The notes beneath the pieces were generated by a model. It saw only the letters and a list, made by a program, of their open reading frames with translations, did no database searches and was not told the DNA's origin. Shown here one piece after another: positions 1-64,000 of a DNA stretch of 64,000 bases (positions within the stretch are counted from its first letter, which is position 1; each line of letters opens with the position of its first letter). The translations under genes were made by a program, and so were the position numbers. This stretch comes from Escherichia coli (GTDB taxonomy: Bacteria > Pseudomonadota > Gammaproteobacteria > Enterobacterales > Enterobacteriaceae): NCBI RefSeq assembly GCF_016026235.1, contig NZ_CP065613.1; one strand, written 5' to 3'.

Positions 1-132
1 TGCAATAATGAAATAAGAGCAAACGAAGAAACTTTCAGAATTAGTCCCGGCGGCGCAGAAAATTTTGCTATTCGCCTCGCAAGAACGGAGAGCCGTCGAT
101 TGACACTAAGGGCGGAGTGACATAATTTCAGG

Positions 133-282
133 AGTGAGGGTTAGGGAGAGGTTTCCCCCTCCCCCTGGTGTTCTTAGTAAGCCTGGAAGCTAATCACTAA
201 GAGTATCACCAGTATGATGACGTGCTTCATCATAACCCTTTCCTTATTAAAAGCCCTCTTCTCCGGGAGAGGCTTTCCCGTT
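133..282 (+). ncRNA. sibA: SibA-like antisense antitoxin sRNA (type I TA), approximate ends
   Basis: Sigma70-like promoter TTGACA (100-105) and CATAAT (121-126); transcript fully overlaps the opposite-strand 19-codon ibs ORF; ends at hairpin CCTCTTC-TCCG-GGGAGAGG with U-rich tail (~253-282); ~250-bp paralogous repeat of 1788-1990. Confidence 0.5.
174..233 (-). CDS. ibsA: Ibs-family small hydrophobic type I toxin (19 aa, MMKHVIILVILLVISFQAY)
   Basis: Own translation of minus strand; ATG-ATG start with GGAAAGGG SD-like sequence; embedded antisense inside the Sib repeat; resembles K-12 IbsA from memory. Confidence 0.55.
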   Translation of the reverse strand: MMKHVIILVILLVISFQAY

Positions 283-492
283 TCAGCGTCCCGCTGAAAT
301 CATCGGCTTACCTCCTTTCGCCCTGAATGCAGTCTATCGCTAACGCGTGAATAAAATAGTTTCCTCTGTGATTATTGCGTAACGACTCGCAAAGAATATT
401 TGCTGGCAGGATCGCAGACTACAAAGCCTACGGATTGACAATCTTATCGTGAAGGCATACTTTCAGGAGTGAGGGTAGAGCGGGGTTTCCCC

Positions 493-1787
493 CTGAGGAA
501 TCCCCAGAAAACAAGACAGGCATAGTGAGATGTGATCTAATTGATTGTGCTAACAATTTCAAGGAGATCACCACTATGCCTGCACGTTCATTATGCCAAA
601 ATTTCCTTAACAACATACTGGCCCCTTTGCATCTTTACCGTCAAAAATCACTGATTGACGCAACTAATGCTGTAATAAATGGCGCTTCCCTCACACTTAC
701 CAGTATCGGGCGTCATTTAACCGGTACGGCATCAGTTAAAAACAAAATAAAGCGGGTGGATCGACTGTTGGGGAATCGACATTTGCAAAATGAGGTTTCC
801 ACCATTTTTCAGCGAATTACCCAAAAGATTACGCGGGGAATGTCTCGTGTTGTGATACTCATTGACTGGAGTGCTTATCATGCCTCTCGTTTTCAGCTTT
901 TGCGGGCAAGCCTGGCATGTGACGGGCGTTCTTTACCGTTGATGAGTTGTGTCGTTCCATCATCACAGACAGCGAATGCAGATGTACATGAGCGTTTTCT
1001 GGAATCGCTTGCTGAGTGCTTTTCCCCCGGGACTGATGTCATTGTTATTACAGATGCCGGTTTTCAGGGGCGATGGTTCCAACAGCTCCGCTCCCGTGGC
1101 TGGACCTATATTTGCCGGGTACTGGGCAATCATTATTACAATGTTGGTAATGGCTGGGAAAAGGTGTCGGACTCAGGCACAAAAGCATCAACGACAGCAA
1201 TTTATTTAGGTGAAGGCCTGCTGGGTCGAGATAAAAATGCACAACATGAAGGGCATTTTTATCTTTATAAAAGTAAGCCTAAAGGTCGTAGATTTAAACG
1301 CTCGAAGGAAAGAGCAACCAGACCATCGGTGACGGCTAAAGCTCGTACTGCCGGGAAATCACCATGGTTTATTTTCACAAACAGTACTGAGTTCTCGCCA
1401 AAACAGGTAATGAAATTATACAGCCGTAGAATGCAAATTGAGCAAAATTTCAGGGATGAAAAAAATCCTCGCTGGGGATTTGGACTACGGTTTGGTGCCA
1501 GTCATTCATCCGGGCGGGTCACGGTATTGAGTCTGATCGCAACATTAGCCAGTATCATTATGTGGTTAAGCGGTTTCAGTCTGGAAAACAAAGGGATACA
1601 TCATAAATATCAGGCAAATACAGTGAAGCACAGGCGAGTCATCTCGTTATTAAAACTGGCGGAGAATGTGATTCGACATTCTCCACTCATACTAAACACA
1701 CTGTCACTTGACGCAGGGCTGAAAGTTCTACAGCAACGGTATACCAATATGATAATGGTTTACTAAATTTTCTGGGGATCCCTCAGG
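493..1787 (+). mobile_element. IS10-like IS4-family insertion sequence, copy 1 (1295 bp)
   Basis: Imperfect terminal inverted repeats CTGAGGAATCCCCAGAAAAC (left) and CCTGAGGGATCCCCAGAAAA (right, reverse complement); 9-bp target site duplication GGTTTCCCC at 484-492 and 1788-1796; single transposase ORF. Confidence 0.85.
525..1766 (+). CDS. IS4-family (IS10-like) DDE transposase
   Basis: ORF track 413 aa; motifs KRVDRLLGNRHLQNE and FQANTVKHRRV align with IS10 transposase (KRIDRLLGNRHL, FQANTVRNRNV) from memory; GTG start at 525, alternative ATG at 573 (MPARS) gives an IS10-like length of 397 aa. Confidence 0.8.
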   Translation: MRCDLIDCANNFKEITTMPARSLCQNFLNNILAPLHLYRQKSLIDATNAVINGASLTLTSIGRHLTGTASVKNKIKRVDRLLGNRHLQNEVSTIFQRITQKITRGMSRVVILIDWSAYHASRFQLLRASLACDGRSLPLMSCVVPSSQTANADVHERFLESLAECFSPGTDVIVITDAGFQGRWFQQLRSRGWTYICRVLGNHYYNVGNGWEKVSDSGTKASTTAIYLGEGLLGRDKNAQHEGHFYLYKSKPKGRRFKRSKERATRPSVTAKARTAGKSPWFIFTNSTEFSPKQVMKLYSRRMQIEQNFRDEKNPRWGFGLRFGASHSSGRVTVLSLIATLASIIMWLSGFSLENKGIHHKYQANTVKHRRVISLLKLAENVIRHSPLILNTLSLDAGLKVLQQRYTNMIMVY

Positions 1788-1935
1788 GGTTTCCCCCGCC
1801 CTGGTAGCCTTAGTAAGCTGGCCAGCTAATGACTAAGAGCACCACGATGATGAGTAGCTTCATCATGACCCTTTCCTTATTTATGGCCCCTTCCTCGGGA
1901 GGGGCTTTCCCGTTTCAGCGTCCCGCTGAAATCGG
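1788..1935 (+). ncRNA. sibB: SibB-like antitoxin sRNA, 3' portion only; promoter and first ~25 nt (435-492) separated by the IS at 493-1787
   Basis: Sequence 468-492 plus 1797-1935 aligns colinearly with the sibA repeat (133-282); promoter TTGACA 435-440 and CATACT 456-461; terminator hairpin CCCCTTCC-TCGG-GAGGGG ~1888-1925. Confidence 0.5.
1810..1866 (-). CDS. ibsB: Ibs-family small hydrophobic type I toxin (18 aa, MMKLLIIVVLLVISWPAY)
   Basis: Own translation of minus strand; same context as ibsA in the second Sib repeat; ORF intact. Confidence 0.55.
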   Translation of the reverse strand: MMKLLIIVVLLVISWPAY

Positions 1936-2073
1936 CGGCTTACCTCCTTTCGCCATGCAAGCAGTCTATCGCTAACGCGTAGATAAAATAGTTTCCTGTG
2001 TTATTACTGGATGCGTGCTCGCAAATGTGCCCGTCATTCAGACGATTCCCGACAGTGTTTCATAATTCCTCCA

Positions 2074-2091
2074 TTTTTCTCCCTTATTGGC
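2074..2091 (+). promoter_or_regulatory. Putative BaeR box upstream of mdtA
   Basis: TTTTTCTCCCTTATTGGC resembles the BaeR consensus TTTTTCTCCATDATTGGC (from memory); ~55 bp upstream of the mdtA start. Confidence 0.5.
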
Positions 2092-2144
2092 TGGCTACAC
2101 TAGTATCATTCCGCGAAACGTTTCAGGAAGAGAAACTCTTAACG

Positions 2145-3392
2145 ATGAAAGGCAGTTATAAATCCCGTTGGGTAATCGTAATCGTGGTGGTTATCGCCGC
2201 CATCGCCGCATTCTGGTTCTGGCAAGGCCGCAATGACTCCCAGAGTGCAGCCCCAGGGGCGACGAAACAAGCGCAGCAATCGCCAGCGGGTGGTCGCCGT
2301 GGTATGCGTTCCGGCCCATTAGCCCCGGTTCAGGCGGCGACCGCCGTAGAACAGGCAGTTCCGCGTTACCTCACCGGGCTTGGCACCATTATCGCCGCTA
2401 ATACTGTTACGGTGCGCAGCCGCGTGGACGGTCAACTGATGGCGTTACATTTCCAGGAAGGCCAGCAGGTCAAAGCAGGCGATTTACTGGCAGAAATTGA
2501 CCCCAGCCAGTTCAAAGTTGCATTAGCACAAACCCAGGGCCAACTGGCAAAAGATAAAGCCACGCTTGCTAACGCCCGCCGTGATCTGGCGCGTTATCAG
2601 CAACTGGCAAAAACCAATCTCGTCTCCCGTCAGGAGCTGGATGCCCAACAGGCGCTGGTCAGTGAAACCGAAGGCACCATTAAGGCTGATGAAGCAAGCG
2701 TCGCCAGCGCGCAGTTGCAACTCGACTGGAGCCGCATCACCGCACCAGTCGATGGTCGCGTTGGTCTCAAGCAGGTTGATGTTGGTAACCAAATCTCCAG
2801 TGGTGATACCACCGGAATTGTGGTGATCACCCAGACGCATCCTATCGATTTAGTCTTTACCCTGCCGGAAAGCGATATCGCTACTGTAGTGCAGGCGCAA
2901 AAAGCCGGAAAACCGCTGGTGGTAGAAGCCTGGGATCGCACCAATTCGAAGAAATTAAGTGAAGGCACGCTGTTAAGCCTCGATAACCAAATCGATGCCA
3001 CAACCGGTACGATTAAAGTGAAAGCACGCTTTAATAATCAGGATGATGCGCTGTTTCCCAATCAGTTTGTTAACGCGCGCATGTTAGTCGACACCGAACA
3101 AAACGCCGTAGTGATCCCAACAGCCGCCCTGCAAATGGGCAATGAAGGCCATTTTGTCTGGGTGCTGAATAGCGAAAACAAGGTCAGCAAACATCTGGTG
3201 ACGCCGGGCATTCAGGACAGTCAGAAAGTGGTGATCCGTGCAGGTATTTCTGCGGGCGATCGCGTGGTGACAGACGGCATTGATCGCCTGACCGAAGGGG
3301 CGAAAGTGGAAGTGGTGGAAGCCCAGAGCGCCACCACTCCGGAAGAGAAAGCCACCAGCCGCGAATACGCGAAAAAAGGAGCACGCTCCTGA
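2145..3392 (+). CDS. mdtA: Multidrug efflux RND membrane fusion protein MdtA (415 aa)
   Basis: ORF track 1998-3392; start trimmed to [10 protein letters not shown] (ATG 2145) by recognition of K-12 MdtA; 4-bp overlap with mdtB. Confidence 0.9.
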
Positions 3393-6300
3393 TGCAGGTG
3401 TTACCCCCGAGCAGCACAGGCGGCCCGTCGCGCCTGTTTATTATGCGTCCTGTCGCCACCACGCTGCTGATGGTGGCGATCTTACTCGCCGGGATTATCG
3501 GTTATCGCGCCCTGCCCGTTTCGGCGCTGCCGGAAGTGGACTATCCGACCATTCAGGTGGTCACGCTCTACCCAGGTGCCAGCCCGGATGTCATGACCTC
3601 TGCCGTTACCGCGCCGCTCGAACGCCAGTTCGGGCAGATGTCTGGCCTGAAACAGATGTCGTCGCAAAGTTCCGGCGGTGCGTCAGTTATCACTTTGCAG
3701 TTCCAGCTAACATTACCGCTCGATGTCGCCGAGCAGGAAGTGCAGGCCGCGATTAACGCTGCGACCAACTTGTTGCCGAGCGATCTGCCTAACCCGCCGG
3801 TTTACAGCAAAGTGAACCCGGCAGATCCGCCGATCATGACGCTCGCCGTCACCTCAACCGCCATGCCGATGACGCAAGTGGAAGATATGGTGGAAACCCG
3901 CGTCGCGCAGAAAATCTCGCAGATTTCCGGCGTCGGCCTGGTGACGCTTTCCGGCGGTCAGCGTCCGGCTGTTCGCGTCAAACTTAACGCTCAGGCGATT
4001 GCCGCCCTCGGCCTGACCAGCGAAACCGTGCGCACCGCCATTACCGGCGCTAACGTTAACTCGGCAAAAGGTAGCCTCGACGGCCCTTCCCGTGCGGTCA
4101 CGCTTTCCGCGAACGACCAGATGCAATCCGCCGAAGAGTATCGCCAGCTAATCATCGCCTACCAGAACGGCGCGCCAATTCGTCTGGGCGATGTCGCAAC
4201 TGTAGAGCAAGGTGCAGAAAACAGCTGGCTCGGCGCGTGGGCGAACAAAGAACAGGCCATTGTGATGAATGTTCAGCGCCAGCCCGGTGCTAACATTATC
4301 TCCACCGCCGACAGCATTCGGCAGATGCAGCCACAGCTCACTGAGAGTCTGCCGAAATCGGTGAAGGTGACAGTGCTTTCCGATCGCACCACCAATATCC
4401 GCGCATCCGTCGATGATACTCAGTTTGAATTGATGATGGCTATCGCGCTGGTAGTCATGATTATCTACCTGTTTTTGCGCAATATTCCGGCGACCATCAT
4501 TCCCGGTGTTGCTGTACCGCTGTCGTTAATCGGCACTTTCGCGGTTATGGTGTTTCTCGATTTTTCAATCAATAACCTGACACTGATGGCGTTAACTATC
4601 GCCACCGGATTCGTGGTCGATGACGCCATCGTGGTGATCGAAAACATTTCCCGCTATATCGAAAAAGGCGAAAAACCGTTGGCGGCGGCGCTCAAGGGCG
4701 CAGGTGAAATCGGCTTTACCATTATCTCGCTGACCTTCTCACTGATTGCGGTGTTGATCCCACTGCTGTTTATGGGCGATATCGTCGGGCGACTGTTCCG
4801 CGAATTTGCTATTACCCTGGCGGTAGCGATTTTGATCTCAGCGGTGGTGTCGCTGACCCTGACACCGATGATGTGCGCGCGGATGCTCAGCCAGGAGTCG
4901 TTGCGTAAACAGAACCGCTTCTCCCGTGCCTCGGAAAAAATGTTCGACAGGATAATCGCCGCCTATGGTCGTGGACTGGCGAAAGTGCTGAATCATCCGT
5001 GGCTGACCTTAAGCGTGGCACTCAGCACGCTGCTGCTTAGCGTGCTGCTGTGGGTGTTCATTCCGAAAGGTTTCTTCCCGGTACAGGACAATGGCATTAT
5101 TCAGGGCACTTTGCAGGCACCGCAATCCAGCTCCTTTGCCAATATGGCCCAGCGACAACGCCAGGTCGCGGACGTGATTTTGCAGGATCCGGCAGTGCAA
5201 AGCCTGACCTCATTTGTTGGCGTTGATGGCACTAACCCGTCGCTGAATAGTGCACGTTTACAAATCAACCTCAAACCGTTGGATGAACGTGATGATCGGG
5301 TGCAAAAAGTCATCGCCCGTCTGCAAACGGCGGTAGATAAAGTGCCGGGCGTCGATCTCTTCCTGCAACCAACGCAGGATCTGACTATTGATACTCAGGT
5401 CAGCCGCACCCAGTACCAGTTTACCTTGCAGGCCACCTCACTGGATGCGCTCAGTACCTGGGTGCCACAGTTGATGGAAAAACTCCAGCAACTGCCACAG
5501 CTTTCTGATGTCTCCAGCGACTGGCAGGACAAAGGGCTGGTGGCGTATGTCAATGTTGATCGCGACAGCGCCAGCCGTCTGGGGATCAGCATGGCGGATG
5601 TCGATAACGCCCTGTACAACGCGTTTGGTCAGCGACTGATTTCCACTATTTATACTCAGGCTAACCAGTATCGCGTGGTGCTGGAGCACAACACCGAAAT
5701 TACCCCGGGCCTCGCGGCGCTGGATACCATTCGCCTGACCAGTAGCGACGGCGGCGTGGTGCAGTTAAGCTCAATTGCCAAAGTTGAACAGCGTTTTGCG
5801 CCGCTTTCCATCAACCATCTGGATCAGTTCCCGGTAACGACCATCTCCTTTAACGTGCCGGATAACTATTCGCTGGGCGATGCGGTGCAGGCGATTATGG
5901 ACACCGAAAAGACGCTGAATCTGCCGGTGGATATCACCACGCAGTTCCAGGGCAGCACCCTCGCCTTCCAGTCGGCGCTGGGCAGCACTGTCTGGCTGAT
6001 TGTCGCGGCGGTGGTGGCGATGTATATCGTGCTCGGCATTCTGTACGAGAGCTTTATTCACCCGATCACCATTCTCTCGACGCTACCCACCGCAGGAGTC
6101 GGCGCACTGCTGGCGTTAATGATTGCCGGTAGCGAACTGGATGTGATTGCGATTATCGGCATTATTTTGCTGATCGGTATCGTGAAGAAGAACGCCATCA
6201 TGATGATCGACTTCGCGCTGGCTGCTGAGCGCGAGCAAGGCATGTCGCCGCGCGATGCCATCTACCAGGCTTGTCTGTTGCGTTTTCGTCCGATCCTGAT

Positions 6301-6514
6301 GACCACTCTGGCGGCTCTGCTTGGCGCGCTGCCGCTGATGTTGAGTACCGGGGTCGGCGCGGAACTGCGTCGTCCGTTAGGTATCGGCATGGTCGGCGGC
6401 CTGATTGTCAGCCAGGTGCTGACGCTGTTTACCACGCCGGTGATTTATCTGCTGTTCGACCGCCTGGCATTGTGGACCAAAAGTCGCTTTGCTCGCCATG
6501 AAGAGGAGGCGTAA
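3392..6514 (+). CDS. mdtB: RND efflux permease MdtB (1040 aa)
   Basis: ORF track; AcrB-family 12-TM protein; sequence recognised. Confidence 0.92.
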
Positions 6515-9500
6515 GTGAAGTTTTTTGCCCTCTTCATTTACCGTCCGGTGGCGACGATTTTACTGTCGGTTGCCATTACCCTGTGCGGCATACTGGGCTT
6601 CCGTATGCTGCCGGTCGCCCCGCTGCCGCAGGTCGATTTTCCGGTGATTATGGTCAGCGCCTCGCTGCCCGGTGCGTCACCAGAAACAATGGCGTCTTCC
6701 GTTGCCACGCCGCTGGAGCGCTCACTTGGGCGCATTGCCGGAGTCAGTGAAATGACCTCCAGCAGTTCGCTCGGCAGCACGCGTATTATTTTGCAGTTTG
6801 ATTTTGACCGGGATATCAACGGCGCGGCGCGCGATGTGCAGGCGGCGATCAACGCTGCACAAAGTTTGCTGCCCAGCGGGATGCCCAGCCGTCCGACCTA
6901 TCGCAAAGCTAACCCGTCGGATGCGCCAATTATGATCCTCACGCTGACATCCGATACTTATTCGCAGGGTGAACTGTACGATTTCGCCTCGACGCAGCTG
7001 GCTCCGACGATTTCGCAAATCGACGGTGTTGGTGATGTCGATGTCGGCGGCAGCTCACTGCCCGCCGTACGCGTCGGGCTGAATCCGCAGGCGCTGTTTA
7101 ATCAGGGCGTCTCGCTGGACGACGTACGCACTGCCATCAGCAATGCCAACGTGCGTAAACCGCAGGGGGCGCTGGAAGATGGCACTCACCGCTGGCAGAT
7201 CCAGACCAATGATGAGCTAAAAACCGCCGCCGAATATCAGCCGCTGATTATTCATTACAACAACGGCGGCGCGGTTCGTCTGGGCGATGTGGCGACAGTG
7301 ACCGACTCTGTACAGGATGTACGTAACGCCGGGATGACCAATGCCAAACCGGCTATTTTGCTGATGATCCGCAAGCTGCCGGAAGCCAATATTATCCAGA
7401 CGGTTGACAGCATCCGGGCAAAATTACCGGAGTTGCAGGAAACCATTCCGGCGGCGATTGATCTGCAAATTGCCCAGGATCGCTCCCCCACCATTCGCGC
7501 CTCGCTGGAAGAAGTCGAGCAAACGCTGATTATCTCGGTGGCGCTGGTGATTCTGGTGGTGTTTTTATTCCTGCGCTCGGGTCGCGCCACTATTATTCCC
7601 GCCGTTTCGGTGCCGGTTTCGCTGATTGGTACGTTTGCGGCGATGTACCTGTGCGGATTCAGTCTCAATAACCTTTCGTTAATGGCGCTCACCATCGCTA
7701 CTGGTTTCGTGGTGGATGACGCCATCGTGGTGCTGGAAAACATTGCCCGTCATCTGGAAGCGGGAATGAAACCGTTGCAAGCCGCACTGCAAGGTACTCG
7801 CGAAGTCGGTTTTACGGTGCTGTCGATGAGTCTGTCACTGGTGGCGGTGTTCCTGCCGCTGCTGTTGATGGGCGGATTGCCGGGCCGACTGTTACGCGAG
7901 TTTGCCGTGACGCTTTCTGTCGCCATTGGTATTTCGTTGCTGGTTTCCCTGACGCTAACGCCAATGATGTGCGGCTGGATGCTAAAAGCCAGCAAGCCGC
8001 GTGAGCAAAAGCGACTGCGTGGTTTTGGTCGCATGTTGGTTGCCCTGCAACAAGGCTACGGCAAGTCACTGAAATGGGTGCTCAATCATACCCGTCTGGT
8101 GGGCGTAGTGCTGCTTGGCACCATTGCGCTGAATATCTGGCTATATATCTCGATCCCGAAAACCTTCTTCCCGGAGCAGGACACTGGCGTGTTGATGGGC
8201 GGGATTCAGGCGGATCAGAGTATTTCGTTTCAGGCGATGCGCGGTAAGTTGCAGGATTTCATGAAAATTATCCGTGACGATCCGGCAGTGGATAATGTCA
8301 CCGGCTTTACAGGCGGTTCGCGAGTGAACAGCGGGATGATGTTTATCACCCTCAAGCCACGCGACGAACGCAGCGAAACGGCGCAGCAAATTATCGACCG
8401 TCTGCGCGTAAAACTGGCGAAAGAACCGGGGGCGAATCTGTTCCTGATGGCGGTACAGGATATTCGCGTTGGTGGGCGTCAGTCGAACGCCAGCTACCAG
8501 TACACGTTGTTATCCGACGACCTGGCGGCACTGCGAGAATGGGAGCCGAAAATCCGCAAAAAACTGGCGACGTTGCCGGAACTGGCGGACGTGAACTCCG
8601 ATCAGCAGGATAACGGCGCGGAGATGAATCTGGTTTACGACCGCGACACCATGGCACGGCTGGGAATCGACGTACAAGCCGCCAACAGTCTGTTAAATAA
8701 CGCCTTCGGTCAGCGGCAAATCTCGACCATTTACCAGCCGATGAACCAGTATAAAGTGGTGATGGAAGTGGATCCGCGCTATACCCAGGACATCAGTGCG
8801 CTGGAAAAAATGTTCGTTATCAATAACGAAGGCAAAGCGATCCCGCTGTCGTATTTCGCTAAATGGCAACCGGCGAATGCCCCACTATCGGTGAATCATC
8901 AGGGATTATCGGCGGCCTCGACCATTTCGTTTAACCTGCCGACCGGAAAATCGCTCTCGGACGCCAGTGCGGCGATCGATCGCGCAATGACCCAGCTTGG
9001 GGTGCCTTCGACGGTGCGCGGCAGTTTTGCCGGCACGGCGCAGGTGTTCCAGGAGACGATGAACTCGCAGGTGATCCTGATTATCGCCGCCATCGCCACG
9101 GTGTATATCGTGCTGGGTATCCTTTACGAGAGTTACGTACATCCGCTGACGATTCTCTCCACCCTGCCCTCGGCGGGCGTTGGAGCGCTGTTGGCGCTGG
9201 AGCTGTTCAATGCCCCGTTCAGCCTAATCGCCCTGATAGGGATCATGCTATTAATCGGCATCGTGAAGAAAAACGCCATTATGATGGTCGATTTTGCGCT
9301 TGAAGCCCAACGGCACGGTAACCTGACGCCGCAGGAAGCTATTTTCCAGGCCTGTCTGCTGCGTTTTCGCCCGATTATGATGACCACCCTGGCGGCGCTG
9401 TTTGGTGCGCTGCCGCTGGTATTGTCGGGCGGCGACGGCTCGGAGCTGCGGCAACCCCTGGGGATCACCATTGTCGGCGGACTGGTAATGAGCCAGCTCC

Positions 9501-9592
9501 TTACGCTGTATACCACGCCGGTGGTGTATCTCTTTTTCGACCGTCTGCGGCTGCGTTTTTCGCGTAAACCTAAACAAACGGTAACCGAGTAA
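6515..9592 (+). CDS. mdtC: RND efflux permease MdtC (1025 aa)
   Basis: ORF track; GTG start immediately after the mdtB stop; paralogous to MdtB. Confidence 0.92.
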
Positions 9593-11008
9593 ATGACAGA
9601 TCTTCCCGACAGCACCCGTTGGCAATTGTGGATTGTGGCTTTCGGCTTCTTTATGCAGTCGCTGGACACCACCATCGTAAACACCGCCCTTCCCTCAATG
9701 GCGCAAAGCCTCGGGGAAAGTCCGTTGCATATGCACATGGTCATTGTCTCTTATGTGCTGACCGTGGCGGTGATGCTGCCCGCCAGCGGCTGGCTGGCGG
9801 ACAAAGTCGGCGTGCGCAATATTTTCTTTACCGCCATCGTGCTGTTTACTCTCGGTTCACTGTTTTGCGCGCTTTCCGGCACGCTGAACGAACTGTTGCT
9901 GGCACGCGCGTTACAGGGCGTTGGCGGCGCGATGATGGTGCCGGTCGGCAGATTGACGGTGATGAAAATCGTACCGCGCGAGCAATATATGGCGGCGATG
10001 ACCTTTGTCACGTTACCCGGTCAGGTCGGTCCGCTGCTCGGTCCGGCGCTCGGCGGTCTGCTGGTGGAGTACGCGTCGTGGCACTGGATCTTTTTGATCA
10101 ACATTCCGGTGGGGATTATCGGTGCGATCGCCACATTGCTGTTAATGCCGAACTACACCATGCAGACGCGGCGCTTTGATCTCTCCGGATTTTTATTGCT
10201 GGCGGTTGGCATGGCGGTATTAACCCTGGCGCTGGACGGCAGTAAAGGTACAGGTTTATCGCCGCTGACGATTGCAGGCCTGGTCGCAGTTGGCGTGGTG
10301 GCACTGGTGCTTTATCTGCTGCACGCCAGAAATAACCACCGCGCTCTTTTCAGTCTGAAACTGTTCCGCACTCGTACCTTTTCGCTGGGCCTGGCGGGGA
10401 GCTTTGCCGGACGTATTGGCAGTGGCATGTTGCCCTTTATGACACCGGTTTTCCTGCAAATTGGCCTCGGTTTCTCGCCTTTTCATGCCGGACTGATGAT
10501 GATCCCGATGGTGCTCGGCAGCATGGGGATGAAGCGAATTGTGGTACAGGTGGTGAATCGCTTTGGCTATCGTCGGGTACTGGTGGCAACCACGCTTGGC
10601 CTGTCGCTGGTCACCCTGTTGTTTATGACTACCGCCCTGCTGGGCTGGTACTACGTTTTGCCGTTCGTCCTGTTTTTACAAGGGATGGTCAACTCGACGC
10701 GTTTCTCCTCCATGAACACCCTGACGCTGAAAGATCTCCCGGACAATCTGGCGAGCAGCGGCAACAGCCTACTGTCGATGATTATGCAATTGTCGATGAG
10801 TATCGGCGTCACTATCGCCGGGCTGTTGCTGGGACTTTTTGGTTCACAGCATGTCAGCGTCGACAGCGGCACCACACAAACCGTCTTTATGTACACCTGG
10901 CTTAGCATGGCGTTGATCATCGCCCTTCCGGCGTTCATCTTTGCCAGAGTGCCGAACGATACGCATCAAAATGTAGCTATTTCGCGGCGAAAAAGGAGCG
11001 CGCAATGA
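9593..11008 (+). CDS. mdtD: MFS transporter MdtD (471 aa)
   Basis: ORF track; contiguous with mdtC; multi-TM hydrophobic protein. Confidence 0.9.
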
Positions 11009-12408
11009 AGTTCTGGCGACCCGGTATTACCGGCAAACTGTTTCTGGCGATTTTCGCCACCTGCATTGTCTTGCTGATCAGTATGCACTGGGCGGTGCGT
11101 ATCAGTTTTGAGCGTGGCTTTATTGATTACATCAAGCATGGTAATGAACAGCGATTACAACTGTTAAGTGATGCGCTTGGCGAGCAGTATGCGCAGCATG
11201 GCAACTGGCGCTTCCTGCGCAACAATGATCGCTTTGTCTTTCAGATCCTGCGTTCATTTGAACACGATAATTCGGAAGATAAACCCGGCCCGGGTATGCC
11301 ACCGCACGGCTGGCGTACCCAGTTCTGGGTGGTTGATCAAAACAACAAAGTGCTGGTTGGTCCGCGAGCGCCGATTCCACCTGACGGTACACGGCGACCC
11401 ATTCTGGTCAACGGTGCGGAAGTTGGCGCGGTGATCGCCTCCCCCGTTGAGCGGTTAACGCGCAATACTGATATCAATTTCGATAAACAACAGCGGCAAA
11501 CCAGCTGGTTGATTGTCGCCCTGGCAACGTTACTCGCGGCACTTGCCACTTTTCTGCTGGCGCGCGGTTTACTGGCACCGGTAAAACGACTTGTCGATGG
11601 CACGCACAAACTGGCGGCGGGCGATTTCACTACCCGCGTAACGCCCACCAGTGAAGATGAACTGGGCAAACTGGCGCAAGACTTCAACCAGCTTGCCAGC
11701 ACACTGGAGAAAAACCAGCAAATGCGGCGCGATTTTATGGCCGATATTTCTCACGAACTGCGTACGCCATTAGCGGTGCTGCGCGGTGAACTGGAAGCCA
11801 TTCAGGATGGCGTGCGTAAATTCACGCCGGAGACGGTGGCGTCTTTACAGGCGGAGGTCGGTACACTGACCAAACTGGTTGACGATCTCCATCAGTTGTC
11901 GATGTCTGATGAAGGCGCTCTCGCCTATCAAAAAGCACCGGTAGATTTGATCCCACTGCTGGAAGTGGCGGGCGGCGCATTTCGCGAACGATTCGCCAGT
12001 CGTGGCCTGAAACTGCAATTTTCCCTGCCAGACAGTATTACCGTATTTGGCGATCGCGACCGTTTAATGCAGTTATTCAATAACTTACTTGAAAACAGCC
12101 TGCGCTATACTGACAGCGGCGGCAGCCTGCAAATCTCTGCCGGGCAGCGCGACAAAACGGTGCGCCTGACCTTTGCCGACAGTGCGCCAGGTGTCAGTGA
12201 CGATCAGCTACAAAAATTGTTTGAACGTTTTTATCGCACCGAAGGTTCCCGCAACCGTGCCAGCGGCGGTTCCGGGCTGGGGCTGGCGATTTGCCTGAAC
12301 ATTGTTGAAGCACATAATGGTCGCATTATTGCTGCCCATTCGCCTTTTGGCGGGGTAAGCATTACAGTAGAGTTACCGCTGGAACGGGATTTACAGAGAG
12401 AAGTATGA
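11005..12408 (+). CDS. baeS: Envelope stress sensor histidine kinase BaeS (467 aa)
   Basis: ORF track; HAMP and H-box ([12 protein letters not shown]) plus ATPase motifs; overlaps mdtD by 4 bp. Confidence 0.9.
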
Positions 12409-13127
12409 CCGAGTTACCAATCGACGAAAACACACCGCGTATTTTGATCGTGGAAGATGAACCGAAGCTGGGGCAGTTGCTCATTGATTATCTGCGTGCT
12501 GCGAGCTATGCGCCGACGCTTATCAGCCACGGCGATCAGGTACTGCCGTATGTGCGCCAGACACCACCGGATCTGATCCTGTTAGATCTGATGCTCCCTG
12601 GCACCGATGGCCTGACGCTGTGCCGGGAAATTCGTCGTTTTTCTGACATTCCGATCGTGATGGTGACGGCAAAAATCGAAGAGATCGATCGCCTGCTGGG
12701 GCTGGAGATTGGCGCAGATGACTACATCTGCAAGCCGTACAGCCCACGGGAAGTGGTAGCGCGCGTCAAAACCATTTTGCGCCGTTGCAAACCGCAGCGC
12801 GAGTTGCAGCAACAGGATGCTGAAAGCCCGTTGATTATCGACGAAGGTCGTTTTCAGGCTTCATGGCGCGGTAAAATGCTTGACCTGACGCCTGCGGAAT
12901 TTCGTCTGCTGAAAACGCTCTCTCATGAACCAGGAAAAGTGTTCTCCCGCGAGCATTTGCTCAATCATCTTTATGACGACTACCGCGTAGTAACCGACCG
13001 CACCATCGACAGCCACATTAAAAACCTGCGCCGCAAGCTGGAATCTCTCGACGCCGAACAGTCATTTATCCGCGCCGTTTACGGCGTCGGTTACCGCTGG
13101 GAAGCCGACGCCTGCCGCATCGTTTAG
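12405..13127 (+). CDS. baeR: OmpR-family response regulator BaeR (240 aa)
   Basis: ORF track; receiver domain plus winged-helix C-terminus; overlaps baeS by 4 bp. Confidence 0.9.
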
Positions 13128-13281
13128 TTTTAGCGACATTATTTTGTTAGCCGGAGATGGCGTTCAGACCCGATCCGGCCACATTATCCCACGCATGGTC
13201 AGCAAACTGACATTATCTCTCCGCCCTGGCAGGCATCAGAAAATCGCTCATACTTTAATCGGTAAACAGCACCTTTAGATG

Positions 13282-14707
13282 TAATGCCAGTCAGTTAAGC
13301 AACTGACTGGCTCTTTTTCGGGGCTGTGGGGTATTTCCAGGGCCTCTCCTTTACCACTCTCGGGAAGGCCCTTCCCCTTCTCGTCGGTAATTTCACAAGT
13401 TGTCCCATACTTGCAAGATCGCGCATCAGCTCCGGTATACGTCCCGGTGAAGCGCCCTGCAATGTCATCAGCATTCTCATCACCATTCCGCATGATTCTG
13501 AGAAACTCAGTTGATTCGGCCAGTAACCTTTCAGATGTTCCGCCATTTTAATCATCTGATATCTCACCAGATTATAAGCCAGTAAGACACCCCACAGCTC
13601 TTGCTCCACAAGCTCCGGCTTTTTACTTCTCAGCGTCAGCCTGCTCAGTTGCATCGTCTGTTTTATCTCCCTGTATCCCAGTTCGATTTCCCAGCGATGA
13701 CTGTACAGATCCGCCATTTCTCCTCCGGGGAAGCGCATGGCGTCCGTCATCGACGTCAGCAGATGGCAGACTTTTCCTTTGCGCGTCACGGTCAGCAGGC
13801 GGGCTGTCACTTCATTTCCCAGTCCCGGCCACTTTTTTCGTGCCTGCGGGCTGGTTTTCAGCTTCACCAGATGATCGCCTTTACCCAGTTTTCTGAGCTC
13901 TTCATATTGCGCTCCCTTTCTGAGAGGTATCATCCAGTGGCGGTGTTCTCCCGCCAGGCTCCAGGCATTTAACAGTCCCAGTGAGTAATAACCTTTATCC
14001 ATTAACGTCAGAGTGTTATCGCCGGTTTGTTCTATAAGTTGCTCAGCAAGCTCATTTTCGCTGTTCTTCATCGTGCCGAAGGCTGCAGCCGTCAGCAGAT
14101 GGCTGGTCAGTTCCATCTGGCAGACCATTTTGACCTGCGGGTAGAGCGCCGGGTTCCCGGCATGTGTCTGGCGGGGGAAGGCTGCATCGTTCTCTGGTGT
14201 ATCCGGTGTGCGCCAGAACACACCATCGATGGCCAGCAGGGTCAGGCCGCACCAGTGCGGATGCGGCGTGGCGTTATGCCAGAGCTGCGCTGTTTTCGTG
14301 AACACGCGGCGGACAGCCTCACTTCCCAGGCGCTGGCGGGCCTGAATAACGGCACTGGGGGCAACGAAGGGGCGATTGCCCGGCAGCATGATGTCCAGGC
14401 GATTCACAATCTGGTGAAGAGGTTCTTTACGCTCAAGCGCCATGCCAACAATACACCAGACCATCATTTCGAGGGGAAGACGGCGCTTGCGTAGCGTTAC
14501 AGTACCTGATTCGGCAAGGCAACGAGAGATGAGTTCGGGGTCGAGGTAATCCCCCAGAGAAGTCAGTGGGTTACGCAGAGAATCGTAACGGGATACCAGA
14601 TCAAGAGCCTGTCCAATGTGCATAAAAAAATCCGGAAACAAGTGAGCGTTTCCGGATTCTTACACAGCCACTGGATCGGTCAACTGATCCTTAACTGATC
14701 GGCATTA
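13282..14707 (-). mobile_element. IS4, copy 1 (1426 bp)
   Basis: Ends TAATGCCAGTCAGTTAAG...CTTAACTGATCGGCATTA; 12-bp target site duplication CACCTTTAGATG at 13270-13281 and 14708-14719; inserted between baeR and yegP. Confidence 0.9.
13295..14623 (-). CDS. insG: IS4 transposase InsG (442 aa)
   Basis: ORF track 448 aa; start trimmed to [10 protein letters not shown] by recognition of IS4 transposase. Confidence 0.9.
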
Positions 14708-14755
14708 CACCTTTAGATGCTGTTTTCGATACACAATTTCAATCAAGGAGTCATT

Positions 14756-15088
14756 ATGGCTGGTTGGTTTGAACTCAGTAAGAGCAGTGATAATCAGTTC
14801 CGGTTTGTGCTAAAAGCGGGCAATGGTGAGACTATCCTCACCAGCGAGCTGTATACCTCAAAAGCCTCTGCGGAAAAGGGCATCGCGTCGGTGCGTAGCA
14901 ACAGCCCGCAAGAAGAACGCTATGAGAAAAAAACGGCAAGTAACGGCAAATTCTATTTCAATCTGAAAGCCGCTAATCATCAAATTATCGGCTCCAGCCA
15001 GATGTACGCCACCGCGCAATCTCGTGAAACCGGAATTGCCTCCGTTAAAGCCAATGGCACAAGCCAGACGGTGAAAGACAATACGTAA
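14756..15088 (+). CDS. yegP: YegP (UPF0339 family, 110 aa)
   Basis: ORF track 14717-15088; start at MAGWFELSK with GGAG SD; the IS4 end lies 49 bp upstream. Confidence 0.8.
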   Translation: MAGWFELSKSSDNQFRFVLKAGNGETILTSELYTSKASAEKGIASVRSNSPQEERYEKKTASNGKFYFNLKAANHQIIGSSQMYATAQSRETGIASVKANGTSQTVKDNT

Positions 15089-15341
15089 TTACGATGCCGG
15101 GCGTGGGTTGTTGGCGTCCGGCTTTATATCCAAATAACGCTTAGTTATTAATAATTAAGAGTAACCGCCGCCATTAAAATAGTGGGCACTGACGAGCACT
15201 CGTTGTGCTTTCTTTGTTTACCATCCCATACTTATCCTCCTGAACATGTTCATGTGCCAAAATATCTTCTAATACTTTCGTGACGCTATCCGGTTTATGA
15301 CATACACTGATGTAAGATTTTTACTTACAGGCGGGCGTAAA

Positions 15342-15593
15342 ATGGCCAGAACGATGACGGTTGATCTCGGCGATGAGTTGCGTGAATTTATCGAGTCCTT
15401 AATTGAATCCGGCGACTATCGCACCCAAAGCGAAGTGATCCGTGAGTCACTGCGATTACTTCGAGAAAAGCAAGCAGAGTCTCGCCTGCAAGCGTTACGT
15501 GACATGCTCGCAGAAGGGTTGAGTAGTGGTGAAGCTCAGCCGTGGGAAAAGGACGCGTTCTTACGGAAGGTGAAAGCAGGGATAAGGAAATAA
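15342..15593 (+). CDS. ParD-like ribbon-helix-helix antitoxin (83 aa)
   Basis: Start chosen at MARTMTVDLGDELREF; small acidic protein; stop lies 1 bp before the downstream ParE-like ORF; not at this position in K-12 as far as I recall. Confidence 0.6.
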   Translation: MARTMTVDLGDELREFIESLIESGDYRTQSEVIRESLRLLREKQAESRLQALRDMLAEGLSSGEAQPWEKDAFLRKVKAGIRK

Positions 15594-15594
15594 T

Positions 15595-15891
15595 GTGCGT
15601 ATTATTAAACTCATGCCAAAAGCCAATGAGGATTTAGAAGGCATCTGGTATTACAGCTATCACCATTTCGGCGAACCACAAGCCGACAGATATGTGGAAC
15701 ATCTTTCAGACGTTCTCCAGATTCTGAGTAACAATAATATAGGTACGCCCAGACCTGAATTAGGCGAAGGTATTTTTGTTCTTCCTTTTGAACGCCACGT
15801 CATTTATTTCCTGCAATCACCAGGGGAAATTATCGTCATTCGTATCCTTAACCAAAACCAGAACGCCACCAGACATTTACACTGGAGCTAA
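15595..15891 (+). CDS. ParE/RelE-superfamily toxin (98 aa)
   Basis: ORF track; GTG start adjacent to the antitoxin stop (alternative ATG at 15613); typical ParE length and pairing. Confidence 0.6.
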   Translation: MRIIKLMPKANEDLEGIWYYSYHHFGEPQADRYVEHLSDVLQILSNNNIGTPRPELGEGIFVLPFERHVIYFLQSPGEIIVIRILNQNQNATRHLHWS

Positions 15892-15993
15892 ACCCGCCGA
15901 TTGCGCTACAATGCCCGCCCTTAAAGTGGGGGCACTCCCCTAACCGCTTCATCAGGTGAAGCGGATCTGACCTGTCATCAGAACGAGAGAATT

Positions 15994-17355
15994 ATGTTTA
16001 AACCGGAACTCCTTTCCCCGGCGGGAACGCTGAAAAATATGCGTTACGCTTTCGCTTATGGCGCAGATGCTGTTTATGCGGGCCAGCCGCGTTATTCCCT
16101 GCGTGTGCGCAACAACGAATTCAACCACGAAAATCTTCAGCTCGGCATCAATGAAGCCCACGCGCTGGGGAAAAAGTTTTATGTCGTGGTCAACATTGCA
16201 CCGCACAACGCCAAGCTGAAAACCTTTATCCGTGACCTGAAACCGGTGGTGGAAATGGGGCCGGATGCGCTGATTATGTCCGATCCAGGGCTGATTATGC
16301 TGGTGCGTGAGCACTTCCCTGAAATGCCGATCCACCTTTCGGTGCAGGCTAACGCCGTGAACTGGGCGACGGTGAAATTCTGGCAGCAAATGGGCCTGAC
16401 CCGCGTGATCCTCTCTCGCGAGCTGTCGCTGGAAGAGATTGAAGAGATCCGCAATCAGGTGCCGGATATGGAGATCGAGATCTTCGTTCACGGCGCGCTG
16501 TGCATGGCCTACTCCGGTCGCTGCCTGCTCTCTGGCTATATCAACAAGCGCGACCCGAACCAGGGCACCTGCACCAACGCCTGCCGCTGGGAGTACAACG
16601 TCCAGGAAGGGAAAGAAGATGATGTTGGCAACATCGTACACAAGTACGAGCCGATTCCGGTGCAAAATGTTGAGCCGACGCTGGGTATCGGCGCACCAAC
16701 CGACAAAGTGTTTATGATCGAAGAGGCCCAGCGTCCGGGCGAGTATATGACCGCGTTTGAAGATGAGCACGGCACTTACATCATGAACTCGAAAGATCTG
16801 CGCGCCATCGCCCATGTAGAACGCCTGACCAAAATGGGCGTGCATTCGCTGAAAATCGAAGGTCGTACCAAATCTTTCTACTATTGTGCACGCACCGCAC
16901 AGGTTTACCGCAAAGCTATCGATGACGCCGCTGCGGGAAAACCGTTCGATACCAGCCTGCTGGAAACTCTGGAAGGTCTGGCGCATCGTGGCTATACCGA
17001 AGGTTTCCTGCGTCGTCATACTCACGACGATTATCAGAACTACGAATACGGTTATTCAGTTTCTGACCGCCAGCAGTTTGTTGGTGAGTTTACCGGTGAG
17101 CGCAAGGGGGACCTCGCGGCGGTAGCGGTGAAAAATAAATTCTCCGTTGGCGACAGCCTTGAGCTGATGACGCCGCAAGGCAACATTAATTTTACCCTTG
17201 AGCACATGGAAAACGCCAAAGGCGAAGCTATGCCGATAGCACCAGGCGATGGTTATACTGTGTGGCTCCCGGTCCCGCAGGATCTTGAGCTCAATTACGC
17301 GCTGCTGATGCGTAATTTCTCCGGGGAAACCACGCGTAATCCCCACGGTAAGTGA
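15994..17355 (+). CDS. yegQ: U32-family peptidase YegQ / RlhA (453 aa)
   Basis: ORF track; sequence recognised as K-12 YegQ. Confidence 0.88.
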   Translation: MFKPELLSPAGTLKNMRYAFAYGADAVYAGQPRYSLRVRNNEFNHENLQLGINEAHALGKKFYVVVNIAPHNAKLKTFIRDLKPVVEMGPDALIMSDPGLIMLVREHFPEMPIHLSVQANAVNWATVKFWQQMGLTRVILSRELSLEEIEEIRNQVPDMEIEIFVHGALCMAYSGRCLLSGYINKRDPNQGTCTNACRWEYNVQEGKEDDVGNIVHKYEPIPVQNVEPTLGIGAPTDKVFMIEEAQRPGEYMTAFEDEHGTYIMNSKDLRAIAHVERLTKMGVHSLKIEGRTKSFYYCARTAQVYRKAIDDAAAGKPFDTSLLETLEGLAHRGYTEGFLRRHTHDDYQNYEYGYSVSDRQQFVGEFTGERKGDLAAVAVKNKFSVGDSLELMTPQGNINFTLEHMENAKGEAMPIAPGDGYTVWLPVPQDLELNYALLMRNFSGETTRNPHGK

Positions 17356-17439
17356 TTAATTTCGATTATTTTTCCCGGATGGAAAATTCTTAGAAACCGA
17401 TCACATACAGCTGCATTTATTAAGGTTATCATCCGTTTC

Positions 17440-17526
17440 GCTGAAAAACATAACCCATAAAATGCTAGCTGTACCAGGAACCACCTCCTTAGCCTGTGTA
17501 ATCTCCCTTACACGGGCTTATTTTTT
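17440..17526 (+). ncRNA. cyaR: CyaR (RyeE) Hfq-dependent sRNA
   Basis: 87-nt match to remembered CyaR sequence GCUGAAAAACAUAACCCAUAAAAUGCUAGCUGUACCAGGAACCACCUCCUUAGCCUGUGUAAUCUCCCUUACACGGGCUUAUUUUUU, ending in a terminator hairpin and T-run. Confidence 0.85.
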
Positions 17527-17684
17527 ATGCATAAGCCCTATCCCTGGTCACCGTCTTCCATTGACCACATCGATAGAATCTCCCTTCATAGCACGATGCC
17601 TTTCACGTAACGGCATCGTGCTCGCACAGGTTCCGGCTAAGCACAACCAGAACGCGCATGTTTGACGCTTACCAAAAAATATTC

Positions 17685-18002
17685 TCACTCTCCACATTTG
17701 AATGTCAGACGAGCGACGCCATGTAATCCTGCACCTTCTGTCTTCAGGTCAACTATCTGCATTTTTTTGCCCTGAGTAACACAGAAATGGGCTGCATCAT
17801 TTTTTACTATATTTTCTGCACCAGATATTCTGCCCCTGGCTAAAGAAGCTTCGGCTTCGGTGTAGTATTGGTTATCGAGTTTACGCTGAATATTACTTTT
17901 ATATGCAAGACCAAATTTACCGATACTTGTCTCATCATTATGCACAGCACAACCAGACATAATAAAAATACTAATTAATGATATAGCAGCTATCTTTTTC
18001 AT
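17685..18002 (-). CDS. yegR: YegR small lipoprotein (105 aa)
   Basis: ORF track 17685-18062; start trimmed to MKKIAAISLISIFIMSGC (signal peptide with lipobox). Confidence 0.75.
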   Translation of the reverse strand: MKKIAAISLISIFIMSGCAVHNDETSIGKFGLAYKSNIQRKLDNQYYTEAEASLARGRISGAENIVKNDAAHFCVTQGKKMQIVDLKTEGAGLHGVARLTFKCGE

Positions 18003-18407
18003 CTCACCTTCCCCCATTAAATACCAACGACACTCTCTAGTGTTTAAATATAATAATGGCATGATTATTATAATTGAATAGGATTATAATAAATGTTCTG
18101 TACAACATTTCCTACATAAGTAGGAATTACGGACATTGAGGCCCTTCAGGGTAACTCCATGGGGGCTTTAATATATTATATTGAAGATGCCACTGTTTAG
18201 TTGAATATTAGGTATATGCTCTTTTTTGAAATTTATCGGTGGCAGCCGTTAGTATTCGCTGTCCCCATTGCAAGCTCCTGGTGGTAACCACTGAATCCTC
18301 CATACTTGAACTGACTTTTTATCCTCCGACTTTCATCCTGTTCTGACTCCACCTTTTGTTTTCTGCTCTACACTATCTACAGACCAATCATAAAGGCACA
18401 TACGATC

Positions 18408-19307
18408 ATGGCAGAATTTCCCGCCAGCTTACTGATTCTTAATGGCAAAAGTACTGACAATCTACCCTTGCGCGAAGCAATTATGCTGTTGCGTGAGGAA
18501 GGAATGACGATCCATGTGCGGGTCACCTGGGAGAAAGGCGATGCCGCACGATATGTAGAGGAGGCCCGGAAGTTGGGCGTCGCAACGGTGATTGCCGGTG
18601 GTGGCGATGGCACCATTAATGAAGTTTCTACGGCGTTGATTCAGTGTGAGGGGGATGACATACCCGCGCTGGGAATTTTGCCATTAGGAACCGCCAATGA
18701 TTTTGCCACCAGTGTAGGGATTCCTGAGGCACTGGATAAGGCGCTGAAACTGGCAATTGCCGGTAATGCCATTGCGATAGATATGGCGCAGGTCAACAAA
18801 CAAACCTGTTTTATTAATATGGCGACAGGCGGGTTTGGGACGCGTATTACCACAGAAACGCCGGAAAAATTAAAAGCCGCGCTGGGTGGCGTCTCATACA
18901 TCATTCATGGCTTAATGCGTATGGATACTCTGCAACCGGACCGTTGTGAAATCCGCGGTGAAAACTTTCACTGGCAAGGTGACGCCCTGGTCATTGGTAT
19001 TGGTAACGGGCGTCAGGCCGGTGGCGGTCAACAATTGTGCCCGAACGCGTTAATTAACGATGGCTTGCTGCAACTGCGCATTTTTACCGGCGATGAAATT
19101 CTTCCGGCTCTCGTATCAACCTTAAAATCTGACGAAGATAACCCGAATATTATCGAAGGCGCTTCGTCGTGGTTTGATATACAAGCCCCACACGAAATCA
19201 CTTTTAATCTTGATGGCGAACCGTTGAGTGGACAAAACTTTCATATTGAAATACTTCCGGCGGCGTTGCGTTGTCGATTACCACCAGATTGTCCATTATT
19301 GCGTTAA
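18408..19307 (+). CDS. yegS: Lipid kinase YegS (299 aa)
   Basis: ORF track; diacylglycerol-kinase-like GGDGT motif; sequence recognised. Confidence 0.88.
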
Positions 19308-19345
19308 TCAAACTATTCTCTCTTGAACCAGGGAGAATCCGTAAT

Positions 19346-19378
19346 GCCGGATGCGGTGTAAATACCTTATCCGGCATA
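19346..19378 (+). repeat. REP element
   Basis: GCCGGATGCGGTGTAAATACCTTATCCGGCATAC palindromic unit between yegS and gatR. Confidence 0.7.
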
Positions 19379-19388
19379 CAGAACAATA

Positions 19389-20162
19389 CTACACCGTAAT
19401 TAATTTCACCCGTGTCTTCTGCAATGCCAGTTTATCCACCTCAGACACAGCATCATCGGTAATAATAATGTCAATTTTTTCGATTGGCAGTACCTGATTA
19501 AAACCGCGACGGTTAAATTTCGATGAATCGAGAACGGCAATCACTTTATTAGCGGCTGTGACCATCGCACCGCTAACGGAATAACCCTCATTAAAGGTCG
19601 TAATACCATTAACCGCATCAATACCATCAGCACCGACAAACATTAAATCGGCATTAATATCCTGCAGGGAACGTTCAGCAATAGATCCATGCATAGATCG
19701 CGTTTTATGGCGGACCGTGCCACCGCAGACGACCAGAGTAATGTCTTTATTTTCGGAAAGGGCAAACGCAGCCGGGAGACTGTTGGTAATCACCGTGATA
19801 TTTTTGGCGGTCATTAATCCTTCGGCGATAAGCATTGTGGTACTTCCGCTGTCGAGAATAACGGTCATCCCTTCATGGATCATTTTGACTGCCGCCTGCG
19901 CTATTCTGTTTTTCGGCGCGCTGGCGAGCTGAAATCGCTCTTTAAACCCGACTTCCTGGGTCTCGGTTTCACTATTACCGGACATTATTTTCGCCGCACC
20001 GCCATGAAAGCGCGTAACCACGCCTTTTTGTTCGAGAAAGCGCAAATCGGCACGGATTGTCGCTTCCGAGGCAGCAAATACTCCCGCCAGATCCTGAACA
20101 AGCACGGTTCCCTGTTCATTCACTAATTGGATGATCTTATTCCTTCGCTCGAATGAATTCAT
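19389..20162 (-). CDS. gatR: DeoR-family galactitol operon repressor GatR, uninterrupted
   Basis: ORF track 19389-20168; start probably MNSFERRNK; HTH N-terminus and sugar-binding C-terminus; intact here, whereas I recall K-12 gatR is IS-interrupted. Confidence 0.85.
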   Translation of the reverse strand: MNSFERRNKIIQLVNEQGTVLVQDLAGVFAASEATIRADLRFLEQKGVVTRFHGGAAKIMSGNSETETQEVGFKERFQLASAPKNRIAQAAVKMIHEGMTVILDSGSTTMLIAEGLMTAKNITVITNSLPAAFALSENKDITLVVCGGTVRHKTRSMHGSIAERSLQDINADLMFVGADGIDAVNGITTFNEGYSVSGAMVTAANKVIAVLDSSKFNRRGFNQVLPIEKIDIIITDDAVSEVDKLALQKTRVKLITV

Positions 20163-20267
20163 CGTCATTTACCCATATTCAATTGTGGCTAGTGTAAACG
20201 AAGGGGGACCATTGGTGAATGATCTGTTTTGCACAATACCGGGCCAGCATCACGCTGGCCCGCGGTT

Positions 20268-21308
20268 TCAGGGAATGAGCAACACTTTGCCCGGCATGGC
20301 ATTACGAGCGATGTCACGCACCGCCTGGGCGAAGCTTTCAAAGCTTCCACGGTGAGCGATTAATGGCTCCAGGCTTAACTTACGTTCTGTCAGCAACCGG
20401 CTCGCCGTTTCCCACTCCTGCCCCGGCCAAGGGCTGGAGTAGTTCATCCAACTGCCGATAACCGTCAGCTCTTTACGCAATATTTTGCCAAACGTTGCCG
20501 ATGTTAAATGCAGATCCTGATGCAACGTGCCCACCAGCGCCAGTTGGGCATGAGGACCGGCAATCTCTACCGCCAGTTCGACAGTTTGCGGTACGCCAGC
20601 CGTCTCGAGGATAAGCTGATTAAAGCGCAGTTCGCGTAAAACGCTCTGCATTTGCGGCGCGCTCATTTCGCTACTGTTAAATGTTTGCATCGCACCGAAA
20701 GATTTTGCCAGTGCCAGTTTTTCTGAGCTAATGTCGATAGCCGTCACACTCTTTGCTCCCAGCGCGACAGCGCACTGAATAGCCAGCAGGCCAATGGTTC
20801 CGGCACCAATAATAATAACGTTTTTATTCTCACAACCTTGCGCTAAATGAAAAGCATGCAGTCCAACGGTAATCGGCTCAATAAAAGCCCCATCCTCAAT
20901 AGGCATATCCGTGGGTAGAGCAAAGACATTTTTTCGCTTAACGACAATATATTCAGCAAATCCACCATCACGCCGCGAGCCAATAAAATCATATTTTGCG
21001 CACTGGGAATAAAACCCTTTCAAACACTCTGGACAAGTAAAACAGGGTAATAACGGCACACAGGCAACCGCATCGCCAAGGTGTAAATCATCAACACCGG
21101 ATCCCACCGCATCAATATAGCCGCTAAATTCATGGCCTAACGTTATTGGATAATAATGTGCACCATTTTTAAATATCCTGGGTAAATCGGAACCACATAA
21201 GCCCGAGCTGGCAATTTTTACCCGTACCTCATCCTGATGTTTAATTTCAGGAATGACGCTTTCTGCAACGCGCACGATACCATCAGTATCATTCACCACT
21301 GATTTCAT
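20268..21308 (-). CDS. gatD: Galactitol-1-phosphate 5-dehydrogenase GatD (346 aa)
   Basis: ORF track; zinc alcohol dehydrogenase family; gat operon context. Confidence 0.9.
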   Translation of the reverse strand: MKSVVNDTDGIVRVAESVIPEIKHQDEVRVKIASSGLCGSDLPRIFKNGAHYYPITLGHEFSGYIDAVGSGVDDLHLGDAVACVPLLPCFTCPECLKGFYSQCAKYDFIGSRRDGGFAEYIVVKRKNVFALPTDMPIEDGAFIEPITVGLHAFHLAQGCENKNVIIIGAGTIGLLAIQCAVALGAKSVTAIDISSEKLALAKSFGAMQTFNSSEMSAPQMQSVLRELRFNQLILETAGVPQTVELAVEIAGPHAQLALVGTLHQDLHLTSATFGKILRKELTVIGSWMNYSSPWPGQEWETASRLLTERKLSLEPLIAHRGSFESFAQAVRDIARNAMPGKVLLIP

Positions 21309-21340
21309 AAAAACTCCTGATTGTTAAGGGGGATAAACTC

Positions 21341-22635
21341 CTGAGGAATCCCCAGAAAACAAGACAGGCATAGTGAGATGTGATCTAATTGATTGTGCTA
21401 ACAATTTCAAGGAGATCACCACTATGCCTGCACGTTCATTATGCCAAAATTTCCTTAACAATATACTGGCCCCTTTGCATCTTTACCGTCAAAAATCACT
21501 GATTGACGCAACTAATGCTGTAATAAATGGCGCTTCCCTCACACTTACCAGTATCGGGCGTCATTTAACCGGTACGGCATCAGTTAAAAACAAAATAAAG
21601 CGGGTGGATCGACTGTTGGGGAATCGACATTTGCAAAATGAGGTTTCCACCATTTTTCAGCGAATTACCCAAAAGATTACGCGGGGAATGTCTCGTGTTG
21701 TGATACTCATTGACTGGAGTGCTTATCATGCCTCTCGTTTTCAGCTTTTGCGGGCAAGCCTGGCATGTGACGGGCGTTCTTTACCGTTGATGAGTTGTGT
21801 CGTTCCATCATCACAGACAGCGAATGCAGATGTACATGAGCGTTTTCTGGAATCGCTTGCTGAGTGCTTTTCCCCCGGGACTGATGTCATTGTTATTACA
21901 GATGCCGGTTTTCAGGGGCGATGGTTCCAACAGCTCCGCTCCCGTGGCTGGACCTATATTTGCCGGGTACTGGGCAATCATTATTACAATGTTGGTAATG
22001 GCTGGGAAAAGGTGTCGGACTCAGGCACAAAAGCATCAACGACAGCAATTTATTTAGGTGAAGGCCTGCTGGGTCGAGATAAAAATGCACAACATGAAGG
22101 GCATTTTTATCTTTATAAAAGTAAGCCTAAAGGTCGTAGATTTAAACGCTCGAAGGAAAGAGCAACCAGACCATCGGTGACGGCTAAAGCTCGTACTGCC
22201 GGGAAATCACCATGGTTTATTTTCACAAACAGTACTGAGTTCTCGCCAAAACAGGTAATGAAATTATACAGCCGTAGAATGCAAATTGAGCAAAATTTCA
22301 GGGATGAAAAAAATCCTCGCTGGGGATTTGGACTACGGTTTGGTGCCAGTCATTCATCCGGGCGGGTCACGGTATTGAGTCTGATCGCAACATTAGCCAG
22401 TATCATTATGTGGTTAAGCGGTTTCAGCCTGGAAAACAAAGGGATACATCATAAATATCAGGCAAATACAGTGAAGCACAGGCGAGTCATCTCGTTATTA
22501 AAACTGGCGGAGAATGTGATTCGACATTCTCCACTCATACTAAACACACTGTCACTTGACGCAGGGCTGAAAGTTCTACAGCAACGGTATACCAATATGA
22601 TAATGGTTTACTAAATTTTCTGGGGATCCCTCAGG
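21341..22635 (+). mobile_element. IS10-like IS4-family insertion sequence, copy 2 (1295 bp)
   Basis: Same TIRs as copy 1; 9-bp target site duplication GATAAACTC at 21332-21340 and 22636-22644; sits in the gatC-gatD junction. Confidence 0.85.
21373..22614 (+). CDS. IS4-family (IS10-like) DDE transposase
   Basis: Protein identical to copy 1 in the ORF track; at least two synonymous DNA differences from copy 1. Confidence 0.8.
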   Translation: MRCDLIDCANNFKEITTMPARSLCQNFLNNILAPLHLYRQKSLIDATNAVINGASLTLTSIGRHLTGTASVKNKIKRVDRLLGNRHLQNEVSTIFQRITQKITRGMSRVVILIDWSAYHASRFQLLRASLACDGRSLPLMSCVVPSSQTANADVHERFLESLAECFSPGTDVIVITDAGFQGRWFQQLRSRGWTYICRVLGNHYYNVGNGWEKVSDSGTKASTTAIYLGEGLLGRDKNAQHEGHFYLYKSKPKGRRFKRSKERATRPSVTAKARTAGKSPWFIFTNSTEFSPKQVMKLYSRRMQIEQNFRDEKNPRWGFGLRFGASHSSGRVTVLSLIATLASIIMWLSGFSLENKGIHHKYQANTVKHRRVISLLKLAENVIRHSPLILNTLSLDAGLKVLQQRYTNMIMVY

Positions 22636-22659
22636 GATAAACTCCCCCTCAGTTAAAAA

Positions 22660-24015
22660 TTATTCTGCGAGAACGGCTTTCTCTTGTTTAATAAAACCAC
22701 GCGCTCTACGCCAGGTAATGAAAATACCGGTCAGATAAATTGCGCCGATAATAATGAAACCGGGAATATTTTGCGGGGAGAAAACCTGAATCAGTAACCA
22801 GGTAATGGGAGAACCGCCCTGATCCATTGAAGCCACCATACCCCCGGCTTTTAACGCCCCAGCATTAGCCGCCAGTTGGGTGTGCAAACCAATAGTTTGC
22901 GTCGCGATCCACAGAGTGATGCTCATGATGATGACACCCGAGATTAAGGTGCGGAACAGATTTCCACGATGCACGGCGACTGCCATCGCCACAAAGAAGC
23001 CGATGGTGGCAAGATCGCCAAACGGCAGCACCTGATTACCCGGAACACAAACAGCAATTAAAATGGTGAGCGGGATAAAAATCAGGCTTGCCGATACCAC
23101 CGCCGTATGCCCCAGCAGTAATGCGGGATCCAGGCCAATCAGGAACTCCTGACCGCCGAACTTCGCCTGTAAACGACTACGGGCCTGCTTAGCGATGGGC
23201 GTTAAACCATCCATGATGGGTTTAATCACCCGTGGCATTAGCAGCATCACTGCCGCCGTTTTTACCGCCAGCTGCAATACACCTTTGACATCGTAACCCG
23301 CGAGGATGCCGATAATCAGCCCCATCACAAAACCCACGGTGACAGGCTCGCCAAATGGACCAAATTTGCGCTGAATATCGTCGGCGCTAAATTTAATTCG
23401 GTTAACGCCTGGGATTTTCTCGATGATAGCATCGACCAGCACCGCAATCGGCCCCATATACGCCGACGTACCGTGCGGAATAGCAATACCTTCCAGCTCA
23501 AAGAAATTTCGGGTATCGCGGGCAAACCAGTCGCCGAGCTTATAAACAAACGCCGCGTGAATTACCACACCTGCCATCCCTATCATCCATGAACCGGTTG
23601 CCAGATGCAGCAACGCGCCGGTGAAGGTCATATGCCAGATATTCCAGATATCAACATTTACCACCCGCGTCATACGGGTCAGTAACATCGCCACGTTAAC
23701 CAGAATCGCAATCGGAATCGCCACCAGCGCAATTTGCGACGCCCAGGTCATTGGTGAAGAGCCCGGCCAGCCGACATCGACCACATGCAGATTCAGGTCG
23801 AAATTTTCCGCCATCGCTTTCGCCGCCGGACCAATGGAATCCAGCATTAAGCCAATCACAAGGCCAATGCCAACAAAGCCAATCCCGATATGCAGACCCG
23901 CTTTAAAGCAATCGCCTGCCTTCATGCCTAATATTTTAGAAAAAATAATGATGACAATCGGAAGCATCACCGTAGGGCCGAGGTCGAGAATATAACGCAT
24001 GACTTCTGAAAACAT
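22660..24015 (-). CDS. gatC: PTS galactitol-specific EIIC GatC (451 aa)
   Basis: ORF track; polytopic membrane protein; recognised. Confidence 0.9.
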   Translation of the reverse strand: MFSEVMRYILDLGPTVMLPIVIIIFSKILGMKAGDCFKAGLHIGIGFVGIGLVIGLMLDSIGPAAKAMAENFDLNLHVVDVGWPGSSPMTWASQIALVAIPIAILVNVAMLLTRMTRVVNVDIWNIWHMTFTGALLHLATGSWMIGMAGVVIHAAFVYKLGDWFARDTRNFFELEGIAIPHGTSAYMGPIAVLVDAIIEKIPGVNRIKFSADDIQRKFGPFGEPVTVGFVMGLIIGILAGYDVKGVLQLAVKTAAVMLLMPRVIKPIMDGLTPIAKQARSRLQAKFGGQEFLIGLDPALLLGHTAVVSASLIFIPLTILIAVCVPGNQVLPFGDLATIGFFVAMAVAVHRGNLFRTLISGVIIMSITLWIATQTIGLHTQLAANAGALKAGGMVASMDQGGSPITWLLIQVFSPQNIPGFIIIGAIYLTGIFITWRRARGFIKQEKAVLAE

Positions 24016-24018
24016 AGG

Positions 24019-24303
24019 TCACCCCTGTAAGATAGTCAGAATTTTATTTTGTAATGCTTCGATACCGACACCAGAAATAAAAGGCATGCCGTGAACTAAC
24101 GGAATATCGCCAAAACTACGATCCACTTTGGCAGTGGTGCATATCAAATGCACACCATCCATATAGGTTTCTATTTCATTAACCCGACACTGGATTAATT
24201 CAACAGGAATATTATGATTCTGACACAACTCTTTAATTTCTTCTGCCGCCATCGTAGAGGTCGCAACCGCGCCTCCGCAAGCGACAATAATCTTGCGTTT
24301 CAT
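24019..24303 (-). CDS. gatB: PTS galactitol-specific EIIB GatB (94 aa)
   Basis: ORF track; operon context. Confidence 0.88.
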
Positions 24304-24333
24304 AAATAGTCCTTTTTATTGTTACAGAGGGAT

Positions 24334-24786
24334 TTATTCGTCTGAATCTAAAACATACTTTGTGAAGTATTCCTTTAACTGGGTTTCAGGAAGAGTGATT
24401 AGTGTCTCGACGATATCGGGCTGTTGTAACTTGCCAAATAAACAGCGTAAAAGTTTCAATTGCTGCTGCGGATTTTCCACAATCAACGCAATAACCAACG
24501 ATACCTCCACGTCGTTATCATCATCCGCTTGCTGAAAATGAACTTTATTTGTTGGCCTTAACAGATAAATGGCTGACGACTTAGCATGAATCGCCTCACA
24601 ATGCGGTATTGCAATGGCGTGCTGCTCAAGCATTATCCCGGTAGGGAATTCTGCTTCTCTGGCAATTAATGCCTGTGGCCAGGTATCATGAACCACACCT
24701 TTGGCGAGCATCTCATTACCGATATGGGTTAAAACTTCGCTACGATCGACAAAAGAAATTCCGCTACGAACAAACAGGTTAGTCAT
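24334..24786 (-). CDS. gatA: PTS galactitol-specific EIIA GatA (150 aa)
   Basis: ORF track; operon context. Confidence 0.88.
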   Translation of the reverse strand: MTNLFVRSGISFVDRSEVLTHIGNEMLAKGVVHDTWPQALIAREAEFPTGIMLEQHAIAIPHCEAIHAKSSAIYLLRPTNKVHFQQADDDNDVEVSLVIALIVENPQQQLKLLRCLFGKLQQPDIVETLITLPETQLKEYFTKYVLDSDE

Positions 24787-24795
24787 ATACCGTCC

Positions 24796-26995
<2,200 letters not shown>

Positions 26996-27099
26996 TTAAA
27001 TATCGAGATAACGATCACAAAAACGACAATATGAAAATTGTTCGAGGAGTGAAAGGCAAAAAAACGGCCTCCCGATAGGGAAGCCGTAGCAAAGTGCGC

Positions 27100-27245
27100 G
27101 TGTTTTTATGCCGGATGCGGTGTAAACATACGTGGCAGTGCTATGTAGGCATGATAAGACGCTTCCGCGTCGCATCAGGCATAGGTTGCCGGATGCAGTG
27201 TAAACGCCTTATCCGTCCTACGGGGTGGTGTTGTTCGTATAAGGC
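27100..27245 (+). repeat. BIME / cluster of REP elements
   Basis: Several alternating-orientation GCCGGATGCGG...TTATCCGGCCTAC-type palindromic units between gatY and fbaB. Confidence 0.7.
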
Positions 27246-27248
27246 GTA

Positions 27249-28301
27249 TCAGGCAATAGTAATTTTGCTATCGAGATAAACGTCCTGCACGGCGTTAATC
27301 AGTTTCACGCCGTCAGCCATCGATTTCTTGAACGCCTTACGTCCAAGAATCAGCCCCATTCCGCCAGCGCGTTTGTTGATAACCGCAGTACGCACTGCAT
27401 CACTGAGGTCAGTTTCACCGCCTGCAGCACCGCCGGAGTTTATCAACCCAGCCCGGCCCATATAGCAGTTAGCTAACTGATAACGCACCAGATCAATCGG
27501 GTTTTCGCTGGTTAACTTGCTGTACACGCGATCGTCGGTATAACCGTAATTAATCGCTTTATAGCCGCCGTTATTTTCCGCCATTTTTTGTTTGACGATA
27601 TCTGCGCCGATGGTTGCCGCCAGATGGTTTGCCTGACCGGTCAGGTCGGCGGAAACATGGTAATCAACGCCATCTTTCTTAAAGGCGGAGTTACGCAAAT
27701 AGGCCCACAGCACGGTCACCATGCCCAGCTCATGCGCACGTTCAAAAGCCGCAGAAATTTCTTCAATCTGGCGACGTGACTCTTCCGAGCCAAAATAGAT
27801 AGTCGCACCAACCGCCACCGCGCCCATGTTGAAAGCCTGCTCCACGCTGGCATACAGCGTTTGATCGTAGGTATTCGGGTAACTTAGCGTCTCGTTGTGA
27901 TTAAGTTTGACGAGAAATGGAATGCGATGCGCATAGCGCCGCGATACCGACGCCAACACGCCGTAAGTTGATGCCACACAGTTACAGCCCGCTTCGATCG
28001 CCAGTTCAACAATGTTTTTCGGGTCAAAGTAGAGCGGGTTAGCAGCAAATGAAGCTCCGGCAGAGTGCTCAACGCCCTGGTCAACCGGCAGAATAGAAAG
28101 ATATCCTGTGCCAGCCAGACGCCCGGTGTTGTACAACGTCTGCATATTACGTAACACCGCTGGCGGGCGATTATTGTCAATCATTACGCGGTCTACGTAG
28201 TCATGTCCGGGGAGATAAAGCTGGTCAGAAGGAATTGTCATACAACGGTGCTGTAAAAGGTTGTCGGCGTCTTTGCCAAGCAACTGCGCAATATCTGTCA
28301 T
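27249..28301 (-). CDS. fbaB: Class I fructose-bisphosphate aldolase FbaB (350 aa)
   Basis: ORF track 27249-28373; start trimmed to [10 protein letters not shown]. Confidence 0.88.
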
Positions 28302-28557
28302 TACTATGCTCCCGTAAATTCCGATTGGATATCGGCTATGGATTGTCCTGGCCCGCCTTTTGCGGGCAATCATAATCCTGGTCGTTACGGGCGAGTTTTT
28401 CCATCTTTTGGATGTTTTTTCAGCGTTTTCTGTTGGCTCGATTCATCAGAAAAAATGTTAGCGCGGTCAAGTTTTCACCGTAAAGGCATTTAAAAGGTAT
28501 TATTAAGTGGTATTGTCATCGCGTACCTTACATTACCTGTCATGAAGGAATTAAAAG

Positions 28558-29835
28558 ATGAAAACAACAGCAAAGCTGTCGTTCATGATGTTTGTTGAAT
28601 GGTTTATCTGGGGCGCGTGGTTTGTGCCATTGTGGTTGTGGTTAAGTAAAAGCGGTTTTAGTGCCGGAGAAATTGGCTGGTCGTATGCCTGTACCGCCAT
28701 TGCGGCGATCCTGTCGCCAATTCTGGTTGGCTCCATCACTGACCGCTTTTTCTCGGCGCAAAAAGTGCTGGCGGTATTGATGTTCGCAGGCGCGCTGCTG
28801 ATGTATTTCGCTGCGCAACAGACCACTTTTGCCGGGTTCTTTCCGTTACTGCTGGCTTACTCTCTAACCTATATGCCGACCATTGCGCTGACTAACAGCA
28901 TCGCTTTTGCCAACGTGCCGGATGTGGAGCGTGATTTCCCGCGCATTCGTGTGATGGGCACTATCGGCTGGATTGCCTCCGGTCTGGCATGTGGTTTCTT
29001 GCCGCAAATACTGGGGTATGCCGATATCTCACCGACTAACATCCCGCTGCTGATTACCGCCGGAAGTTCTGCTCTGCTCGGTGTGTTTGCGTTTTTCCTG
29101 CCCGACACGCCACCAAAAAGCACCGGCAAAATGGATATTAAAGTCATGCTCGGCCTGGATGCGCTGATCCTGCTGCGCGATAAAAACTTCCTCGTCTTTT
29201 TCTTCTGTTCATTCCTGTTTGCGATGCCACTGGCGTTCTATTACATCTTTGCCAACGGTTATCTGACCGAAGTCGGCATGAAAAATGCCACCGGCTGGAT
29301 GACGCTCGGCCAGTTCTCTGAAATATTCTTTATGCTGGCATTACCGTTTTTCACTAAACGCTTTGGTATCAAAAAGGTATTATTTCTTGGTCTGGTCACC
29401 GCTGCGATCCGCTATGGCTTCTTTATTTACGGTAGTGCGGATGAATATTTCACCTACGCGTTACTGTTCCTCGGTATTTTGCTTCACGGCGTAAGTTACG
29501 ATTTTTACTACGTTACCGCTTACATCTATGTCGATAAAAAAGCCCCCGTGCATATGCGTACCGCCGCGCAGGGGCTGATCACGCTCTGCTGCCAGGGCTT
29601 CGGCAGTTTGCTCGGCTATCGTCTTGGCGGTGTGATGATGGAAAAGATGTTCGCTTATCAGGAACCGGTAAACGGACTGACTTTCAACTGGTCCGGGATG
29701 TGGACTTTTGGCGCGGTGATGATTGCCATTATCGCCGTGCTGTTCATGATTTTTTTCCGCGAATCCGACAACGAAATTACGGCTATCAAGGTCGATGATC
29801 GCGATATTGCGTTGACACAAGGGGAAGTTAAATGA
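28558..29835 (+). CDS. yegT: MFS nucleoside transporter family protein YegT (425 aa)
   Basis: ORF track; 12-TM protein; recognised. Confidence 0.85.
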   Translation: MKTTAKLSFMMFVEWFIWGAWFVPLWLWLSKSGFSAGEIGWSYACTAIAAILSPILVGSITDRFFSAQKVLAVLMFAGALLMYFAAQQTTFAGFFPLLLAYSLTYMPTIALTNSIAFANVPDVERDFPRIRVMGTIGWIASGLACGFLPQILGYADISPTNIPLLITAGSSALLGVFAFFLPDTPPKSTGKMDIKVMLGLDALILLRDKNFLVFFFCSFLFAMPLAFYYIFANGYLTEVGMKNATGWMTLGQFSEIFFMLALPFFTKRFGIKKVLFLGLVTAAIRYGFFIYGSADEYFTYALLFLGILLHGVSYDFYYVTAYIYVDKKAPVHMRTAAQGLITLCCQGFGSLLGYRLGGVMMEKMFAYQEPVNGLTFNWSGMWTFGAVMIAIIAVLFMIFFRESDNEITAIKVDDRDIALTQGEVK

Positions 29836-30836
29836 AAACAGAACGTATTCTCGGTGCTCTTTATGGGCAGGCGTTAGGGGATGCGATGGGGATGCCCTCC
29901 GAGCTTTGGCCACGCAGCCGCGTTAAAGCACACTTTGGCTGGATTGACCGTTTTCTGCCTGGACCAAAGGAGAATAACGCGGCCTGTTATTTTAACCGCG
30001 CCGAATTCACCGACGATACCTCGATGGCGCTGTGTCTGGCGGATGCGTTGCTGGAACGTAAAGGCAAGATCGATCCGGATCTGATTGGGCGTAATATCCT
30101 CGACTGGGCGCTGCGTTTCGACGCCTTCAACAAAAACGTGCTAGGTCCGACCTCGAAGATTGCGCTTAACGCCATTCGCGACGGTAAACCCGTTGCTGAA
30201 CTGGAAAACAACGGCGTAACCAACGGCGCAGCGATGCGCGTCTCGCCATTAGGTTGTTTGCTTCCGGCGCGCGATGTTGATTCCTTTATTGATGATGTGG
30301 CGCTGGCGTCGAGCCCGACCCATAAATCCGATCTGGCAGTTGCAGGTGCGGTAGTCATCGTATGGGCGATTTCTCGTGCTATTGACGGAGAAAGCTGGTC
30401 AGCGATTGTTGATTCACTGCCTTCAATTGCGCGACATGCCCAGCAAAAACGCACCACCACGTTCAGCGCCTCACTGGCGGCGCGGCTGGAGATTGCGCTG
30501 AAAATTGTGCGCAATGCCGACGGCACCGAATCCGCCAGCGAACAGCTTTACCAGGTCGTTGGCGCAGGTACCAGCACTATTGAGTCCGTTCCGTGCGCCA
30601 TTGCGCTGGTTGAACTGGCACAAACCGACCCGAACCGTTGCGCCGTCCTCTGCGCTAACCTTGGCGGCGATACAGACACCATCGGTGCTATGGCGACGGC
30701 AATCTGCGGCGCGTTGCATGGCATTAACGCTATCGATCCTGCGTTAAAGGCGGAGCTGGATGCGGTAAATCAGCTTGATTTCAACCGCTATGCCACAGCG
30801 CTGGCGAAATATCGTCAACAACGGGAGGCGGTATGA
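29832..30836 (+). CDS. yegU: ADP-ribosylglycohydrolase-family protein YegU (334 aa)
   Basis: ORF track; overlaps yegT by 4 bp. Confidence 0.85.
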   Translation: MKTERILGALYGQALGDAMGMPSELWPRSRVKAHFGWIDRFLPGPKENNAACYFNRAEFTDDTSMALCLADALLERKGKIDPDLIGRNILDWALRFDAFNKNVLGPTSKIALNAIRDGKPVAELENNGVTNGAAMRVSPLGCLLPARDVDSFIDDVALASSPTHKSDLAVAGAVVIVWAISRAIDGESWSAIVDSLPSIARHAQQKRTTTFSASLAARLEIALKIVRNADGTESASEQLYQVVGAGTSTIESVPCAIALVELAQTDPNRCAVLCANLGGDTDTIGAMATAICGALHGINAIDPALKAELDAVNQLDFNRYATALAKYRQQREAV

Positions 30837-31798
30837 GCGGCGCTCGATTACACACGCTGCTGCCTGAATTAACCACGCGTCAGTCGGTGATGGTCGTCGG
30901 CGCGGCGGTCATTGACGTGATCGCCGACGCTTATGCCCTCCCCTGGCGTGGGTGCGATATCGAACTGAAACAGCAGAGCGTTAACGTTGGCGGCTGCGCA
31001 CTGAATATTGCCGTGGCGTTAAAGCGCCTCGGCATCGAAGCGGGTAATGCCTTGCCGCTCGGTCAGGGGGTATGGGCGGAGATTATTCGCAACCGGATGG
31101 CGAAAGAGGGGTTAATCAGCCTGATCGATAACGCCGAAGGCGATAACGGCTGGTGTCTGGCGCTGGTTGAGCCGGATGGCGAACGTACTTTTATGTCATT
31201 CAGCGGTGTGGAAAATCAGTGGAATCGCCAGTGGCTGGCGCGATTAACCGTTGCGCCTGGCAACCTGCTCTATTTTTCCGGTTATCAACTGGCCTCGCCC
31301 TGCGGCGAATTGTTAGTGGAATGGCTGGAAGAGCTGCAAGACGTGACGCCGTTTATCGATTTTGGCCCACGTATTGGCGATATCCCGGACGCATTACTGG
31401 CGCGGATCATGGCCTGTCGACCTTTAGTGTCACTCAATCGTCAAGAGGCTGAGATTGCCGCCGAACGTTTTGCTTTATCCGCAGAGATAACAACACTTGG
31501 CAAGCAATGGCAGGAGAAATTTGCCGCGCCGTTGATCGTTCGTCTCGATAAAGAAGGCGCATGGTATTTCAGCAACGACGCTTCTGGCTGCATTCCGGCA
31601 TTTCCAACGCAAGTTGTCGACACCATTGGGGCGGGCGACAGTCATGCCGGTGGCGTACTTGCCGGGCTGGCCTCTGGTCTGCCACTGGCGGATGCCGTAT
31701 TACTGGGCAATGCAGTGGCGTCGTGGGTTGTCGGGCATCGGGGCGGTGATTGTGCGCCAACGCGCGAGGAACTACTCCTCGCACACAAAAACGTATAG
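30833..31798 (+). CDS. yegV: PfkB-family sugar/nucleoside kinase YegV (321 aa)
   Basis: ORF track; overlaps yegU by 4 bp; GAGD motif near C-terminus. Confidence 0.85.
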   Translation: MSGARLHTLLPELTTRQSVMVVGAAVIDVIADAYALPWRGCDIELKQQSVNVGGCALNIAVALKRLGIEAGNALPLGQGVWAEIIRNRMAKEGLISLIDNAEGDNGWCLALVEPDGERTFMSFSGVENQWNRQWLARLTVAPGNLLYFSGYQLASPCGELLVEWLEELQDVTPFIDFGPRIGDIPDALLARIMACRPLVSLNRQEAEIAAERFALSAEITTLGKQWQEKFAAPLIVRLDKEGAWYFSNDASGCIPAFPTQVVDTIGAGDSHAGGVLAGLASGLPLADAVLLGNAVASWVVGHRGGDCAPTREELLLAHKNV

Positions 31799-32518
31799 AT
31801 CGCTGCGACAGTGGCTAATGCTGTACTCAATAGGCCGTTGCTGTTGGTCAAGCGCCACTTGCTTGATCACCAGCACCGGTATTTTGCTATCTAACTGAAT
31901 ATGTGACTGAAACTCGGCATCCGGCATCCGGGCGCTAACGCGGGAACGCGTACGTTGTGGGTAAATGTGCTGGCTGCGGAAATAGTCATAAAGTGAAATC
32001 CCGATGGCATCAACATCATGAATTAAATGCGCCGGAACCCACGATTCCTCAATCGATACCGCTTCTTCATCGACATAGCGAATACGCTTAAGCAAAAAGA
32101 CATCACTTCCTGCTTCGACCGCCAGCTGCTGCGCGACTTCTTCGGGACATTTCACGACACGCTTGTTAACCCATAGCGTATCGGGCTTTTTCCCGCGCAA
32201 TACCACCTGCTGAGAAAAACCTCGCGCTTCTTTCAACGAGTATTCGAAGATGTTGTTGATCTGCGTGCCGTAACCGCGCGAACGCGTCACCACACCCTCT
32301 TCTTCCAGCGCCTGCATCGCCTTGCGCACCGTAATGCGCGAAACGCCGGTTAACTGACTTAAATCACGCTCACCGGGCAAAATATTGCCATGCTCCAGCA
32401 CCCCGCTGCGCACGGCATTTTTTACCGTTTCGGCAAACTTAATATAAAGCGGCGTGTTATCCGCCGCTAAAATACGCTCGTTCAGTTGGGCAATCAGCTG
32501 GGTATGCGCTTGTTCCAT
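31772..32518 (-). CDS. yegW: GntR/HutC-family transcriptional regulator YegW (248 aa)
   Basis: ORF track; N-terminal HTH; convergent with yegV. Confidence 0.85.
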   Translation of the reverse strand: MEQAHTQLIAQLNERILAADNTPLYIKFAETVKNAVRSGVLEHGNILPGERDLSQLTGVSRITVRKAMQALEEEGVVTRSRGYGTQINNIFEYSLKEARGFSQQVVLRGKKPDTLWVNKRVVKCPEEVAQQLAVEAGSDVFLLKRIRYVDEEAVSIEESWVPAHLIHDVDAIGISLYDYFRSQHIYPQRTRSRVSARMPDAEFQSHIQLDSKIPVLVIKQVALDQQQRPIEYSISHCRSDLYVFVCEE

Positions 32519-32569
32519 TTGTCTTTTTCCTGCCGGGGAGTCTGGTGGGAGTATATCACTGCTTCTTAT

Positions 32570-33397
32570 TTAAGGCGTTTCTTTAATCCCATCAACGAAT
32601 GCCTGCAACTCCTCCACCGTGCCATTAAATACATTAAAATCCACCGGACCATTGATGCCATCTACCTGTCCACGGTCGGAATGCTGCCAGAAGCGCCAGG
32701 CCATGCCGTCATTGTCCGGACGACGTTGATAATAGTGAGCCACCCACCACGGATATTCATTGAAATAGCCCGCCAGATTGGTGTGATAAAAAACGGCTCC
32801 TGAGTAAATAATCGGCTTTTTTCCCGTACTTTTTTCGACCATTTTTAGCCACTGACTTACTCGTTTGCGTAATTCTTTTGCCGATAATTTTCCCCGTTCT
32901 TCTACGTCCAGTACCGCAGGGAAATCGCCTTGTGAGAAATCCACCGTTTGCAGAAATAATCGTGCCTGAACCGGCGCTGCTACCGACGGGGAGAAATAAT
33001 GATACGCCCCGCGCAGCAGGCCATTTTCGCGGCTTAGTTGCCAGTTACGCGAAAAATACGGGTCCACCAGCTTTTCGCCTTCCGTCGCCTTAATAAAAGC
33101 AAACTGTAAGCGGATACCGTTGTCGCGCATTTTTGCCACCCGCTGCCAGTCGATCCGCTCCTGCCAGCGAGAAACATCTATTCCGTGAATGGTGTAACTG
33201 GCAGGAATGCGAATAGCGAAAGATTTAACCGGGCGATAACCGTAGAAATGGATGTAGTCTGTAATCTGAACTGCTGTCGAATAGAAAAAATTCACCGTCT
33301 GACGCGGATAAATTGCAACGATGGAAATTAGCCCAAGAGCGCATAATAGAGAGGTGAGTTTTTTTCGACTGGTAATTCTTAGCTGCATTGGTTTCAT
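32570..33397 (-). CDS. yegX: Glycoside hydrolase family 25 (lysozyme-like) protein YegX
   Basis: ORF track 275 aa; N-terminal signal/TM segment; true start may be a few codons downstream. Confidence 0.8.
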   Translation of the reverse strand: MKPMQLRITSRKKLTSLLCALGLISIVAIYPRQTVNFFYSTAVQITDYIHFYGYRPVKSFAIRIPASYTIHGIDVSRWQERIDWQRVAKMRDNGIRLQFAFIKATEGEKLVDPYFSRNWQLSRENGLLRGAYHYFSPSVAAPVQARLFLQTVDFSQGDFPAVLDVEERGKLSAKELRKRVSQWLKMVEKSTGKKPIIYSGAVFYHTNLAGYFNEYPWWVAHYYQRRPDNDGMAWRFWQHSDRGQVDGINGPVDFNVFNGTVEELQAFVDGIKETP

Positions 33398-33452
33398 CCC
33401 TGAATGTCAGTGCCAAAGGCTGACAATAACCAAAGCAGCTATAGTACGGTGC

Positions 33453-34253
33453 TCACCACCAGGCGTGGAAGTGGTGAACCGGACCAATACCGTGACCAAC
33501 TTCCAGCGTGTCGGCCTGGGCTAATGCTGATGAAAGCCAGCTTTTTGCCTCCTGTACGGTGTCAGCCCAGTTTGTATGGCGCGGACGTAGTGCAGCCAAC
33601 GCCGCAGAGAGCGTACAACCAGTGCCGTGGGTGTTTTTGGTCATAATGCGCGGTGCGGTAAACCGTTGTTCACCCTCGCGGGTAAACAGCCAGTCCGGGC
33701 TTTGCTCATCATCCAGATGACCACCTTTCATTAGCACTGCGCCACAGCCCATCGCCAACAGCGATCGCCCTTGTTCCAGCATTTCCTGTTCGGTGCGCGC
33801 GTGTGGCGCGTCGAGCAAGGCGGCAGCTTCGGGCAAGTTTGGCGTTATTAATGAAACCTGTGGCAATAATCGACTGCGCAGCGTAGCAACCGCCGAAGGT
33901 GAAAGCAGCGGGTCGCCGCTTTTTGCCAGCATAACGGTGTCGAGTACCACGTTTTGGATCTGATAACGTTGCAACCGTTCTGCCACCGCTTCAACAATAT
34001 CGGTTTCCGCCAACATACCGATTTTAGTGGTGTCGATTCGCACATCGCTGAACACCGAATCGAGCTGGGCGGCGACAAAATCAGGCTCAATGCGATACAC
34101 CGACTGTACGCCACGGGTATTTTGCGCCACCAGTGCAGTAATAACTGAGCAACCATAAGCGCCAAGTGCCGAGAAGGTTTTAAGATCGGCCTGAATCCCC
34201 GCACCACCACTCGGATCAGTACCGGCAATCGTCAGAGCGTTAATTCGTTTCAT
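33453..34253 (-). CDS. thiD: Hydroxymethylpyrimidine/phosphomethylpyrimidine kinase ThiD (266 aa)
   Basis: ORF track; overlaps thiM by 4 bp. Confidence 0.9.
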
Positions 34254-35038
34254 GCCTGCACCTCCTGCGTCAATTGCCAGAGCGCATCAAGGAAATGTGG
34301 AACAAAACTGCCTGGCCCCTCGCTTCTGGCGACTGCGCGTTCTCCGGCTTGTTTCATCCAGTGACAGGCAGATGCGACATTTTCCAGCGTATCGCCTGGT
34401 AACGCACAGCAGGCAGCGACAACCGCCGATAATGCACAGCCAGTTCCTACCACTTTGGTCATTAACGGATCGCCACCGTGAATACCAATGATACGATGTC
34501 CATCGGTAACATAATCCATCTCGCCAGTGACCACGACGATTGCGCCAGTTTCCCGTGCCAGTGTTTGTGCAGCGGGTATCGCGTTAGCTGCGGCGTCAGT
34601 GGTATCCACTCCCCGTCCACCATTAGCAATGCCAGCTAATGCCATGATTTCCGAAGCATTACCACGTATGGCGGTTGGCTTATGAGACAGAAGTTCCAGA
34701 CAAAAACGGCGGCGATAATCGAGTGCACCAACCGCTACTGGATCAAGCGTCCAGGGTGTTTGAGAGCTTTTTGCTTGCTCAACGGCGGCACACATCGACT
34801 GTGCGCGTAGCTGCGTCAGCGTGCCAACGTTAATCAGCAACGCACTAGCAATAGCCGCAAACTGACTGGCCTCTTCGGTTTCGATAACCATCGCTGGCGA
34901 TGCACCGAGCGCCAGCAAGGTATTGGCAGTAAAGGTTTGCACCACATCGTTGGTCATGCAGTGCACAAGAGGGGAATGTTGGTGAAAAAGGTGTAACGCG
35001 TGCGCAGATTGCGCTGAACTCAGCAGGTCGACTTGCAT
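34250..35038 (-). CDS. thiM: Hydroxyethylthiazole kinase ThiM (262 aa)
   Basis: ORF track; recognised; preceded by a thi-box leader. Confidence 0.9.
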
Positions 35039-35044
35039 AGTTTG

Positions 35045-35185
35045 CTCCTGCCATAACGTGAAGAAGCAATGACCTGGTGGTCCGTGACTTCCCTACGCTG
35101 GCATTATCCAGATCAGGTAATACGGGTATTTCTCAGCCTTCACGCAGAAGGGCACCCCGAGTCGTTTGGTTGCGATGATAAATCG
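35045..35185 (-). promoter_or_regulatory. TPP (thi-box) riboswitch in the thiM leader
   Basis: Minus strand contains CTGGGGTGCCCTTCTGCGTGAAGGCTGAGAAATACCCGTATCACCTGATCTGGATAATGCCAGCGTAGGGAA, the canonical thiM riboswitch core as I recall it. Confidence 0.7.
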
Positions 35186-35260
35186 CAGAGGAGGATGGTA
35201 ATGTCCAGCGCACGCGTTGTAAACGAGGAAAAACGGCAGTTTTACAATCGCGTTAATAAA

Positions 35261-35533
35261 TTATTTGATATATGAATCCAGCACCTTCAGAACGACATCC
35301 AGATCTTCTTCACGTTTTAGCTCATCCCCCTGGTGAACGATGTGTTCCGTCAGATGACCTTTAATCACTTCCCGCATCAGACCGTTTACCGCGCCACGGA
35401 TAGCAGCAATCTGTTGTAAAACTGCAGCGCATTCGTGCGGCTCGTCGAGCATTTTCTTGAGCGCCACGACCTGGCCCTGAATCTTACTGGCACGCGCTTT
35501 CAGTTTCTGTTTATCACGGATTGTATGAGACAT
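35261..35533 (-). CDS. rcnR: Ni/Co-responsive repressor RcnR (90 aa)
   Basis: ORF track; CsoR/RcnR family; divergent from rcnA. Confidence 0.88.
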
Positions 35534-35581
35534 GGCAACACCTGGTTAACAAGAATATGAAAAATCATAGCACTATTAATC

Positions 35582-35616
35582 TACTGGGGGGTAGTATCAG
35601 GTACTGGGGGGGAGTA
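35582..35616 (+). promoter_or_regulatory. Two RcnR operator sites in the rcnR-rcnA intergenic region
   Basis: TACTGGGGGGTAGTA (35582-35596) and TACTGGGGGGGAGTA (35602-35616) fit the TACT-G6-N-AGTA operator type. Confidence 0.65.
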
Positions 35617-35653
35617 GAATCAGATTGCCGAATTAATACTAAGAATTATTATC

Positions 35654-46030: not shown

Positions 46031-48262
46031 AATTCCTAAAGTTGTTTTCTTACGATTTTGTCTCTCTCTAACCCGCATAAATACTGGTAGCATCTGCATT
46101 CAACTGGATAAAATTACAGGGATGCAGAATGAGACACTTTATCTATCAGGACGAAAAATCACATAAATTCTGGGCGGTTGAGCAGCAGGGAAACGAGCTG
46201 CATATCAACTGGGGCAAAGTCGGCACTAACGGGCAAAGCCAGATAAAAAGTTTTGCGGATGCTGCGGCAGCGGCAAAAGCGGAGCTTAAGCTGATCGCAG
46301 AGAAAACGAAAAAAGGCTATGTGGAAAATGCTTCAGCAAACGTGCATATCCCCCCCATTACCAAAGCCACTCCTGAAGTTGAAACTTCCCCTGAGAGTAA
46401 AAACCAACGCCCCTGGCTGGCTGATGATGCGGTCATTCGGCTAACTGACGATATTAATCGATTTGCTTTTCCTCATCGCTCTCGCCCCAGAGAGATCAAT
46501 TATCTGCACAAAGATGGTCAAATATGGCAGCTCATCGCGAATAACACCAGGGCATATGATCCCGCCAACAATTACCGTTCTTATCCAGAAAACTGGCAGC
46601 AGGCTTTTGCTGAGTTACAAATGCGAGTTCAGGGTAATCAACAGACAGGGAGTGCACAATCTGATGCAGCATTGCTCTGGAGTTTCTGGAACTCTTACTC
46701 TGCAGATGAACTGGTCGATGACTTAGTCATTCGCTGTGGTCTGGAAAGTGCCGTTGAAATTGCCCTTCTCGCTCTTCAACTTAGATATAAACCAGTAAAA
46801 GGCGCAGTAACCACCATCATTCCACCTAATCACAAAGCAGAATCGCTGCCGAGTTGGCATCAACGTCTATGTCATCATCTTTCACTCACTTCAGAAGATG
46901 AGTGGCAACGCTGTGTAGATAAAGTACTCGCCGCCATTCCGACGCTATCCCCAGCACGGCAACCTTTTGCGGCGTTACTGCTCCCCGAATGCCCGGATAT
47001 TGCCAATGCTATGGCGCTACGTTATGCAGACCAAAACGTTCCGGCGATGACCTGGTTAAGTATGATGGTAAGCGATGATGTTGCCCTGGCCATCCAGGAA
47101 AAATATGGTTTCCCACCGCTATATAATGATTTCCGCAAATATCTGGCTACGTTGCTGGCAAATAATGGAATGCGTGGTGTAAGCCGGATTCTTCTCAAGC
47201 TACCTGTCGACTATCCCGTAAAATACACGGACCTTTTCACTCACATACACGCCAATGCTGAAGATCTTGTCAAATGGCTATGGAAAACGAATCACCCGGA
47301 TGCGATTCAAATTCTGATCCTCGGTGTAAATGGCAAGAAAAAGCACCTGGAATACTTAAGCAAAGCCTGCCCAAAACATCCCGCTGCGGCTATTGCCGCT
47401 TATGCTACTTTGCTGGCAATACATGAAAATAATGAGTGGCGTAAAGCGCTTGTCAAACTGATTACCGCCACGCCAGAGTTAGTATGCGAGGTCATTCCCT
47501 GGGTTAATGCTAAGGCGGCAGGCATCTTATCTGAATGTCGTCCGCTGCCAGTAGCTGAAGAATGTGAATATGCCACTGTGGATATGTTGCCGGAGCTGCT
47601 TGTCGCTCCACCGTGGGTAATAAATAAGAAAAAGAATGTCATACCCGTATTTGATTTACCGGTACTTCCCATTCCTGCCGTCACGGATATCACACCAGGA
47701 ATTACAGAGTTAATCAGTCATACTGACATATCCAGATTCAGTGAAATTGCGCAATATCAGGCATCACAGCAAACCTTATTTACCGATCTGCCACTAATTG
47801 AAAAAGAAAGCTGGGAGACATCTTTCATTCCTTTTACACCAGAACAACAAATTCTTTGGCAATTAGGTTTTAATGAATGGCTGCATTGCGAAAATGACTT
47901 ACATGAAAAAAAATATATACCGCAAAGCGCTGTTGATGCCTTGTTGCGCTTTGATTTTTCAGCACTAAAAGCTGAGTTTGCGAAATATCACAACAATGCC
48001 AACAAAAGCTGGAATCTATCTGCGCTTTGTTACTTACCGGGACAACAGGCGATCTCATTTCTCAACCAAATAATCATTGAGGAGCGATATTCAGGTGAGA
48101 AAGAGATTCTGGCGGTTTTTGGTAGTACGGCCATTCCTGCGTTTATGACCTGCTTGCAACGAGATCATCAACGCCTGTGGATATTCACCCTTTTTATTGG
48201 AGCCAGTGAACTAGCCTTACCAATGGCGCAGCGGTTACAGAAAAAAATAGCTTACAAGGATG

Positions 48263-49688
48263 TAATGCCAGTCAGTTAAGCAACTGACTGGCTCTTTTTC
48301 GGGGCTGTGGGGTATTTCCAGGGCCTCTCCTTTACCACTCTCGGGAAGGCCCTTCCCCTTCTCGTCGGTAATTTCACAAGTTGTCCCATACTTGCAAGAT
48401 CGCGCATCAGCTCCGGTATACGTCCCGGTGAAGCGCCCTGCAATGTCATCAGCATTCTCATCACCATTCCGCATGATTCTGAGAAACTCAGTTGATTCGG
48501 CCAGTAACCTTTCAGATGTTCCGCCATTTTAATCATCTGATATCTCACCAGATTATAAGCCAGTAAGACACCCTACAGCTCTTGCTCCACAAGCTCCGGC
48601 TTTTTACTTCTCAGCGTCAGCCTGCTCAGTTGCATCGTCTGTTTTATCTCCCTGTATCCCAGTTCGATTTCCCAGCGATGACTGTACAGATCCGCCATTT
48701 CTCCTCCGGGGAAGCGCATGGCGTCCGTCATCGACGTCAGCAGATGGCAGACTTTTCCTTTGCGCGTCACGGTCAGCAGGCGGGCTGTCACTTCATTTCC
48801 CAGTCCCGGCCACTTTTTTCGTGCCTGCGGGCTGGTTTTCAGCTTCACCAGATGATCGCCTTTACCCAGTTTTCTGAGCTCTTCATATTGCGCTCCCTTT
48901 CTGAGAGGTATCATCCAGTGGCGGTGTTCTCCCGCCAGGCTCCAGGCATTTAACAGTCCCAGTGAGTAATAACCTTTATCCATTAACGTCAGAGTGTTAT
49001 CGCCGGTTTGTTCTATAAGTTGCTCAGCAAGCTCATTTTCGCTGTTCTTCATCGTGCCGAAGGCTGCAGCCGTCAGCAGATGGCTGGTCAGTTCCATCTG
49101 GCAGACCATTTTGACCTGCGGGTAGAGCGCCGGGTTCCCGGCATGTGTCTGGCGGGGGAAGGCTGCATCGTTCTCTGGTGTATCCGGTGTGCGCCAGAAC
49201 ACACCATCGATGGCCAGCAGGGTCAGGCCGCACCAGTGCGGATGCGGCGTGGCGTTATGCCAGAGCTGCGCTGTTTTCGTGAACACGCGGCGGACAGCCT
49301 CACTTCCCAGGCGCTGGCGGGCCTGAATAACGGCACTGGGGGCAACGAAGGGGCGATTGCCCGGCAGCATGATGTCCAGGCGATTCACAATCTGGTGAAG
49401 AGGTTCTTTACGCTCAAGCGCCATGCCAACAATACACCAGACCATCATTTCGAGGGGAAGACGGCGCTTGCGTAGCGTTACAGTACCTGATTCGGCAAGG
49501 CAACGAGAGATGAGTTCGGGGTCGAGGTAATCCCCCAGAGAAGTCAGTGGGTTACGCAGAGAATCGTAACGGGATACCAGATCAAGAGCCTGTCCAATGT
49601 GCATAAAAAAATCCGGAAACAAGTGAGCGTTTCCGGATTCTTACACAGCCACTGGATCGGTCAACTGATCCTTAACTGATCGGCATTA
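48263..49688 (-). mobile_element. IS4, copy 2 (1426 bp)
   Basis: Same ends as copy 1; 12-bp target site duplication CTTACAAGGATG at 48251-48262 and 49689-49700. Confidence 0.9.
48276..49604 (-). pseudogene. insG: IS4 transposase with premature amber codon
   Basis: Single C-to-T difference at 48574 relative to copy 1 (13593) changes TGG (Trp) to TAG at 48573-48575; the ORF track shows the split 349 aa + 90 aa. Confidence 0.85.
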
Positions 49689-52600
49689 CTTACAAGGATG
49701 CCGTTAATTGGCTGGCAAATAACCCGCGCCATGCCGCCGCTGGGCTACTGCCTTTGGCGCTGGGCAAACCGTGCCAAAATCGGGAATATGCCCGCCAGGC
49801 ACTCCTCCTGCTAGTGAAATTAAACCAGCGAGAAACGATTGAGGAAATCGCCCAAGGATATAATCAACCTGATGTTTTAGCTGCGCTGGCAACATTATTT
49901 GATAGCGACCCACTGGAAGAATATCCTGCAAAAATCGCCCCACTGCCCGGCTTTTATCAGTTCCCCTTATGGCGCAGACCTCGGCTTAAAAGTAACAACC
50001 TGCCTCTGCCAGATGACGCTATGCGCCACCTCGGCACAATGTTGAGCTTTCCACGCGACATTACCTCCTACGCTGGGCTGGCGATCATCAAAGAGACCTT
50101 CACCCGCGAATCACTGGCTGACTTTGGCTGGGATCTCTACACGGCATGGACAGAAGCAGGCGCACCCGCAAAAGAGAACTGGGCATTTACCTCGCTGGGG
50201 ATTCTAGGCAATGACGACACCGCGCGTAAACTAACCCCGCTCATCCGCGCCTGGCCGGGTGAATCCCAGCATAAACGCGCGGTTTACGGGCTGGATGTGT
50301 TAGCCAGTATCGGTAGCGACATTGCGCTTATGTTGCTTAATGGCATTGCGCAAAAGATTAAATTCGTTGCATTACAGGAACATGCCAGCGACAGAATCAA
50401 TATGGTCGCCGAAAATCGCGGACTGACAATGGCCGAACTGGAAGATCGCCTGGCACCGGATTTAGGGCTTGATAGCAGTGGCTCGCTGACACTGGATTTC
50501 GGCCCACGTCAATTTACCGTTGGTTTTGACGAAACTTTAAAACCTGTAGTGCGCGACGCAAACGGCAAAGTCCTGAAAGATTTGCCCAAACCAAACCAGA
50601 GCGATGAAAAAACTCAGGCAACTGACGCGGTTAATCTCTTCAAACAGTTGAAAAAAGATGTACGCGCCATAGCCAGCCAGCAGATTGATCGTCTGGAACA
50701 GGCTATGTGCCAGCGCAGACGCTGGACGGCAGAGCAGTTCCGCCTGTTTCTGGTGGAGCATCCGCTGGTACGTCACTTAACCCGACGGCTGTTATGGGGG
50801 GTTTATAACGATGAAAACGCCCTTATCACCTGTTTTCGCGTGGCAGAAGACAGCACTTACAGCGATGCGCAGGATGAGTTATTCACGCTGCCAGCAGGAA
50901 ACATCGGTATACCGCATGTGCTGGAAATCCCCCCTGAATCCGCCGCTGCATTCAGGCAAATTTACGTTGATTACGAACTGCTTCCCCCTTTCCAACAGCT
51001 CGAACGTGGTAGTTACCACCTTGCTGATAACGAACGTAATGTCCATGAATTGTCACGCTGGGACGGACGTCTCTGCCAGGCCGGACGCATTGTCGGGCTG
51101 GAACGCAGAGGCTGGCAACGTCTGGAAGAAAGCGGCAGCGTCTATGCGATGCGCAAATCTACCCCTTATGGTGCTCTCGAACTTGAAACAGAACCTTTTT
51201 CATTAATTTATGGCGAAACGGGGTATAGCGACCTGCTGCCTGTCGAAAGCGTAAAAATCACCGCCCCTTATGATCGCTATGGTAAACAATCCTCACCCAC
51301 TTTCTCCGTGCTCGACGACATCACCGCCAGCGAGCTGATTAACGACATTGAATCACTGTTTGATTAAAAGGATTTAACAATGAAAACCTATATTTATCAG
51401 GACGAAAAATCACATAAATTCTGGGCGGTGGAGCAGCAGAGAAACGAGCTGCATATCAACTGGGGCAAAGTCGGCACTAACGGGCAAAGTCAGGTAAAAA
51501 GCTTTGCTGATGCTGCGGCGGCAGAAAAAGCGGAACTGAAGCTGATTGCGGAGAAGGTGAAGAAGGGGTATGTGGAGCAAGTAGACGCTAACGCTCACTC
51601 ACATGATGCCTCAGCAAAGAAAGTCCTAGTCACAGAGGAAAAAGCCTCAATAAATCACCAGGCAGCAACTAATGGTTTACCCTGGCTGGCAGACAACGAT
51701 CCCATTATTCTTCCCCCGAATATTGCCCGCCATGCCCTCAGCCACCGCCTTTGGCCGGGAGAGCCAGTAAAAAAACCAACCAAACCCGAGAAACAAAATT
51801 TAATTTCCCGATTGGCAAATCGTACTTATCATTATTATAAAAATCTGACTTTCGATTACAGCTCATGCTCTGATGAATGGGCTGATGCGATTAGCCAGGC
51901 AATCAGCTTAATTAAGGCCCAAAAGACTGAGATACCCGCGCGTACTATGGCGGTACTTACTTTTCTGGAAATATGTTTTTGTCAGGGCTGGAATGATGAA
52001 ACCTCATCCGAGTTGCTGGATGAAATTGTAAGCACCTTCGGTATCGAATACGCAACTGAAACTGTCATCTTCTGGTGGCAAATTGATTTCGATTTTGACT
52101 ATAAAGATGAACATTTGACTTTCTTTATTAATTATGCAGATAGCAGCAAGGACAGTTATAGAAGGAATAACGACAAATTTAGTTTACGTCTGCGTAAACA
52201 TTTATCACTAGCAGAAGAAGAAGTATGGCAAAATTGCATTGCAAAATTACTCGTTGCGTTACCAGATATATCACTCTATCGCCAACCGTTAATTGCCATT
52301 TTAATGCCAGAAATACCCGAAGTGGCCCATGAGATCGTACATCGTTTACACCAGGTCGCAGATGTTCCACAACTTGAAATGTTGAAACTGGTAGCGACAG
52401 ATCCATTCACGCTCGAAATACTGGAGAACTATCAATACATTGATGTATTTAACACCTATGGTGCCAGTTGGTCAGCTACGGTATTACGGGAACAAGGTAT
52501 AGCGGCACTGGCTCGCCTGGCTTCCTATGCTGAAGAAGATAATTGCGGTGACGTACTGAAATGTATTAATCATCCGTTGGCCATTACGGCACTCATCGAA

Positions 52601-52951
52601 GCCGCCGATACTAATAAACGCTGTTATGAACGACTAATAAAAAGTGCCGAAAATTTTCCTTCTGCCACGATAGCGGCATTAGCCGAAGCATTGGTAAAAA
52701 AAGATGATAAACGCAAACATACGTTGCTGGTTTCATTACTTAATGCAAATCCTTTATTGGTCGAAAAATTAGTCATCGGATTATCGTCGCAAGCGGCAAA
52801 TTTATTGCAACAATGTCAGCAATTGCTGAATAGTCGCAATGAAGATTTTGCAAACTCAGAAATTCTACCAATGGTACTAGTCTCGCCGCCCTGGGAAACT
52901 CAAAATAAAAATAACGACAACAGTCCTGTGGGTAAATACCCGGCGAAAATC

Positions 52952-54246
52952 CCTGAGGGATCCCCAGAAAATTTAGTAAACCATTATCATATTGGTATAC
53001 CGTTGCTGTAGAACTTTCAGCCCTGCGTCAAGTGACAGTGTGTTTAGTATGAGTGGAGAATGTCGAATCACATTCTCCGCCAGTTTTAATAACGAGATGA
53101 CTCGCCTGTGCTTCACTGTATTTGCCTGATATTTATGATGTATCCCTTTGTTTTCCAGGCTGAAACCGCTTAACCACATAATGATACTGGCTAATGTTGC
53201 GATCAGACTCAATACCGTGACCCGCCCGGATGAATGACTGGCACCAAACCGTAGTCCAAATCCCCAGCGAGGATTTTTTTCATCCCTGAAATTTTGCTCA
53301 ATTTGCATTCTACGGCTGTATAATTTCATTACCTGTTTTGGCGAGAACTCAGTACTGTTTGTGAAAATAAACCATGGTGATTTCCCGGCAGTACGAGCTT
53401 TAGCCGTCACCGATGGTCTGGTTGCTCTTTCCTTCGAGCGTTTAAATCTACGACCTTTAGGCTTACTTTTATAAAGATAAAAATGCCCTTCATGTTGTGC
53501 ATTTTTATCTCGACCCAGCAGGCCTTCACCTAAATAAATTGCTGTCGTTGATGCTTTTGTGCCTGAGTCCGACACCTTTTCCCAGCCATTACCAACATTG
53601 TAATAATGATTGCCCAGTACCCGGCAAATATAGGTCCAGCCACGGGAGCGGAGCTGTTGGAACCATCGCCCCTGAAAACCGGCATCTGTAATAACAATGA
53701 CATCAGTCCCGGGGGAAAAGCACTCAGCAAGCGATTCCAGAAAACGCTCATGTACATCTGCATTCGCTGTCTGTGATGATGGAACGACACAACTCATCAA
53801 CGGTAAAGAACGCCCGTCACATGCCAGGCTTGCCCGCAAAAGCTGAAAACGAGAGGCATGATAAGCACTCCAGTCAATGAGTATCACAACACGAGACATT
53901 CCCCGCGTAATCTTTTGGGTAATTCGCTGAAAAATGGTGGAAACCTCATTTTGCAAATGTCGATTCCCCAACAGTCGATCCACCCGCTTTATTTTGTTTT
54001 TAACTGATGCCGTACCGGTTAAATGACGCCCGATACTGGTAAGTGTGAGGGAAGCGCCATTTATTACAGCATTAGTTGCGTCAATCAGTGATTTTTGACG
54101 GTAAAGATGCAAAGGGGCCAGTATGTTGTTAAGGAAATTTTGGCATAATGAACGTGCAGGCATAGTGGTGATCTCCTTGAAATTGTTAGCACAATCAATT
54201 AGATCACATCTCACTATGCCTGTCTTGTTTTCTGGGGATTCCTCAG
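52952..54246 (-). mobile_element. IS10-like IS4-family insertion sequence, copy 3 (1295 bp, inverted)
   Basis: Same TIRs; 9-bp target site duplication GCGAAAATC at 52943-52951 and 54247-54255. Confidence 0.85.
52973..54214 (-). CDS. IS4-family (IS10-like) DDE transposase
   Basis: Same protein as copies 1 and 2; ORF-track entry 52973-54301 is extended N-terminally past the IS end, so it is trimmed to the position equivalent to the copy 1 start. Confidence 0.8.
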   Translation of the reverse strand: MRCDLIDCANNFKEITTMPARSLCQNFLNNILAPLHLYRQKSLIDATNAVINGASLTLTSIGRHLTGTASVKNKIKRVDRLLGNRHLQNEVSTIFQRITQKITRGMSRVVILIDWSAYHASRFQLLRASLACDGRSLPLMSCVVPSSQTANADVHERFLESLAECFSPGTDVIVITDAGFQGRWFQQLRSRGWTYICRVLGNHYYNVGNGWEKVSDSGTKASTTAIYLGEGLLGRDKNAQHEGHFYLYKSKPKGRRFKRSKERATRPSVTAKARTAGKSPWFIFTNSTEFSPKQVMKLYSRRMQIEQNFRDEKNPRWGFGLRFGASHSSGRVTVLSLIATLASIIMWLSGFSLENKGIHHKYQANTVKHRRVISLLKLAENVIRHSPLILNTLSLDAGLKVLQQRYTNMIMVY

Positions 54247-55725
54247 GCGAAAATCCCCCCTTTACCGTTGTTTTATCAACCTCCATTATGGACTCGCCCA
54301 AAACTCAAAAATAGCAGCAAGGTACTGCCAGATAACGCCCTCCTCCACCTCGGTGAAATGCTCCGCTTCCCTCAGGAAGAGGCCCTGTATCCGGGATTAT
54401 TGCAGGTGAAAGATGCCTGTACCGCCGACTCACTGGCTGAATTTGCCTGGGATCTGTTTACCGCCTGGCTGACTGCGGGCGCACCGTCGAAAGAGAGTTG
54501 GGCGTTCACTGCGTTAGGCGTTCTTGGTAACGATGACACCGCCCGCAAACTGACGCCATTAATACGCGCCTGGCCTGGTGAATCCCAGCATAAACGCGCC
54601 ACCGTTGGGTTGGATATTCTCGCCGCTATCGGTAGTGATATCGCCCTGATGCAGCTTAACGGTATTGCCCAGAAACTGAAATTCAAAGCATTACAGGAGC
54701 GGGCAAAAGAAAAAATTGCCGACATTGCCGAAAGCCGCGAACTCACGGTGGCAGAGCTTGAAGATCGGTTAGCACCGGATCTCGGTCTGGATGATAACGG
54801 TTCGTTGCTGCTGGATTTCGGCTCACGCCAGTTCACCGTCAGCTTTGATGAAACCTTAAAACCGTTTGTGCGTGATGTTTCTGGCAGCCGTCTGAAAGAC
54901 CTGCCCAAACCAAACAAAAGCGATGATGAATCACAGGCGAACGATGCTGTTAACCGCTACAAACTGCTGAAAAAAGATGCGCGTACCGTCGCCGCCCAGC
55001 AGGTAGCAAGGCTGGAATCCGCCATGTGCCTGCGTCGCCGCTGGTCACCGGAAAACTTTCAGCTCTTCCTGGTTGAGCATCCGCTAGTTCGCCACTTAAC
55101 CCGCCGTCTGATTTGGGGCGTTTATAGCGCCGAAAACCAGCTACTGGCCTGTTTCCGGGTAGCGGAAGATAACAGCTACAGCACCGCTGACGATGATCTT
55201 TTCACCCTGCCGGAAGGCGATATCTCTGTTGGTATTCCTCACGTTCTGGAAATATCACCGACGGATGCCGCCGCATTTGGGCAGCTTTTTGCCGACTACG
55301 AACTGCTACCGCCGTTCCGCCAACTCGACCGTAACAGTTACGCCCTGACAGAAACCGAGCGCAATGCCAGCGAACTGACCCGCTGGGCAGGCAGAAAATG
55401 CCCGAGCGGTCGGGTAATGGGGCTGGCGAATAAAGGCTGGATAAAGGGCGAACCACAGGATGGAGGCTGGATCGGCTGGATGATCAAACCTCTGGGCCGC
55501 TGGTCGTTAATCATGGAAATCGATGAAGGCTTTGCGGTAGGCATGTCGCCAGCCGAACTGAGTGCCGAGCAACTCTTAAGCAAGCTGTGGCTATGGGAAG
55601 GCAAAGCGGAAAGCTATGGCTGGGGGAGTAATTCAACACAGGAAGCGCAGCTCTCCGTACTCGATGCCATCACCGCCAGCGAGCTAATTAACGATATTGA
55701 AGCCCTGTTTGAATAAGGAAAGAGC

Positions 55726-58700
55726 ATGGACAAGGAATTACCGTGGCTGGCTGATAACGCCCAACTGGAACTGAAATATAAAAAGGGTAAAACACCACTC
55801 AGCCATCGCAATTGGCCGGGCGAACCAGTGCCTGTTATCACTGAAAGCATCATTCAGACACTGGGTGATGAATTGCTACAAAAAGCTGAGAAGAAAAAAA
55901 ACATTGTCTGGCGTTATGAAAATTTTTTACTGGAGTGGCAGTCCGCCATCACGCAGGCCATCAACTTGATCGGCGAACACAAACCCTCAATCCCAGCCCG
56001 GACAATGGCGGCGCTAGCCTGTATCGCGCAAAATGACAGCCAACAGTTGCTCGACGAAATCGTCCAACAAGAGGGGCTGGAATATGCGACGGATGTAGTG
56101 ATGGCGCGTCAGTGCATTGCGCGGCGTTATGAGAGTGATTCACTGGTCGTCACTTTGCAGTATCAGGACGAGGACTATGGCTACGGTTATGGCTCCGCGA
56201 CCTATAACGATTTCGATCTCCGTTTGCGTAAGCATCTGTCGCTGGCAGAGGAAAGTTGCTGGCAGCGTTGTGCCGATAAACTCATTGCCGCACTGCCAGG
56301 AATACCCAAAATTCGCCGTCCTTTTATTGCGCTGATCCTCCCGGAAAAGCCTGAAATAGCCAATGAACTCGCCAGTCTTGAAAGCTCCCGGTCAAGTCTC
56401 CATTCAAAGGAGTGGTTAAAGGTCGTTGCTACTGATAATACGGCGGTAAAAAAACTCGAACGATACTGGGGCCTGGACGTATTTAGCGATCGCGAAGCCA
56501 GCTACATGTCACAAAAAAACCACTTCGGCTACGCGGCCTGCGCCGCCCTTTTGCGCGAACAAGGACTGGCAGCCATTCCGCGCCTCGCGATGTATGCCCA
56601 TAAAGAAGATTGCGGCAGTCTGTTGGTACAAATTAACCATCCGCAGGTCATCCACACCTTGCTACTGGTGGCTGATAAAAACAAACCCAGCCTGCAACGT
56701 GTGGCTAAATACAGTAAAAACTTCCCCCACGCGACGCTCGCGGCACTGGCAGAACTGCTGGCGTTAAAAGAACCACCAGCCCGCCCTGGTTATCCAATCA
56801 TCGAAGACAAAAAGCTGCCTGCCCAGCAAAAAGCACGCGATGAATACTGGCGTACGCTGTTACAAACGCTGATGGCATCGCAGCCACAACTGGCAGAAGA
56901 GGTGATGCAGTGGTTAAGTACTCAAGCCCGGGCAGTACTGAATAGTTATTTATTGGCACCGCCCAAACCGGTTATTGATGGCACCGATAACAGCAATCTG
57001 CCTGAAATCCTCGTTTCACCACCGTGGCGTAGTAAGAAAAAAATGACAGCTCCACGTCTTGATTTGGCACCGCTCGAATTAACCCCGCAAGTTTACTGGC
57101 AACCAGGCGAACAAGAGAGGCTTGCCTCCACTGAGTCTGCCCGTTATTTCAGCACGGAATCTCTTGCGGAACGCATGGAACAAAAAAGTGGGCGAGTTGT
57201 ATTACAGGAACTGGGTTTTGGGGATGATGTATGGCTGTTTCTGAATTATATACTCCCCGGAAAACTGGATGCTGCACGCAATTCACTCATTGTTCAGTGG
57301 CATTACTACCAGGGGCGGGTTGAAGAGATCCTGAATGGCTGGAACTCCCCGGAAGCACAATTAGCAGAACAGGCGCTCCGCAGCGGTCACATAGAAGCGT
57401 TAATTAACATATGGGAAAATGACAACTACTCACGTTATCGTCCGGAAAAGAGTGTCTGGAACCTGTATTTATTGGCACAGTTGCCGCGTGAGATGGCTTT
57501 GACCTTCTGGCTGCGTATCAATGAGAAAAAACATCTGTTCGCGGGTGAGGACTATTTTCTTAGTATCCTCGGGTTGGATGCGCTACCAGGTCTGATGTTG
57601 GCTTTTTCACATCGTACAAAAGAAACATTTCCGTTAATTTTAAATTTTGGCGCAACAGAACTGGCCCTGCCCGTTGCCCGCGTCTGGCGACGTTTCGCGG
57701 TGCAGCGTGATCTGGCTCGCCAGTGGATTTTACATTGGCCGGAACATACGGCTACTGCACTTATCCCTCTTGTCTTCACCAAATCCAGCGATAATAGCGA
57801 AGCTGCATTACTTGCCCTGCGTTTACTTTACGAACATGGGCATGGCGAATTGCTACAAACTGTAGCCAATCGTTGGCAGCGTAAAGATGTATGGCCTGCC
57901 CTGGAACAATTACTGAAACAGGGTCCAATGGACATTTACCCGGCACGCATTCCAAAAGCCCCTGATTTCTGGCATCCGGCAATGTGGTCCAGGCCTCGAC
58001 TTATCACTAATAATCAGCCTGTTACCGATGACGCTCTGGAAATTATCGGCGAAATGCTGCGCTTTACCCAGGGGGGACGTTTTTATAGCGGGCTGGAACA
58101 ACTGAAAACGTTTTGCCAGCCACAAACGCTGGCCGCTTTTGCCTGGGATCTCTTCACTGCGTGGCAACAAGCTGGTGCCCCCGCAAAAGACAACTGGGCA
58201 TTTCTGGCGTTAAGTCTCTTTGGTGACGAAAGCACGGCTCGGGATCTGACGACACAGATCCTCGCCTGGCCACAAGAAGGCAAATCTGCCCGTGCTGTCA
58301 TTGGTCTGAATATACTTACCTTGATGAATAATGATATGGCGCTGATACAGCTGCATCATGTATCACAACGGGCGAAATCCTCTTCATTACGTGAAAACGC
58401 AGCGGAATTTCTTCAGGTGGTCGCAGAAAATCGCGGGCTAAGCCAGGAAGAGTTAGCGGACAGATTAGTCCCAACACTGGGTCTTGATGATCCGCAGGCG
58501 TTGATTTTTGATTTTGGTCCCCGGCAGTTTACCGTTCGCTTCGATGAAAACCTCAACCCGGTTATCTTTGATCAGCAAAACGTTCGCCAGAAAAGCGTTC
58601 CCCGGTTGCGCGCCGATGACGATCAACTGAAAGCGCCCGAGGCACTGGCCCGACTAAAAGGGCTAAAAAAAGATGCTACTCAGGTGAGCAAAAACCTGCT

Positions 58701-59358
58701 CCCGCGTCTTGAAGCTGCCCTACGTACCACCCGACGCTGGTCGCTGGCAGATTTTCATTCTCTGTTTGTTAATCATCCCTTTACCCGTCTGGTTACCCAG
58801 CGATTAATATGGGGGGTTTATCCGGCAAATGAACCGCGTTGTTTACTCAACGCCTTTCGTGTGGCCGCAGAGGGGGAGTTCTGCAATGCGCAAGATGAGC
58901 CAATTGACCTGCCTGCGGACACTCTGATTGGCATTGCCCACCCGTTAGAAATGACAGCAGAAATGCGCAGTGAATTTGCACAGCTTTTTGCCGATTACGA
59001 AATTATGCCGCCTTTTCGCCAGTTGTCGCGCCGCACGGTGCTGCTCACACCTGACGAGTCAACCAGTAACAGCCTGACTCGCTGGGAAGGTAAATCCGCT
59101 ACCGTTGGGCAACTTATGGGAATGCGATACAAAGGCTGGGAGTCAGGCTATGAGGACGCATTTGTCTATGACCTGGGTGAGTACCGGCTGGTCCTTAAGT
59201 TTTCACCCGGTTTTAACCACTACAATGTTGATAGCAAAGCGCTAATGAGCTTCCGTTCTCTTCGAGTGTACCGTGACAATAAATCCGTCACTTTTGCCGA
59301 ACTTGATGTGTTTGATTTGAGTGAGGCGTTAAGCGCACCTGACGTCATTTTCCATTAA
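55726..59358 (+). CDS. yehI: YehI (DUF4132-type giant protein, 1210 aa), third paralog, lacking the N-terminal WGR segment
   Basis: ORF track; N-terminus aligns with paralog A/B residues after the WGR segment; the C-terminal half repeats the same module. Confidence 0.85.
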   Translation: MDKELPWLADNAQLELKYKKGKTPLSHRNWPGEPVPVITESIIQTLGDELLQKAEKKKNIVWRYENFLLEWQSAITQAINLIGEHKPSIPARTMAALACIAQNDSQQLLDEIVQQEGLEYATDVVMARQCIARRYESDSLVVTLQYQDEDYGYGYGSATYNDFDLRLRKHLSLAEESCWQRCADKLIAALPGIPKIRRPFIALILPEKPEIANELASLESSRSSLHSKEWLKVVATDNTAVKKLERYWGLDVFSDREASYMSQKNHFGYAACAALLREQGLAAIPRLAMYAHKEDCGSLLVQINHPQVIHTLLLVADKNKPSLQRVAKYSKNFPHATLAALAELLALKEPPARPGYPIIEDKKLPAQQKARDEYWRTLLQTLMASQPQLAEEVMQWLSTQARAVLNSYLLAPPKPVIDGTDNSNLPEILVSPPWRSKKKMTAPRLDLAPLELTPQVYWQPGEQERLASTESARYFSTESLAERMEQKSGRVVLQELGFGDDVWLFLNYILPGKLDAARNSLIVQWHYYQGRVEEILNGWNSPEAQLAEQALRSGHIEALINIWENDNYSRYRPEKSVWNLYLLAQLPREMALTFWLRINEKKHLFAGEDYFLSILGLDALPGLMLAFSHRTKETFPLILNFGATELALPVARVWRRFAVQRDLARQWILHWPEHTATALIPLVFTKSSDNSEAALLALRLLYEHGHGELLQTVANRWQRKDVWPALEQLLKQGPMDIYPARIPKAPDFWHPAMWSRPRLITNNQPVTDDALEIIGEMLRFTQGGRFYSGLEQLKTFCQPQTLAAFAWDLFTAWQQAGAPAKDNWAFLALSLFGDESTARDLTTQILAWPQEGKSARAVIGLNILTLMNNDMALIQLHHVSQRAKSSSLRENAAEFLQVVAENRGLSQEELADRLVPTLGLDDPQALIFDFGPRQFTVRFDENLNPVIFDQQNVRQKSVPRLRADDDQLKAPEALARLKGLKKDATQVSKNLLPRLEAALRTTRRWSLADFHSLFVNHPFTRLVTQRLIWGVYPANEPRCLLNAFRVAAEGEFCNAQDEPIDLPADTLIGIAHPLEMTAEMRSEFAQLFADYEIMPPFRQLSRRTVLLTPDESTSNSLTRWEGKSATVGQLMGMRYKGWESGYEDAFVYDLGEYRLVLKFSPGFNHYNVDSKALMSFRSLRVYRDNKSVTFAELDVFDLSEALSAPDVIFH

Positions 59359-59418
59359 AACACAGCGGGCAGTGATGCAACTGCCCGTTATTAACACGAC
59401 TTACCAGCGGGGAAAGCG

Positions 59419-59739
59419 ATGATCGTGCAAAAAGAGCTGGTTGCTATTTACGATTATGAGGTCCCTGTACCTGAAGATCCGTTTTCCTTCAGACTTGAGA
59501 TCCATAAATGCTCTGAATTATTTACAGGTTCCGTCTATCGACTGGAGCGATTCCGGCTACATCCAACATTTCATCAACGTGATCGAGAAGATGCTGACCC
59601 GCTAATAAATGATGCGTTGATTTATATAAGAGATGAGTGTATTGATGAGCGGAAATTACGAGGTGAATCACCTGAAACTGTAATAGCAATTTTTAATCGT
59701 GAACTACAGAATATATTCATCCAACAAATAGAAAAATAG
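59419..59739 (+). CDS. yehK: YehK (106 aa)
   Basis: ORF track; recognised. Confidence 0.8.
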   Translation: MIVQKELVAIYDYEVPVPEDPFSFRLEIHKCSELFTGSVYRLERFRLHPTFHQRDREDADPLINDALIYIRDECIDERKLRGESPETVIAIFNRELQNIFIQQIEK

Positions 59740-59792
59740 CTTTATTAAAGGGGGAAACGGTATTCCCCCTTAGATGCGTTTCAATTTGCCCG

Positions 59793-59882
59793 TTACTTCA
59801 ACAAATCAATCAACCGTAACAGAGCCACTAATAACTCCAGTACGGCAATGAGCACGATTAACTTTTGTGTCAGCGTGTCCAT
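59793..59882 (-). CDS. zorO: Type I toxin, ZorO-like (29 aa, MDTLTQKLIVLIAVLELLVALLRLIDLLK)
   Basis: Own translation; AAGGAG SD 5 nt upstream of the ATG; single predicted TM helix; matches my recollection of the Zor toxins of E. coli O157:H7. Confidence 0.7.
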   Translation of the reverse strand: MDTLTQKLIVLIAVLELLVALLRLIDLLK

Positions 59883-60063
59883 CCGCTCTCCTTATTAAGG
59901 AGCGCAACACCAGCACCTTACCCTTACACTGCCTGTCGATACTGGTTTACGTATGTTGGTACGAAACGTTGCTCTCCGGATCAGAGCACCGCCTGCGGCA
60001 CCACCCGTCCAGCAGCCAGGACTTAAAATTGGTCCGATCCGGCACAACCTCCCAACGGGCAGG

Positions 60064-60114
60064 ATTATAAATCTCATTCACTGAATTGCAATGGAGTGTG
60101 GATATGGTTATAAT
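60064..60114 (+). promoter_or_regulatory. Back-to-back promoters for zor (minus strand) and orz (plus strand) sharing a palindromic -35 hexamer, unit 1
   Basis: Plus strand: TTGCAA (60086-60091), 17 bp, TATAAT (60109-60114). Minus strand: the same TTGCAA, 16 bp, TATAAT (complement of 60064-60069). Confidence 0.6.
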
Positions 60115-60120
60115 TTATTC

Positions 60121-60203
60121 GTTGGTACGAAATGTTGCACAATCAGCAAGTTAGCGTCACTGTAGTAAATAAAAGAACCTGCCTCACCAGCAGGTTTTTT
60201 TAT
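60121..60203 (+). ncRNA. orzO: OrzO-like antitoxin sRNA (~83 nt)
   Basis: Predicted TSS 7 nt after the -10; 5' end GUUGGUACGAAAUGUUGC is complementary (one G-U) to the zor 5' UTR at 59955-59972; ends at terminator CCTGCCTCACCAGCAGG plus T7. Confidence 0.65.
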
Positions 60204-60400
60204 TTTCTGCGATCTACTTTCCAGATATTTTTTGCCAATAGCCCACCATAAATATTCACATCCCGGTCAAATGGTGCGTTGAATATAAAATCGATGAACT
60301 TATAAATAAACATGAGTTATATGATGAATTAATAAAAACAGTAATCATTTTATTAAAGGGGGAAGCGGTTTTCCCCCTTAGATGCGTTTCAATTTGCCCG

Positions 60401-60490
60401 TTACTTCAACAAATCAATCAACTGTAACAGAGCTACTAATAGCTCCAGTACAGCAATGAGCACGGTTAACTTTTGTGTCAGCGTGTCCAT
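60401..60490 (-). CDS. zorP: Type I toxin, ZorP-like (29 aa, MDTLTQKLTVLIAVLELLVALLQLIDLLK)
   Basis: Own translation of the second repeat unit; 2 aa differences from unit 1 (I9T, R23Q). Confidence 0.7.
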   Translation of the reverse strand: MDTLTQKLTVLIAVLELLVALLQLIDLLK

Positions 60491-60671
60491 CCGCTCTCCT
60501 TATTAAGGAGCGCAACACCAGCACCTTACCCTTACACTGCCTGTCGATACTGGTTTACGTATGTTGGACCACGATGTTGCACTCCGGATCAGGGCACCAC
60601 CTGCAGCACCACCCGTCCGGTAGCCAGGACTTGAAATAGGTTCGATCCGGCGCAACGTCCCAACGGTCTGG

Positions 60672-60722
60672 ATTATAAATCTCATTATCTTAATTGCAAC
60701 GGGGTCCAGCCATGGTTATAAT
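60672..60722 (+). promoter_or_regulatory. Back-to-back zor/orz promoters sharing the palindromic -35, unit 2
   Basis: TTGCAA 60694-60699; plus-strand -10 TATAAT 60717-60722; minus-strand -10 is the complement of 60672-60677. Confidence 0.6.
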
Positions 60723-60728
60723 TCGTTC

Positions 60729-60811
60729 GTTGGAACACGATGTTGCACAGGCTGTGGTGTTAGGCCTGAAAATAGTAAATAAAAGAACCTGCCTCACCAG
60801 CAGGTTTTTTT
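60729..60811 (+). ncRNA. orzP: OrzP-like antitoxin sRNA (~83 nt)
   Basis: 5' end GUUGGAACACGAUGUUGCAC pairs with the unit-2 UTR at 60563-60582 (one mismatch); terminator CCTGCCTCACCAGCAGG plus T7. Confidence 0.65.
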
Positions 60812-60922
60812 ATTTACTGTGATCTGCTTTCCAGATATTTTTCGCTCAAACAACTAATGCGCCAAACATTTATTGCGCGTAAAATATCGTTTATTTCATT
60901 AATACATTTCAGGGATGAATAT

Positions 60923-62011
60923 ATGTCACCGCAGAATAATCATCTGCAGCGTCCGCCTGCTGCTGTGTTATACGCCGATGAACTGGCAAAATTAAAACAA
61001 AATGATAACGCACCTTGCCCGCCCGGTTGGCAGTTAAGTTTGCCTGCGGCCCGTGCTTTTATCCTTGGCGATAGCGCGCAAAATATTAGCCGTAAAGTGG
61101 TGATTAGTCCCTCCGCTGTCGAACGTATGTTAGTCACTCTTGCCACCGGACGCGGTTTGATGTTGGTGGGGGAACCTGGCACCGCAAAATCTCTCCTGTC
61201 TGAATTACTGGCAACCGCTATTAGCGGCGATGCCGGGTTAACCGTCCAGGGCGGCGCATCTACTACCGAAGATCAAATCAAGTACGGCTGGAACTACGCC
61301 CTGCTTATCAATCATGGTCCATCAACGGAAGCGCTGGTCCCTGCCCCGCTTTACCAGGGAATGCGCGACGGCAAAATCGTCCGTTTTGAAGAGATAACGC
61401 GTACACCGCTGGAAGTGCAAGACTGTCTGTTAGGCATGCTTTCTGACAGGGTGATGACGGTGCCGGAACTCACTGGTGAAGCCAGTCAGCTCTATGCGCG
61501 AGAAGGCTTTAATATTATTGCCACTGCCAATACCCGCGATCGCGGCGTCAATGAAATGAGTGCTGCGCTAAAGCGTCGCTTCGATTTTGAAACTGTCTTT
61601 CCGATTATGGATTTCGCCCAGGAGCTGGAGCTTGTCGCCAGTGCTTCGGCGCGTTTGCTGGCCCATAGCGGTATTCCGCATAAAGTGCCTGACGCGGTAC
61701 TGGAGTTACTGGTCCGCACCTTCCGCGATCTGCGTGCCAACGGCGAAAAGAAAACGTCAATGGATACACTAACAGCGATTATGTCCACGGCTGAAGCCGT
61801 GAACGTGGCCCACGCCGTGGGCGTCCGCGCCTGGTTTTTAGCGAATCGCGCGGGGGAGCCTGCCGACCTGGTGGACTGTATTGCCGGAACCATCGTCAAA
61901 GATAACGAAGAAGATCGCGCTCGTCTGCGCCGTTACTTCGAACAGCGTGTCGCCACACATAAAGAAGCTCACTGGCAGGCTTATTATCAAGCCCGCCACC
62001 GCCTGCCGTGA
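60923..62011 (+). CDS. yehL: MoxR-family AAA+ ATPase YehL (362 aa)
   Basis: ORF track 60857-62011; start trimmed to MSPQNNHLQ; Walker A GEPGTAKS. Confidence 0.85.
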   Translation: MSPQNNHLQRPPAAVLYADELAKLKQNDNAPCPPGWQLSLPAARAFILGDSAQNISRKVVISPSAVERMLVTLATGRGLMLVGEPGTAKSLLSELLATAISGDAGLTVQGGASTTEDQIKYGWNYALLINHGPSTEALVPAPLYQGMRDGKIVRFEEITRTPLEVQDCLLGMLSDRVMTVPELTGEASQLYAREGFNIIATANTRDRGVNEMSAALKRRFDFETVFPIMDFAQELELVASASARLLAHSGIPHKVPDAVLELLVRTFRDLRANGEKKTSMDTLTAIMSTAEAVNVAHAVGVRAWFLANRAGEPADLVDCIAGTIVKDNEEDRARLRRYFEQRVATHKEAHWQAYYQARHRLP

Positions 62012-62021
62012 GGAAAGATGC

Positions 62022-64000
62022 ATGAGCGAGCCGTTAATTGTCGGCATCCGGCATCATAGTCCGGCCTGCGCCCGGCTGGTGAAATCGTTAATCGAAAGCC
62101 AGCGGCCACGATACGTGTTGATTGAAGGCCCGGCTGATTTTAATGACCGGGTAGACGAACTGTTTTTAGCCCACCAGCTTCCGGTAGCTATTTACAGTTA
62201 TTGCCAGTATCAGGACGGTGCAGCCCCCGGGCGTGGTGCCTGGACGCCATTTGCTGAATTTTCGCCGGAGTGGCAGGCGCTACAAGCCGCTCGTCGTATT
62301 CAGGCACAAACTTACTTCATCGATTTGCCTTGCTGGGCACAGAGTGAAGAAGAGGACGATTCGCCTGATACGCAAGAGGAAAGCCAGACCTTGCTGCTGC
62401 GTGCCACCCGCATGGATAACAGCGATAACCTGTGGGATCACTTGTTCGAAGATGAAAGCCAGCAAACTGCATTACCCTCTGCACTGGCGCACTATTTTGC
62501 CCAACTGCGGGGCGATTTCCCCGGCGATGCACTCAATCGTCAGCGCGAAGCCTTTATGGCTCGCTGGATTGCATGGGCGGTGCAGCAAAATAATGGCGAC
62601 GTGTTAGTCGTCTGCGGTGGCTGGCACGCTCCGGCACTGGCAAAAATGTGGCGCGAATGCCCGCAGGACATTAACAAGCCAGAATTGCCCTCGCTGGCAG
62701 ATGCCGTTACAGGTTGTTATCTCACACCCTACAGTGAAAAGCGCCTTGATGTGCTGGCAGGATACCTTTCAGGAATGCCTGCCCCGGTCTGGCAAAGCTG
62801 GTGCTGGCTGTGGGGCTTACAGCAGGCGGGAGAACAACTGCTAAAAACGGTTCTTACCCGTTTGCGCCAACACCACTTGCCTGCTTCGACCGCGGATATG
62901 GCTGCCGCTCATCTGCATGCGATGGCGCTGGCACAGTTGCGCGGACATAAACTACCGTTACGCACTGACTGGCTGGATGCCATAGCAGGCTCGCTGATTA
63001 AAGAAGCCCTGAACGCGCCGTTGCCGTGGAGCTATCGCGGAGTTATTCATCCCGACACCGATCCGATTCTGCTAACGTTGATAGACACATTAGCGGGTGA
63101 CGGATTCGGTAAACTTGCCCCTTCTACGCCACAACCGCCTCTGCCAAAAGATGTCACCTGCGAACTGGAACGTACCGCAATCTCTCTTCCGGCGGAGCTT
63201 ACCTTAAATCGCTTTACCCCCAATGGACTAGCGCAAAGTCAGGTGTTACATCGTCTGGCAATACTGGAGATCCCAGGGATTGTACGCCAGCAGGGAAGCA
63301 CACTGACACTTGCAGGCAACGGTGAAGAACGCTGGAAATTAACCCGCCCACTTAGCCAGCATGCGGCATTGATTGAGGCCGCCTGCTTTGGTGCAACACT
63401 CCAGGAAGCCGCACGCCATAAATTAGAAGCCGATATGCTGGACGCGGGTGGAATCGGCAGTATCACCACATGTCTTAGCCAGGCGGCGTTAGCGGGTCTG
63501 GCGTCCTTCAGTCAACAATTACTGGAACAACTCACATTATTAATCGCCCAGGAAAATCAATTTGCCGAAATGGGCCAGGCGCTGGAAGTGCTATATGCAT
63601 TATGGCGGCTGGATGAAATTAGCGGTATGCAAGGCGCGCAGATATTACAAACGACGTTATGCGCGGCTATCGATCGCACGCTCTGGCTGTGTGAATCCAA
63701 CGGCAAACCGGATGAAAAGGAGTTTCACGCTCACCTGCATAGCTGGCAGGCGCTTTGCCATATCCTGCGCGATCTACATAGCGGCGTTAATTTACCCGGC
63801 GTTTCGCTTTCTGCGGCGGTAGCCTTACTGGAGCGACGCAGTCAGGCGATTCATGCCCCGGCGCTGGATCGCGGCGCGGCTCTTGGCGCACTGATGCGTC
63901 TGGAACATCCCAACGCCAGTGCCGAAGCGGCGCTGGCGATGCTGGCACAGTTTTTCCCGGCACAATCCGGCGAAGCGCTGCACGGTTTGCTGGCATTAGC
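62022..64000 (+). CDS. yehM: YehM (partial; continues beyond the window end)
   Basis: Open frame from ATG 62022 (MSEPLIVGIRHHSPACARLV) to the end of the window; K-12 synteny after yehL. Confidence 0.7.
   Translation, partial: MSEPLIVGIRHHSPACARLVKSLIESQRPRYVLIEGPADFNDRVDELFLAHQLPVAIYSYCQYQDGAAPGRGAWTPFAEFSPEWQALQAARRIQAQTYFIDLPCWAQSEEEDDSPDTQEESQTLLLRATRMDNSDNLWDHLFEDESQQTALPSALAHYFAQLRGDFPGDALNRQREAFMARWIAWAVQQNNGDVLVVCGGWHAPALAKMWRECPQDINKPELPSLADAVTGCYLTPYSEKRLDVLAGYLSGMPAPVWQSWCWLWGLQQAGEQLLKTVLTRLRQHHLPASTADMAAAHLHAMALAQLRGHKLPLRTDWLDAIAGSLIKEALNAPLPWSYRGVIHPDTDPILLTLIDTLAGDGFGKLAPSTPQPPLPKDVTCELERTAISLPAELTLNRFTPNGLAQSQVLHRLAILEIPGIVRQQGSTLTLAGNGEERWKLTRPLSQHAALIEAACFGATLQEAARHKLEADMLDAGGIGSITTCLSQAALAGLASFSQQLLEQLTLLIAQENQFAEMGQALEVLYALWRLDEISGMQGAQILQTTLCAAIDRTLWLCESNGKPDEKEFHAHLHSWQALCHILRDLHSGVNLPGVSLSAAVALLERRSQAIHAPALDRGAALGALMRLEHPNASAEAALAMLAQFFPAQSGEALHGLLAL

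Follow-up and report, generated by a model that had tools for sequence, protein, structure and literature searches.

A 64,000-nt stretch of Escherichia coli DNA (contig NZ_CP065613.1; hereafter the window) ends in three giant genes, two of them interrupted by insertion sequences, followed by a toxin-antitoxin locus and a MoxR-type ATPase gene. What these genes do together, and whether they belong to a conflict or defence island as a preliminary description of the sequence had hypothesized, is the question raised by this locus. The region is the metG-proximal molR(yehF/yehH)-yehI-yehK-yehLMPQ locus of E. coli in a three-paralog version. The locus in E. coli is already annotated; what is new here is the co-conservation of the giant genes with yehL-yehM-yehP-yehQ, from Proteobacteria to Actinomycetota.

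Three tandem giant genes and their insertion sequences

ORF and BLASTP analysis of positions 46129–59358 confirmed three tandem, same-strand, homologous paralogs of the sizes previously given: 1266 aa for restored paralog A, 1010 aa for restored paralog B, and 1210 aa for YehI. Paralog A consists of a 5' part in the ORF list (46129..48262, plus strand; codons 1–711), which encodes a WGR domain (aa 6–69) and a variable helical region, and a 3' part (49701..51367, plus strand) with DUF4132 at aa 1000–1183 of the restored protein. Paralog B is likewise divided into a 5' part (51380..52950, plus strand; codons 1 to about 524) encoding WGR (aa 7–69) and a variable helical region, and a 3' part (54258..55716, plus strand) encoding the conserved C-terminal module, with DUF4132 at aa 734–919 of the restored protein. 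The third paralog, yehI (55726..59358, plus strand), which bears this name in every reference genome, is intact and has DUF4132 at aa 954–1138. The proposed WGR/DUF4132 assignment was borne out by Pfam searches for A (WGR 1.4e-18, DUF4132 6.4e-50) and B (WGR 1.3e-17, DUF4132 1.8e-51), while YehI matched DUF4132 only (5.3e-47); a Pfam WGR match is absent from YehI, as WGR is from many other family members.

In BLASTP alignments, the C-terminal ~490 aa of A and B were 61% identical and their N-terminal parts 35%, compared with 45% and 39%, respectively, for B and YehI; A and YehI were 31% identical end to end. The near-identical N-terminal segment said to be shared by A and B and missing from YehI was found, although it spans about 60–66 aa (88% amino acid identity; 87.9% nucleotide identity over 198 nt) rather than about 90 aa, and beyond it the identity of A and B falls to 25–40%. 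The GC contents of the 5' parts of A and B are 45.6% and 42.7%, respectively.

Paralog A is split, as described, by an IS4 element of 1426 bp (48263..49688, minus strand) flanked by a perfect 12-bp target duplication, CTTACAAGGATG, at 48251–48262 and 49689–49700; its transposase is shortened to 343 aa through one C-to-T change. Joining 46129–48262 to 49701–51367 gave 3801 nt with an uninterrupted 1266-codon ORF that differs from the intact allele of ECCTRSRTH03 at four residues (99.9% nucleotide identity of the 5' part to the intact gene). E. coli JNQH497 carries the same IS4 insertion, annotated as "IS4-like element IS4 family transposase", and a second IS4 copy in the window (13282–14707) differs from the copy in A by one base. 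The element in B (about 52951..54247, minus strand; 1297 bp) has the IS10-like terminal repeats that had led to its first description (element ends CTGAGGGATCCCC..., similar to IS10), but it is the IS4-family element ISEc60 and not IS10 itself; it matched transpos_IS4_2 (NCBIfam), and the name was taken from the RefSeq annotation "IS4-like element ISEc60 family transposase" on 99.9–100% identical copies. The direct repeat GGCGAAAATCCC at 52942–52953 and 54246–54257 overlaps the ends of the element, which puts the true target duplication at 9–12 bp. Joining 51380–52953 to 54258–55716 restored 3033 nt, or 1010 codons, with one residue different from the intact allele.

Because excision gives full-length ORFs only four and one residues from intact alleles, both insertions are recent, in agreement with the earlier view of two independent, frame-restorable knockouts. 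With two more copies of ISEc60 (492–1788 and 21340–22636), the window contains five IS copies in all (IS4, two; ISEc60, three). A and B account for 12% of the window outside IS elements, and the probability of at least two of five elements falling in them is 0.11; the two hits are thus not above chance in this window and fit an IS-rich genome. They came with a genome-wide IS expansion, and yehI, yehL, and yehM as far as the window reaches are still intact. In the molR operon, the genes downstream of the insertions are probably subject to polar effects.

Downstream genes and the five-family module

The small gene yehK (59419..59739, plus strand; 106 aa) is Escherichia-restricted, and tblastn against 70 loci of other species gave no match. 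The type I toxin-antitoxin locus noted downstream of the paralogs proved to be the tandem zorO/orzO and zorP/orzP loci (59760..60850). Two OrzO-P antitoxin sRNAs on the plus strand (60128–60201 and 60736–60811) matched Rfam RF02083 with 88.8 and 99.9 bits (gathering score 60), and an ORF search placed two 29-aa ZorO-type toxin ORFs on the opposite, minus strand (59793–59882 and 60401–60490). In its position between yehI/yehK and yehL, its 29-aa toxins, its ~75-nt sRNAs, and its tandem duplication, the locus shows no difference from zorO-orzO/zorP-orzP of E. coli O157:H7, where these loci were reported between yehI and yehL (PMC2887945), and it is a member of that family; relative to ECCTRSRTH03, the unit is duplicated here. 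Both yehK and zor/orz are Escherichia-lineage insertions (zor/orz being specific to Escherichia/Shigella) into an otherwise contiguous module, and zor/orz lies outside the conserved module (70 loci; PMC2887945).

The yehL and yehM genes described earlier were found at 60923..62011 and from 62022, respectively, both on the plus strand. YehL is an intact MoxR-family AAA+ ATPase of 362 aa, identical to the ECCTRSRTH03 protein; MoxR proteins fall into seven subfamilies, one of which has YehL as its type member (PMC3893208). An in-frame ATG upstream of 60923 accounts for the listed ORF start at 60857. Motif inspection gave a Walker A (GEPGTAKS) and a Walker B-like (IVRFEE) sequence, and weak NCBIfam matches were to the GvpN and MadB AAA ATPases. 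The yehM gene (DUF5682; 62022..64000) runs off the window after the first 659 of its 759 codons with no stop codon. In reference genomes, yehM is followed beyond the window by yehP (vWA), which overlaps the yehM end, and then by yehQ (SWIM). YehP has an intact MIDAS motif of the DxSxS type (DQSGS at residue 222) and matches a cobaltochelatase model weakly and below threshold, and YehQ has two CxCx(n)CxH motifs, corresponding to two SWIM zinc fingers.

Comparison with loci from other species revealed that in approximately 48 of 70 loci a DUF4132 gene immediately precedes yehL-yehM-yehP-yehQ in the same orientation; these loci come from Gamma- and Betaproteobacteria, Myxococcota, Desulfuromonadota, and Actinomycetota. 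The idea that the giants belong with yehL and yehM therefore withstood the neighbourhood comparison that could have refuted it. YehL of E. coli is 71–77% identical to its homologs in Burkholderiales, Mycobacterium, and Propionibacteriaceae, and YehL and YehP together range from 61 to 77% across phyla. Clustering of all flanking ORFs yielded no sixth conserved family near the module, the next cluster being present in eight loci. On this gene-order evidence, the giants make up the first component, variable in copy number, of a module whose five families keep together across phyla.

That the giants might instead be stand-alone DNA-binding regulators (MolR-type transcription factors acting through WGR), with incidental adjacency to yehLMPQ, would suit the labels "MolR family transcriptional regulator" and "predicted DNA-binding WGR domain protein" that some sources give to members, as well as the spacing of ~1.2 kb between the two E. 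coli gene groups, with yehK, zor/orz, and terminators in between. However, the adjacency is kept across phyla, and on Sinorhizobium and Agrobacterium plasmids (Alphaproteobacteria) the giant gene lies inside the operon, where the five families run AAA-DUF5682-DUF4132-VWA-SWIM, a permuted order, and stop and start codons overlap. YehI and many family members have no WGR, and domain searches found no helix-turn-helix or other regulator domain in the giants; we regard this explanation as extremely improbable.

The giant family has the architecture (WGR)-variable helical solenoid-conserved C-terminal module of ~490 aa with DUF4132. Searches with the C-terminal module returned 5989 clusters at 50% identity (E ≤ 1e-3); the top 150 were 44–68% identical, except for two near-identical E. 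coli entries (95–96%), and most spanned nearly the whole module. An alignment of 85 sequences contained 36 invariant columns, and the AlphaFold model of B aa 513–1010 had a pLDDT of 92.8. Three tandem giant copies were present in Klebsiella spallanzanii, Duganella, and Rhodoferax, and five to seven copies per 24-kb locus in Massilia (maximum at least seven), always upstream of one yehL. Within arrays, N-terminal parts were 38–51% identical, compared with 44–75% for the C-terminal 490 aa. Such arrays of tandem giant paralogs arose repeatedly and independently, which is a new observation here.

Mosaic alleles and decay in E. coli

Of 5426 complete E. coli genomes, 410 carry the 5' segment of B. 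A, B, and the K-12-type paralog share 88–95% identity over their first 60 aa, and B and the K-12-type paralog are 95–100% identical over the C-terminal ~480 aa, whereas their middles are 34–56% identical. Alleles of the "same" giant gene also hold blocks of 33–65% identity. The variable halves have GC contents of 43–46%, compared with 52–56% elsewhere, and dS was 0.35–0.42 for A versus 0.08–0.16 for the adjacent metG. As read from these alignments, the E. coli alleles are mosaics in which WGR and the C-terminal module are kept and a low-GC middle is swapped, a pattern not previously described.

Gene-wide dN/dS values were 0.15–0.31 for the paralogs, 0.02–0.06 for yehL, and 0.02–0.13 for yehL/yehM; the values of 0.15–0.31 indicate that the paralogs were once under purifying selection. 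Among 11 independent E. coli genomes, six carried at least one broken core gene, every lesion being different and including three different TAG codons in yehM, and the other five had all core genes intact. K-12 itself carries a pseudogene at the locus. Larger changes have been reported in the same region, namely a resistance transposon in ST131 subbranch L1a (PMC9334617) and deletion of yehM, yehL, and zorO in Shigella sonnei lineages 2/3 (PMC12795559). As decay is common in E. coli, the module is dispensable in many host-associated lineages.

The broken core genes, the K-12 pseudogene, and the transposon and deletion events would also fit a locus that no longer functions in E. coli and survives there as a decaying relic, its lesions reflecting neutral erosion and its paralog differences drift. 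This is improbable in our judgement: the dN/dS values of the paralogs and of yehL/yehM point to long-term purifying selection, intact core genes persist in five of the sampled genomes, and far beyond Escherichia the module is both conserved and intact. Since the lesions are all different and shallow, the losses are not ancient but recent and recurrent.

Candidate functions of the module

The defence-island argument, which had been drawn from the combination of toxin-antitoxin genes, IS hits, and paralogs, was not supported in that form: the toxin-antitoxin pair is Escherichia-specific, the IS hits are not above chance, and there are neither PADLOC matches nor phage copies. PADLOC-DB 2.0 models matched none of the seven proteins scanned (A, B, YehI, YehK, YehL, YehM, and YehP) at E ≤ 0.01, and no phage record encodes the giant family. 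No phage-protection phenotype of the locus was found in the literature. The fixed chromosomal site, shared by 5424 of 5426 E. coli genomes, is unlike typical accessory defence islands. A conflict role of the module is nevertheless possible, on the grounds of the mosaic alleles and of a plasmid copy (Iodobacter pl1) that adjoins a type I R-M system, transposases, and an integrase. Plasmid records with the giant family numbered only 31 of 72,556, and two of the three annotated plasmid contexts (Agrobacterium and Sinorhizobium) have ordinary metabolic neighbours.

Among described conflict systems, the vWA-MoxR ternary systems (Kaur, Burroughs, Iyer, Aravind, eLife 2020, PMC7159879) resemble the module in combining MoxR, vWA, and large extra proteins, in their patchy distribution across phyla, and in having a diversifying component. 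That study makes no mention of WGR, SWIM, YehL, DUF4132, or MolR (PMC7159879), and Pfam and NCBIfam searches detected no caspase, TIR, trypsin, or other effector or VMAP-type domains in the module proteins. Membership in these systems was not supported. The very strong conservation of YehL and YehP, the rarity on plasmids, the gene-wide dN/dS below 1, and the metabolic neighbours in two of three plasmid contexts were counted against a defence role.

MoxR-vWA pairs include NorQ/D, CoxD/E, CbbQ/O, and RavA/ViaA. As in these pairs, a MoxR AAA+ protein (YehL), whose Walker A is RavA-like (GxPGxAKS), shares its operon with a vWA protein whose MIDAS is intact (PMC3893208). Unlike them, the YehL/YehP module adds three obligatory partners, namely DUF5682/YehM, SWIM/YehQ, and the one-to-many DUF4132 giants; no client enzyme is encoded near yehLMPQ, and the YehL subfamily has no reported function. 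The aerobic cobaltochelatase/Mg-chelatase trio consists of a small AAA+ subunit, a vWA subunit, and a giant subunit of ~140 kDa. The module shares these size classes and the AAA+/vWA logic, and its size pattern, which resembles that of CobS/CobT/CobN, was counted towards a maturation role; however, it has five components rather than three, its large subunit is multi-copy and variable, and no sequence or fold similarity was found between DUF4132 proteins and CobN/BchH.

A housekeeping or stress maturation system like other MoxR-vWA pairs, in which the giants would be clients or substrate-carrying subunits remodelled by YehL/YehP, for example for cofactor or metal insertion, is an alternative, although a somewhat unlikely one. 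Characterised MoxR proteins are chaperones of specific complexes (PMC3893208), and the old name "molybdate metabolism regulator" would suit such a role, as would the high YehL and YehP identity across phyla, the low dN/dS of YehL, the essentially fixed position in E. coli, the lack of a recognisable toxic effector or PADLOC match in the module, the metabolic neighbours in Agrobacterium and Sinorhizobium, and the weak cobaltochelatase-model match of YehP. On the other hand, at least seven diverged tandem paralogous clients would be unexpected, as would cassette-like swapping of middle regions among strains of one species; flanking ORF clustering gave no co-conserved candidate target enzyme, many E. 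coli lineages lost or broke the module at no obvious cost, and the "MolR" name reportedly derives from old genetics.

The explanation that we tentatively prefer, at slightly below an even chance, is that the giants are adaptors of a shared YehLMPQ engine, with conflict-type sensing weakly favoured. YehL and YehP would form the usual ATP-driven MoxR-vWA remodelling pair, and YehM may supply a helical scaffold and a predicted TraB/TIKI-like metal-dependent hydrolase domain. The giants would act as interchangeable recognition or adaptor subunits that dock through the conserved C-terminal module and offer a diversifiable solenoid, often together with WGR, to a ligand or target, so that one YehLMPQ engine could serve several paralogs. 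WGR binds nucleic acid in PARPs. This division of labour between adaptor and engine is inferred from conservation patterns. The sensing of a variable, possibly foreign, molecule, and hence a conflict-type system rather than housekeeping maturation, is weakly favoured. A bolder proposal, which we consider unlikely, is that the giants and YehL/M/P/Q represent a widespread kind of ATP-driven surveillance not described before, in which the amplified, cassette-swapped giants would be a germline repertoire of foreign-molecule sensors (for phage proteins, or for aberrant nucleic-acid ends via WGR) feeding one MoxR-vWA engine with the YehM TraB/TIKI-like hydrolase as its output.

The AlphaFold model of YehM (pLDDT 87.2) has a TraB/ChaN/HopBA1-like N-terminal domain that shared a fold with TIKI/TraB/EreA-like hydrolases on structural comparison. 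The near-invariant YehM motifs G8xRHH12, E35, R175-E176xxM, and G199GxH202 agree in order and spacing with GxxH41, E67, R228-N229, and GxxH252 of YbaP, an E. coli member of the TraB family; this putative equivalence was judged by eye. Pfam hmmscan of 40 homologs gave DUF5682 alone and no TraB_PrgY_gumN match, and hhalign of YehM against YbaP with a single or shallow profile was not significant (E 0.32 and 0.24), the TraB profile being shallow (members all at least 65% identical). The TraB/TIKI-like predicted fold of the N-terminal domain, newly proposed here, is thus a structural assignment only. YehM differs from the TIKI/TraB/PrgY/ChaN/erythromycin-esterase-like superfamily in having no sequence-profile support and in carrying a helical-repeat extension of ~500 aa.

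The DUF4132 locus and conservation of its gene module

The locus occupies the 3' third of the window, the E. coli region 3' of metG (43946-45988). Megablast analysis revealed that this region is present in 5,424 of 5,426 complete E. coli genomes, among which strain JNQH497 was the closest match (99.4% identity). The reference annotation gives the gene order metG, two to three genes labelled "DUF4132 domain-containing", yehI, yehK, yehL, yehM, yehP, and yehQ. The intact genes in the window are yehI (55726-59358, 1210 aa), yehK (59419-59739), yehL (60923-62011), and yehM (from 62022, with its opening 659 codons in the window). The giant paralog A is broken at 48262/48263 and resumes at 49701, and the second giant paralog, B, is broken near 52950 and resumes at 54258. 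When each insert was removed together with one copy of the target duplication, uninterrupted open reading frames of 1266 codons (A) and 1010 codons (B) were obtained, differing from the intact proteins of E. coli strain ECCTRSRTH03 by four residues and one residue, respectively.

Pfam matches and BLASTP homology bore out the preliminary description of A, B, and YehI as related WGR/DUF4132-type proteins, with WGR and DUF4132 domains in both A and B and DUF4132 only in YehI. Across the last ~490 aa and the part N-terminal to it, BLASTP identity was 61% and 35% between A and B, and 45% and 39% between B and YehI; A and YehI were 31% identical throughout. The N-terminal stretch of A and B that had been described as near-identical over ~90 aa proved to be shorter, about 60-66 aa (88% amino acid identity; 87.9% nucleotide identity over 198 nt), and beyond it the identity dropped to 25-40%. 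No meaningful match came from the PDB when it was searched with the YehI sequence, a profile of the C-terminal module, or a YehM profile.

With the whole of B as the query, E. coli sequences dominated the homolog search and no distant context emerged; a search of a representative library and a genome scan took its place. Compared with 1.84 billion cluster representatives, the C-terminal ~490 aa of B matched 5,989 clusters at E ≤ 1e-3; the best 150 of these were 44-68% identical, two near-identical E. coli entries aside, and most spanned nearly the whole C-terminal module. Pattern scanning of GTDB species, each represented by one genome, yielded 70 loci with 10-kb flanks, and tblastn with the E. 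coli proteins placed yehL, yehM, yehP, and yehQ in this order, on the same strand and directly 3' of a DUF4132 gene, in about 48 of them. The taxa with this arrangement include Klebsiella, Erwinia, Serratia, many Burkholderiales, and Xanthomonadales, as well as Myxococcota, Trichlorobacter, Mycobacterium/Mycolicibacterium, and a Propionibacteriaceae MAG; loci without yehLMPQ were mostly short contigs or additional paralog arrays. The association of the giant genes with yehL and yehM drawn in the preliminary description is thus one of co-conservation, and the opposite outcome was not seen.

Relative to the E. coli proteins, YehL was 71-77% and YehP 61-72% identical in most phyla, with values of 56-66% and 52-63%, respectively, in a few loci (Myxococcota, Rhizobacter, and Rhodoferax); across the loci, YehM was 42-50% and YehQ 31-38% identical. 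Clustering of the flanking open reading frames from all loci gave exactly five families. One other widely shared cluster, found in 28 loci, appears to consist of shadow ORFs antisense to yehM, and the next after it comprised 8 loci. These results show that the DUF4132 giants belong with yehLMPQ in a single unit of five families, whose conservation extends from Proteobacteria to Actinomycetota; tblastn across the 70 loci detected neither yehK nor zor/orz outside Escherichia. On the alphaproteobacterial plasmids of Sinorhizobium (pBSY16_2) and Agrobacterium vitis (pAvCG78a), the order is AAA-DUF5682-DUF4132-VWA-SWIM with overlapping gene ends, the DUF4132 gene being placed between the DUF5682 and VWA genes. 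On pl1, a mobilizable plasmid of Iodobacter fluviatilis, the module adjoins a type I restriction-modification (R-M) system, and one DUF4132 copy has transposases on its flanks.

Variation and decay of the giant genes

Tandem paralogs 5' of a single yehL recur independently in several genera, with three copies in Klebsiella spallanzanii, Duganella, and Rhodoferax, and five to seven paralogs of ~1200 aa each per 24-kb locus in Massilia (M. mucilaginosa, M. aquatica, and M. rubra). Overlapping loci on the same contig (L007 and L030) suggest that the Massilia array is longer than one such locus, at roughly 40 kb. Array members were 44-75% identical in the C-terminal 490 aa versus 38-51% N-terminal to it. 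The giant proteins are therefore the variable, multi-copy member of the module.

Within E. coli, the A-type middle segment was found in 1,643 genomes (83-100% nucleotide identity), the 5' half of B in 410, and the K-12-type middle in 4,982; two- and three-paralog versions thus coexist in the species. Sliding-window comparison revealed mosaic alleles: the first 60 aa of A, B, and the K-12-type paralog were 88-95% identical, and B and the K-12 type shared 95-100% identity over the C-terminal ~480 aa versus 34-56% in their middles, while alleles of the same gene hold blocks of only 33-65% identity. The GC content of the variable 5' halves was 45.6% in A (46129-48262) and 42.7% in B (51380-52950), compared with 52-54% in the conserved 3' halves (49701-51367 and 54258-55716) and 54-56% in yehL/yehM. 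This contrast suggests that the middle cassettes have a different origin.

Between lineages, dS was 0.35-0.42 for A, several-fold above that of the adjacent metG (0.08-0.16). The dN/dS values of A (0.23-0.31), yehI (0.15-0.19), and yehL (0.02-0.06, one near-identical pair aside) indicate past purifying selection, not neutrality. Gene-wide positive selection was not detected among the E. coli alleles, dN/dS being below 1 everywhere; in the swapped blocks dS is saturated, so that the test carries no information there.

At least one core gene was broken in six of 11 independent E. coli genomes inspected, every lesion being different, and all core genes were intact in the other five; strains with a fully intact locus include ECCTRSRTH03, MEI1O2-23, TUM13936, and GPEC606. 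Besides the IS insertions in A and B of the window genome, the lesions were the yehF/yehH pseudogene of K-12; a stop in A, a frameshift in B, and yehM Q510* in O157:H7 F7386; a yehL frameshift and yehM S224* in RIVM_C037791; a yehI stop in PEC145; and a yehI frameshift and yehM W201* in JL05. The S224* codon is that of RIVM_C037791/C037166 (loci L076/L079). Recoding was considered for the annotated "internal stops" of yehM and rejected, as they are three different TAG codons in three lineages; they are independent knock-outs of one gene and no shared polymorphism. Published cases include a resistance transposon within the "DUF4132 region" in ST131 subbranch L1a (PMC9334617) and a deletion that took out yehM, yehL, and zorO in Shigella sonnei lineages 2/3 (PMC12795559).

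Two of the three giant copies in the window have been recently inactivated by insertion sequences. A carries IS4 (48263-49688; 1426 bp, 12-bp target duplication, IS4-family transposase), an insertion found identically in JNQH497, and B carries ISEc60 (1297 bp; IS4 family, IS10-like ends). A second IS4, between yegP and baeR (13282-14707), is intact and encodes the full 442-aa transposase; the two copies are a single C→T apart, and this change cuts the transposase of the copy inside A to 343 aa. Further ISEc60 copies lie at 492-1788, 5' of mdtA and between the tandem type I toxin-antitoxin repeats of ibs/sib, and at 21340-22636. Targeting of A and B by insertion sequences was rejected: the 64-kb window contains five copies, and A plus B make up 12% of the non-IS sequence, giving P = 0.11 for at least two of five falling within them. 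The host genome is IS-rich, and E. coli records of the enteroinvasive type contain multiple copies of ISEc60. The most plausible reading of the hits in A and B is that dispensable genes have tolerated them, in the ordinary genome decay of an IS-rich strain. At least two of the three insertions outside A/B are intergenic.

Conserved motifs and possible role of the module

Motif inspection revealed a RavA-like Walker A and a Walker-B-like EE in YehL, an intact MIDAS (DxSxS) in YehP, and two CxCx(n)CxH SWIM motifs in YehQ. The gene yehP (17816-18952 of retrieved locus L002, outside the window) is reportedly treated at length in a paper on a +1 frameshift-site predictor (PMC2790909). The near-invariant residues of YehM (G8xRHH12, E35, R175-E176xxM, and G199GxH202) resemble in order and spacing the conserved motifs of YbaP, an E. 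coli TraB-family protein (GxxH41, E67, R228-N229, and GxxH252; equivalence judged by eye). A YehM-TraB link was not significant in hmmscan of 40 YehM homologs, nor was YehM against YbaP in hhalign with a single sequence or with a 12-sequence profile, a shallow one for which the homolog search yielded close relatives only. YehM may be a metal-dependent hydrolase, as a fold-level lead without family membership.

We tentatively propose an adaptor/sensor model, to which we give a little less than an even chance. YehL and YehP would act as an ATP-driven remodelling pair, YehM would serve as a scaffold and possibly as a hydrolase, and the giant proteins would be interchangeable recognition subunits docking via the conserved C-terminal module. 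Its chief competitor, which we consider rather unlikely, is a maturation (chaperone) system of the MoxR-vWA type with the giants as its clients. The module itself we file under the MoxR-vWA kind.

The preliminary description had raised the possibility of a defence or conflict island. Several observations suggest a conflict role: alleles are cassette-like mosaics, paralogs are amplified, the distribution is patchy although highly conserved, the locus has been lost repeatedly in E. coli, and one plasmid copy adjoins a type I R-M system. This role is weakened by the fixed chromosomal site in E. coli, the ordinary neighbours on the Sinorhizobium/Agrobacterium plasmids, and the lack of a recognisable effector in the module. 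Phage copies were not found and plasmid copies were few, and a PADLOC scan of seven locus proteins (A, B, YehI, YehK, YehL, YehM, and YehP) gave no match, which also weakens this role.

Literature searches on DUF4132, DUF5682, yehLMPQ, WGR with anti-phage, and vWA-MoxR found no functional study of the module, and its families are not included in the vWA-MoxR conflict-system survey (PMC7159879). Known beforehand were the annotated genes and the YehL subfamily, already named among the MoxR subfamilies (PMC3893208). The genes yehI, molR/yehF/yehH, and yehLMPQ are long-standing E. coli genes of unassigned function, and YehL is the only one of the seven MoxR subfamilies to take its name from an E. 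coli gene that lacks an assigned role. The five-family unit, its expandable mosaic component, and YehM as a possible hydrolase are new and make of these genes a defined system whose subunits and catalytic residues can be tested. Work in K-12 has been uninformative because the second paralog of that strain is a pseudogene; the natural strains in which the locus is intact would be the right hosts for experiments.

Toxin-antitoxin loci and neighbouring insertions

Rfam analysis revealed two OrzO-P antitoxin RNAs in the window, each ~240 nt from an opposite-strand ORF for a 29-aa ZorO-type toxin, which identifies the type I locus noted earlier beside yehL as the zorO/orzO-zorP/orzP pair. This pair is located between yehI and yehL in O157:H7 and is missing from K-12 (PMC2887945); the unit is tandem in the window versus single in ECCTRSRTH03. 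Because the rho-independent terminators of the sRNAs point in the yehK-to-yehL direction, the paralog genes are probably transcribed separately from yehLMPQ in Escherichia. The molR promoter is activated by BglJ-RcsB (PMC3950696).

The ISEc60 at 492-1788 makes a second type I toxin-antitoxin region of the window IS-bearing as well. The copy at 21340-22636 lies inside an ~8-kb segment (19307-27248) with several other ORFs and no alignment to JNQH497, where arabinitol/ribitol (dal/rbt) genes occupy this place. In TUM13936 (L080 1-2528) and MEI1O2-23 (L078 1-571), an integrase, accompanied in TUM13936 by a GmrSD restriction gene, stands in place of thiM/thiD beside a TPP riboswitch; this site, ~11 kb 5' of the paralog array, is a separate integration hotspot near the locus. 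A ~780-bp insert at 15122-15903 is missing from the otherwise collinear JNQH497. An IS1 was considered here and rejected, as the insert carries two small genes that resemble a toxin-antitoxin pair. Judged by eye, these adjoining ORFs of 98 aa each (15297-15593 and 15595-15891) are similar to a ParD-type antitoxin and to a toxin of the ParE/RelE type.

Follow-up and report, generated by a model that had tools for sequence, protein, structure and literature searches.

An amber codon in the transposase gene of one of two IS4 copies in a 64-kb region of Escherichia coli

The two IS4 copies and the amber codon

We put a probability of roughly 0.85 on the following reading of the second of two IS4 copies in a 64-kb stretch of Escherichia coli DNA, the whole of which is referred to below as the window: it would be a true insertion of IS4 into a yehI-like gene, which has since acquired a nonsense mutation (W344*) in its transposase gene and is now a non-autonomous, decaying element, whose ends may still serve as substrates for transposition.

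Both elements are 1426 bp long and run on the minus strand. Copy 1 (13282..14707), whose ends are set by its inverted repeats and target duplications, is intact, and copy 2 (48263..49688) equals it except at position 48574, where direct reading gives T for the C found at 13593 of copy 1. When the match was extended at an offset of 34,981 bp, one mismatch was found across 13278-14708 versus 48259-49689, and the five extra matching bases beyond the IS4 ends (GATG on the left and C on the right) are a chance identity of the flanks. The IS4 copies have terminal inverted repeats (16/18 bp; TAATGCCAGTCAGTTAAG / TAATGCCGATCAGTTAAG), and copy 2 has the same ends as copy 1 and the K-12 IS4. Copy 1 is flanked by a perfect 12-bp target-site duplication (left 13270..13281, right 14708-14719; CACCTTTAGATG) and copy 2, in the same form, by a perfect 12-bp duplication of its own (left 48251..48262, right 49689-49700; CTTACAAGGATG). 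Terminal repeats and a target duplication of 10-13 bp, that is about one helical turn, by which the IS4 family is defined (PMC2266710), are thus found in both copies. The preliminary description of the window had stated that the two copies are the same 1426 bp but for T at 48574 against C at 13593, and that the ends of copy 2 are intact, and it had called for a full pairwise alignment; the alignment with its single mismatch, the direct reading, and the inverted repeats taken together with the 12-bp duplication bear out these statements.

The transposase gene of copy 1 (13295..14623, minus strand) encodes 442 aa followed by a stop, with TGG as codon 344 at 13592-13594. Minus-strand translation of copy 2 gives TAG for this TGG (W344*, 48573..48575; changed base 48574), as had been described, and the truncated ORF (48573..49604, minus strand, with its ATG at 49604) consists of 343 codons and the TAG, so that the truncation, earlier placed after ~343 residues, leaves exactly 343 aa against 442 aa in copy 1. 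The remainder of the frame (48276..48572, minus strand; codons 345-442 and the stop) is untranslated, in frame and unmutated, and an 86-aa ORF has been annotated in it by gene callers in the public record. The copy 1 transposase possesses the Pfam domains Nterm_IS4 (18-109) and DDE_Tnp_1 (126-352), scores 303.8 bits with NCBIfam transpos_IS4_1 (the cut-off being 115) and is found exactly in public databases; the exact 343-aa product of copy 2 is also on deposit (STM86291.1, 'transposase insG [Escherichia coli]'). A single ORF carries the DDE triad and the Y(2)R(3)E(6)K motif, and in copy 2 it is interrupted after residue 343; D133, D209 and E314, as well as Y307-R310-E314-K321 (YREK), all lie upstream of the stop and are retained in its product. 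Copy 2 therefore has the make-up of a defective IS, with a broken transposase frame and both ends intact. The truncated transposase and this type of lesion are already known, in so far as the protein has been deposited and annotation pipelines recognise such stops. A Dcm (CCWGG) deamination hot spot was considered as a cause of the transition and rejected, the motif being missing around 48574.

Insertion sites

Copy 1 lies between baeR (ending at 13127) and yegP, a site at which IS4 is also found in six complete E. coli genomes. Copy 2 interrupts a yehI-like WGR/DUF4132 gene of the plus strand, whose 5' part (46129..48279) has an ORF that enters the IS by 17 bases and whose 3' part resumes past copy 2 (49701 to 51367); when the IS and one copy of the duplication are removed in silico, the two parts join into one uninterrupted frame of 1,266 codons. 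At the identical yehI position E. coli JNQH497 carries an intact IS4, likewise oriented but of a different haplotype (11 differences from copy 1, and 12 from copy 2, the amber site included). It was considered as a timing reference for the mutation and set aside, since divergence at 11 positions points to an independent hit on a hot spot.

As a separate observation, the IS4 target sites resemble hairpin or terminator palindromes (window 13263-13288 and 14701-14726; locus L003 at 9887-9916 and 11343-11372; the flanks in L028 and L019), such as AAACAGC..GCTGTTT at copy 1, GCCACC-TTTTC-GGTGGC after rpoD, GGCAGC..GCTGCC, and CCCCCAGC-TAG-GCTGGGGG. At five of five IS4 sites the duplicated segment ends in TG (GATG, GGTG or GCTG). 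A short-read contig (L005) has IS4 in the rpoD-mug hairpin in the orientation opposite to that of L003.

What the truncation removes

The product of copy 2 loses 99 residues (344-442). This segment does not look like a dispensable tail, being conserved about as well as the catalytic core: over 83 homologues of ~30% identity the mean column conservation is 0.47 for 344-431 versus 0.50 for the core. In the same 83 sequences S373 and R422 are invariant, N351, R354, A361, F374, R416, R418 and K425 are at least 90% conserved, residue 344 is aromatic in 74, and D133, D209, E314 and the YREK residues are invariant or nearly so; 15 closer homologues (68-92% identity) all have W344 and show no variation over most of 344-431. 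In an AlphaFold model built on the 83-sequence alignment (pLDDT 90.4, pTM 0.89) a helix at 336-363 spans the stop and is cut after eight residues; helices at 374-387 and 396-410 follow. A structure prediction from 15 sequences (at least 68% identity) reached pLDDT 41 and was discarded.

When the model is compared with solved structures by Foldseek, Tn5 transposase chains come out best (E 1.6e-9 to 3.3e-8, probability 1.00, with TM only 0.39-0.48 and without residue-level mapping), with 1MUH at the top (E=1.6e-9, probability 1.00). Sequence searches of the PDB, both with the single protein and with a profile, returned nothing, and Tn5 was found by fold comparison only. The YREK residues of Tn5 include Y319, R322 and E326 (PMC2566895), and if Y307/R310/E314 of IS4 are aligned to them, this motif register places the IS4 stop ~13 residues upstream of the Tn5 Δ369 point. 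Tn5 Δ369, which is deprived of 108 C-terminal residues with the dimerisation subdomain included, still forms a monomer complex with end DNA and cannot form the transpososome (PMC2632911). Judging from the motif register, the part removed from IS4 should correspond to the Tn5 part that holds the dimerisation subdomain, and it would be logical to expect that IS4 Tnp(1-343) fails at pairing, or synapsing, two ends.

Because the truncated protein is not expected to synapse two ends, copy 2 is most likely non-autonomous, a loss of activity that is suggested by the conservation of the missing segment and by the Tn5 analogy. The earlier suggestion that copy 2 may be immobile on its own is a well-supported inference, in view of the conserved residues lost (83 homologues) and of the putative Tn5 Δ369 equivalent (PMC2632911). 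Tnp(1-343) may have residual or altered activity, all catalytic residues being retained.

The proposed course of events would then be as follows. IS4 would have inserted into the yehI-like WGR/DUF4132 gene, giving copy 2, and a later transition at 48574, G-to-A as read along the coding strand and C-to-T in plus-strand terms, would have converted Trp344 to amber. The resulting 343-residue product keeps the IS4 N-terminal domain and the full catalytic set and loses what lies downstream of the break in helix 336-363. The ends of copy 2 would remain substrates for a full-length transposase supplied by copy 1 or by other copies, since they are identical to the ends of copy 1 and of the K-12 element. 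W344* is, in our opinion, nothing unusual, and represents the kind of change with which the decay of a mobile element commonly begins.

Rarity of the amber allele and IS4 haplotypes

A 61-base probe centred on the variant finds 4,114 IS4 places, distributed over 2,009 of the 5,426 complete E. coli genomes searched; the amber allele has no exact match among these places, chromosomal or plasmid; with the same probe it has none in 351 places on 211 plasmids, 130 of them from Shigella. The lack of exact matches in the genome and plasmid sets shows that the amber allele is derived, rare and confined to a small lineage. It has been seen in three assemblies and is probably present in four short-read data sets, and it may be used as a convenient lineage marker.

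Copy 1 differs from the K-12 IS4 at 6 of 1426 positions. Compared with the IS4 on pWR501, the invasion plasmid of Shigella flexneri, it has three differences, all private to the plasmid copy; 811C, 1326G and 1334G are common to the window IS4 and pWR501 and set both apart from the K-12 type. In the lineages of enteroinvasive E. coli and Shigella five IS have expanded, IS4 among them, and the IS4 alleles of enteroinvasive E. coli group with those of Shigella (PMC7373316), a published clustering with which the haplotype of the window agrees.

Some further variation was noticed. IS position 1334 (window 13373 and 48354) falls in codon 417, which is Gly417 in both window copies and in pWR501, and Glu in the K-12 IS4 and in 13 of 14 homologues at 68-92% identity, the other having Lys; Gly417 is a derived change of the Shigella-type IS4 in a conserved 14-letter protein segment. 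A 401-aa variant of the IS4 transposase (cluster P0127, 1,517 members) is 98-99% identical over the first ~301 residues and then diverges, which points to a frameshifted IS4 allele that is widespread and far more frequent than the amber one.

Nonsense alleles at second loci

The same amber base is found at another locus. In GCA_002968245.1 it is carried by an IS4 between rpoD and mug which has its own 13-bp duplication (CACCTTTTCGGTG); this copy has 811C and 1326G like the window IS4, but position 1334 holds the ancestral A and position 420 a T that is private to it. A second nonsense allele shows a similar picture. Q341* is an ochre codon (CAA to TAA, IS position 1105), which 37 complete E. 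coli genomes carry at glcA-gspK and which NCBI labels there as a pseudogene ('IS4-like element IS4 family transposase, internal stop'); a copy of the very same haplotype, flanked by a duplication of its own, has it at bamD-raiA in another assembly. These two-locus nonsense alleles suggest either that complemented copies still move or that gene conversion has spread the mutations.

The preliminary description had also proposed that copy 2 could be mobilised in trans by copy 1, and the two-locus pattern is compatible with this as a possibility. That the amber copy has already been mobilised in this way, which would account for its presence both in yehI and at rpoD-mug, is a tentative reading to which we give rather less than even odds. 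It is favoured by the separate 13-bp duplication of the rpoD-mug copy on the 811C/1326G background of the window, and by Q341*, which likewise occupies two loci with one haplotype and separate duplications. However, at IS positions 1115 and 1334 each of the four possible combinations (G-G, A-G, A-A and G-A) occurs in the copies examined, so that the four-gamete test fails and at least one gene conversion or recurrent mutation must have taken place; such an event, needed anyway, may have brought the mutation into a copy already in place, and it would account for the pattern of the amber allele equally well. Against mobilisation stands also the general preference of bacterial IS transposases for action in cis (PMC3205602).

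A stronger suggestion would be that, in IS-expanded E. coli and Shigella, IS4 lends its transposase in trans to defective copies much more easily than its relatives IS10 and IS50 do, or that the truncated, end-binding protein is retained as a trans-dominant inhibitor. We consider this pair of possibilities, taken together, unlikely.

Alternative explanations

The inhibitor can also be considered by itself. Tnp(1-343) would then bind the ends as a monomer, block synapsis and be retained for damping IS4 in a genome rich in IS, and one may point to its intact N-terminal domain and catalytic core, to the monomer complex that Tn5 Δ369 keeps forming with end DNA (PMC2632911), and to the persistence in lineages of Q341* and W344*, three codons apart and each at two loci. 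The clustering of lesions near codon 344 is, however, an ascertainment effect, because the copies were found through the 86-aa downstream ORF, which is called only if the break lies just upstream; look-ups with this ORF returned mostly IS4 with other lesions (IS1, IS3 and IS66 insertions, a +G frameshift, Q341*). The amber allele is, besides, very rare, and we regard a retained inhibitor as quite improbable.

It may further be proposed that ribosomes read through the stop, owing to a supE-type suppressor or in a programmed manner, and that copy 2 thus yields full-length transposase. The frame after the TAG is indeed open and unmutated over all 98 remaining codons, but the same is expected of any recent mutation. 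The stop is missing from every other IS4 copy examined in the genome and plasmid sets and from 83 of 83 homologues, and for this reason the TAG is not a conserved recoding site. A tRNA scan for a suppressor found no tRNA genes within the 64-kb window, so that this stretch speaks neither for nor against one. We attach hardly any weight to read-through.

Finally, T at 48574 could be a sequencing or consensus error and copy 2 really be intact. The source record looks like a long-read draft (NCTC), and GCA_014155105.1 has a 1-nt deletion within the same IS4 (IS position 531), hence such errors do occur. The public NCTC assembly GCA_900449985.1 (contig UGFA01000005.1) matches the window at 100% identity over 21,032 bp. 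GCA_014155105.1, an independent assembly of a near-identical strain, has 99.97% identity over 10 kb and the same base at the same locus, and a third assembly has the identical substitution at another locus. The IS4 contigs of four short-read assemblies stop at IS positions 1113-1115, 0-2 nt from the variant (1115), as would be expected of an assembly graph that branches where repeat copies differ; these breakpoints are supportive only, since the exact-protein look-up selects contigs that break there. Errors of long-read consensus are mostly indels, and a transition is not typical of them. With the base shared by independent assemblies, an artefact at 48574 is very unlikely.

Other elements of the window

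Besides the two IS4, the window contains three IS10-like copies of ~1.32 kb (482-1798 and 21328-22638 on the plus strand, 52941-54259 on the minus strand), which makes five full-length IS in 64 kb. The IS10-like elements (NCBIfam transpos_IS4_2, 360 bits) have ends CTGAGGAATCCCC... and their own 9-10-bp target duplications; one of them sits between gatD and gatC, and the one at 52941-54259 splits a WGR/DUF4132 gene. Diverged internal repeats of 62-88% identity (46128-46325 / 51379-51576; 50090-50280 / 54409-54599 / 58105-58295; 51303-51367 / 55652-55716) fall among the neighbouring WGR/DUF4132 genes, which are yehH/yehI/molR-like paralogues. A direct repeat with a period of ~608 bp and 91-95% identity (59723-60630 and 60163-60845) has no ORF of at least 80 aa, and is flanked by ORFs of 106 aa (59419-59739) and 384 aa (60857-62011); each of its units ends in a terminator-like hairpin, GAACCTGCCTCACCAGCAGGTTTTTTT.

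Significance and comparison with known systems

The proper annotation of copy 2 is a pseudogene with an internal stop, which leaves copy 1 as the one possible supplier of IS4 transposase in the region; beyond correct annotation, the W344* finding itself has little import. Of a wider interest may be the nonsense alleles at two sites and the failed four-gamete test, which suggest that the IS4 copies inside these genomes exchange sequence or complement each other, a matter of relevance to how the expansion of IS in Shigella and enteroinvasive E. coli is modelled (PMC7373316).

The element of the window is canonical IS4 (IS4 family, IS4 subgroup) in every defining feature tested. Like the K-12 IS4 (insG), the founding member of the family, it has 1426 bp, 18-bp terminal repeats, 11-13-bp target duplications and a 442-aa transposase with Nterm_IS4, DDE_Tnp_1 and the YREK motif. 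It differs from the K-12 element in that both window copies are of the Shigella/pINV type (811C, 1326G, and 1334G, which gives G417 where the family has E417), and copy 2 further carries W344*.

The closest natural counterparts of copy 2 are offered by the Q341* pseudogenes, which likewise combine a single nonsense mutation with an otherwise full-length IS4 and intact ends. Their stop, however, lies three codons upstream, on another IS4 haplotype, and occurs in 37 complete genomes, whereas the amber allele occurs in none.

Tn5 Δ369 shares with the truncated protein of copy 2 the family, probably the fold (according to Foldseek, at the low TM given above) and the kind of truncation, which falls shortly past the catalytic glutamate and takes away ~100 C-terminal residues. 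Sequence identity between the Tn5 and IS4 transposases is only ~12%, and whereas Tn5 Δ369 was engineered and its properties were measured, the IS4 truncation is natural, lies ~13 residues further upstream according to the motif register, and has an effect that is predicted.

Follow-up and report, generated by a model that had tools for sequence, protein, structure and literature searches.

YehI of Escherichia coli is best explained as the third of three tandem whole-gene paralogs, one that has lost the N-terminal WGR head carried by the other two and has kept their entire body; we give this evolutionary and architectural account a probability of about 0.9. The explanation as a whole, in which this account is joined to the mechanism proposed below, is held with less confidence and seems to us somewhat more probable than its negation. 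The headless form is derived, yet it is conserved and under selection. The analysis covered a window of 64,000 nucleotides of the E. coli chromosome, in which metG precedes the series yehI, yehK, yehL and yehM; the reading frame at 55726-59358 was identified as yehI given that its product shares 99.5% identity with YehI as annotated in strain BR1220.

The yehI locus and its disrupted paralogs

Upstream of yehI the window carries two MolR-like paralogs, here called A and B, each split by an insertion sequence. The features of the locus are the following:

46102 to 46121, plus strand: LexA-type box AACTGGATAAAATTACAGGG (CTG-N10-CAG), 8 nt before the start codon of paralog A
46129 to 48262, plus strand: 5' part of paralog A, residues 1 to about 711, with the WGR head (46144-46335, mapped from the intact gene of locus L001), the N module and most of the M module; cut by IS4
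48263 to 49688, minus strand: IS4 interrupting paralog A; its target-site duplication is 12 bp long, CTTACAAGGATG
49689 to 51367, plus strand: 3' part of paralog A, the end of M and the C module with DUF4132; 100% identical to residues 730-1266 of A from L001
51380 to 52953, plus strand: 5' part of paralog B, WGR and N, residues 1-525; ISEc60 interrupts it precisely at KYPAKIP, the motif of the N/C junction
about 52954 to 54245, minus strand: ISEc60 (IS4 family) interrupting paralog B; its target-site duplication is about 12 bp long
54246 to 55716, plus strand: 3' part of paralog B, the C module with DUF4132
55726 to 59358, plus strand: yehI, a single intact reading frame with an ATG start, 1210 residues, no WGR head
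60923 to 62011, plus strand: yehL, an AAA_5 (MoxR/midasin-like) ATPase, which opens the linked yehLMPQ set
62022 to 64000, plus strand: yehM, DUF5682, extending past the end of the window

After yehI the order is yehK, the zor-orz toxin region, yehL and yehM; zor-orz is a type I toxin-antitoxin pair lying within the locus. The stop codon of B and the ATG of yehI are separated by 9 nt, and a hidden remnant of a WGR head upstream of YehI is therefore impossible. In this window the two upstream elements, IS4 and ISEc60, may be polar on the expression of yehI. Disruption of the locus is frequent: K-12 carries molR as a pseudogene divided into yehF and yehH, TnMB1860 is inserted in ST131, an IS5 lies inside yehI in FDAARGOS_943, and many database entries are truncated. 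Strain BR1220 is one in which A and B are intact. Since A, B and sometimes yehI are often broken by insertion sequences or transposons, these genes must be dispensable under many conditions; insertions, deletion fusions and allele cassettes are also common enough to account for the inconsistent annotation of the locus among E. coli genomes.

The shared body and the origin of YehI

Because the copies in the window are split, YehI was compared with the intact A and B of a near-identical strain (locus L001), to which the fragments in the window are 99-100% identical. The earlier note had described two stretches of similarity, and both were recovered. The N-terminal 130 residues of YehI align just after the WGR segment of B (residues 100-230, 46% identity, E 8e-27) and of A (95-213, 24%, E 1e-5), and the segment around residue 740 (725-790) aligns with the C-terminal module of A (773-838, 42%, E 2e-15) and of B (514-572, 44%, E 4e-15), where the motif quoted in that note aligns column for column (DIYPARIPKAPDFWHPAMWSRPRL / EEYPAKIAPLPGFYQFPLWRRPRL / GKYPAKIPPLPLFYQPPLWTRPKL). 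The extent of the similarity had been understated, since YehI and A are collinear over their whole length: in pairwise alignment residues 6-1209 of YehI match 95-1265 of A with 31% identity (E 4.6e-172). The match with B falls in two blocks, YehI 5-439 with B 100-510 (39%, E 2e-74) and YehI 732-1163 with B 514-950 (45%, E 2e-118). These similarities do not arise from short low-complexity stretches, as no window of 20 residues in YehI has an entropy below 2.5 bits.

Pfam searches placed the WGR domain (PF05406, gathering score 22 bits) at residues 6-69 of A (67 bits) and 7-69 of B (65 bits), and returned no match to it in YehI even at E values up to 1. DUF4132 (PF13569, gathering score 27 bits) is present in all three proteins, with 160.5 bits at residues 954-1138 of YehI (E 5e-47), 171 bits in A and 181 bits in B. 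The start of YehI corresponds to the residue of A and B that comes directly after head and linker. YehI belongs to the MolR-like family by its full-length collinearity and by the ordered match of its N, M and C segments to the module HMMs, and it keeps all the residues that are invariant across the family, among them W813, W848, R1045, H1072, Q1099 and R1102 in the C module. That the head is missing can already be read from the RefSeq product names ("DUF4132 domain-containing protein YehI" and "WGR and DUF4132 domain-containing protein"); the original observation is thus correct but largely visible in the existing annotation.

The body had been described as two modules, a number that has to be corrected to three, which in YehI are:

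55738 to 57051, plus strand: N module, residues 5-442, a helical solenoid that starts with the family motif LPWLAD, which in A and B comes after the WGR head and a linker
57052 to 57918, plus strand: M module, residues 443-731, helical; present in A and most of the family, missing from the B allele of this lineage
57919 to 59355, plus strand: C module, residues 732-1210, beginning at the motif IYPARIPKAPDFWHPAMWSRPRL, followed by a helical repeat and then by alpha/beta domains
58585 to 59139, plus strand: DUF4132 (PF13569), residues 954-1138, within the C module (E 5e-47)

In general, N spans about 440 residues, M about 290 and C, with DUF4132, about 480. The appearance of two modules is a consequence of the B allele of this lineage, which carries an internal deletion of M. 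Profile-profile comparison with hhalign, between and within modules, detected no relationship among N, M and the two halves of C and no internal repeats; an origin of M by duplication of part of N or C was rejected on these grounds. The Pfam match covers only about 180 of the 1210 residues of YehI. No Pfam or NCBIfam model corresponds to N, M and the helical C-terminal parts, and the NCBIfam search gave a single match, in which the WGR head scored far under the cut-off of a Leptospira equivalog that is unrelated.

Among full-length relatives (1.84 billion representative proteins searched) the prevailing architecture is WGR-N-M-C, and forms without WGR are recurrent; a common layout with an optional head, as the earlier note had proposed, is therefore supported. 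Relatives without WGR that span the whole of YehI, with 56-62% identity, occur in Serratia and Klebsiella species, and an array of two headed genes followed by a headless one is also found in Klebsiella oxytoca and at another enterobacterial locus (L003). Arrays that mix headed and headless copies recur independently. Headless copies verified with Pfam were found in an array of an actinobacterium and in a Mycolicibacterium, where the gene is single; apparent headless copies in loci from Comamonadaceae metagenome assemblies (e.g. L018) were left out, the reading frames there being fragmented. Intestinirhabdus alba has a single WGR-N-M-C gene between metG and yehL; its product shares 54% identity with YehI, and the trees of N and of C both place it as sister to the YehI clade, which lacks WGR.

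The course of events that would account for these observations starts from a single ancestral WGR-N-M-C gene, with DUF4132, located directly upstream of yehL-yehM-yehP-yehQ, whose duplication would have produced the array of A, B and YehI. YehI would derive from the copy proximal to yehL through the loss of about 95 residues, which comprised the WGR head with its linker and nothing else; the three modules of the body are retained.

Linkage to yehLMPQ and a possible function

A genome-wide scan showed that in 43 of 55 informative loci the last DUF4132 gene is followed by a YehL homologue, whose start lies no more than 2.5 kb downstream and usually within 500 nt. The linked loci span Proteobacteria, Actinomycetota, Myxococcota and Acidobacteriota, and a relative with only 33% identity has the same five-gene order. 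The remaining 12 loci have no yehLMPQ genes nearby, several of them being extra copies in Massilia, and two loci show a rearranged yehLMPQ set. YehI shares the position typical of the family, directly upstream of yehL, yehM, yehP and yehQ homologues. The linked genes encode a MoxR/midasin-like AAA+ protein (YehL, AAA_5 match at E 1e-34), a DUF5682 protein (YehM), a VWA protein (YehP, VWA_CoxE match at E 2e-72) and a SWIM protein (YehQ). A MoxR-type AAA+ protein and a VWA/MIDAS protein are encoded together at no fewer than 39 of the scanned loci, a property that belongs to the neighbours YehL and YehP and not to YehI itself. Gene order thus suggests that YehI and YehLMPQ are partners. In our literature search none of the papers listed for DUF4132 dealt with its function, and no paper turned up for DUF5682 or for a link between WGR, SWIM, MoxR and VWA.

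The pair formed by the AAA_5 ATPase YehL and the CoxE-type VWA protein YehP resembles RavA-ViaA, CoxD-CoxE, NorQ-NorD and CbbQ-CbbO, and like these it stands beside a specific large partner; the best solved sequence relatives of YehL are the AAA modules of midasin (Rea1/Mdn1). In contrast with the characterised MoxR-VWA pairs, three further components are conserved here, namely the WGR/DUF4132 protein, the DUF5682 protein YehM and the SWIM protein YehQ, and the match to the model of the bpMoxR ternary system stays below threshold (18.6 bits, cut-off 27). A and B begin with a WGR domain, the type of domain with which PARP1-3 recognise DNA breaks; they differ from these proteins in having no PARP catalytic domain and in carrying the motif W-G-K instead of W-G-R. 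Nucleic-acid binding by their heads is a prediction, and YehI has no such domain. A search of the PDB with the YehI sequence gave no match, and the family profile matched only WGR-containing chains (the WGR of PARP3, 2eoc, E 0.002, and chain 2ra8, E 2e-20). The helical repeats predicted for N, M and the first part of C would be akin to HEAT/ARM alpha-solenoid scaffolds, as their best structural matches are proteins such as importin-beta, the PP2A A subunit, the N-terminus of TSC2 and TOG domains; no informative structural relative of the C module was found.

Regarding expression, molR has been listed among the LexA-regulated genes with a known SOS box (PMC6590174), and both L003 and I. alba (L009) have a LexA-type box at the site where it lies in this window. 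No sequence in the window fits the strict LexA consensus, and the molR box conforms only to the looser form CTG-N10-CAG; the E. coli-type box was found only in enterobacteria and not in 48 other loci. The molR promoter is also activated by BglJ-RcsB, and yehL and yehM are up-regulated in hns/stpA mutants.

The sequences also differ in how fast their parts change. For alleles of A, the dN of C (0.037) is below that of N (0.088) and that of M (0.175); between A and B, identity is 64% in C and 32% in N; and in yehI dS reaches 0.26-0.38 in N and M versus 0.02-0.10 in the alpha/beta part of C. Judged by these values, N and M appear to vary as a recognition surface would, and C appears to be the constant part.

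From these elements we propose a mechanism that should be taken as tentative, its odds being well under even. The body would be a protein-interaction scaffold, in which the conserved C module couples to the remodelling pair formed by YehL (AAA+) and YehP (VWA/MIDAS), together with YehM and the SWIM protein YehQ, and the fast-diverging N and M solenoids serve as the recognition surface. The WGR head of the headed copies would add binding to nucleic acids, probably to DNA ends, and YehI would be a head-independent subunit acting alone or in mixed assemblies with its headed paralogs. In enterobacteria the array would be expressed from a promoter upstream of A, which in this window falls in 45989-46128, under the control of the SOS response and of BglJ-RcsB. 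YehI would thus be one subunit, scaffold or sensor, of a MoxR-VWA machine that in enterobacteria would be SOS-controlled. A bolder version, which we consider somewhat less probable still, is that the WGR-solenoid-DUF4132 protein and YehL, YehM, YehP and YehQ constitute one undescribed five-component machine, whose first component is a tandemly amplified, diversifying recognition subunit that has hypervariable N and M modules beside a constant C and may or may not carry a head for DNA ends; for enterobacteria the machine might be a surveillance system switched on through the LexA box and triggered by damage or invaders, with YehI as its head-independent sensor variant.

The most serious competitor, although an unlikely one, is that the array and yehLMPQ form an anti-phage or conflict system, in which the variable solenoids sense the invader, the MoxR-VWA pair transduces the signal and YehI is one of the sensor variants. 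The tandem amplification of sensor-like genes (three in E. coli, at least five in Massilia) agrees with this idea, as do the hypervariable N and M beside a constant C, the lower conservation of yehI (nucleotide identity mostly 90-95%, versus 95-99% for the flanking metG and yehLM), the response of yehL and yehM to hns/stpA mutations and the toxin-antitoxin pair inside the locus. However, none of YehI, A, B, YehK, YehL, YehM, YehP and YehQ has a match in PADLOC-DB v2 (E up to 0.01), no recognisable effector domain (nuclease, protease or pore) was found, and the locus is a syntenic core region, from metG to yehR across enterobacteria, and not a mobile island; in addition, a limited search of the sparse literature on the family revealed no role in defence.

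Modularity, the MolR name and selection

It is improbable that the family arose by module shuffling, in which different proteins would be put together by recombination from an independent N-terminal module, a C-terminal one and an optional head. This idea draws on the existence of variants that lack WGR, N or M (e.g. WGR-M-C, N-M-C and WGR-N-C) and on the alleles of B. Of 5426 E. coli genomes, 407 cover 80% or more of the 1010-residue allele of this lineage, which is without M, and other strains carry a B of 1253 residues that includes M. Identity between the two allele classes is about 94% in WGR and about 97% in C, but falls to about 45% in N. Such a pattern looks like a cassette replacement of the middle of the gene and favours a modular behaviour. 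Natural chimeras, such as A(1-290)::YehI(377-1210), point in the same direction, but they are singleton deletion fusions within the array. The term "reusable modules" in the earlier note proved too strong: the order is always WGR-N-M-C, and a search with N+M against the 1.84 billion representative proteins (E up to 0.001) retrieved only 282 proteins, among which the 62 matches of at least 550 residues that were examined are all members of this family. Furthermore, the E. coli genes align end to end, and the trees fit duplication of the whole gene followed by loss.

The label "molybdate metabolism regulator" for MolR-like proteins persists in several sources, and it implies a regulator or maturation factor for molybdate or molybdoenzymes, in which the MoxR-VWA pair would act in cofactor insertion in the manner of CoxD-CoxE. 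CoxD and CoxE act in the maturation of a Mo-Cu centre, and the assignment of YehP to the CoxE-type VWA family and of YehL to the MoxR-type AAA+ proteins is compatible with such a role. Nevertheless we regard this reading as very improbable: searches with Pfam and NCBIfam detected no recognisable domain of a molybdate-responsive transcriptional regulator, neither a DNA-binding helix-turn-helix nor a metal-binding domain (a weak match to the WhiA helix-turn-helix scored 13.4 bits, threshold 27), the K-12 gene is a pseudogene, and no molybdenum-related genes were seen in the neighbourhoods inspected.

yehI is under purifying selection, with a dN/dS of 0.19-0.20 between E. coli alleles (0.02 for metG and 0.05 for yehL), and 5222 of 5426 complete E. 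coli genomes cover 80% or more of the gene. The least probable reading, that YehI is a decaying relic, a truncated duplicate without a function of its own, could appeal to the absence of a head that most of the family has, to the insertions that make the locus a hot spot and to a dN/dS above those of metG and yehL, but a value of 0.19 over 1210 codons is clear purifying selection, yehI is intact in this window and in K-12 despite the broken paralogs upstream, its family-invariant residues are all retained, and full-length headless relatives are kept in Escherichia, Klebsiella and Serratia and arose independently in Actinomycetota.

For YehI as a headless but otherwise complete paralog, our analysis adds three body modules in place of a single DUF, the derived nature of the headless form and the linkage to yehLMPQ across distant phyla. 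The resulting hypotheses are that the C module docks to the MoxR-VWA pair, that the WGR head binds DNA ends and that expression is under SOS control.

Organization of the region and module structure of YehI

The yehI gene encodes a protein of 1210 residues and is located downstream of two MolR-like paralogs, A and B. The window comes from the E. coli chromosome, and its genes in this region are arranged as follows.

metG: 43946-45988, preceded by apbC/mrp
paralog A: between metG and paralog B, split by IS4
paralog B: between paralog A and yehI, split by ISEc60
yehI: 55726-59358 (+)
yehK: 59419-59739, an ORF of 106 aa
spacer: 1.1 kb, between yehK and yehL
yehL: 60923-62011
yehM: after yehL, continuing past the window end

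IS4 (48263-49688; target-site duplication CTTACAAGGATG) and ISEc60 (~52954-54245, exactly on the N/C junction motif of B) are simple insertions, each with a ~12-bp target-site duplication. Given that A and B are otherwise intact, their inactivation looks recent. ISEc60 was found at ≥80% length coverage in only 14 of 5426 genomes, and strain FDAARGOS_943 has 38 places matching it. In the near-identical strain L001 (NZ_CP093068.1), A (1266 aa) and B (1010 aa) are each annotated as "DUF4132 domain-containing protein", with yehI, K, L, M, P and Q coming after them. Since the window fragments are 99-100% identical to these proteins and each IS is a simple insertion, the intact L001 proteins were used as paralogs A and B in the comparisons. 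The stop codon of B and the start of YehI are only 9 nt apart.

In NZ_CP065615.1, which is closest to the window in yehI, metG and yehLM, the locus has phage tail and baseplate genes upstream, and both the upstream MolR-like paralogs and yehI are broken by insertions of IS600 and IS5; it shows how frequently this region is disrupted. The resistance transposon TnMB1860 of ST131 also integrates at the metG/DUF4132/yeh region (PMC9334617).

The product of yehK had no match in Pfam or PADLOC. This gene looks like an Escherichia-specific addition, given that it is missing from the Klebsiella, Serratia-like and Intestinirhabdus alba loci; in strain TUM2367 it carries a frameshift. Between yehK and yehL, a tandem repeat of ~608 bp houses two hydrophobic ORFs of 29 aa (59793-59882, minus strand, and 60401-60490, minus strand); one encodes MDTLTQKLIVLIAVLELLVALLRLIDLLK and the other is nearly identical to it. 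They fit the description of z3289/z3290, the zorO-type type I toxins that are reported to lie with their sRNA antitoxins between yehI and yehL in O157:H7, and to be absent from K-12 (PMC2887945).

The earlier note had aligned the N-terminus of YehI to the segments that follow the WGR domain of A and B, and this similarity was recovered (YehI 1-130 with B 100-230, E = 8e-27; with A 95-213, E = 1e-5), as was that of the segment around residue 740 with their C-terminal module (YehI 725-790; E = 2e-15 for A and 4e-15 for B); the motif quoted there aligns column by column among the three proteins. The similarity extends well beyond these two local alignments: YehI 6-1209 aligns with A 95-1265 (31% identity, E = 4.6e-172), and with B in two blocks, 5-439/100-510 (E = 2e-74) and 732-1163/514-950 (E = 2e-118). 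It is not confined to short low-complexity stretches, and no part of YehI is of low complexity. Pfam recognizes DUF4132 in the three proteins and WGR in A (residues 6-69) and B (7-69), and nowhere in YehI. The YehI sequence begins at LPWLAD, a conserved motif that in A and B comes after the WGR head and its linker.

The three-way alignment, together with module HMMs, defined the following parts.

WGR head and linker: ~95 aa, not in YehI
N module: YehI residues 5-442
M module: YehI residues 443-731
C module: YehI residues 732-1210, with the Pfam DUF4132 match at 954-1138

The body therefore has three modules and not the two previously proposed, a picture that stems from B, which has no M module. 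The usual family layout is WGR-N-M-C (~1250 aa). In strain TUM2367, B has 1253 aa and includes M, and the 1010-aa form was found at ≥80% length coverage in only 407 of 5426 complete E. coli genomes; the missing M is a trait of the allele of this lineage.

Profile-profile comparison revealed no relationship among N, M, and the helical and alpha/beta halves of C, and no internal repeats. In AlphaFold models, which rest on alignments of diverse homologues, C is confidently predicted as a helical repeat that leads into alpha/beta domains (mean pLDDT 93.1), and N+M as helical nearly throughout (86.7). No informative structural relative emerged: Foldseek gave no match in the PDB with E ≤ 0.001, and in sequence searches solved relatives were identified for the WGR head alone (chain 2ra8, PARP3 WGR domain).

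Linkage of the array to yehLMPQ

A scan of one genome per species yielded 578 confirmed stretches encoding a relative of the C module, and 69 distinct loci were examined, from Beta- and Gammaproteobacteria, Desulfuromonadota, Myxococcota, Actinomycetota and Acidobacteriota, by searching their six-frame ORFs with the module HMMs and profiles of YehL, M, P and Q. In 43 of the 55 loci with sufficient downstream sequence, a YehL homologue starts ≤2.5 kb past the last DUF4132 gene, in most cases ≤500 nt, and is followed by homologues of YehM, YehP and YehQ; two further loci have a rearranged set, and the remaining unlinked loci are mostly extra copies in Massilia genomes. A relative with 33% identity keeps the same five-gene order, and some relatives stand alone without yehLMPQ. 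The array is linked to yehLMPQ in an operon-like manner.

YehL, an AAA_5 ATPase, has its nearest solved sequence relatives in the AAA modules of midasin, YehP is a CoxE-type VWA protein, YehM is a DUF5682 protein, and YehQ has a SWIM zinc finger. We tentatively propose that the C module docks onto a YehL-YehP remodelling pair, that N and M would recognize a ligand and WGR would bind nucleic acid, and that YehI may work without this last contact. A role in defence is unlikely; PADLOC had no match for any of the eight proteins (YehI, A, B, YehK, L, M, P and Q).

Origin of the headless YehI

In I. alba a single WGR-N-M-C gene (1279 aa) lies between metG and yehL, and its product shares 54% identity with YehI along the entire length. 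In neighbour-joining trees of the N and of the C module, it branches as sister to the clade of WGR-less YehI proteins, which takes in Escherichia, Klebsiella and Serratia. A and B each fall in a clade of their own, together with a counterpart from the enterobacterial locus L003. The order headed-headed-headless upstream of yehL is also found in Klebsiella oxytoca and in L003. Given this sister placement and the shared array order, we conclude that YehI derives from the yehL-proximal gene and has since lost its head; we give the evolutionary account as a whole a probability of about 0.9.

The head is truly optional in the family, as the earlier note had suggested, because headless copies recur in other genera. 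In one Goodfellowiella array, a WGR+DUF4132 gene (1314 aa) and then two DUF4132-only genes (1162 and 1134 aa) precede yehLMPQ, and in one Mycolicibacterium a single headless gene (1213 aa) does so; these headless copies were checked with Pfam. Massilia genomes carry several loci each (L022, L025, L028, L030, L035, L044), with tandem arrays in which four to five or more WGR/DUF4132 genes, headed and headless, are mixed. These arrays are the largest family expansion among the loci seen.

That the family was built by shuffling reusable modules is an appreciably weaker proposal. It finds some echo among B alleles, which are cassette-like mosaics within one species: two classes (L013 5230-8991 and L001 10692-13724) are ~94% identical in WGR and ~97% in C, and only ~45% in N, one of them being without M. 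Natural in-frame fusions in E. coli (P0020, P0040, P0119, P0115), such as A(1-290)::YehI(377-1210), restore a WGR head to the YehI body, and in one strain the whole array has collapsed to one gene (locus L011; 1246 aa) whose front is B-type and whose C module is YehI-type; all of these are rare singletons. YehI itself is a whole-gene tandem duplicate and not an assembly of shuffled modules. Modularity holds solely in that N and M are variable and C is constant. Between A and B, identity is 70% in the head, 64% in C and 32% in N; among A alleles dN is lowest in C (0.037, against 0.088 in N and 0.175 in M), and the dS of yehI is highest in N and M.

Regulation, selection and standing of the system

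A LexA-type box (CTG-N10-CAG; AACTGGATAAAATTACAGGG, 46102-46121) lies 8 nt ahead of the start codon of A. It is present at the same position in L003 and I. alba; a search of 48 loci from outside the enterobacteria did not find it. According to a review, molR belongs to the LexA-regulated genes that have a known SOS box (PMC6590174); BglJ-RcsB activates the molR promoter (PMC3950696), and hns/stpA mutants show raised expression of yehL and yehM (PMC3686432). A molybdate regulator or maturation factor seems a remote reading of these MolR-like proteins.

Least probable of all is that YehI is a relic: the gene was found at ≥80% length coverage in 5222 of 5426 genomes, every family-invariant residue is kept, and dN/dS between E. 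coli alleles is 0.19-0.20, denoting a purifying selection weaker than that on metG (0.02), yehL (0.03-0.06) and yehP (0.03-0.10), and near that on yehM (0.11-0.15). At the nucleotide level yehI is mostly 90-95% identical across E. coli, against 95-99% for the flanking metG and yehLM.

Paralogy, the module map and the fact that the YehI lineage has lost its head are established by these comparisons. Public annotation already includes YehI, places it in DUF4132 and gives its neighbours WGR+DUF4132 names, so that the proposal we followed up is correct but already known. The pairing of a head of the DNA-break-binding WGR type with SOS control is suggestive, and has apparently had no published follow-up; any real novelty would lie in the uncharacterised five-gene system.

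What the first reader, a model, noticed from the sequence alone, without database searches (positions are those of the whole stretch)
59741..60842. Tandemly duplicated Zor/Orz-like type I toxin-antitoxin locus between yehK and yehL
Two ~495-bp direct repeats each contain a 29-aa hydrophobic toxin ORF on the minus strand (AAGGAG SD), a ~175-nt toxin 5' UTR, and a divergent ~83-nt sRNA ending in a strong intrinsic terminator. The sRNA is not antisense-overlapping; instead its 5' end repeats an 18-20-nt box that lies inside the toxin UTR (unit 1: 60121-60140 vs 59955-59972; unit 2: 60729-60748 vs 60563-60582). The boxes differ between units at several positions, so each sRNA should pair only with its cognate toxin mRNA. 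As I recall, this locus is absent from K-12 and was described in E. coli O157:H7 as zorO-orzO / zorP-orzP.
Basis: partly seen in the sequence, partly recalled or inferred. Interest (0 to 1): 0.8.

Follow-up and report, generated by a model that had tools for sequence, protein, structure and literature searches.

The report
Known zor-orz toxin-antitoxin tandem pair

Summary
Window 59741-60845 holds two repeat units with a 608-610 bp period. Each unit has a 29-aa hydrophobic ORF on the minus strand with an AAGGAG RBS and a 174-nt 5' UTR. Each also has a divergent sRNA of about 83-85 nt ending in a terminator.

Both sRNAs score above Rfam's gathering threshold for OrzO-P (RF02083: 88.8 and 99.9 bits, threshold 60). 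The peptides differ by one residue from UniProt ZorO. The layout between yehK and yehL matches E. coli O157:H7.

Unit 1 is zorO/orzO (V1 = GAA) and unit 2 is zorP/orzP (V1 = ACG). Cognate sRNA-UTR duplexes are predicted at -31.3 and -32.7 kcal/mol, swapped pairs at -23.1 and -18.9. Only the cognate pairs meet the published pairing threshold.

- K-12 is not empty here. It keeps an intact orzP gene, published as OrzPmg.
- The pairing includes a G·U wobble (unit 1) or one mismatch (unit 2).
- The duplication also carried the tail of yehK.

The only strain-specific feature is a pair of minority toxin alleles, ZorO T9I and an R23Q copy at the zorP position. Their toxicity is untested. Novelty: already known. 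Interest: low.

The parts
59748..59771 (-). zorO transcription terminator hairpin (GGGGGAAUACCGUUUCCCCC followed by UUUAAUAAA on the minus strand). It lies just after the yehK stop, so it probably serves both genes.
   Evidence: Palindrome seen. Hairpin at the 3' end of the mRNA fold.
59793..59882 (-). zorO ORF, 29 aa, MDTLTQKLIVLIAVLELLVALLRLIDLLK (ZorO with T9I)
   Evidence: 28/29 identical to ZORO_ECO57. The exact ORF occurs in 53 complete-genome records.
59888..59893 (-). zorO ribosome-binding site AAGGAG (+164..+169), in the hairpin CUCCUUAAUAAGGAG
   Evidence: Same numbering as PMC5397157.
59883..60056 (-). zorO 5' UTR, 174 nt. +1..+28 (60029-60056) is the leader removed by processing in EDL933. 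+73..+102 (59955-59984) is the EAP / putative ribosome standby region.
   Evidence: Promoter position. Fold pairs +1..+24 with +72..+102. Literature.
59955..59972 (-). OrzO target site in the zorO UTR (+85..+102)
   Evidence: 18 bp continuous including one G·U.
60064..60091 (-). zorO promoter (-35 TTGCAA, 16-nt spacer, -10 TATAAT)
60086..60114 (+). orzO promoter (-35 TTGCAA, shared as a palindrome with the zorO promoter; 17-nt spacer; -10 TATAAT)
60121..60203 (+). orzO antitoxin sRNA, about 81-83 nt. The 5' 18 nt pair with the zorO UTR; V1 = GAA; intrinsic terminator at 60176-60196 followed by a T run.
   Evidence: Rfam RF02083, 88.8 bits at 60128-60201. Fold.
60269..60297 (+). Decayed copy of the yehK 3' end (matches 59607-59636) inside the inter-unit spacer 60236-60348. 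It marks the original extent of the duplication.
   Evidence: Local score 28 against shuffles 17.8 +/- 2.3; 1 of 500 shuffles reached it.
60356..60379 (-). zorP terminator hairpin
60401..60490 (-). zorP-position ORF, 29 aa, MDTLTQKLTVLIAVLELLVALLQLIDLLK (T3 as in ZorO, plus R23Q)
   Evidence: The exact ORF occurs in 37 complete-genome records.
60496..60501 (-). zorP ribosome-binding site AAGGAG
60491..60664 (-). zorP 5' UTR, 174 nt
60563..60582 (-). OrzP target site in the zorP UTR (+83..+102). Pairing is 6 bp, one mismatch, 13 bp.
60672..60699 (-). zorP promoter
60694..60722 (+). orzP promoter (shares the -35 palindrome)
60729..60813 (+). orzP antitoxin sRNA, about 83-85 nt; V1 = ACG
   Evidence: Rfam RF02083, 99.9 bits at 60736-60811. 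Fold.
59419..59739 (+). yehK (left flank)
   Evidence: RefSeq annotation of homologous loci.
60923..62011 (+). yehL, AAA-type ATPase (right flank)

Best explanation
This is the chromosomal zor-orz type I toxin-antitoxin locus of Escherichia in its common two-copy form, zorO-orzO followed by zorP-orzP, between yehK and yehL.

How each unit works:
1. A minus-strand mRNA is made with a 174-nt leader and a 29-codon ORF for a small inner-membrane peptide.
2. In the full-length mRNA, the first ~24 nt pair with +72..+102 and the RBS sits in a hairpin, so translation is poor.
3. Removal of the first 28 nt exposes +73..+102 (the EAP / putative ribosome standby region) and boosts translation.
4. The divergently transcribed ~83-nt Orz sRNA pairs through its first 18-20 nt with +83/85..+102. 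This blocks the region and triggers RNase III-dependent decay, so the toxin is not made.
5. The two units differ mainly in the core of the pairing box, so each sRNA controls only its own mRNA.

Basis for each step. Shown here: sequence homology, element positions, predicted pairing and predicted folds. Taken from experiments on EDL933 in the literature: toxicity, rescue by the sRNA, RNase III dependence, 5' processing and the standby role. Inferred: that these properties hold for this strain's alleles (ZorO T9I and the R23Q copy).
For: - Rfam RF02083 OrzO-P hits at 60128-60201 (88.8 bits) and 60736-60811 (99.9 bits); the gathering score is 60.
- Alignment with O157:H7 strain Z1831 shows the same yehK-zorO-orzO-zorP-orzP-yehL order and identical pairing boxes.
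- The peptides are 28/29 identical to 'Small toxic protein ZorO' ZORO_ECO57.
- The four promoter-like sites have the exact hexamers reported as 99-100% conserved in zor/orz: TTGCAA and TATAAT (PMC11264685).
- With the transcription start at 60056/60664, the RBS falls at +164..+169 and the target at +85..+102, as published.
- The predicted fold pairs the leader with +72..+102 in every allele examined.
- Duplex energies are -31.3 and -32.7 kcal/mol for cognate pairs, and -23.1 and -18.9 for swapped pairs.
- Cognate pairing is 18 continuous bp, or 19 bp with one mismatch. This is above the published threshold of 15 continuous, or 17 with one mismatch. Swapped pairs give at most 9 continuous bp with two gaps.
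- The sRNA box and its target co-vary across O, P and Q alleles in 12 other Escherichia genomes.
- Experimental basis: PMC2887945 (northern blots, primer extension, toxicity), PMC3919570 (rescue, RNase III, V1 specificity), PMC5397157 (UTR mechanism).
Against: - Nothing in the sequence contradicts this reading.
- No expression or toxicity data exist for this particular strain.
- The two toxin alleles are minority variants. R23 is a residue where one substitution (R23L) abolishes toxicity while another (R23E) does not, so the unit-2 peptide may be weakened.
- The physiological role of the locus is unsettled in the literature. An aminoglycoside-tolerance effect persists with the non-toxic R23L mutant.
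- NCBIfam has no model for the peptide, and RefSeq annotates nothing at the locus. The assignment therefore rests on Rfam, UniProt names and direct alignment.
Confidence: 0.95

Rival explanations
1. The locus is the zor-orz locus, but one or both toxin genes in this strain are attenuated natural alleles (T9I in unit 1, R23Q in unit 2). The unit would then act mainly as an RNA pair or a weak membrane peptide, not a growth-arresting toxin.
For: - R23 lies in the predicted membrane-spanning segment, and R23L abolishes toxicity, depolarisation and ATP loss (PMC9860968).
- The R23Q and T9I alleles are in the minority: 217 and 74 contigs, against at least 1000 for canonical ZorO.
- The exact ORFs occur in 37 and 53 of about 3,390 records that carry zor.
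Against: - R23E stays toxic, as do K7Q, K29Q and E16Q, so loss of charge at one position need not remove activity.
- T9I is a conservative change inside the hydrophobic helix.
- All regulatory elements and both antitoxins are intact and at full pairing strength. That is expected if the toxins still need to be repressed.
Confidence: 0.2
2. The Orz sRNAs have a job of their own, regulating other mRNAs in trans, and toxin repression is only part of what the locus does.
For: - orz is found in 5232 of 5426 complete E. coli genomes, but the zor ORF in only 3387.
- K-12 keeps an intact, promoter-bearing orzP without any toxin, and it is expressed (PMC11264685).
- The orz terminator half is 41/41 identical between the two units.
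Against: - No other site in the 64-kb window matches either 5' box at up to 3 mismatches.
- No other target has been reported in the papers read.
- Retention of orz alone could simply be the trace of a deletion that is only tolerated if the toxin goes first.
Confidence: 0.2
3. The repeats are not a gene system at all. They would be a repetitive intergenic element or a pair of transcription-attenuator leaders, and the 29-codon ORFs would be chance.
For: - Weak sub-threshold Rfam hits to Thr and Trp leaders and to STnc370 overlap the sRNA terminators.
- RefSeq annotates nothing at the locus.
Against: - Those hits score 22-32 bits against gathering scores of 41-55, and they rest on the terminator hairpin alone.
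- OrzO-P scores 89-100 bits.
- The ORF is kept at 29 codons with at most one or two substitutions across Escherichia species.
- Toxicity and sRNA expression were shown experimentally.
Confidence: 0.01

Closest known systems
zorO-orzO / zorP-orzP of E. coli O157:H7 EDL933 (Fozo 2010, PMC2887945; Wen 2014, PMC3919570; Wen 2017, PMC5397157; PMC11264685, 2024)
   Same: - Same chromosomal site and the same order of two units.
- Identical sRNA 5' boxes and target boxes.
- Identical promoter hexamers, RBS and UTR length.
- The sRNAs match Rfam OrzO-P.
   Different: - Toxin alleles: unit 1 has T9I. Unit 2 has T3 rather than the S3 of EDL933 ZorP, plus R23Q.
- This window lacks a 52-bp segment that O157 carries between yehK and zorO.
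- About 5% scattered nucleotide differences overall.
tisB-istR1 (E. coli)
   Same: - A divergent, non-overlapping sRNA.
- A long, structured toxin 5' UTR.
- 5' processing that exposes an upstream standby region, which is also the sRNA target.
- RNase III cleavage.
   Different: - No sequence similarity.
- tisB is under LexA (SOS) control and is single-copy.
[quoted passage not shown]
shoB-ohsC (E. coli)
   Same: A small hydrophobic toxin with a divergently encoded sRNA that pairs with the 5' UTR.
   Different: A different peptide family (26 aa), single-copy, at a different locus.
ibs-sib (E. coli; two Sib RNAs lie in this same window at 100-248 and 1749-1881)
   Same: Tandemly repeated type I toxin-antitoxin units, in which sequence divergence insulates each sRNA to its own toxin mRNA.
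   Different: Sib RNAs are true cis-antisense transcripts that overlap the whole ibs ORF. Orz is encoded divergently and pairs over only 18-20 nt.
OrzPmg, the orz-only locus of E. coli K-12 (PMC11264685)
   Same: The same orzP gene, promoters and terminator as unit 2 of the window.
   Different: The toxin ORF and the target box are deleted in K-12. Only about 30 nt of the zor leader remain.

Membership tests
zor-orz type I toxin-antitoxin family | 29-aa hydrophobic peptide homologous to ZorO/ZorP | tested here: met
   Both ORFs are 29 aa and 28/29 identical to ZORO_ECO57, with 18-19 of 29 residues L/I/V/A.
zor-orz type I toxin-antitoxin family | Divergently encoded sRNA matching the Rfam OrzO-P covariance model (RF02083) above the gathering score | tested here: met
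   88.8 and 99.9 bits against a gathering score of 60, full model length 1-76.
zor-orz type I toxin-antitoxin family | The sRNA 5' end is complementary to the toxin 5' UTR with at least 15 continuous bp, or at least 17 bp with one mismatch (functional threshold from Wen 2014) | tested here: met
   Unit 1: 18 continuous bp including one G·U. Unit 2: 6 bp, one mismatch, 13 bp. Predicted dG -31.3 and -32.7 kcal/mol. Threshold quoted.
zor-orz type I toxin-antitoxin family | Discrimination between the paralogous units through the V1 triplet (GAA in OrzO, ACG in OrzP) | tested here: met
   V1 is GAA in unit 1 and ACG in unit 2. Swapped duplexes are weaker by 8-14 kcal/mol and fall below the pairing threshold. 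Actual discrimination in cells was not testable.
zor-orz type I toxin-antitoxin family | 174-nt 5' UTR with the RBS at +164..+169 in a stem, and an EAP region at +73..+102 sequestered by the 5' leader | tested here: met
   Positions coincide exactly. The minimum-free-energy fold pairs +1..+24 with +72..+102 and puts the RBS in a hairpin. This is prediction only; there is no structure probing for this strain.
zor-orz type I toxin-antitoxin family | Promoters with -35 TTGCAA and -10 TATAAT for both genes | tested here: met
   Four sites, all 10 of 12 matches to consensus, at the expected positions.
zor-orz type I toxin-antitoxin family | Chromosomal position between yehK and yehL | tested here: met
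   The flanking ORFs align with annotated yehK and yehL in eight RefSeq genomes.
zor-orz type I toxin-antitoxin family | Overexpressed peptide is toxic (growth stasis, depolarisation, ATP loss); the sRNA rescues; repression depends on RNase III | not testable with these tools
   Shown for the EDL933 alleles only. The T9I and R23Q alleles have not been tested.
zor-orz type I toxin-antitoxin family | Both RNAs are transcribed from the predicted start sites | not testable with these tools
   Primer extension and northern blots exist for EDL933, and for OrzPmg in MG1655. There are none for this strain.

The most novel reading that the evidence does not exclude
Two small points are not excluded by my evidence, and I did not find either stated in the papers I read.

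(a) The natural R23Q allele at the zorP position, and perhaps ZorO T9I, may be a naturally attenuated toxin that a minority lineage keeps under full antitoxin control.

(b) The first 13 nt of every zor mRNA (GUUGG-N3-GUUGY) resemble a shortened Orz 5' end. They are predicted to occupy the constant flanks of the Orz target in cis. This would explain why allelic variation is confined to the 8-nt core of the box, and it would make the sRNA a trans-acting counterpart of the mRNA's own inhibitory leader.
Probability: 0.2. Interest if true: 0.3.

Novelty: already known. Interest (0 to 1): 0.1.

Why it matters
It matters little beyond correct annotation. The locus has been characterised experimentally since 2010 and surveyed across more than 2,000 E. 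coli genomes in 2024.

- Annotation gap: RefSeq/PGAP annotates nothing here, NCBIfam has no model for the peptide, and one public source labels the R23Q peptide 'TisB'. A scan that recognises the locus from raw sequence fills that gap.
- Strain-specific alleles: T9I and R23Q are natural variants. R23 is a residue already shown to separate toxicity from the aminoglycoside-tolerance effect, so the R23Q allele could serve as a natural test case.

Tried and rejected
1. NCBIfam scan of both peptides found no family. The 29-aa peptides are too short or not modelled, so identity was established by alignment and exact look-up instead.
2. Sub-threshold Rfam hits to STnc370, Thr leader and Trp leader were rejected. 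They rest on the terminator hairpin only and score far below the gathering thresholds.
3. I asked whether orz arose by inverted duplication of the zor promoter and leader around the palindromic -35. Alignment of the two arms, with the hexamers held fixed, gave 17 of 1000 shuffles (unit 1) and 113 of 1000 (unit 2) reaching the observed score. The shared GUUGG...GUUG motif is explained just as well by both RNAs pairing with the same site. The idea is not supported.
4. A scan of one genome per species (100,044 species) with the 25-nt orz terminator gave three loci, all in Escherichia (E. whittamii, Escherichia sp. E1V33, Escherichia sp. MOD1-EC7003). There is no sign of the locus outside the genus at exact-match level. 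Divergent copies would have been missed.
5. One look-up used a wrong PMC id recalled from memory. The correct Fozo 2010 paper was then found by search.
6. No structure prediction or deep protein searches were run. They could not add to a one-residue difference from a named UniProt entry.

Full report
**1. What is in the sequence**

Window 59741-60845 contains two direct repeat units with a period of 608-610 bp.
- 59723-60022 matches 60331-60630 (300 nt, 91%).
- 60163-60235 matches 60773-60845 (73 nt, 95%).
- A global alignment shows that the units are collinear from the toxin terminator to about 30 nt past the sRNA terminator.

Each unit carries a 29-codon ORF on the minus strand:
- 59793-59882, MDTLTQKLIVLIAVLELLVALLRLIDLLK;
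- 60401-60490, MDTLTQKLTVLIAVLELLVALLQLIDLLK.

Both peptides are 18-19/29 L/I/V/A. Each ORF is preceded by AAGGAG.

A consensus promoter scan of 59300-61000 returned four sites. All four belong to the locus. They form two back-to-back pairs that share a palindromic -35 hexamer TTGCAA (60086-60091 and 60694-60699), each with a TATAAT -10. These promoters place the sRNA starts at about 60121 and 60729 and the toxin mRNA starts at about 60056 and 60664. The leaders are therefore 174 nt.

In 64 kb, each sRNA 5' box finds only itself and its cognate UTR site at up to 3 mismatches, against 0.04 and 0.00 matches expected by chance.

**2. What it is**

Several independent lines identify the locus.
- Rfam: the OrzO-P antitoxin family (RF02083) matches 60128-60201 at 88.8 bits and 60736-60811 at 99.9 bits. 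The gathering score is 60 and the full model length is matched.
- Distribution: megablast against 5,426 complete E. coli genomes finds part of the region in 5,232 of them.
- Synteny: in E. coli O157:H7 strain Z1831 the match lies between annotated yehK and yehL, with yehI upstream and yehM downstream. The alignment shows the same two units in the same order.
- Unit assignment: Wen et al. 2014 define the V1 triplet as GAA in OrzO and ACG in OrzP (PMC3919570). Window unit 1 has GAA and unit 2 has ACG. So unit 1 is zorO-orzO and unit 2 is zorP-orzP.
- Peptide names: an exact look-up shows that MDTLTQKLTVLIAVLELLVALLRLIDLLK is 'Small toxic protein ZorO' (ZORO_ECO57) and the T3S form is ZorP (ZORP_ECO57). 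The window peptides differ from ZorO by T9I (unit 1) and R23Q (unit 2).

**3. How it works**

The positions fit the published model exactly. With +1 at 60056, the RBS is at +164..+169 and the sRNA target at +85..+102. That lies inside the EAP region, +73..+102, of Wen et al. 2017 (PMC5397157).

The minimum-free-energy fold of the full-length mRNA pairs +1..+24 with +72..+102 and puts the RBS in the hairpin CUCCUUAAUAAGGAG. This holds for both units and for every other allele I examined. This is a prediction. It agrees with the published probing, in which the first 28 nt protect the EAP region and their removal raises translation.

Duplex predictions for the sRNA 5' 20 nt against the UTRs:

| sRNA | zorO UTR | zorP UTR |
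|---|---|---|
| OrzO | -31.3 kcal/mol | -23.1 kcal/mol |
| OrzP | -18.9 kcal/mol | -32.7 kcal/mol |

Cognate pairing is 18 continuous bp with one G·U in unit 1, and 6 bp, one mismatch, 13 bp in unit 2. Swapped pairs have at most 9 continuous bp and two internal gaps. The experimentally defined requirement is 15 continuous bp, or 17 bp with one mismatch. Only the cognate pairs qualify. This agrees with the published failure of OrzP to rescue zorO.

Toxicity, rescue, RNase III dependence and processing are taken from the literature on the EDL933 alleles. That they apply to this strain is an inference.

**4. Evidence from related sequences**

I compared the window with nine other E. coli genomes and three other Escherichia species.
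- The sRNA box and the UTR box change together across three allele classes: O (GGTACGAAA), P (GGA[A/C]CACGA) and Q (AG[A/T][T/C]GCCA).
- The flanks GTTG... and ...GTTGC stay constant.
- One divergent single-copy strain, TUM13066, still keeps 19 of 20 pairs.
- E. whittamii carries the O+P tandem, so the duplication is old or mobile within the genus.

A scan of one genome per species with the orz terminator returned only Escherichia.

Within the window, divergence between the two units is mosaic:

| Segment | Identity between units |
|---|---|
| 72 nt between RBS and box | 72/72 |
| Rest of the EAP region | 10/10 |
| sRNA 3' half with terminator | 41/41 |
| Target box | 13/20 |
| sRNA box | 16/20 |
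| sRNA middle | 11/24 |

This pattern fits selection for insulation at the pairing core and constraint, or gene conversion, elsewhere.

**5.

- K-12 is not empty at this site. Strain MC1061 keeps both promoters, a complete orzP identical in its 5' box, and about 30 nt of the zor leader. The ORF and the target box are deleted. This is the published OrzPmg. About 30% of E. coli genomes are orz-only (PMC11264685). My counts agree: orz in 5232 genomes and the zor ORF in 3387, out of 5426.
- The pairing is not a perfect repeat (see section 3).
- The spacer between the units (60236-60348) contains a decayed copy of the yehK 3' end: 60269-60297 matches 59607-59636. The local score is 28 against 17.8 +/- 2.3 in shuffles, and 1 of 500 shuffles reached it. 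The original duplication therefore spanned about 640 bp, including the tail of yehK.

**6. What is specific to this window**

The whole 1,102-bp haplotype is at least 99% identical in only 24 records. The best match is porcine ETEC strain UMNF18 at 99.9%.

The exact T9I ORF occurs in 53 records and the exact R23Q ORF in 37. In the large protein collection the two peptides are seen on 74 and 217 contigs. Canonical ZorO is seen on at least 1000 and ZorP on 457.

R23 is one of the charged residues studied by Bogati et al. R23L abolishes toxicity yet keeps the kanamycin growth benefit, while R23E stays toxic. R23Q was not tested (PMC9860968). Whether the unit-2 peptide is fully toxic therefore cannot be decided here.

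**7. A side observation**

Every zor mRNA begins GUUGG-N3-GUUG(U/C). In the predicted fold these bases pair with the constant flanks of the Orz target: +98..+102 and +85..+89. The mRNA's own leader thus resembles a shortened Orz.

This is a corollary of the published EAP model, and I did not find it stated in the text I read. I tested whether it reflects an inverted duplication around the shared -35. The support is weak: 17 of 1000 and 113 of 1000 shuffles reached the observed score. I do not claim it.

**8. Verdict**

This is a textbook-level known system, described in 2010, dissected in 2014-2022 and surveyed across E. coli in 2024. Novelty: already known. Interest: 0.1. The only open points are the functional state of two minority toxin alleles and the general, still unsettled, physiological role of zor-orz.

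Noticed in passing
L002 (E. coli K-12 MC1061) 2487-2792, homologous to window 60637-60922: K-12 keeps a complete orzP gene with both divergent promoters and about 30 nt of the zor leader. The toxin ORF and the target box are deleted. This matches the published OrzPmg / orz-only class, so 'absent from K-12' is only half true.
   Followed up: yes
window 60236-60348 (core 60269-60297 vs 59607-59636): The spacer between the two units holds a decayed copy of the yehK 3' end, with a deletion of about 54 bp. The ancestral duplication therefore included the tail of yehK. This remnant has diverged far more than the zor-orz parts.
   Followed up: partly
window 60044-60056 and 60652-60664 (minus strand, mRNA +1..+13): The zor mRNAs start with GUUGG-N3-GUUG(U/C), which resembles the Orz 5' end. 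These bases are predicted to pair in cis with the constant flanks of the Orz target. That could explain why allelic variation is confined to the box core.
   Followed up: partly
window 59883-59954 vs 60491-60562; 60163-60203 vs 60773-60813: Divergence between the units is mosaic. Some segments are 100% identical (72 nt between RBS and box; 41 nt of sRNA 3' half). They sit next to segments at 46-80% identity (pairing boxes, sRNA middle).
   Followed up: partly
window 60735 / 60569; Q-type alleles in L005-L008: In P-type and Q-type units, sRNA position 7 is always mismatched with its own target (A opposite G or A). O-type units pair there. The mismatch appeared in all 10 P- and Q-type units examined.
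   Followed up: no
window 100-248 and 1749-1881 (+): Two Sib antitoxin RNAs (Rfam RF00113, 149.5 and 72.3 bits). This is presumably the sibA/ibsA-sibB/ibsB tandem type I toxin-antitoxin pair. The second copy scores much lower than the first.
   Followed up: no
window 17438-17523 (+); 35073-35169 (-): CyaR/RyeE sRNA (100.7 bits) and a TPP riboswitch (71.6 bits). Both are ordinary E. coli features that help place the window on the chromosome.
   Followed up: no
L001 (O157:H7 Z1831) about 2455-2506, between yehK and zorO: O157 carries about 52 bp after the yehK stop that the window lacks. K-12 keeps only the first 11 bp of it.
   Followed up: no
L003, L006, L007 (ETEC4077, MEI148-20EC, FY10), locus positions 2180-2533 or 280-633: In some strains the yehK reading frame is 354 nt, is annotated 'hypothetical protein', and runs into the zor terminator region. 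Elsewhere it is 318-321 nt.
   Followed up: no
public annotation of the locus: RefSeq/PGAP annotates no feature under zor-orz in most genomes listed. NCBIfam has no model for the peptide. One UniRef entry names the R23Q peptide 'toxin TisB', which is a mislabel.
   Followed up: partly
window 60141-60206 (+): A sub-threshold Rfam hit to the Salmonella sRNA STnc370 (32 bits, gathering score 54), driven by a very similar terminator (AACCUGCC...GCAGGUU). I did not check whether STnc370 is related to Orz.
   Followed up: no
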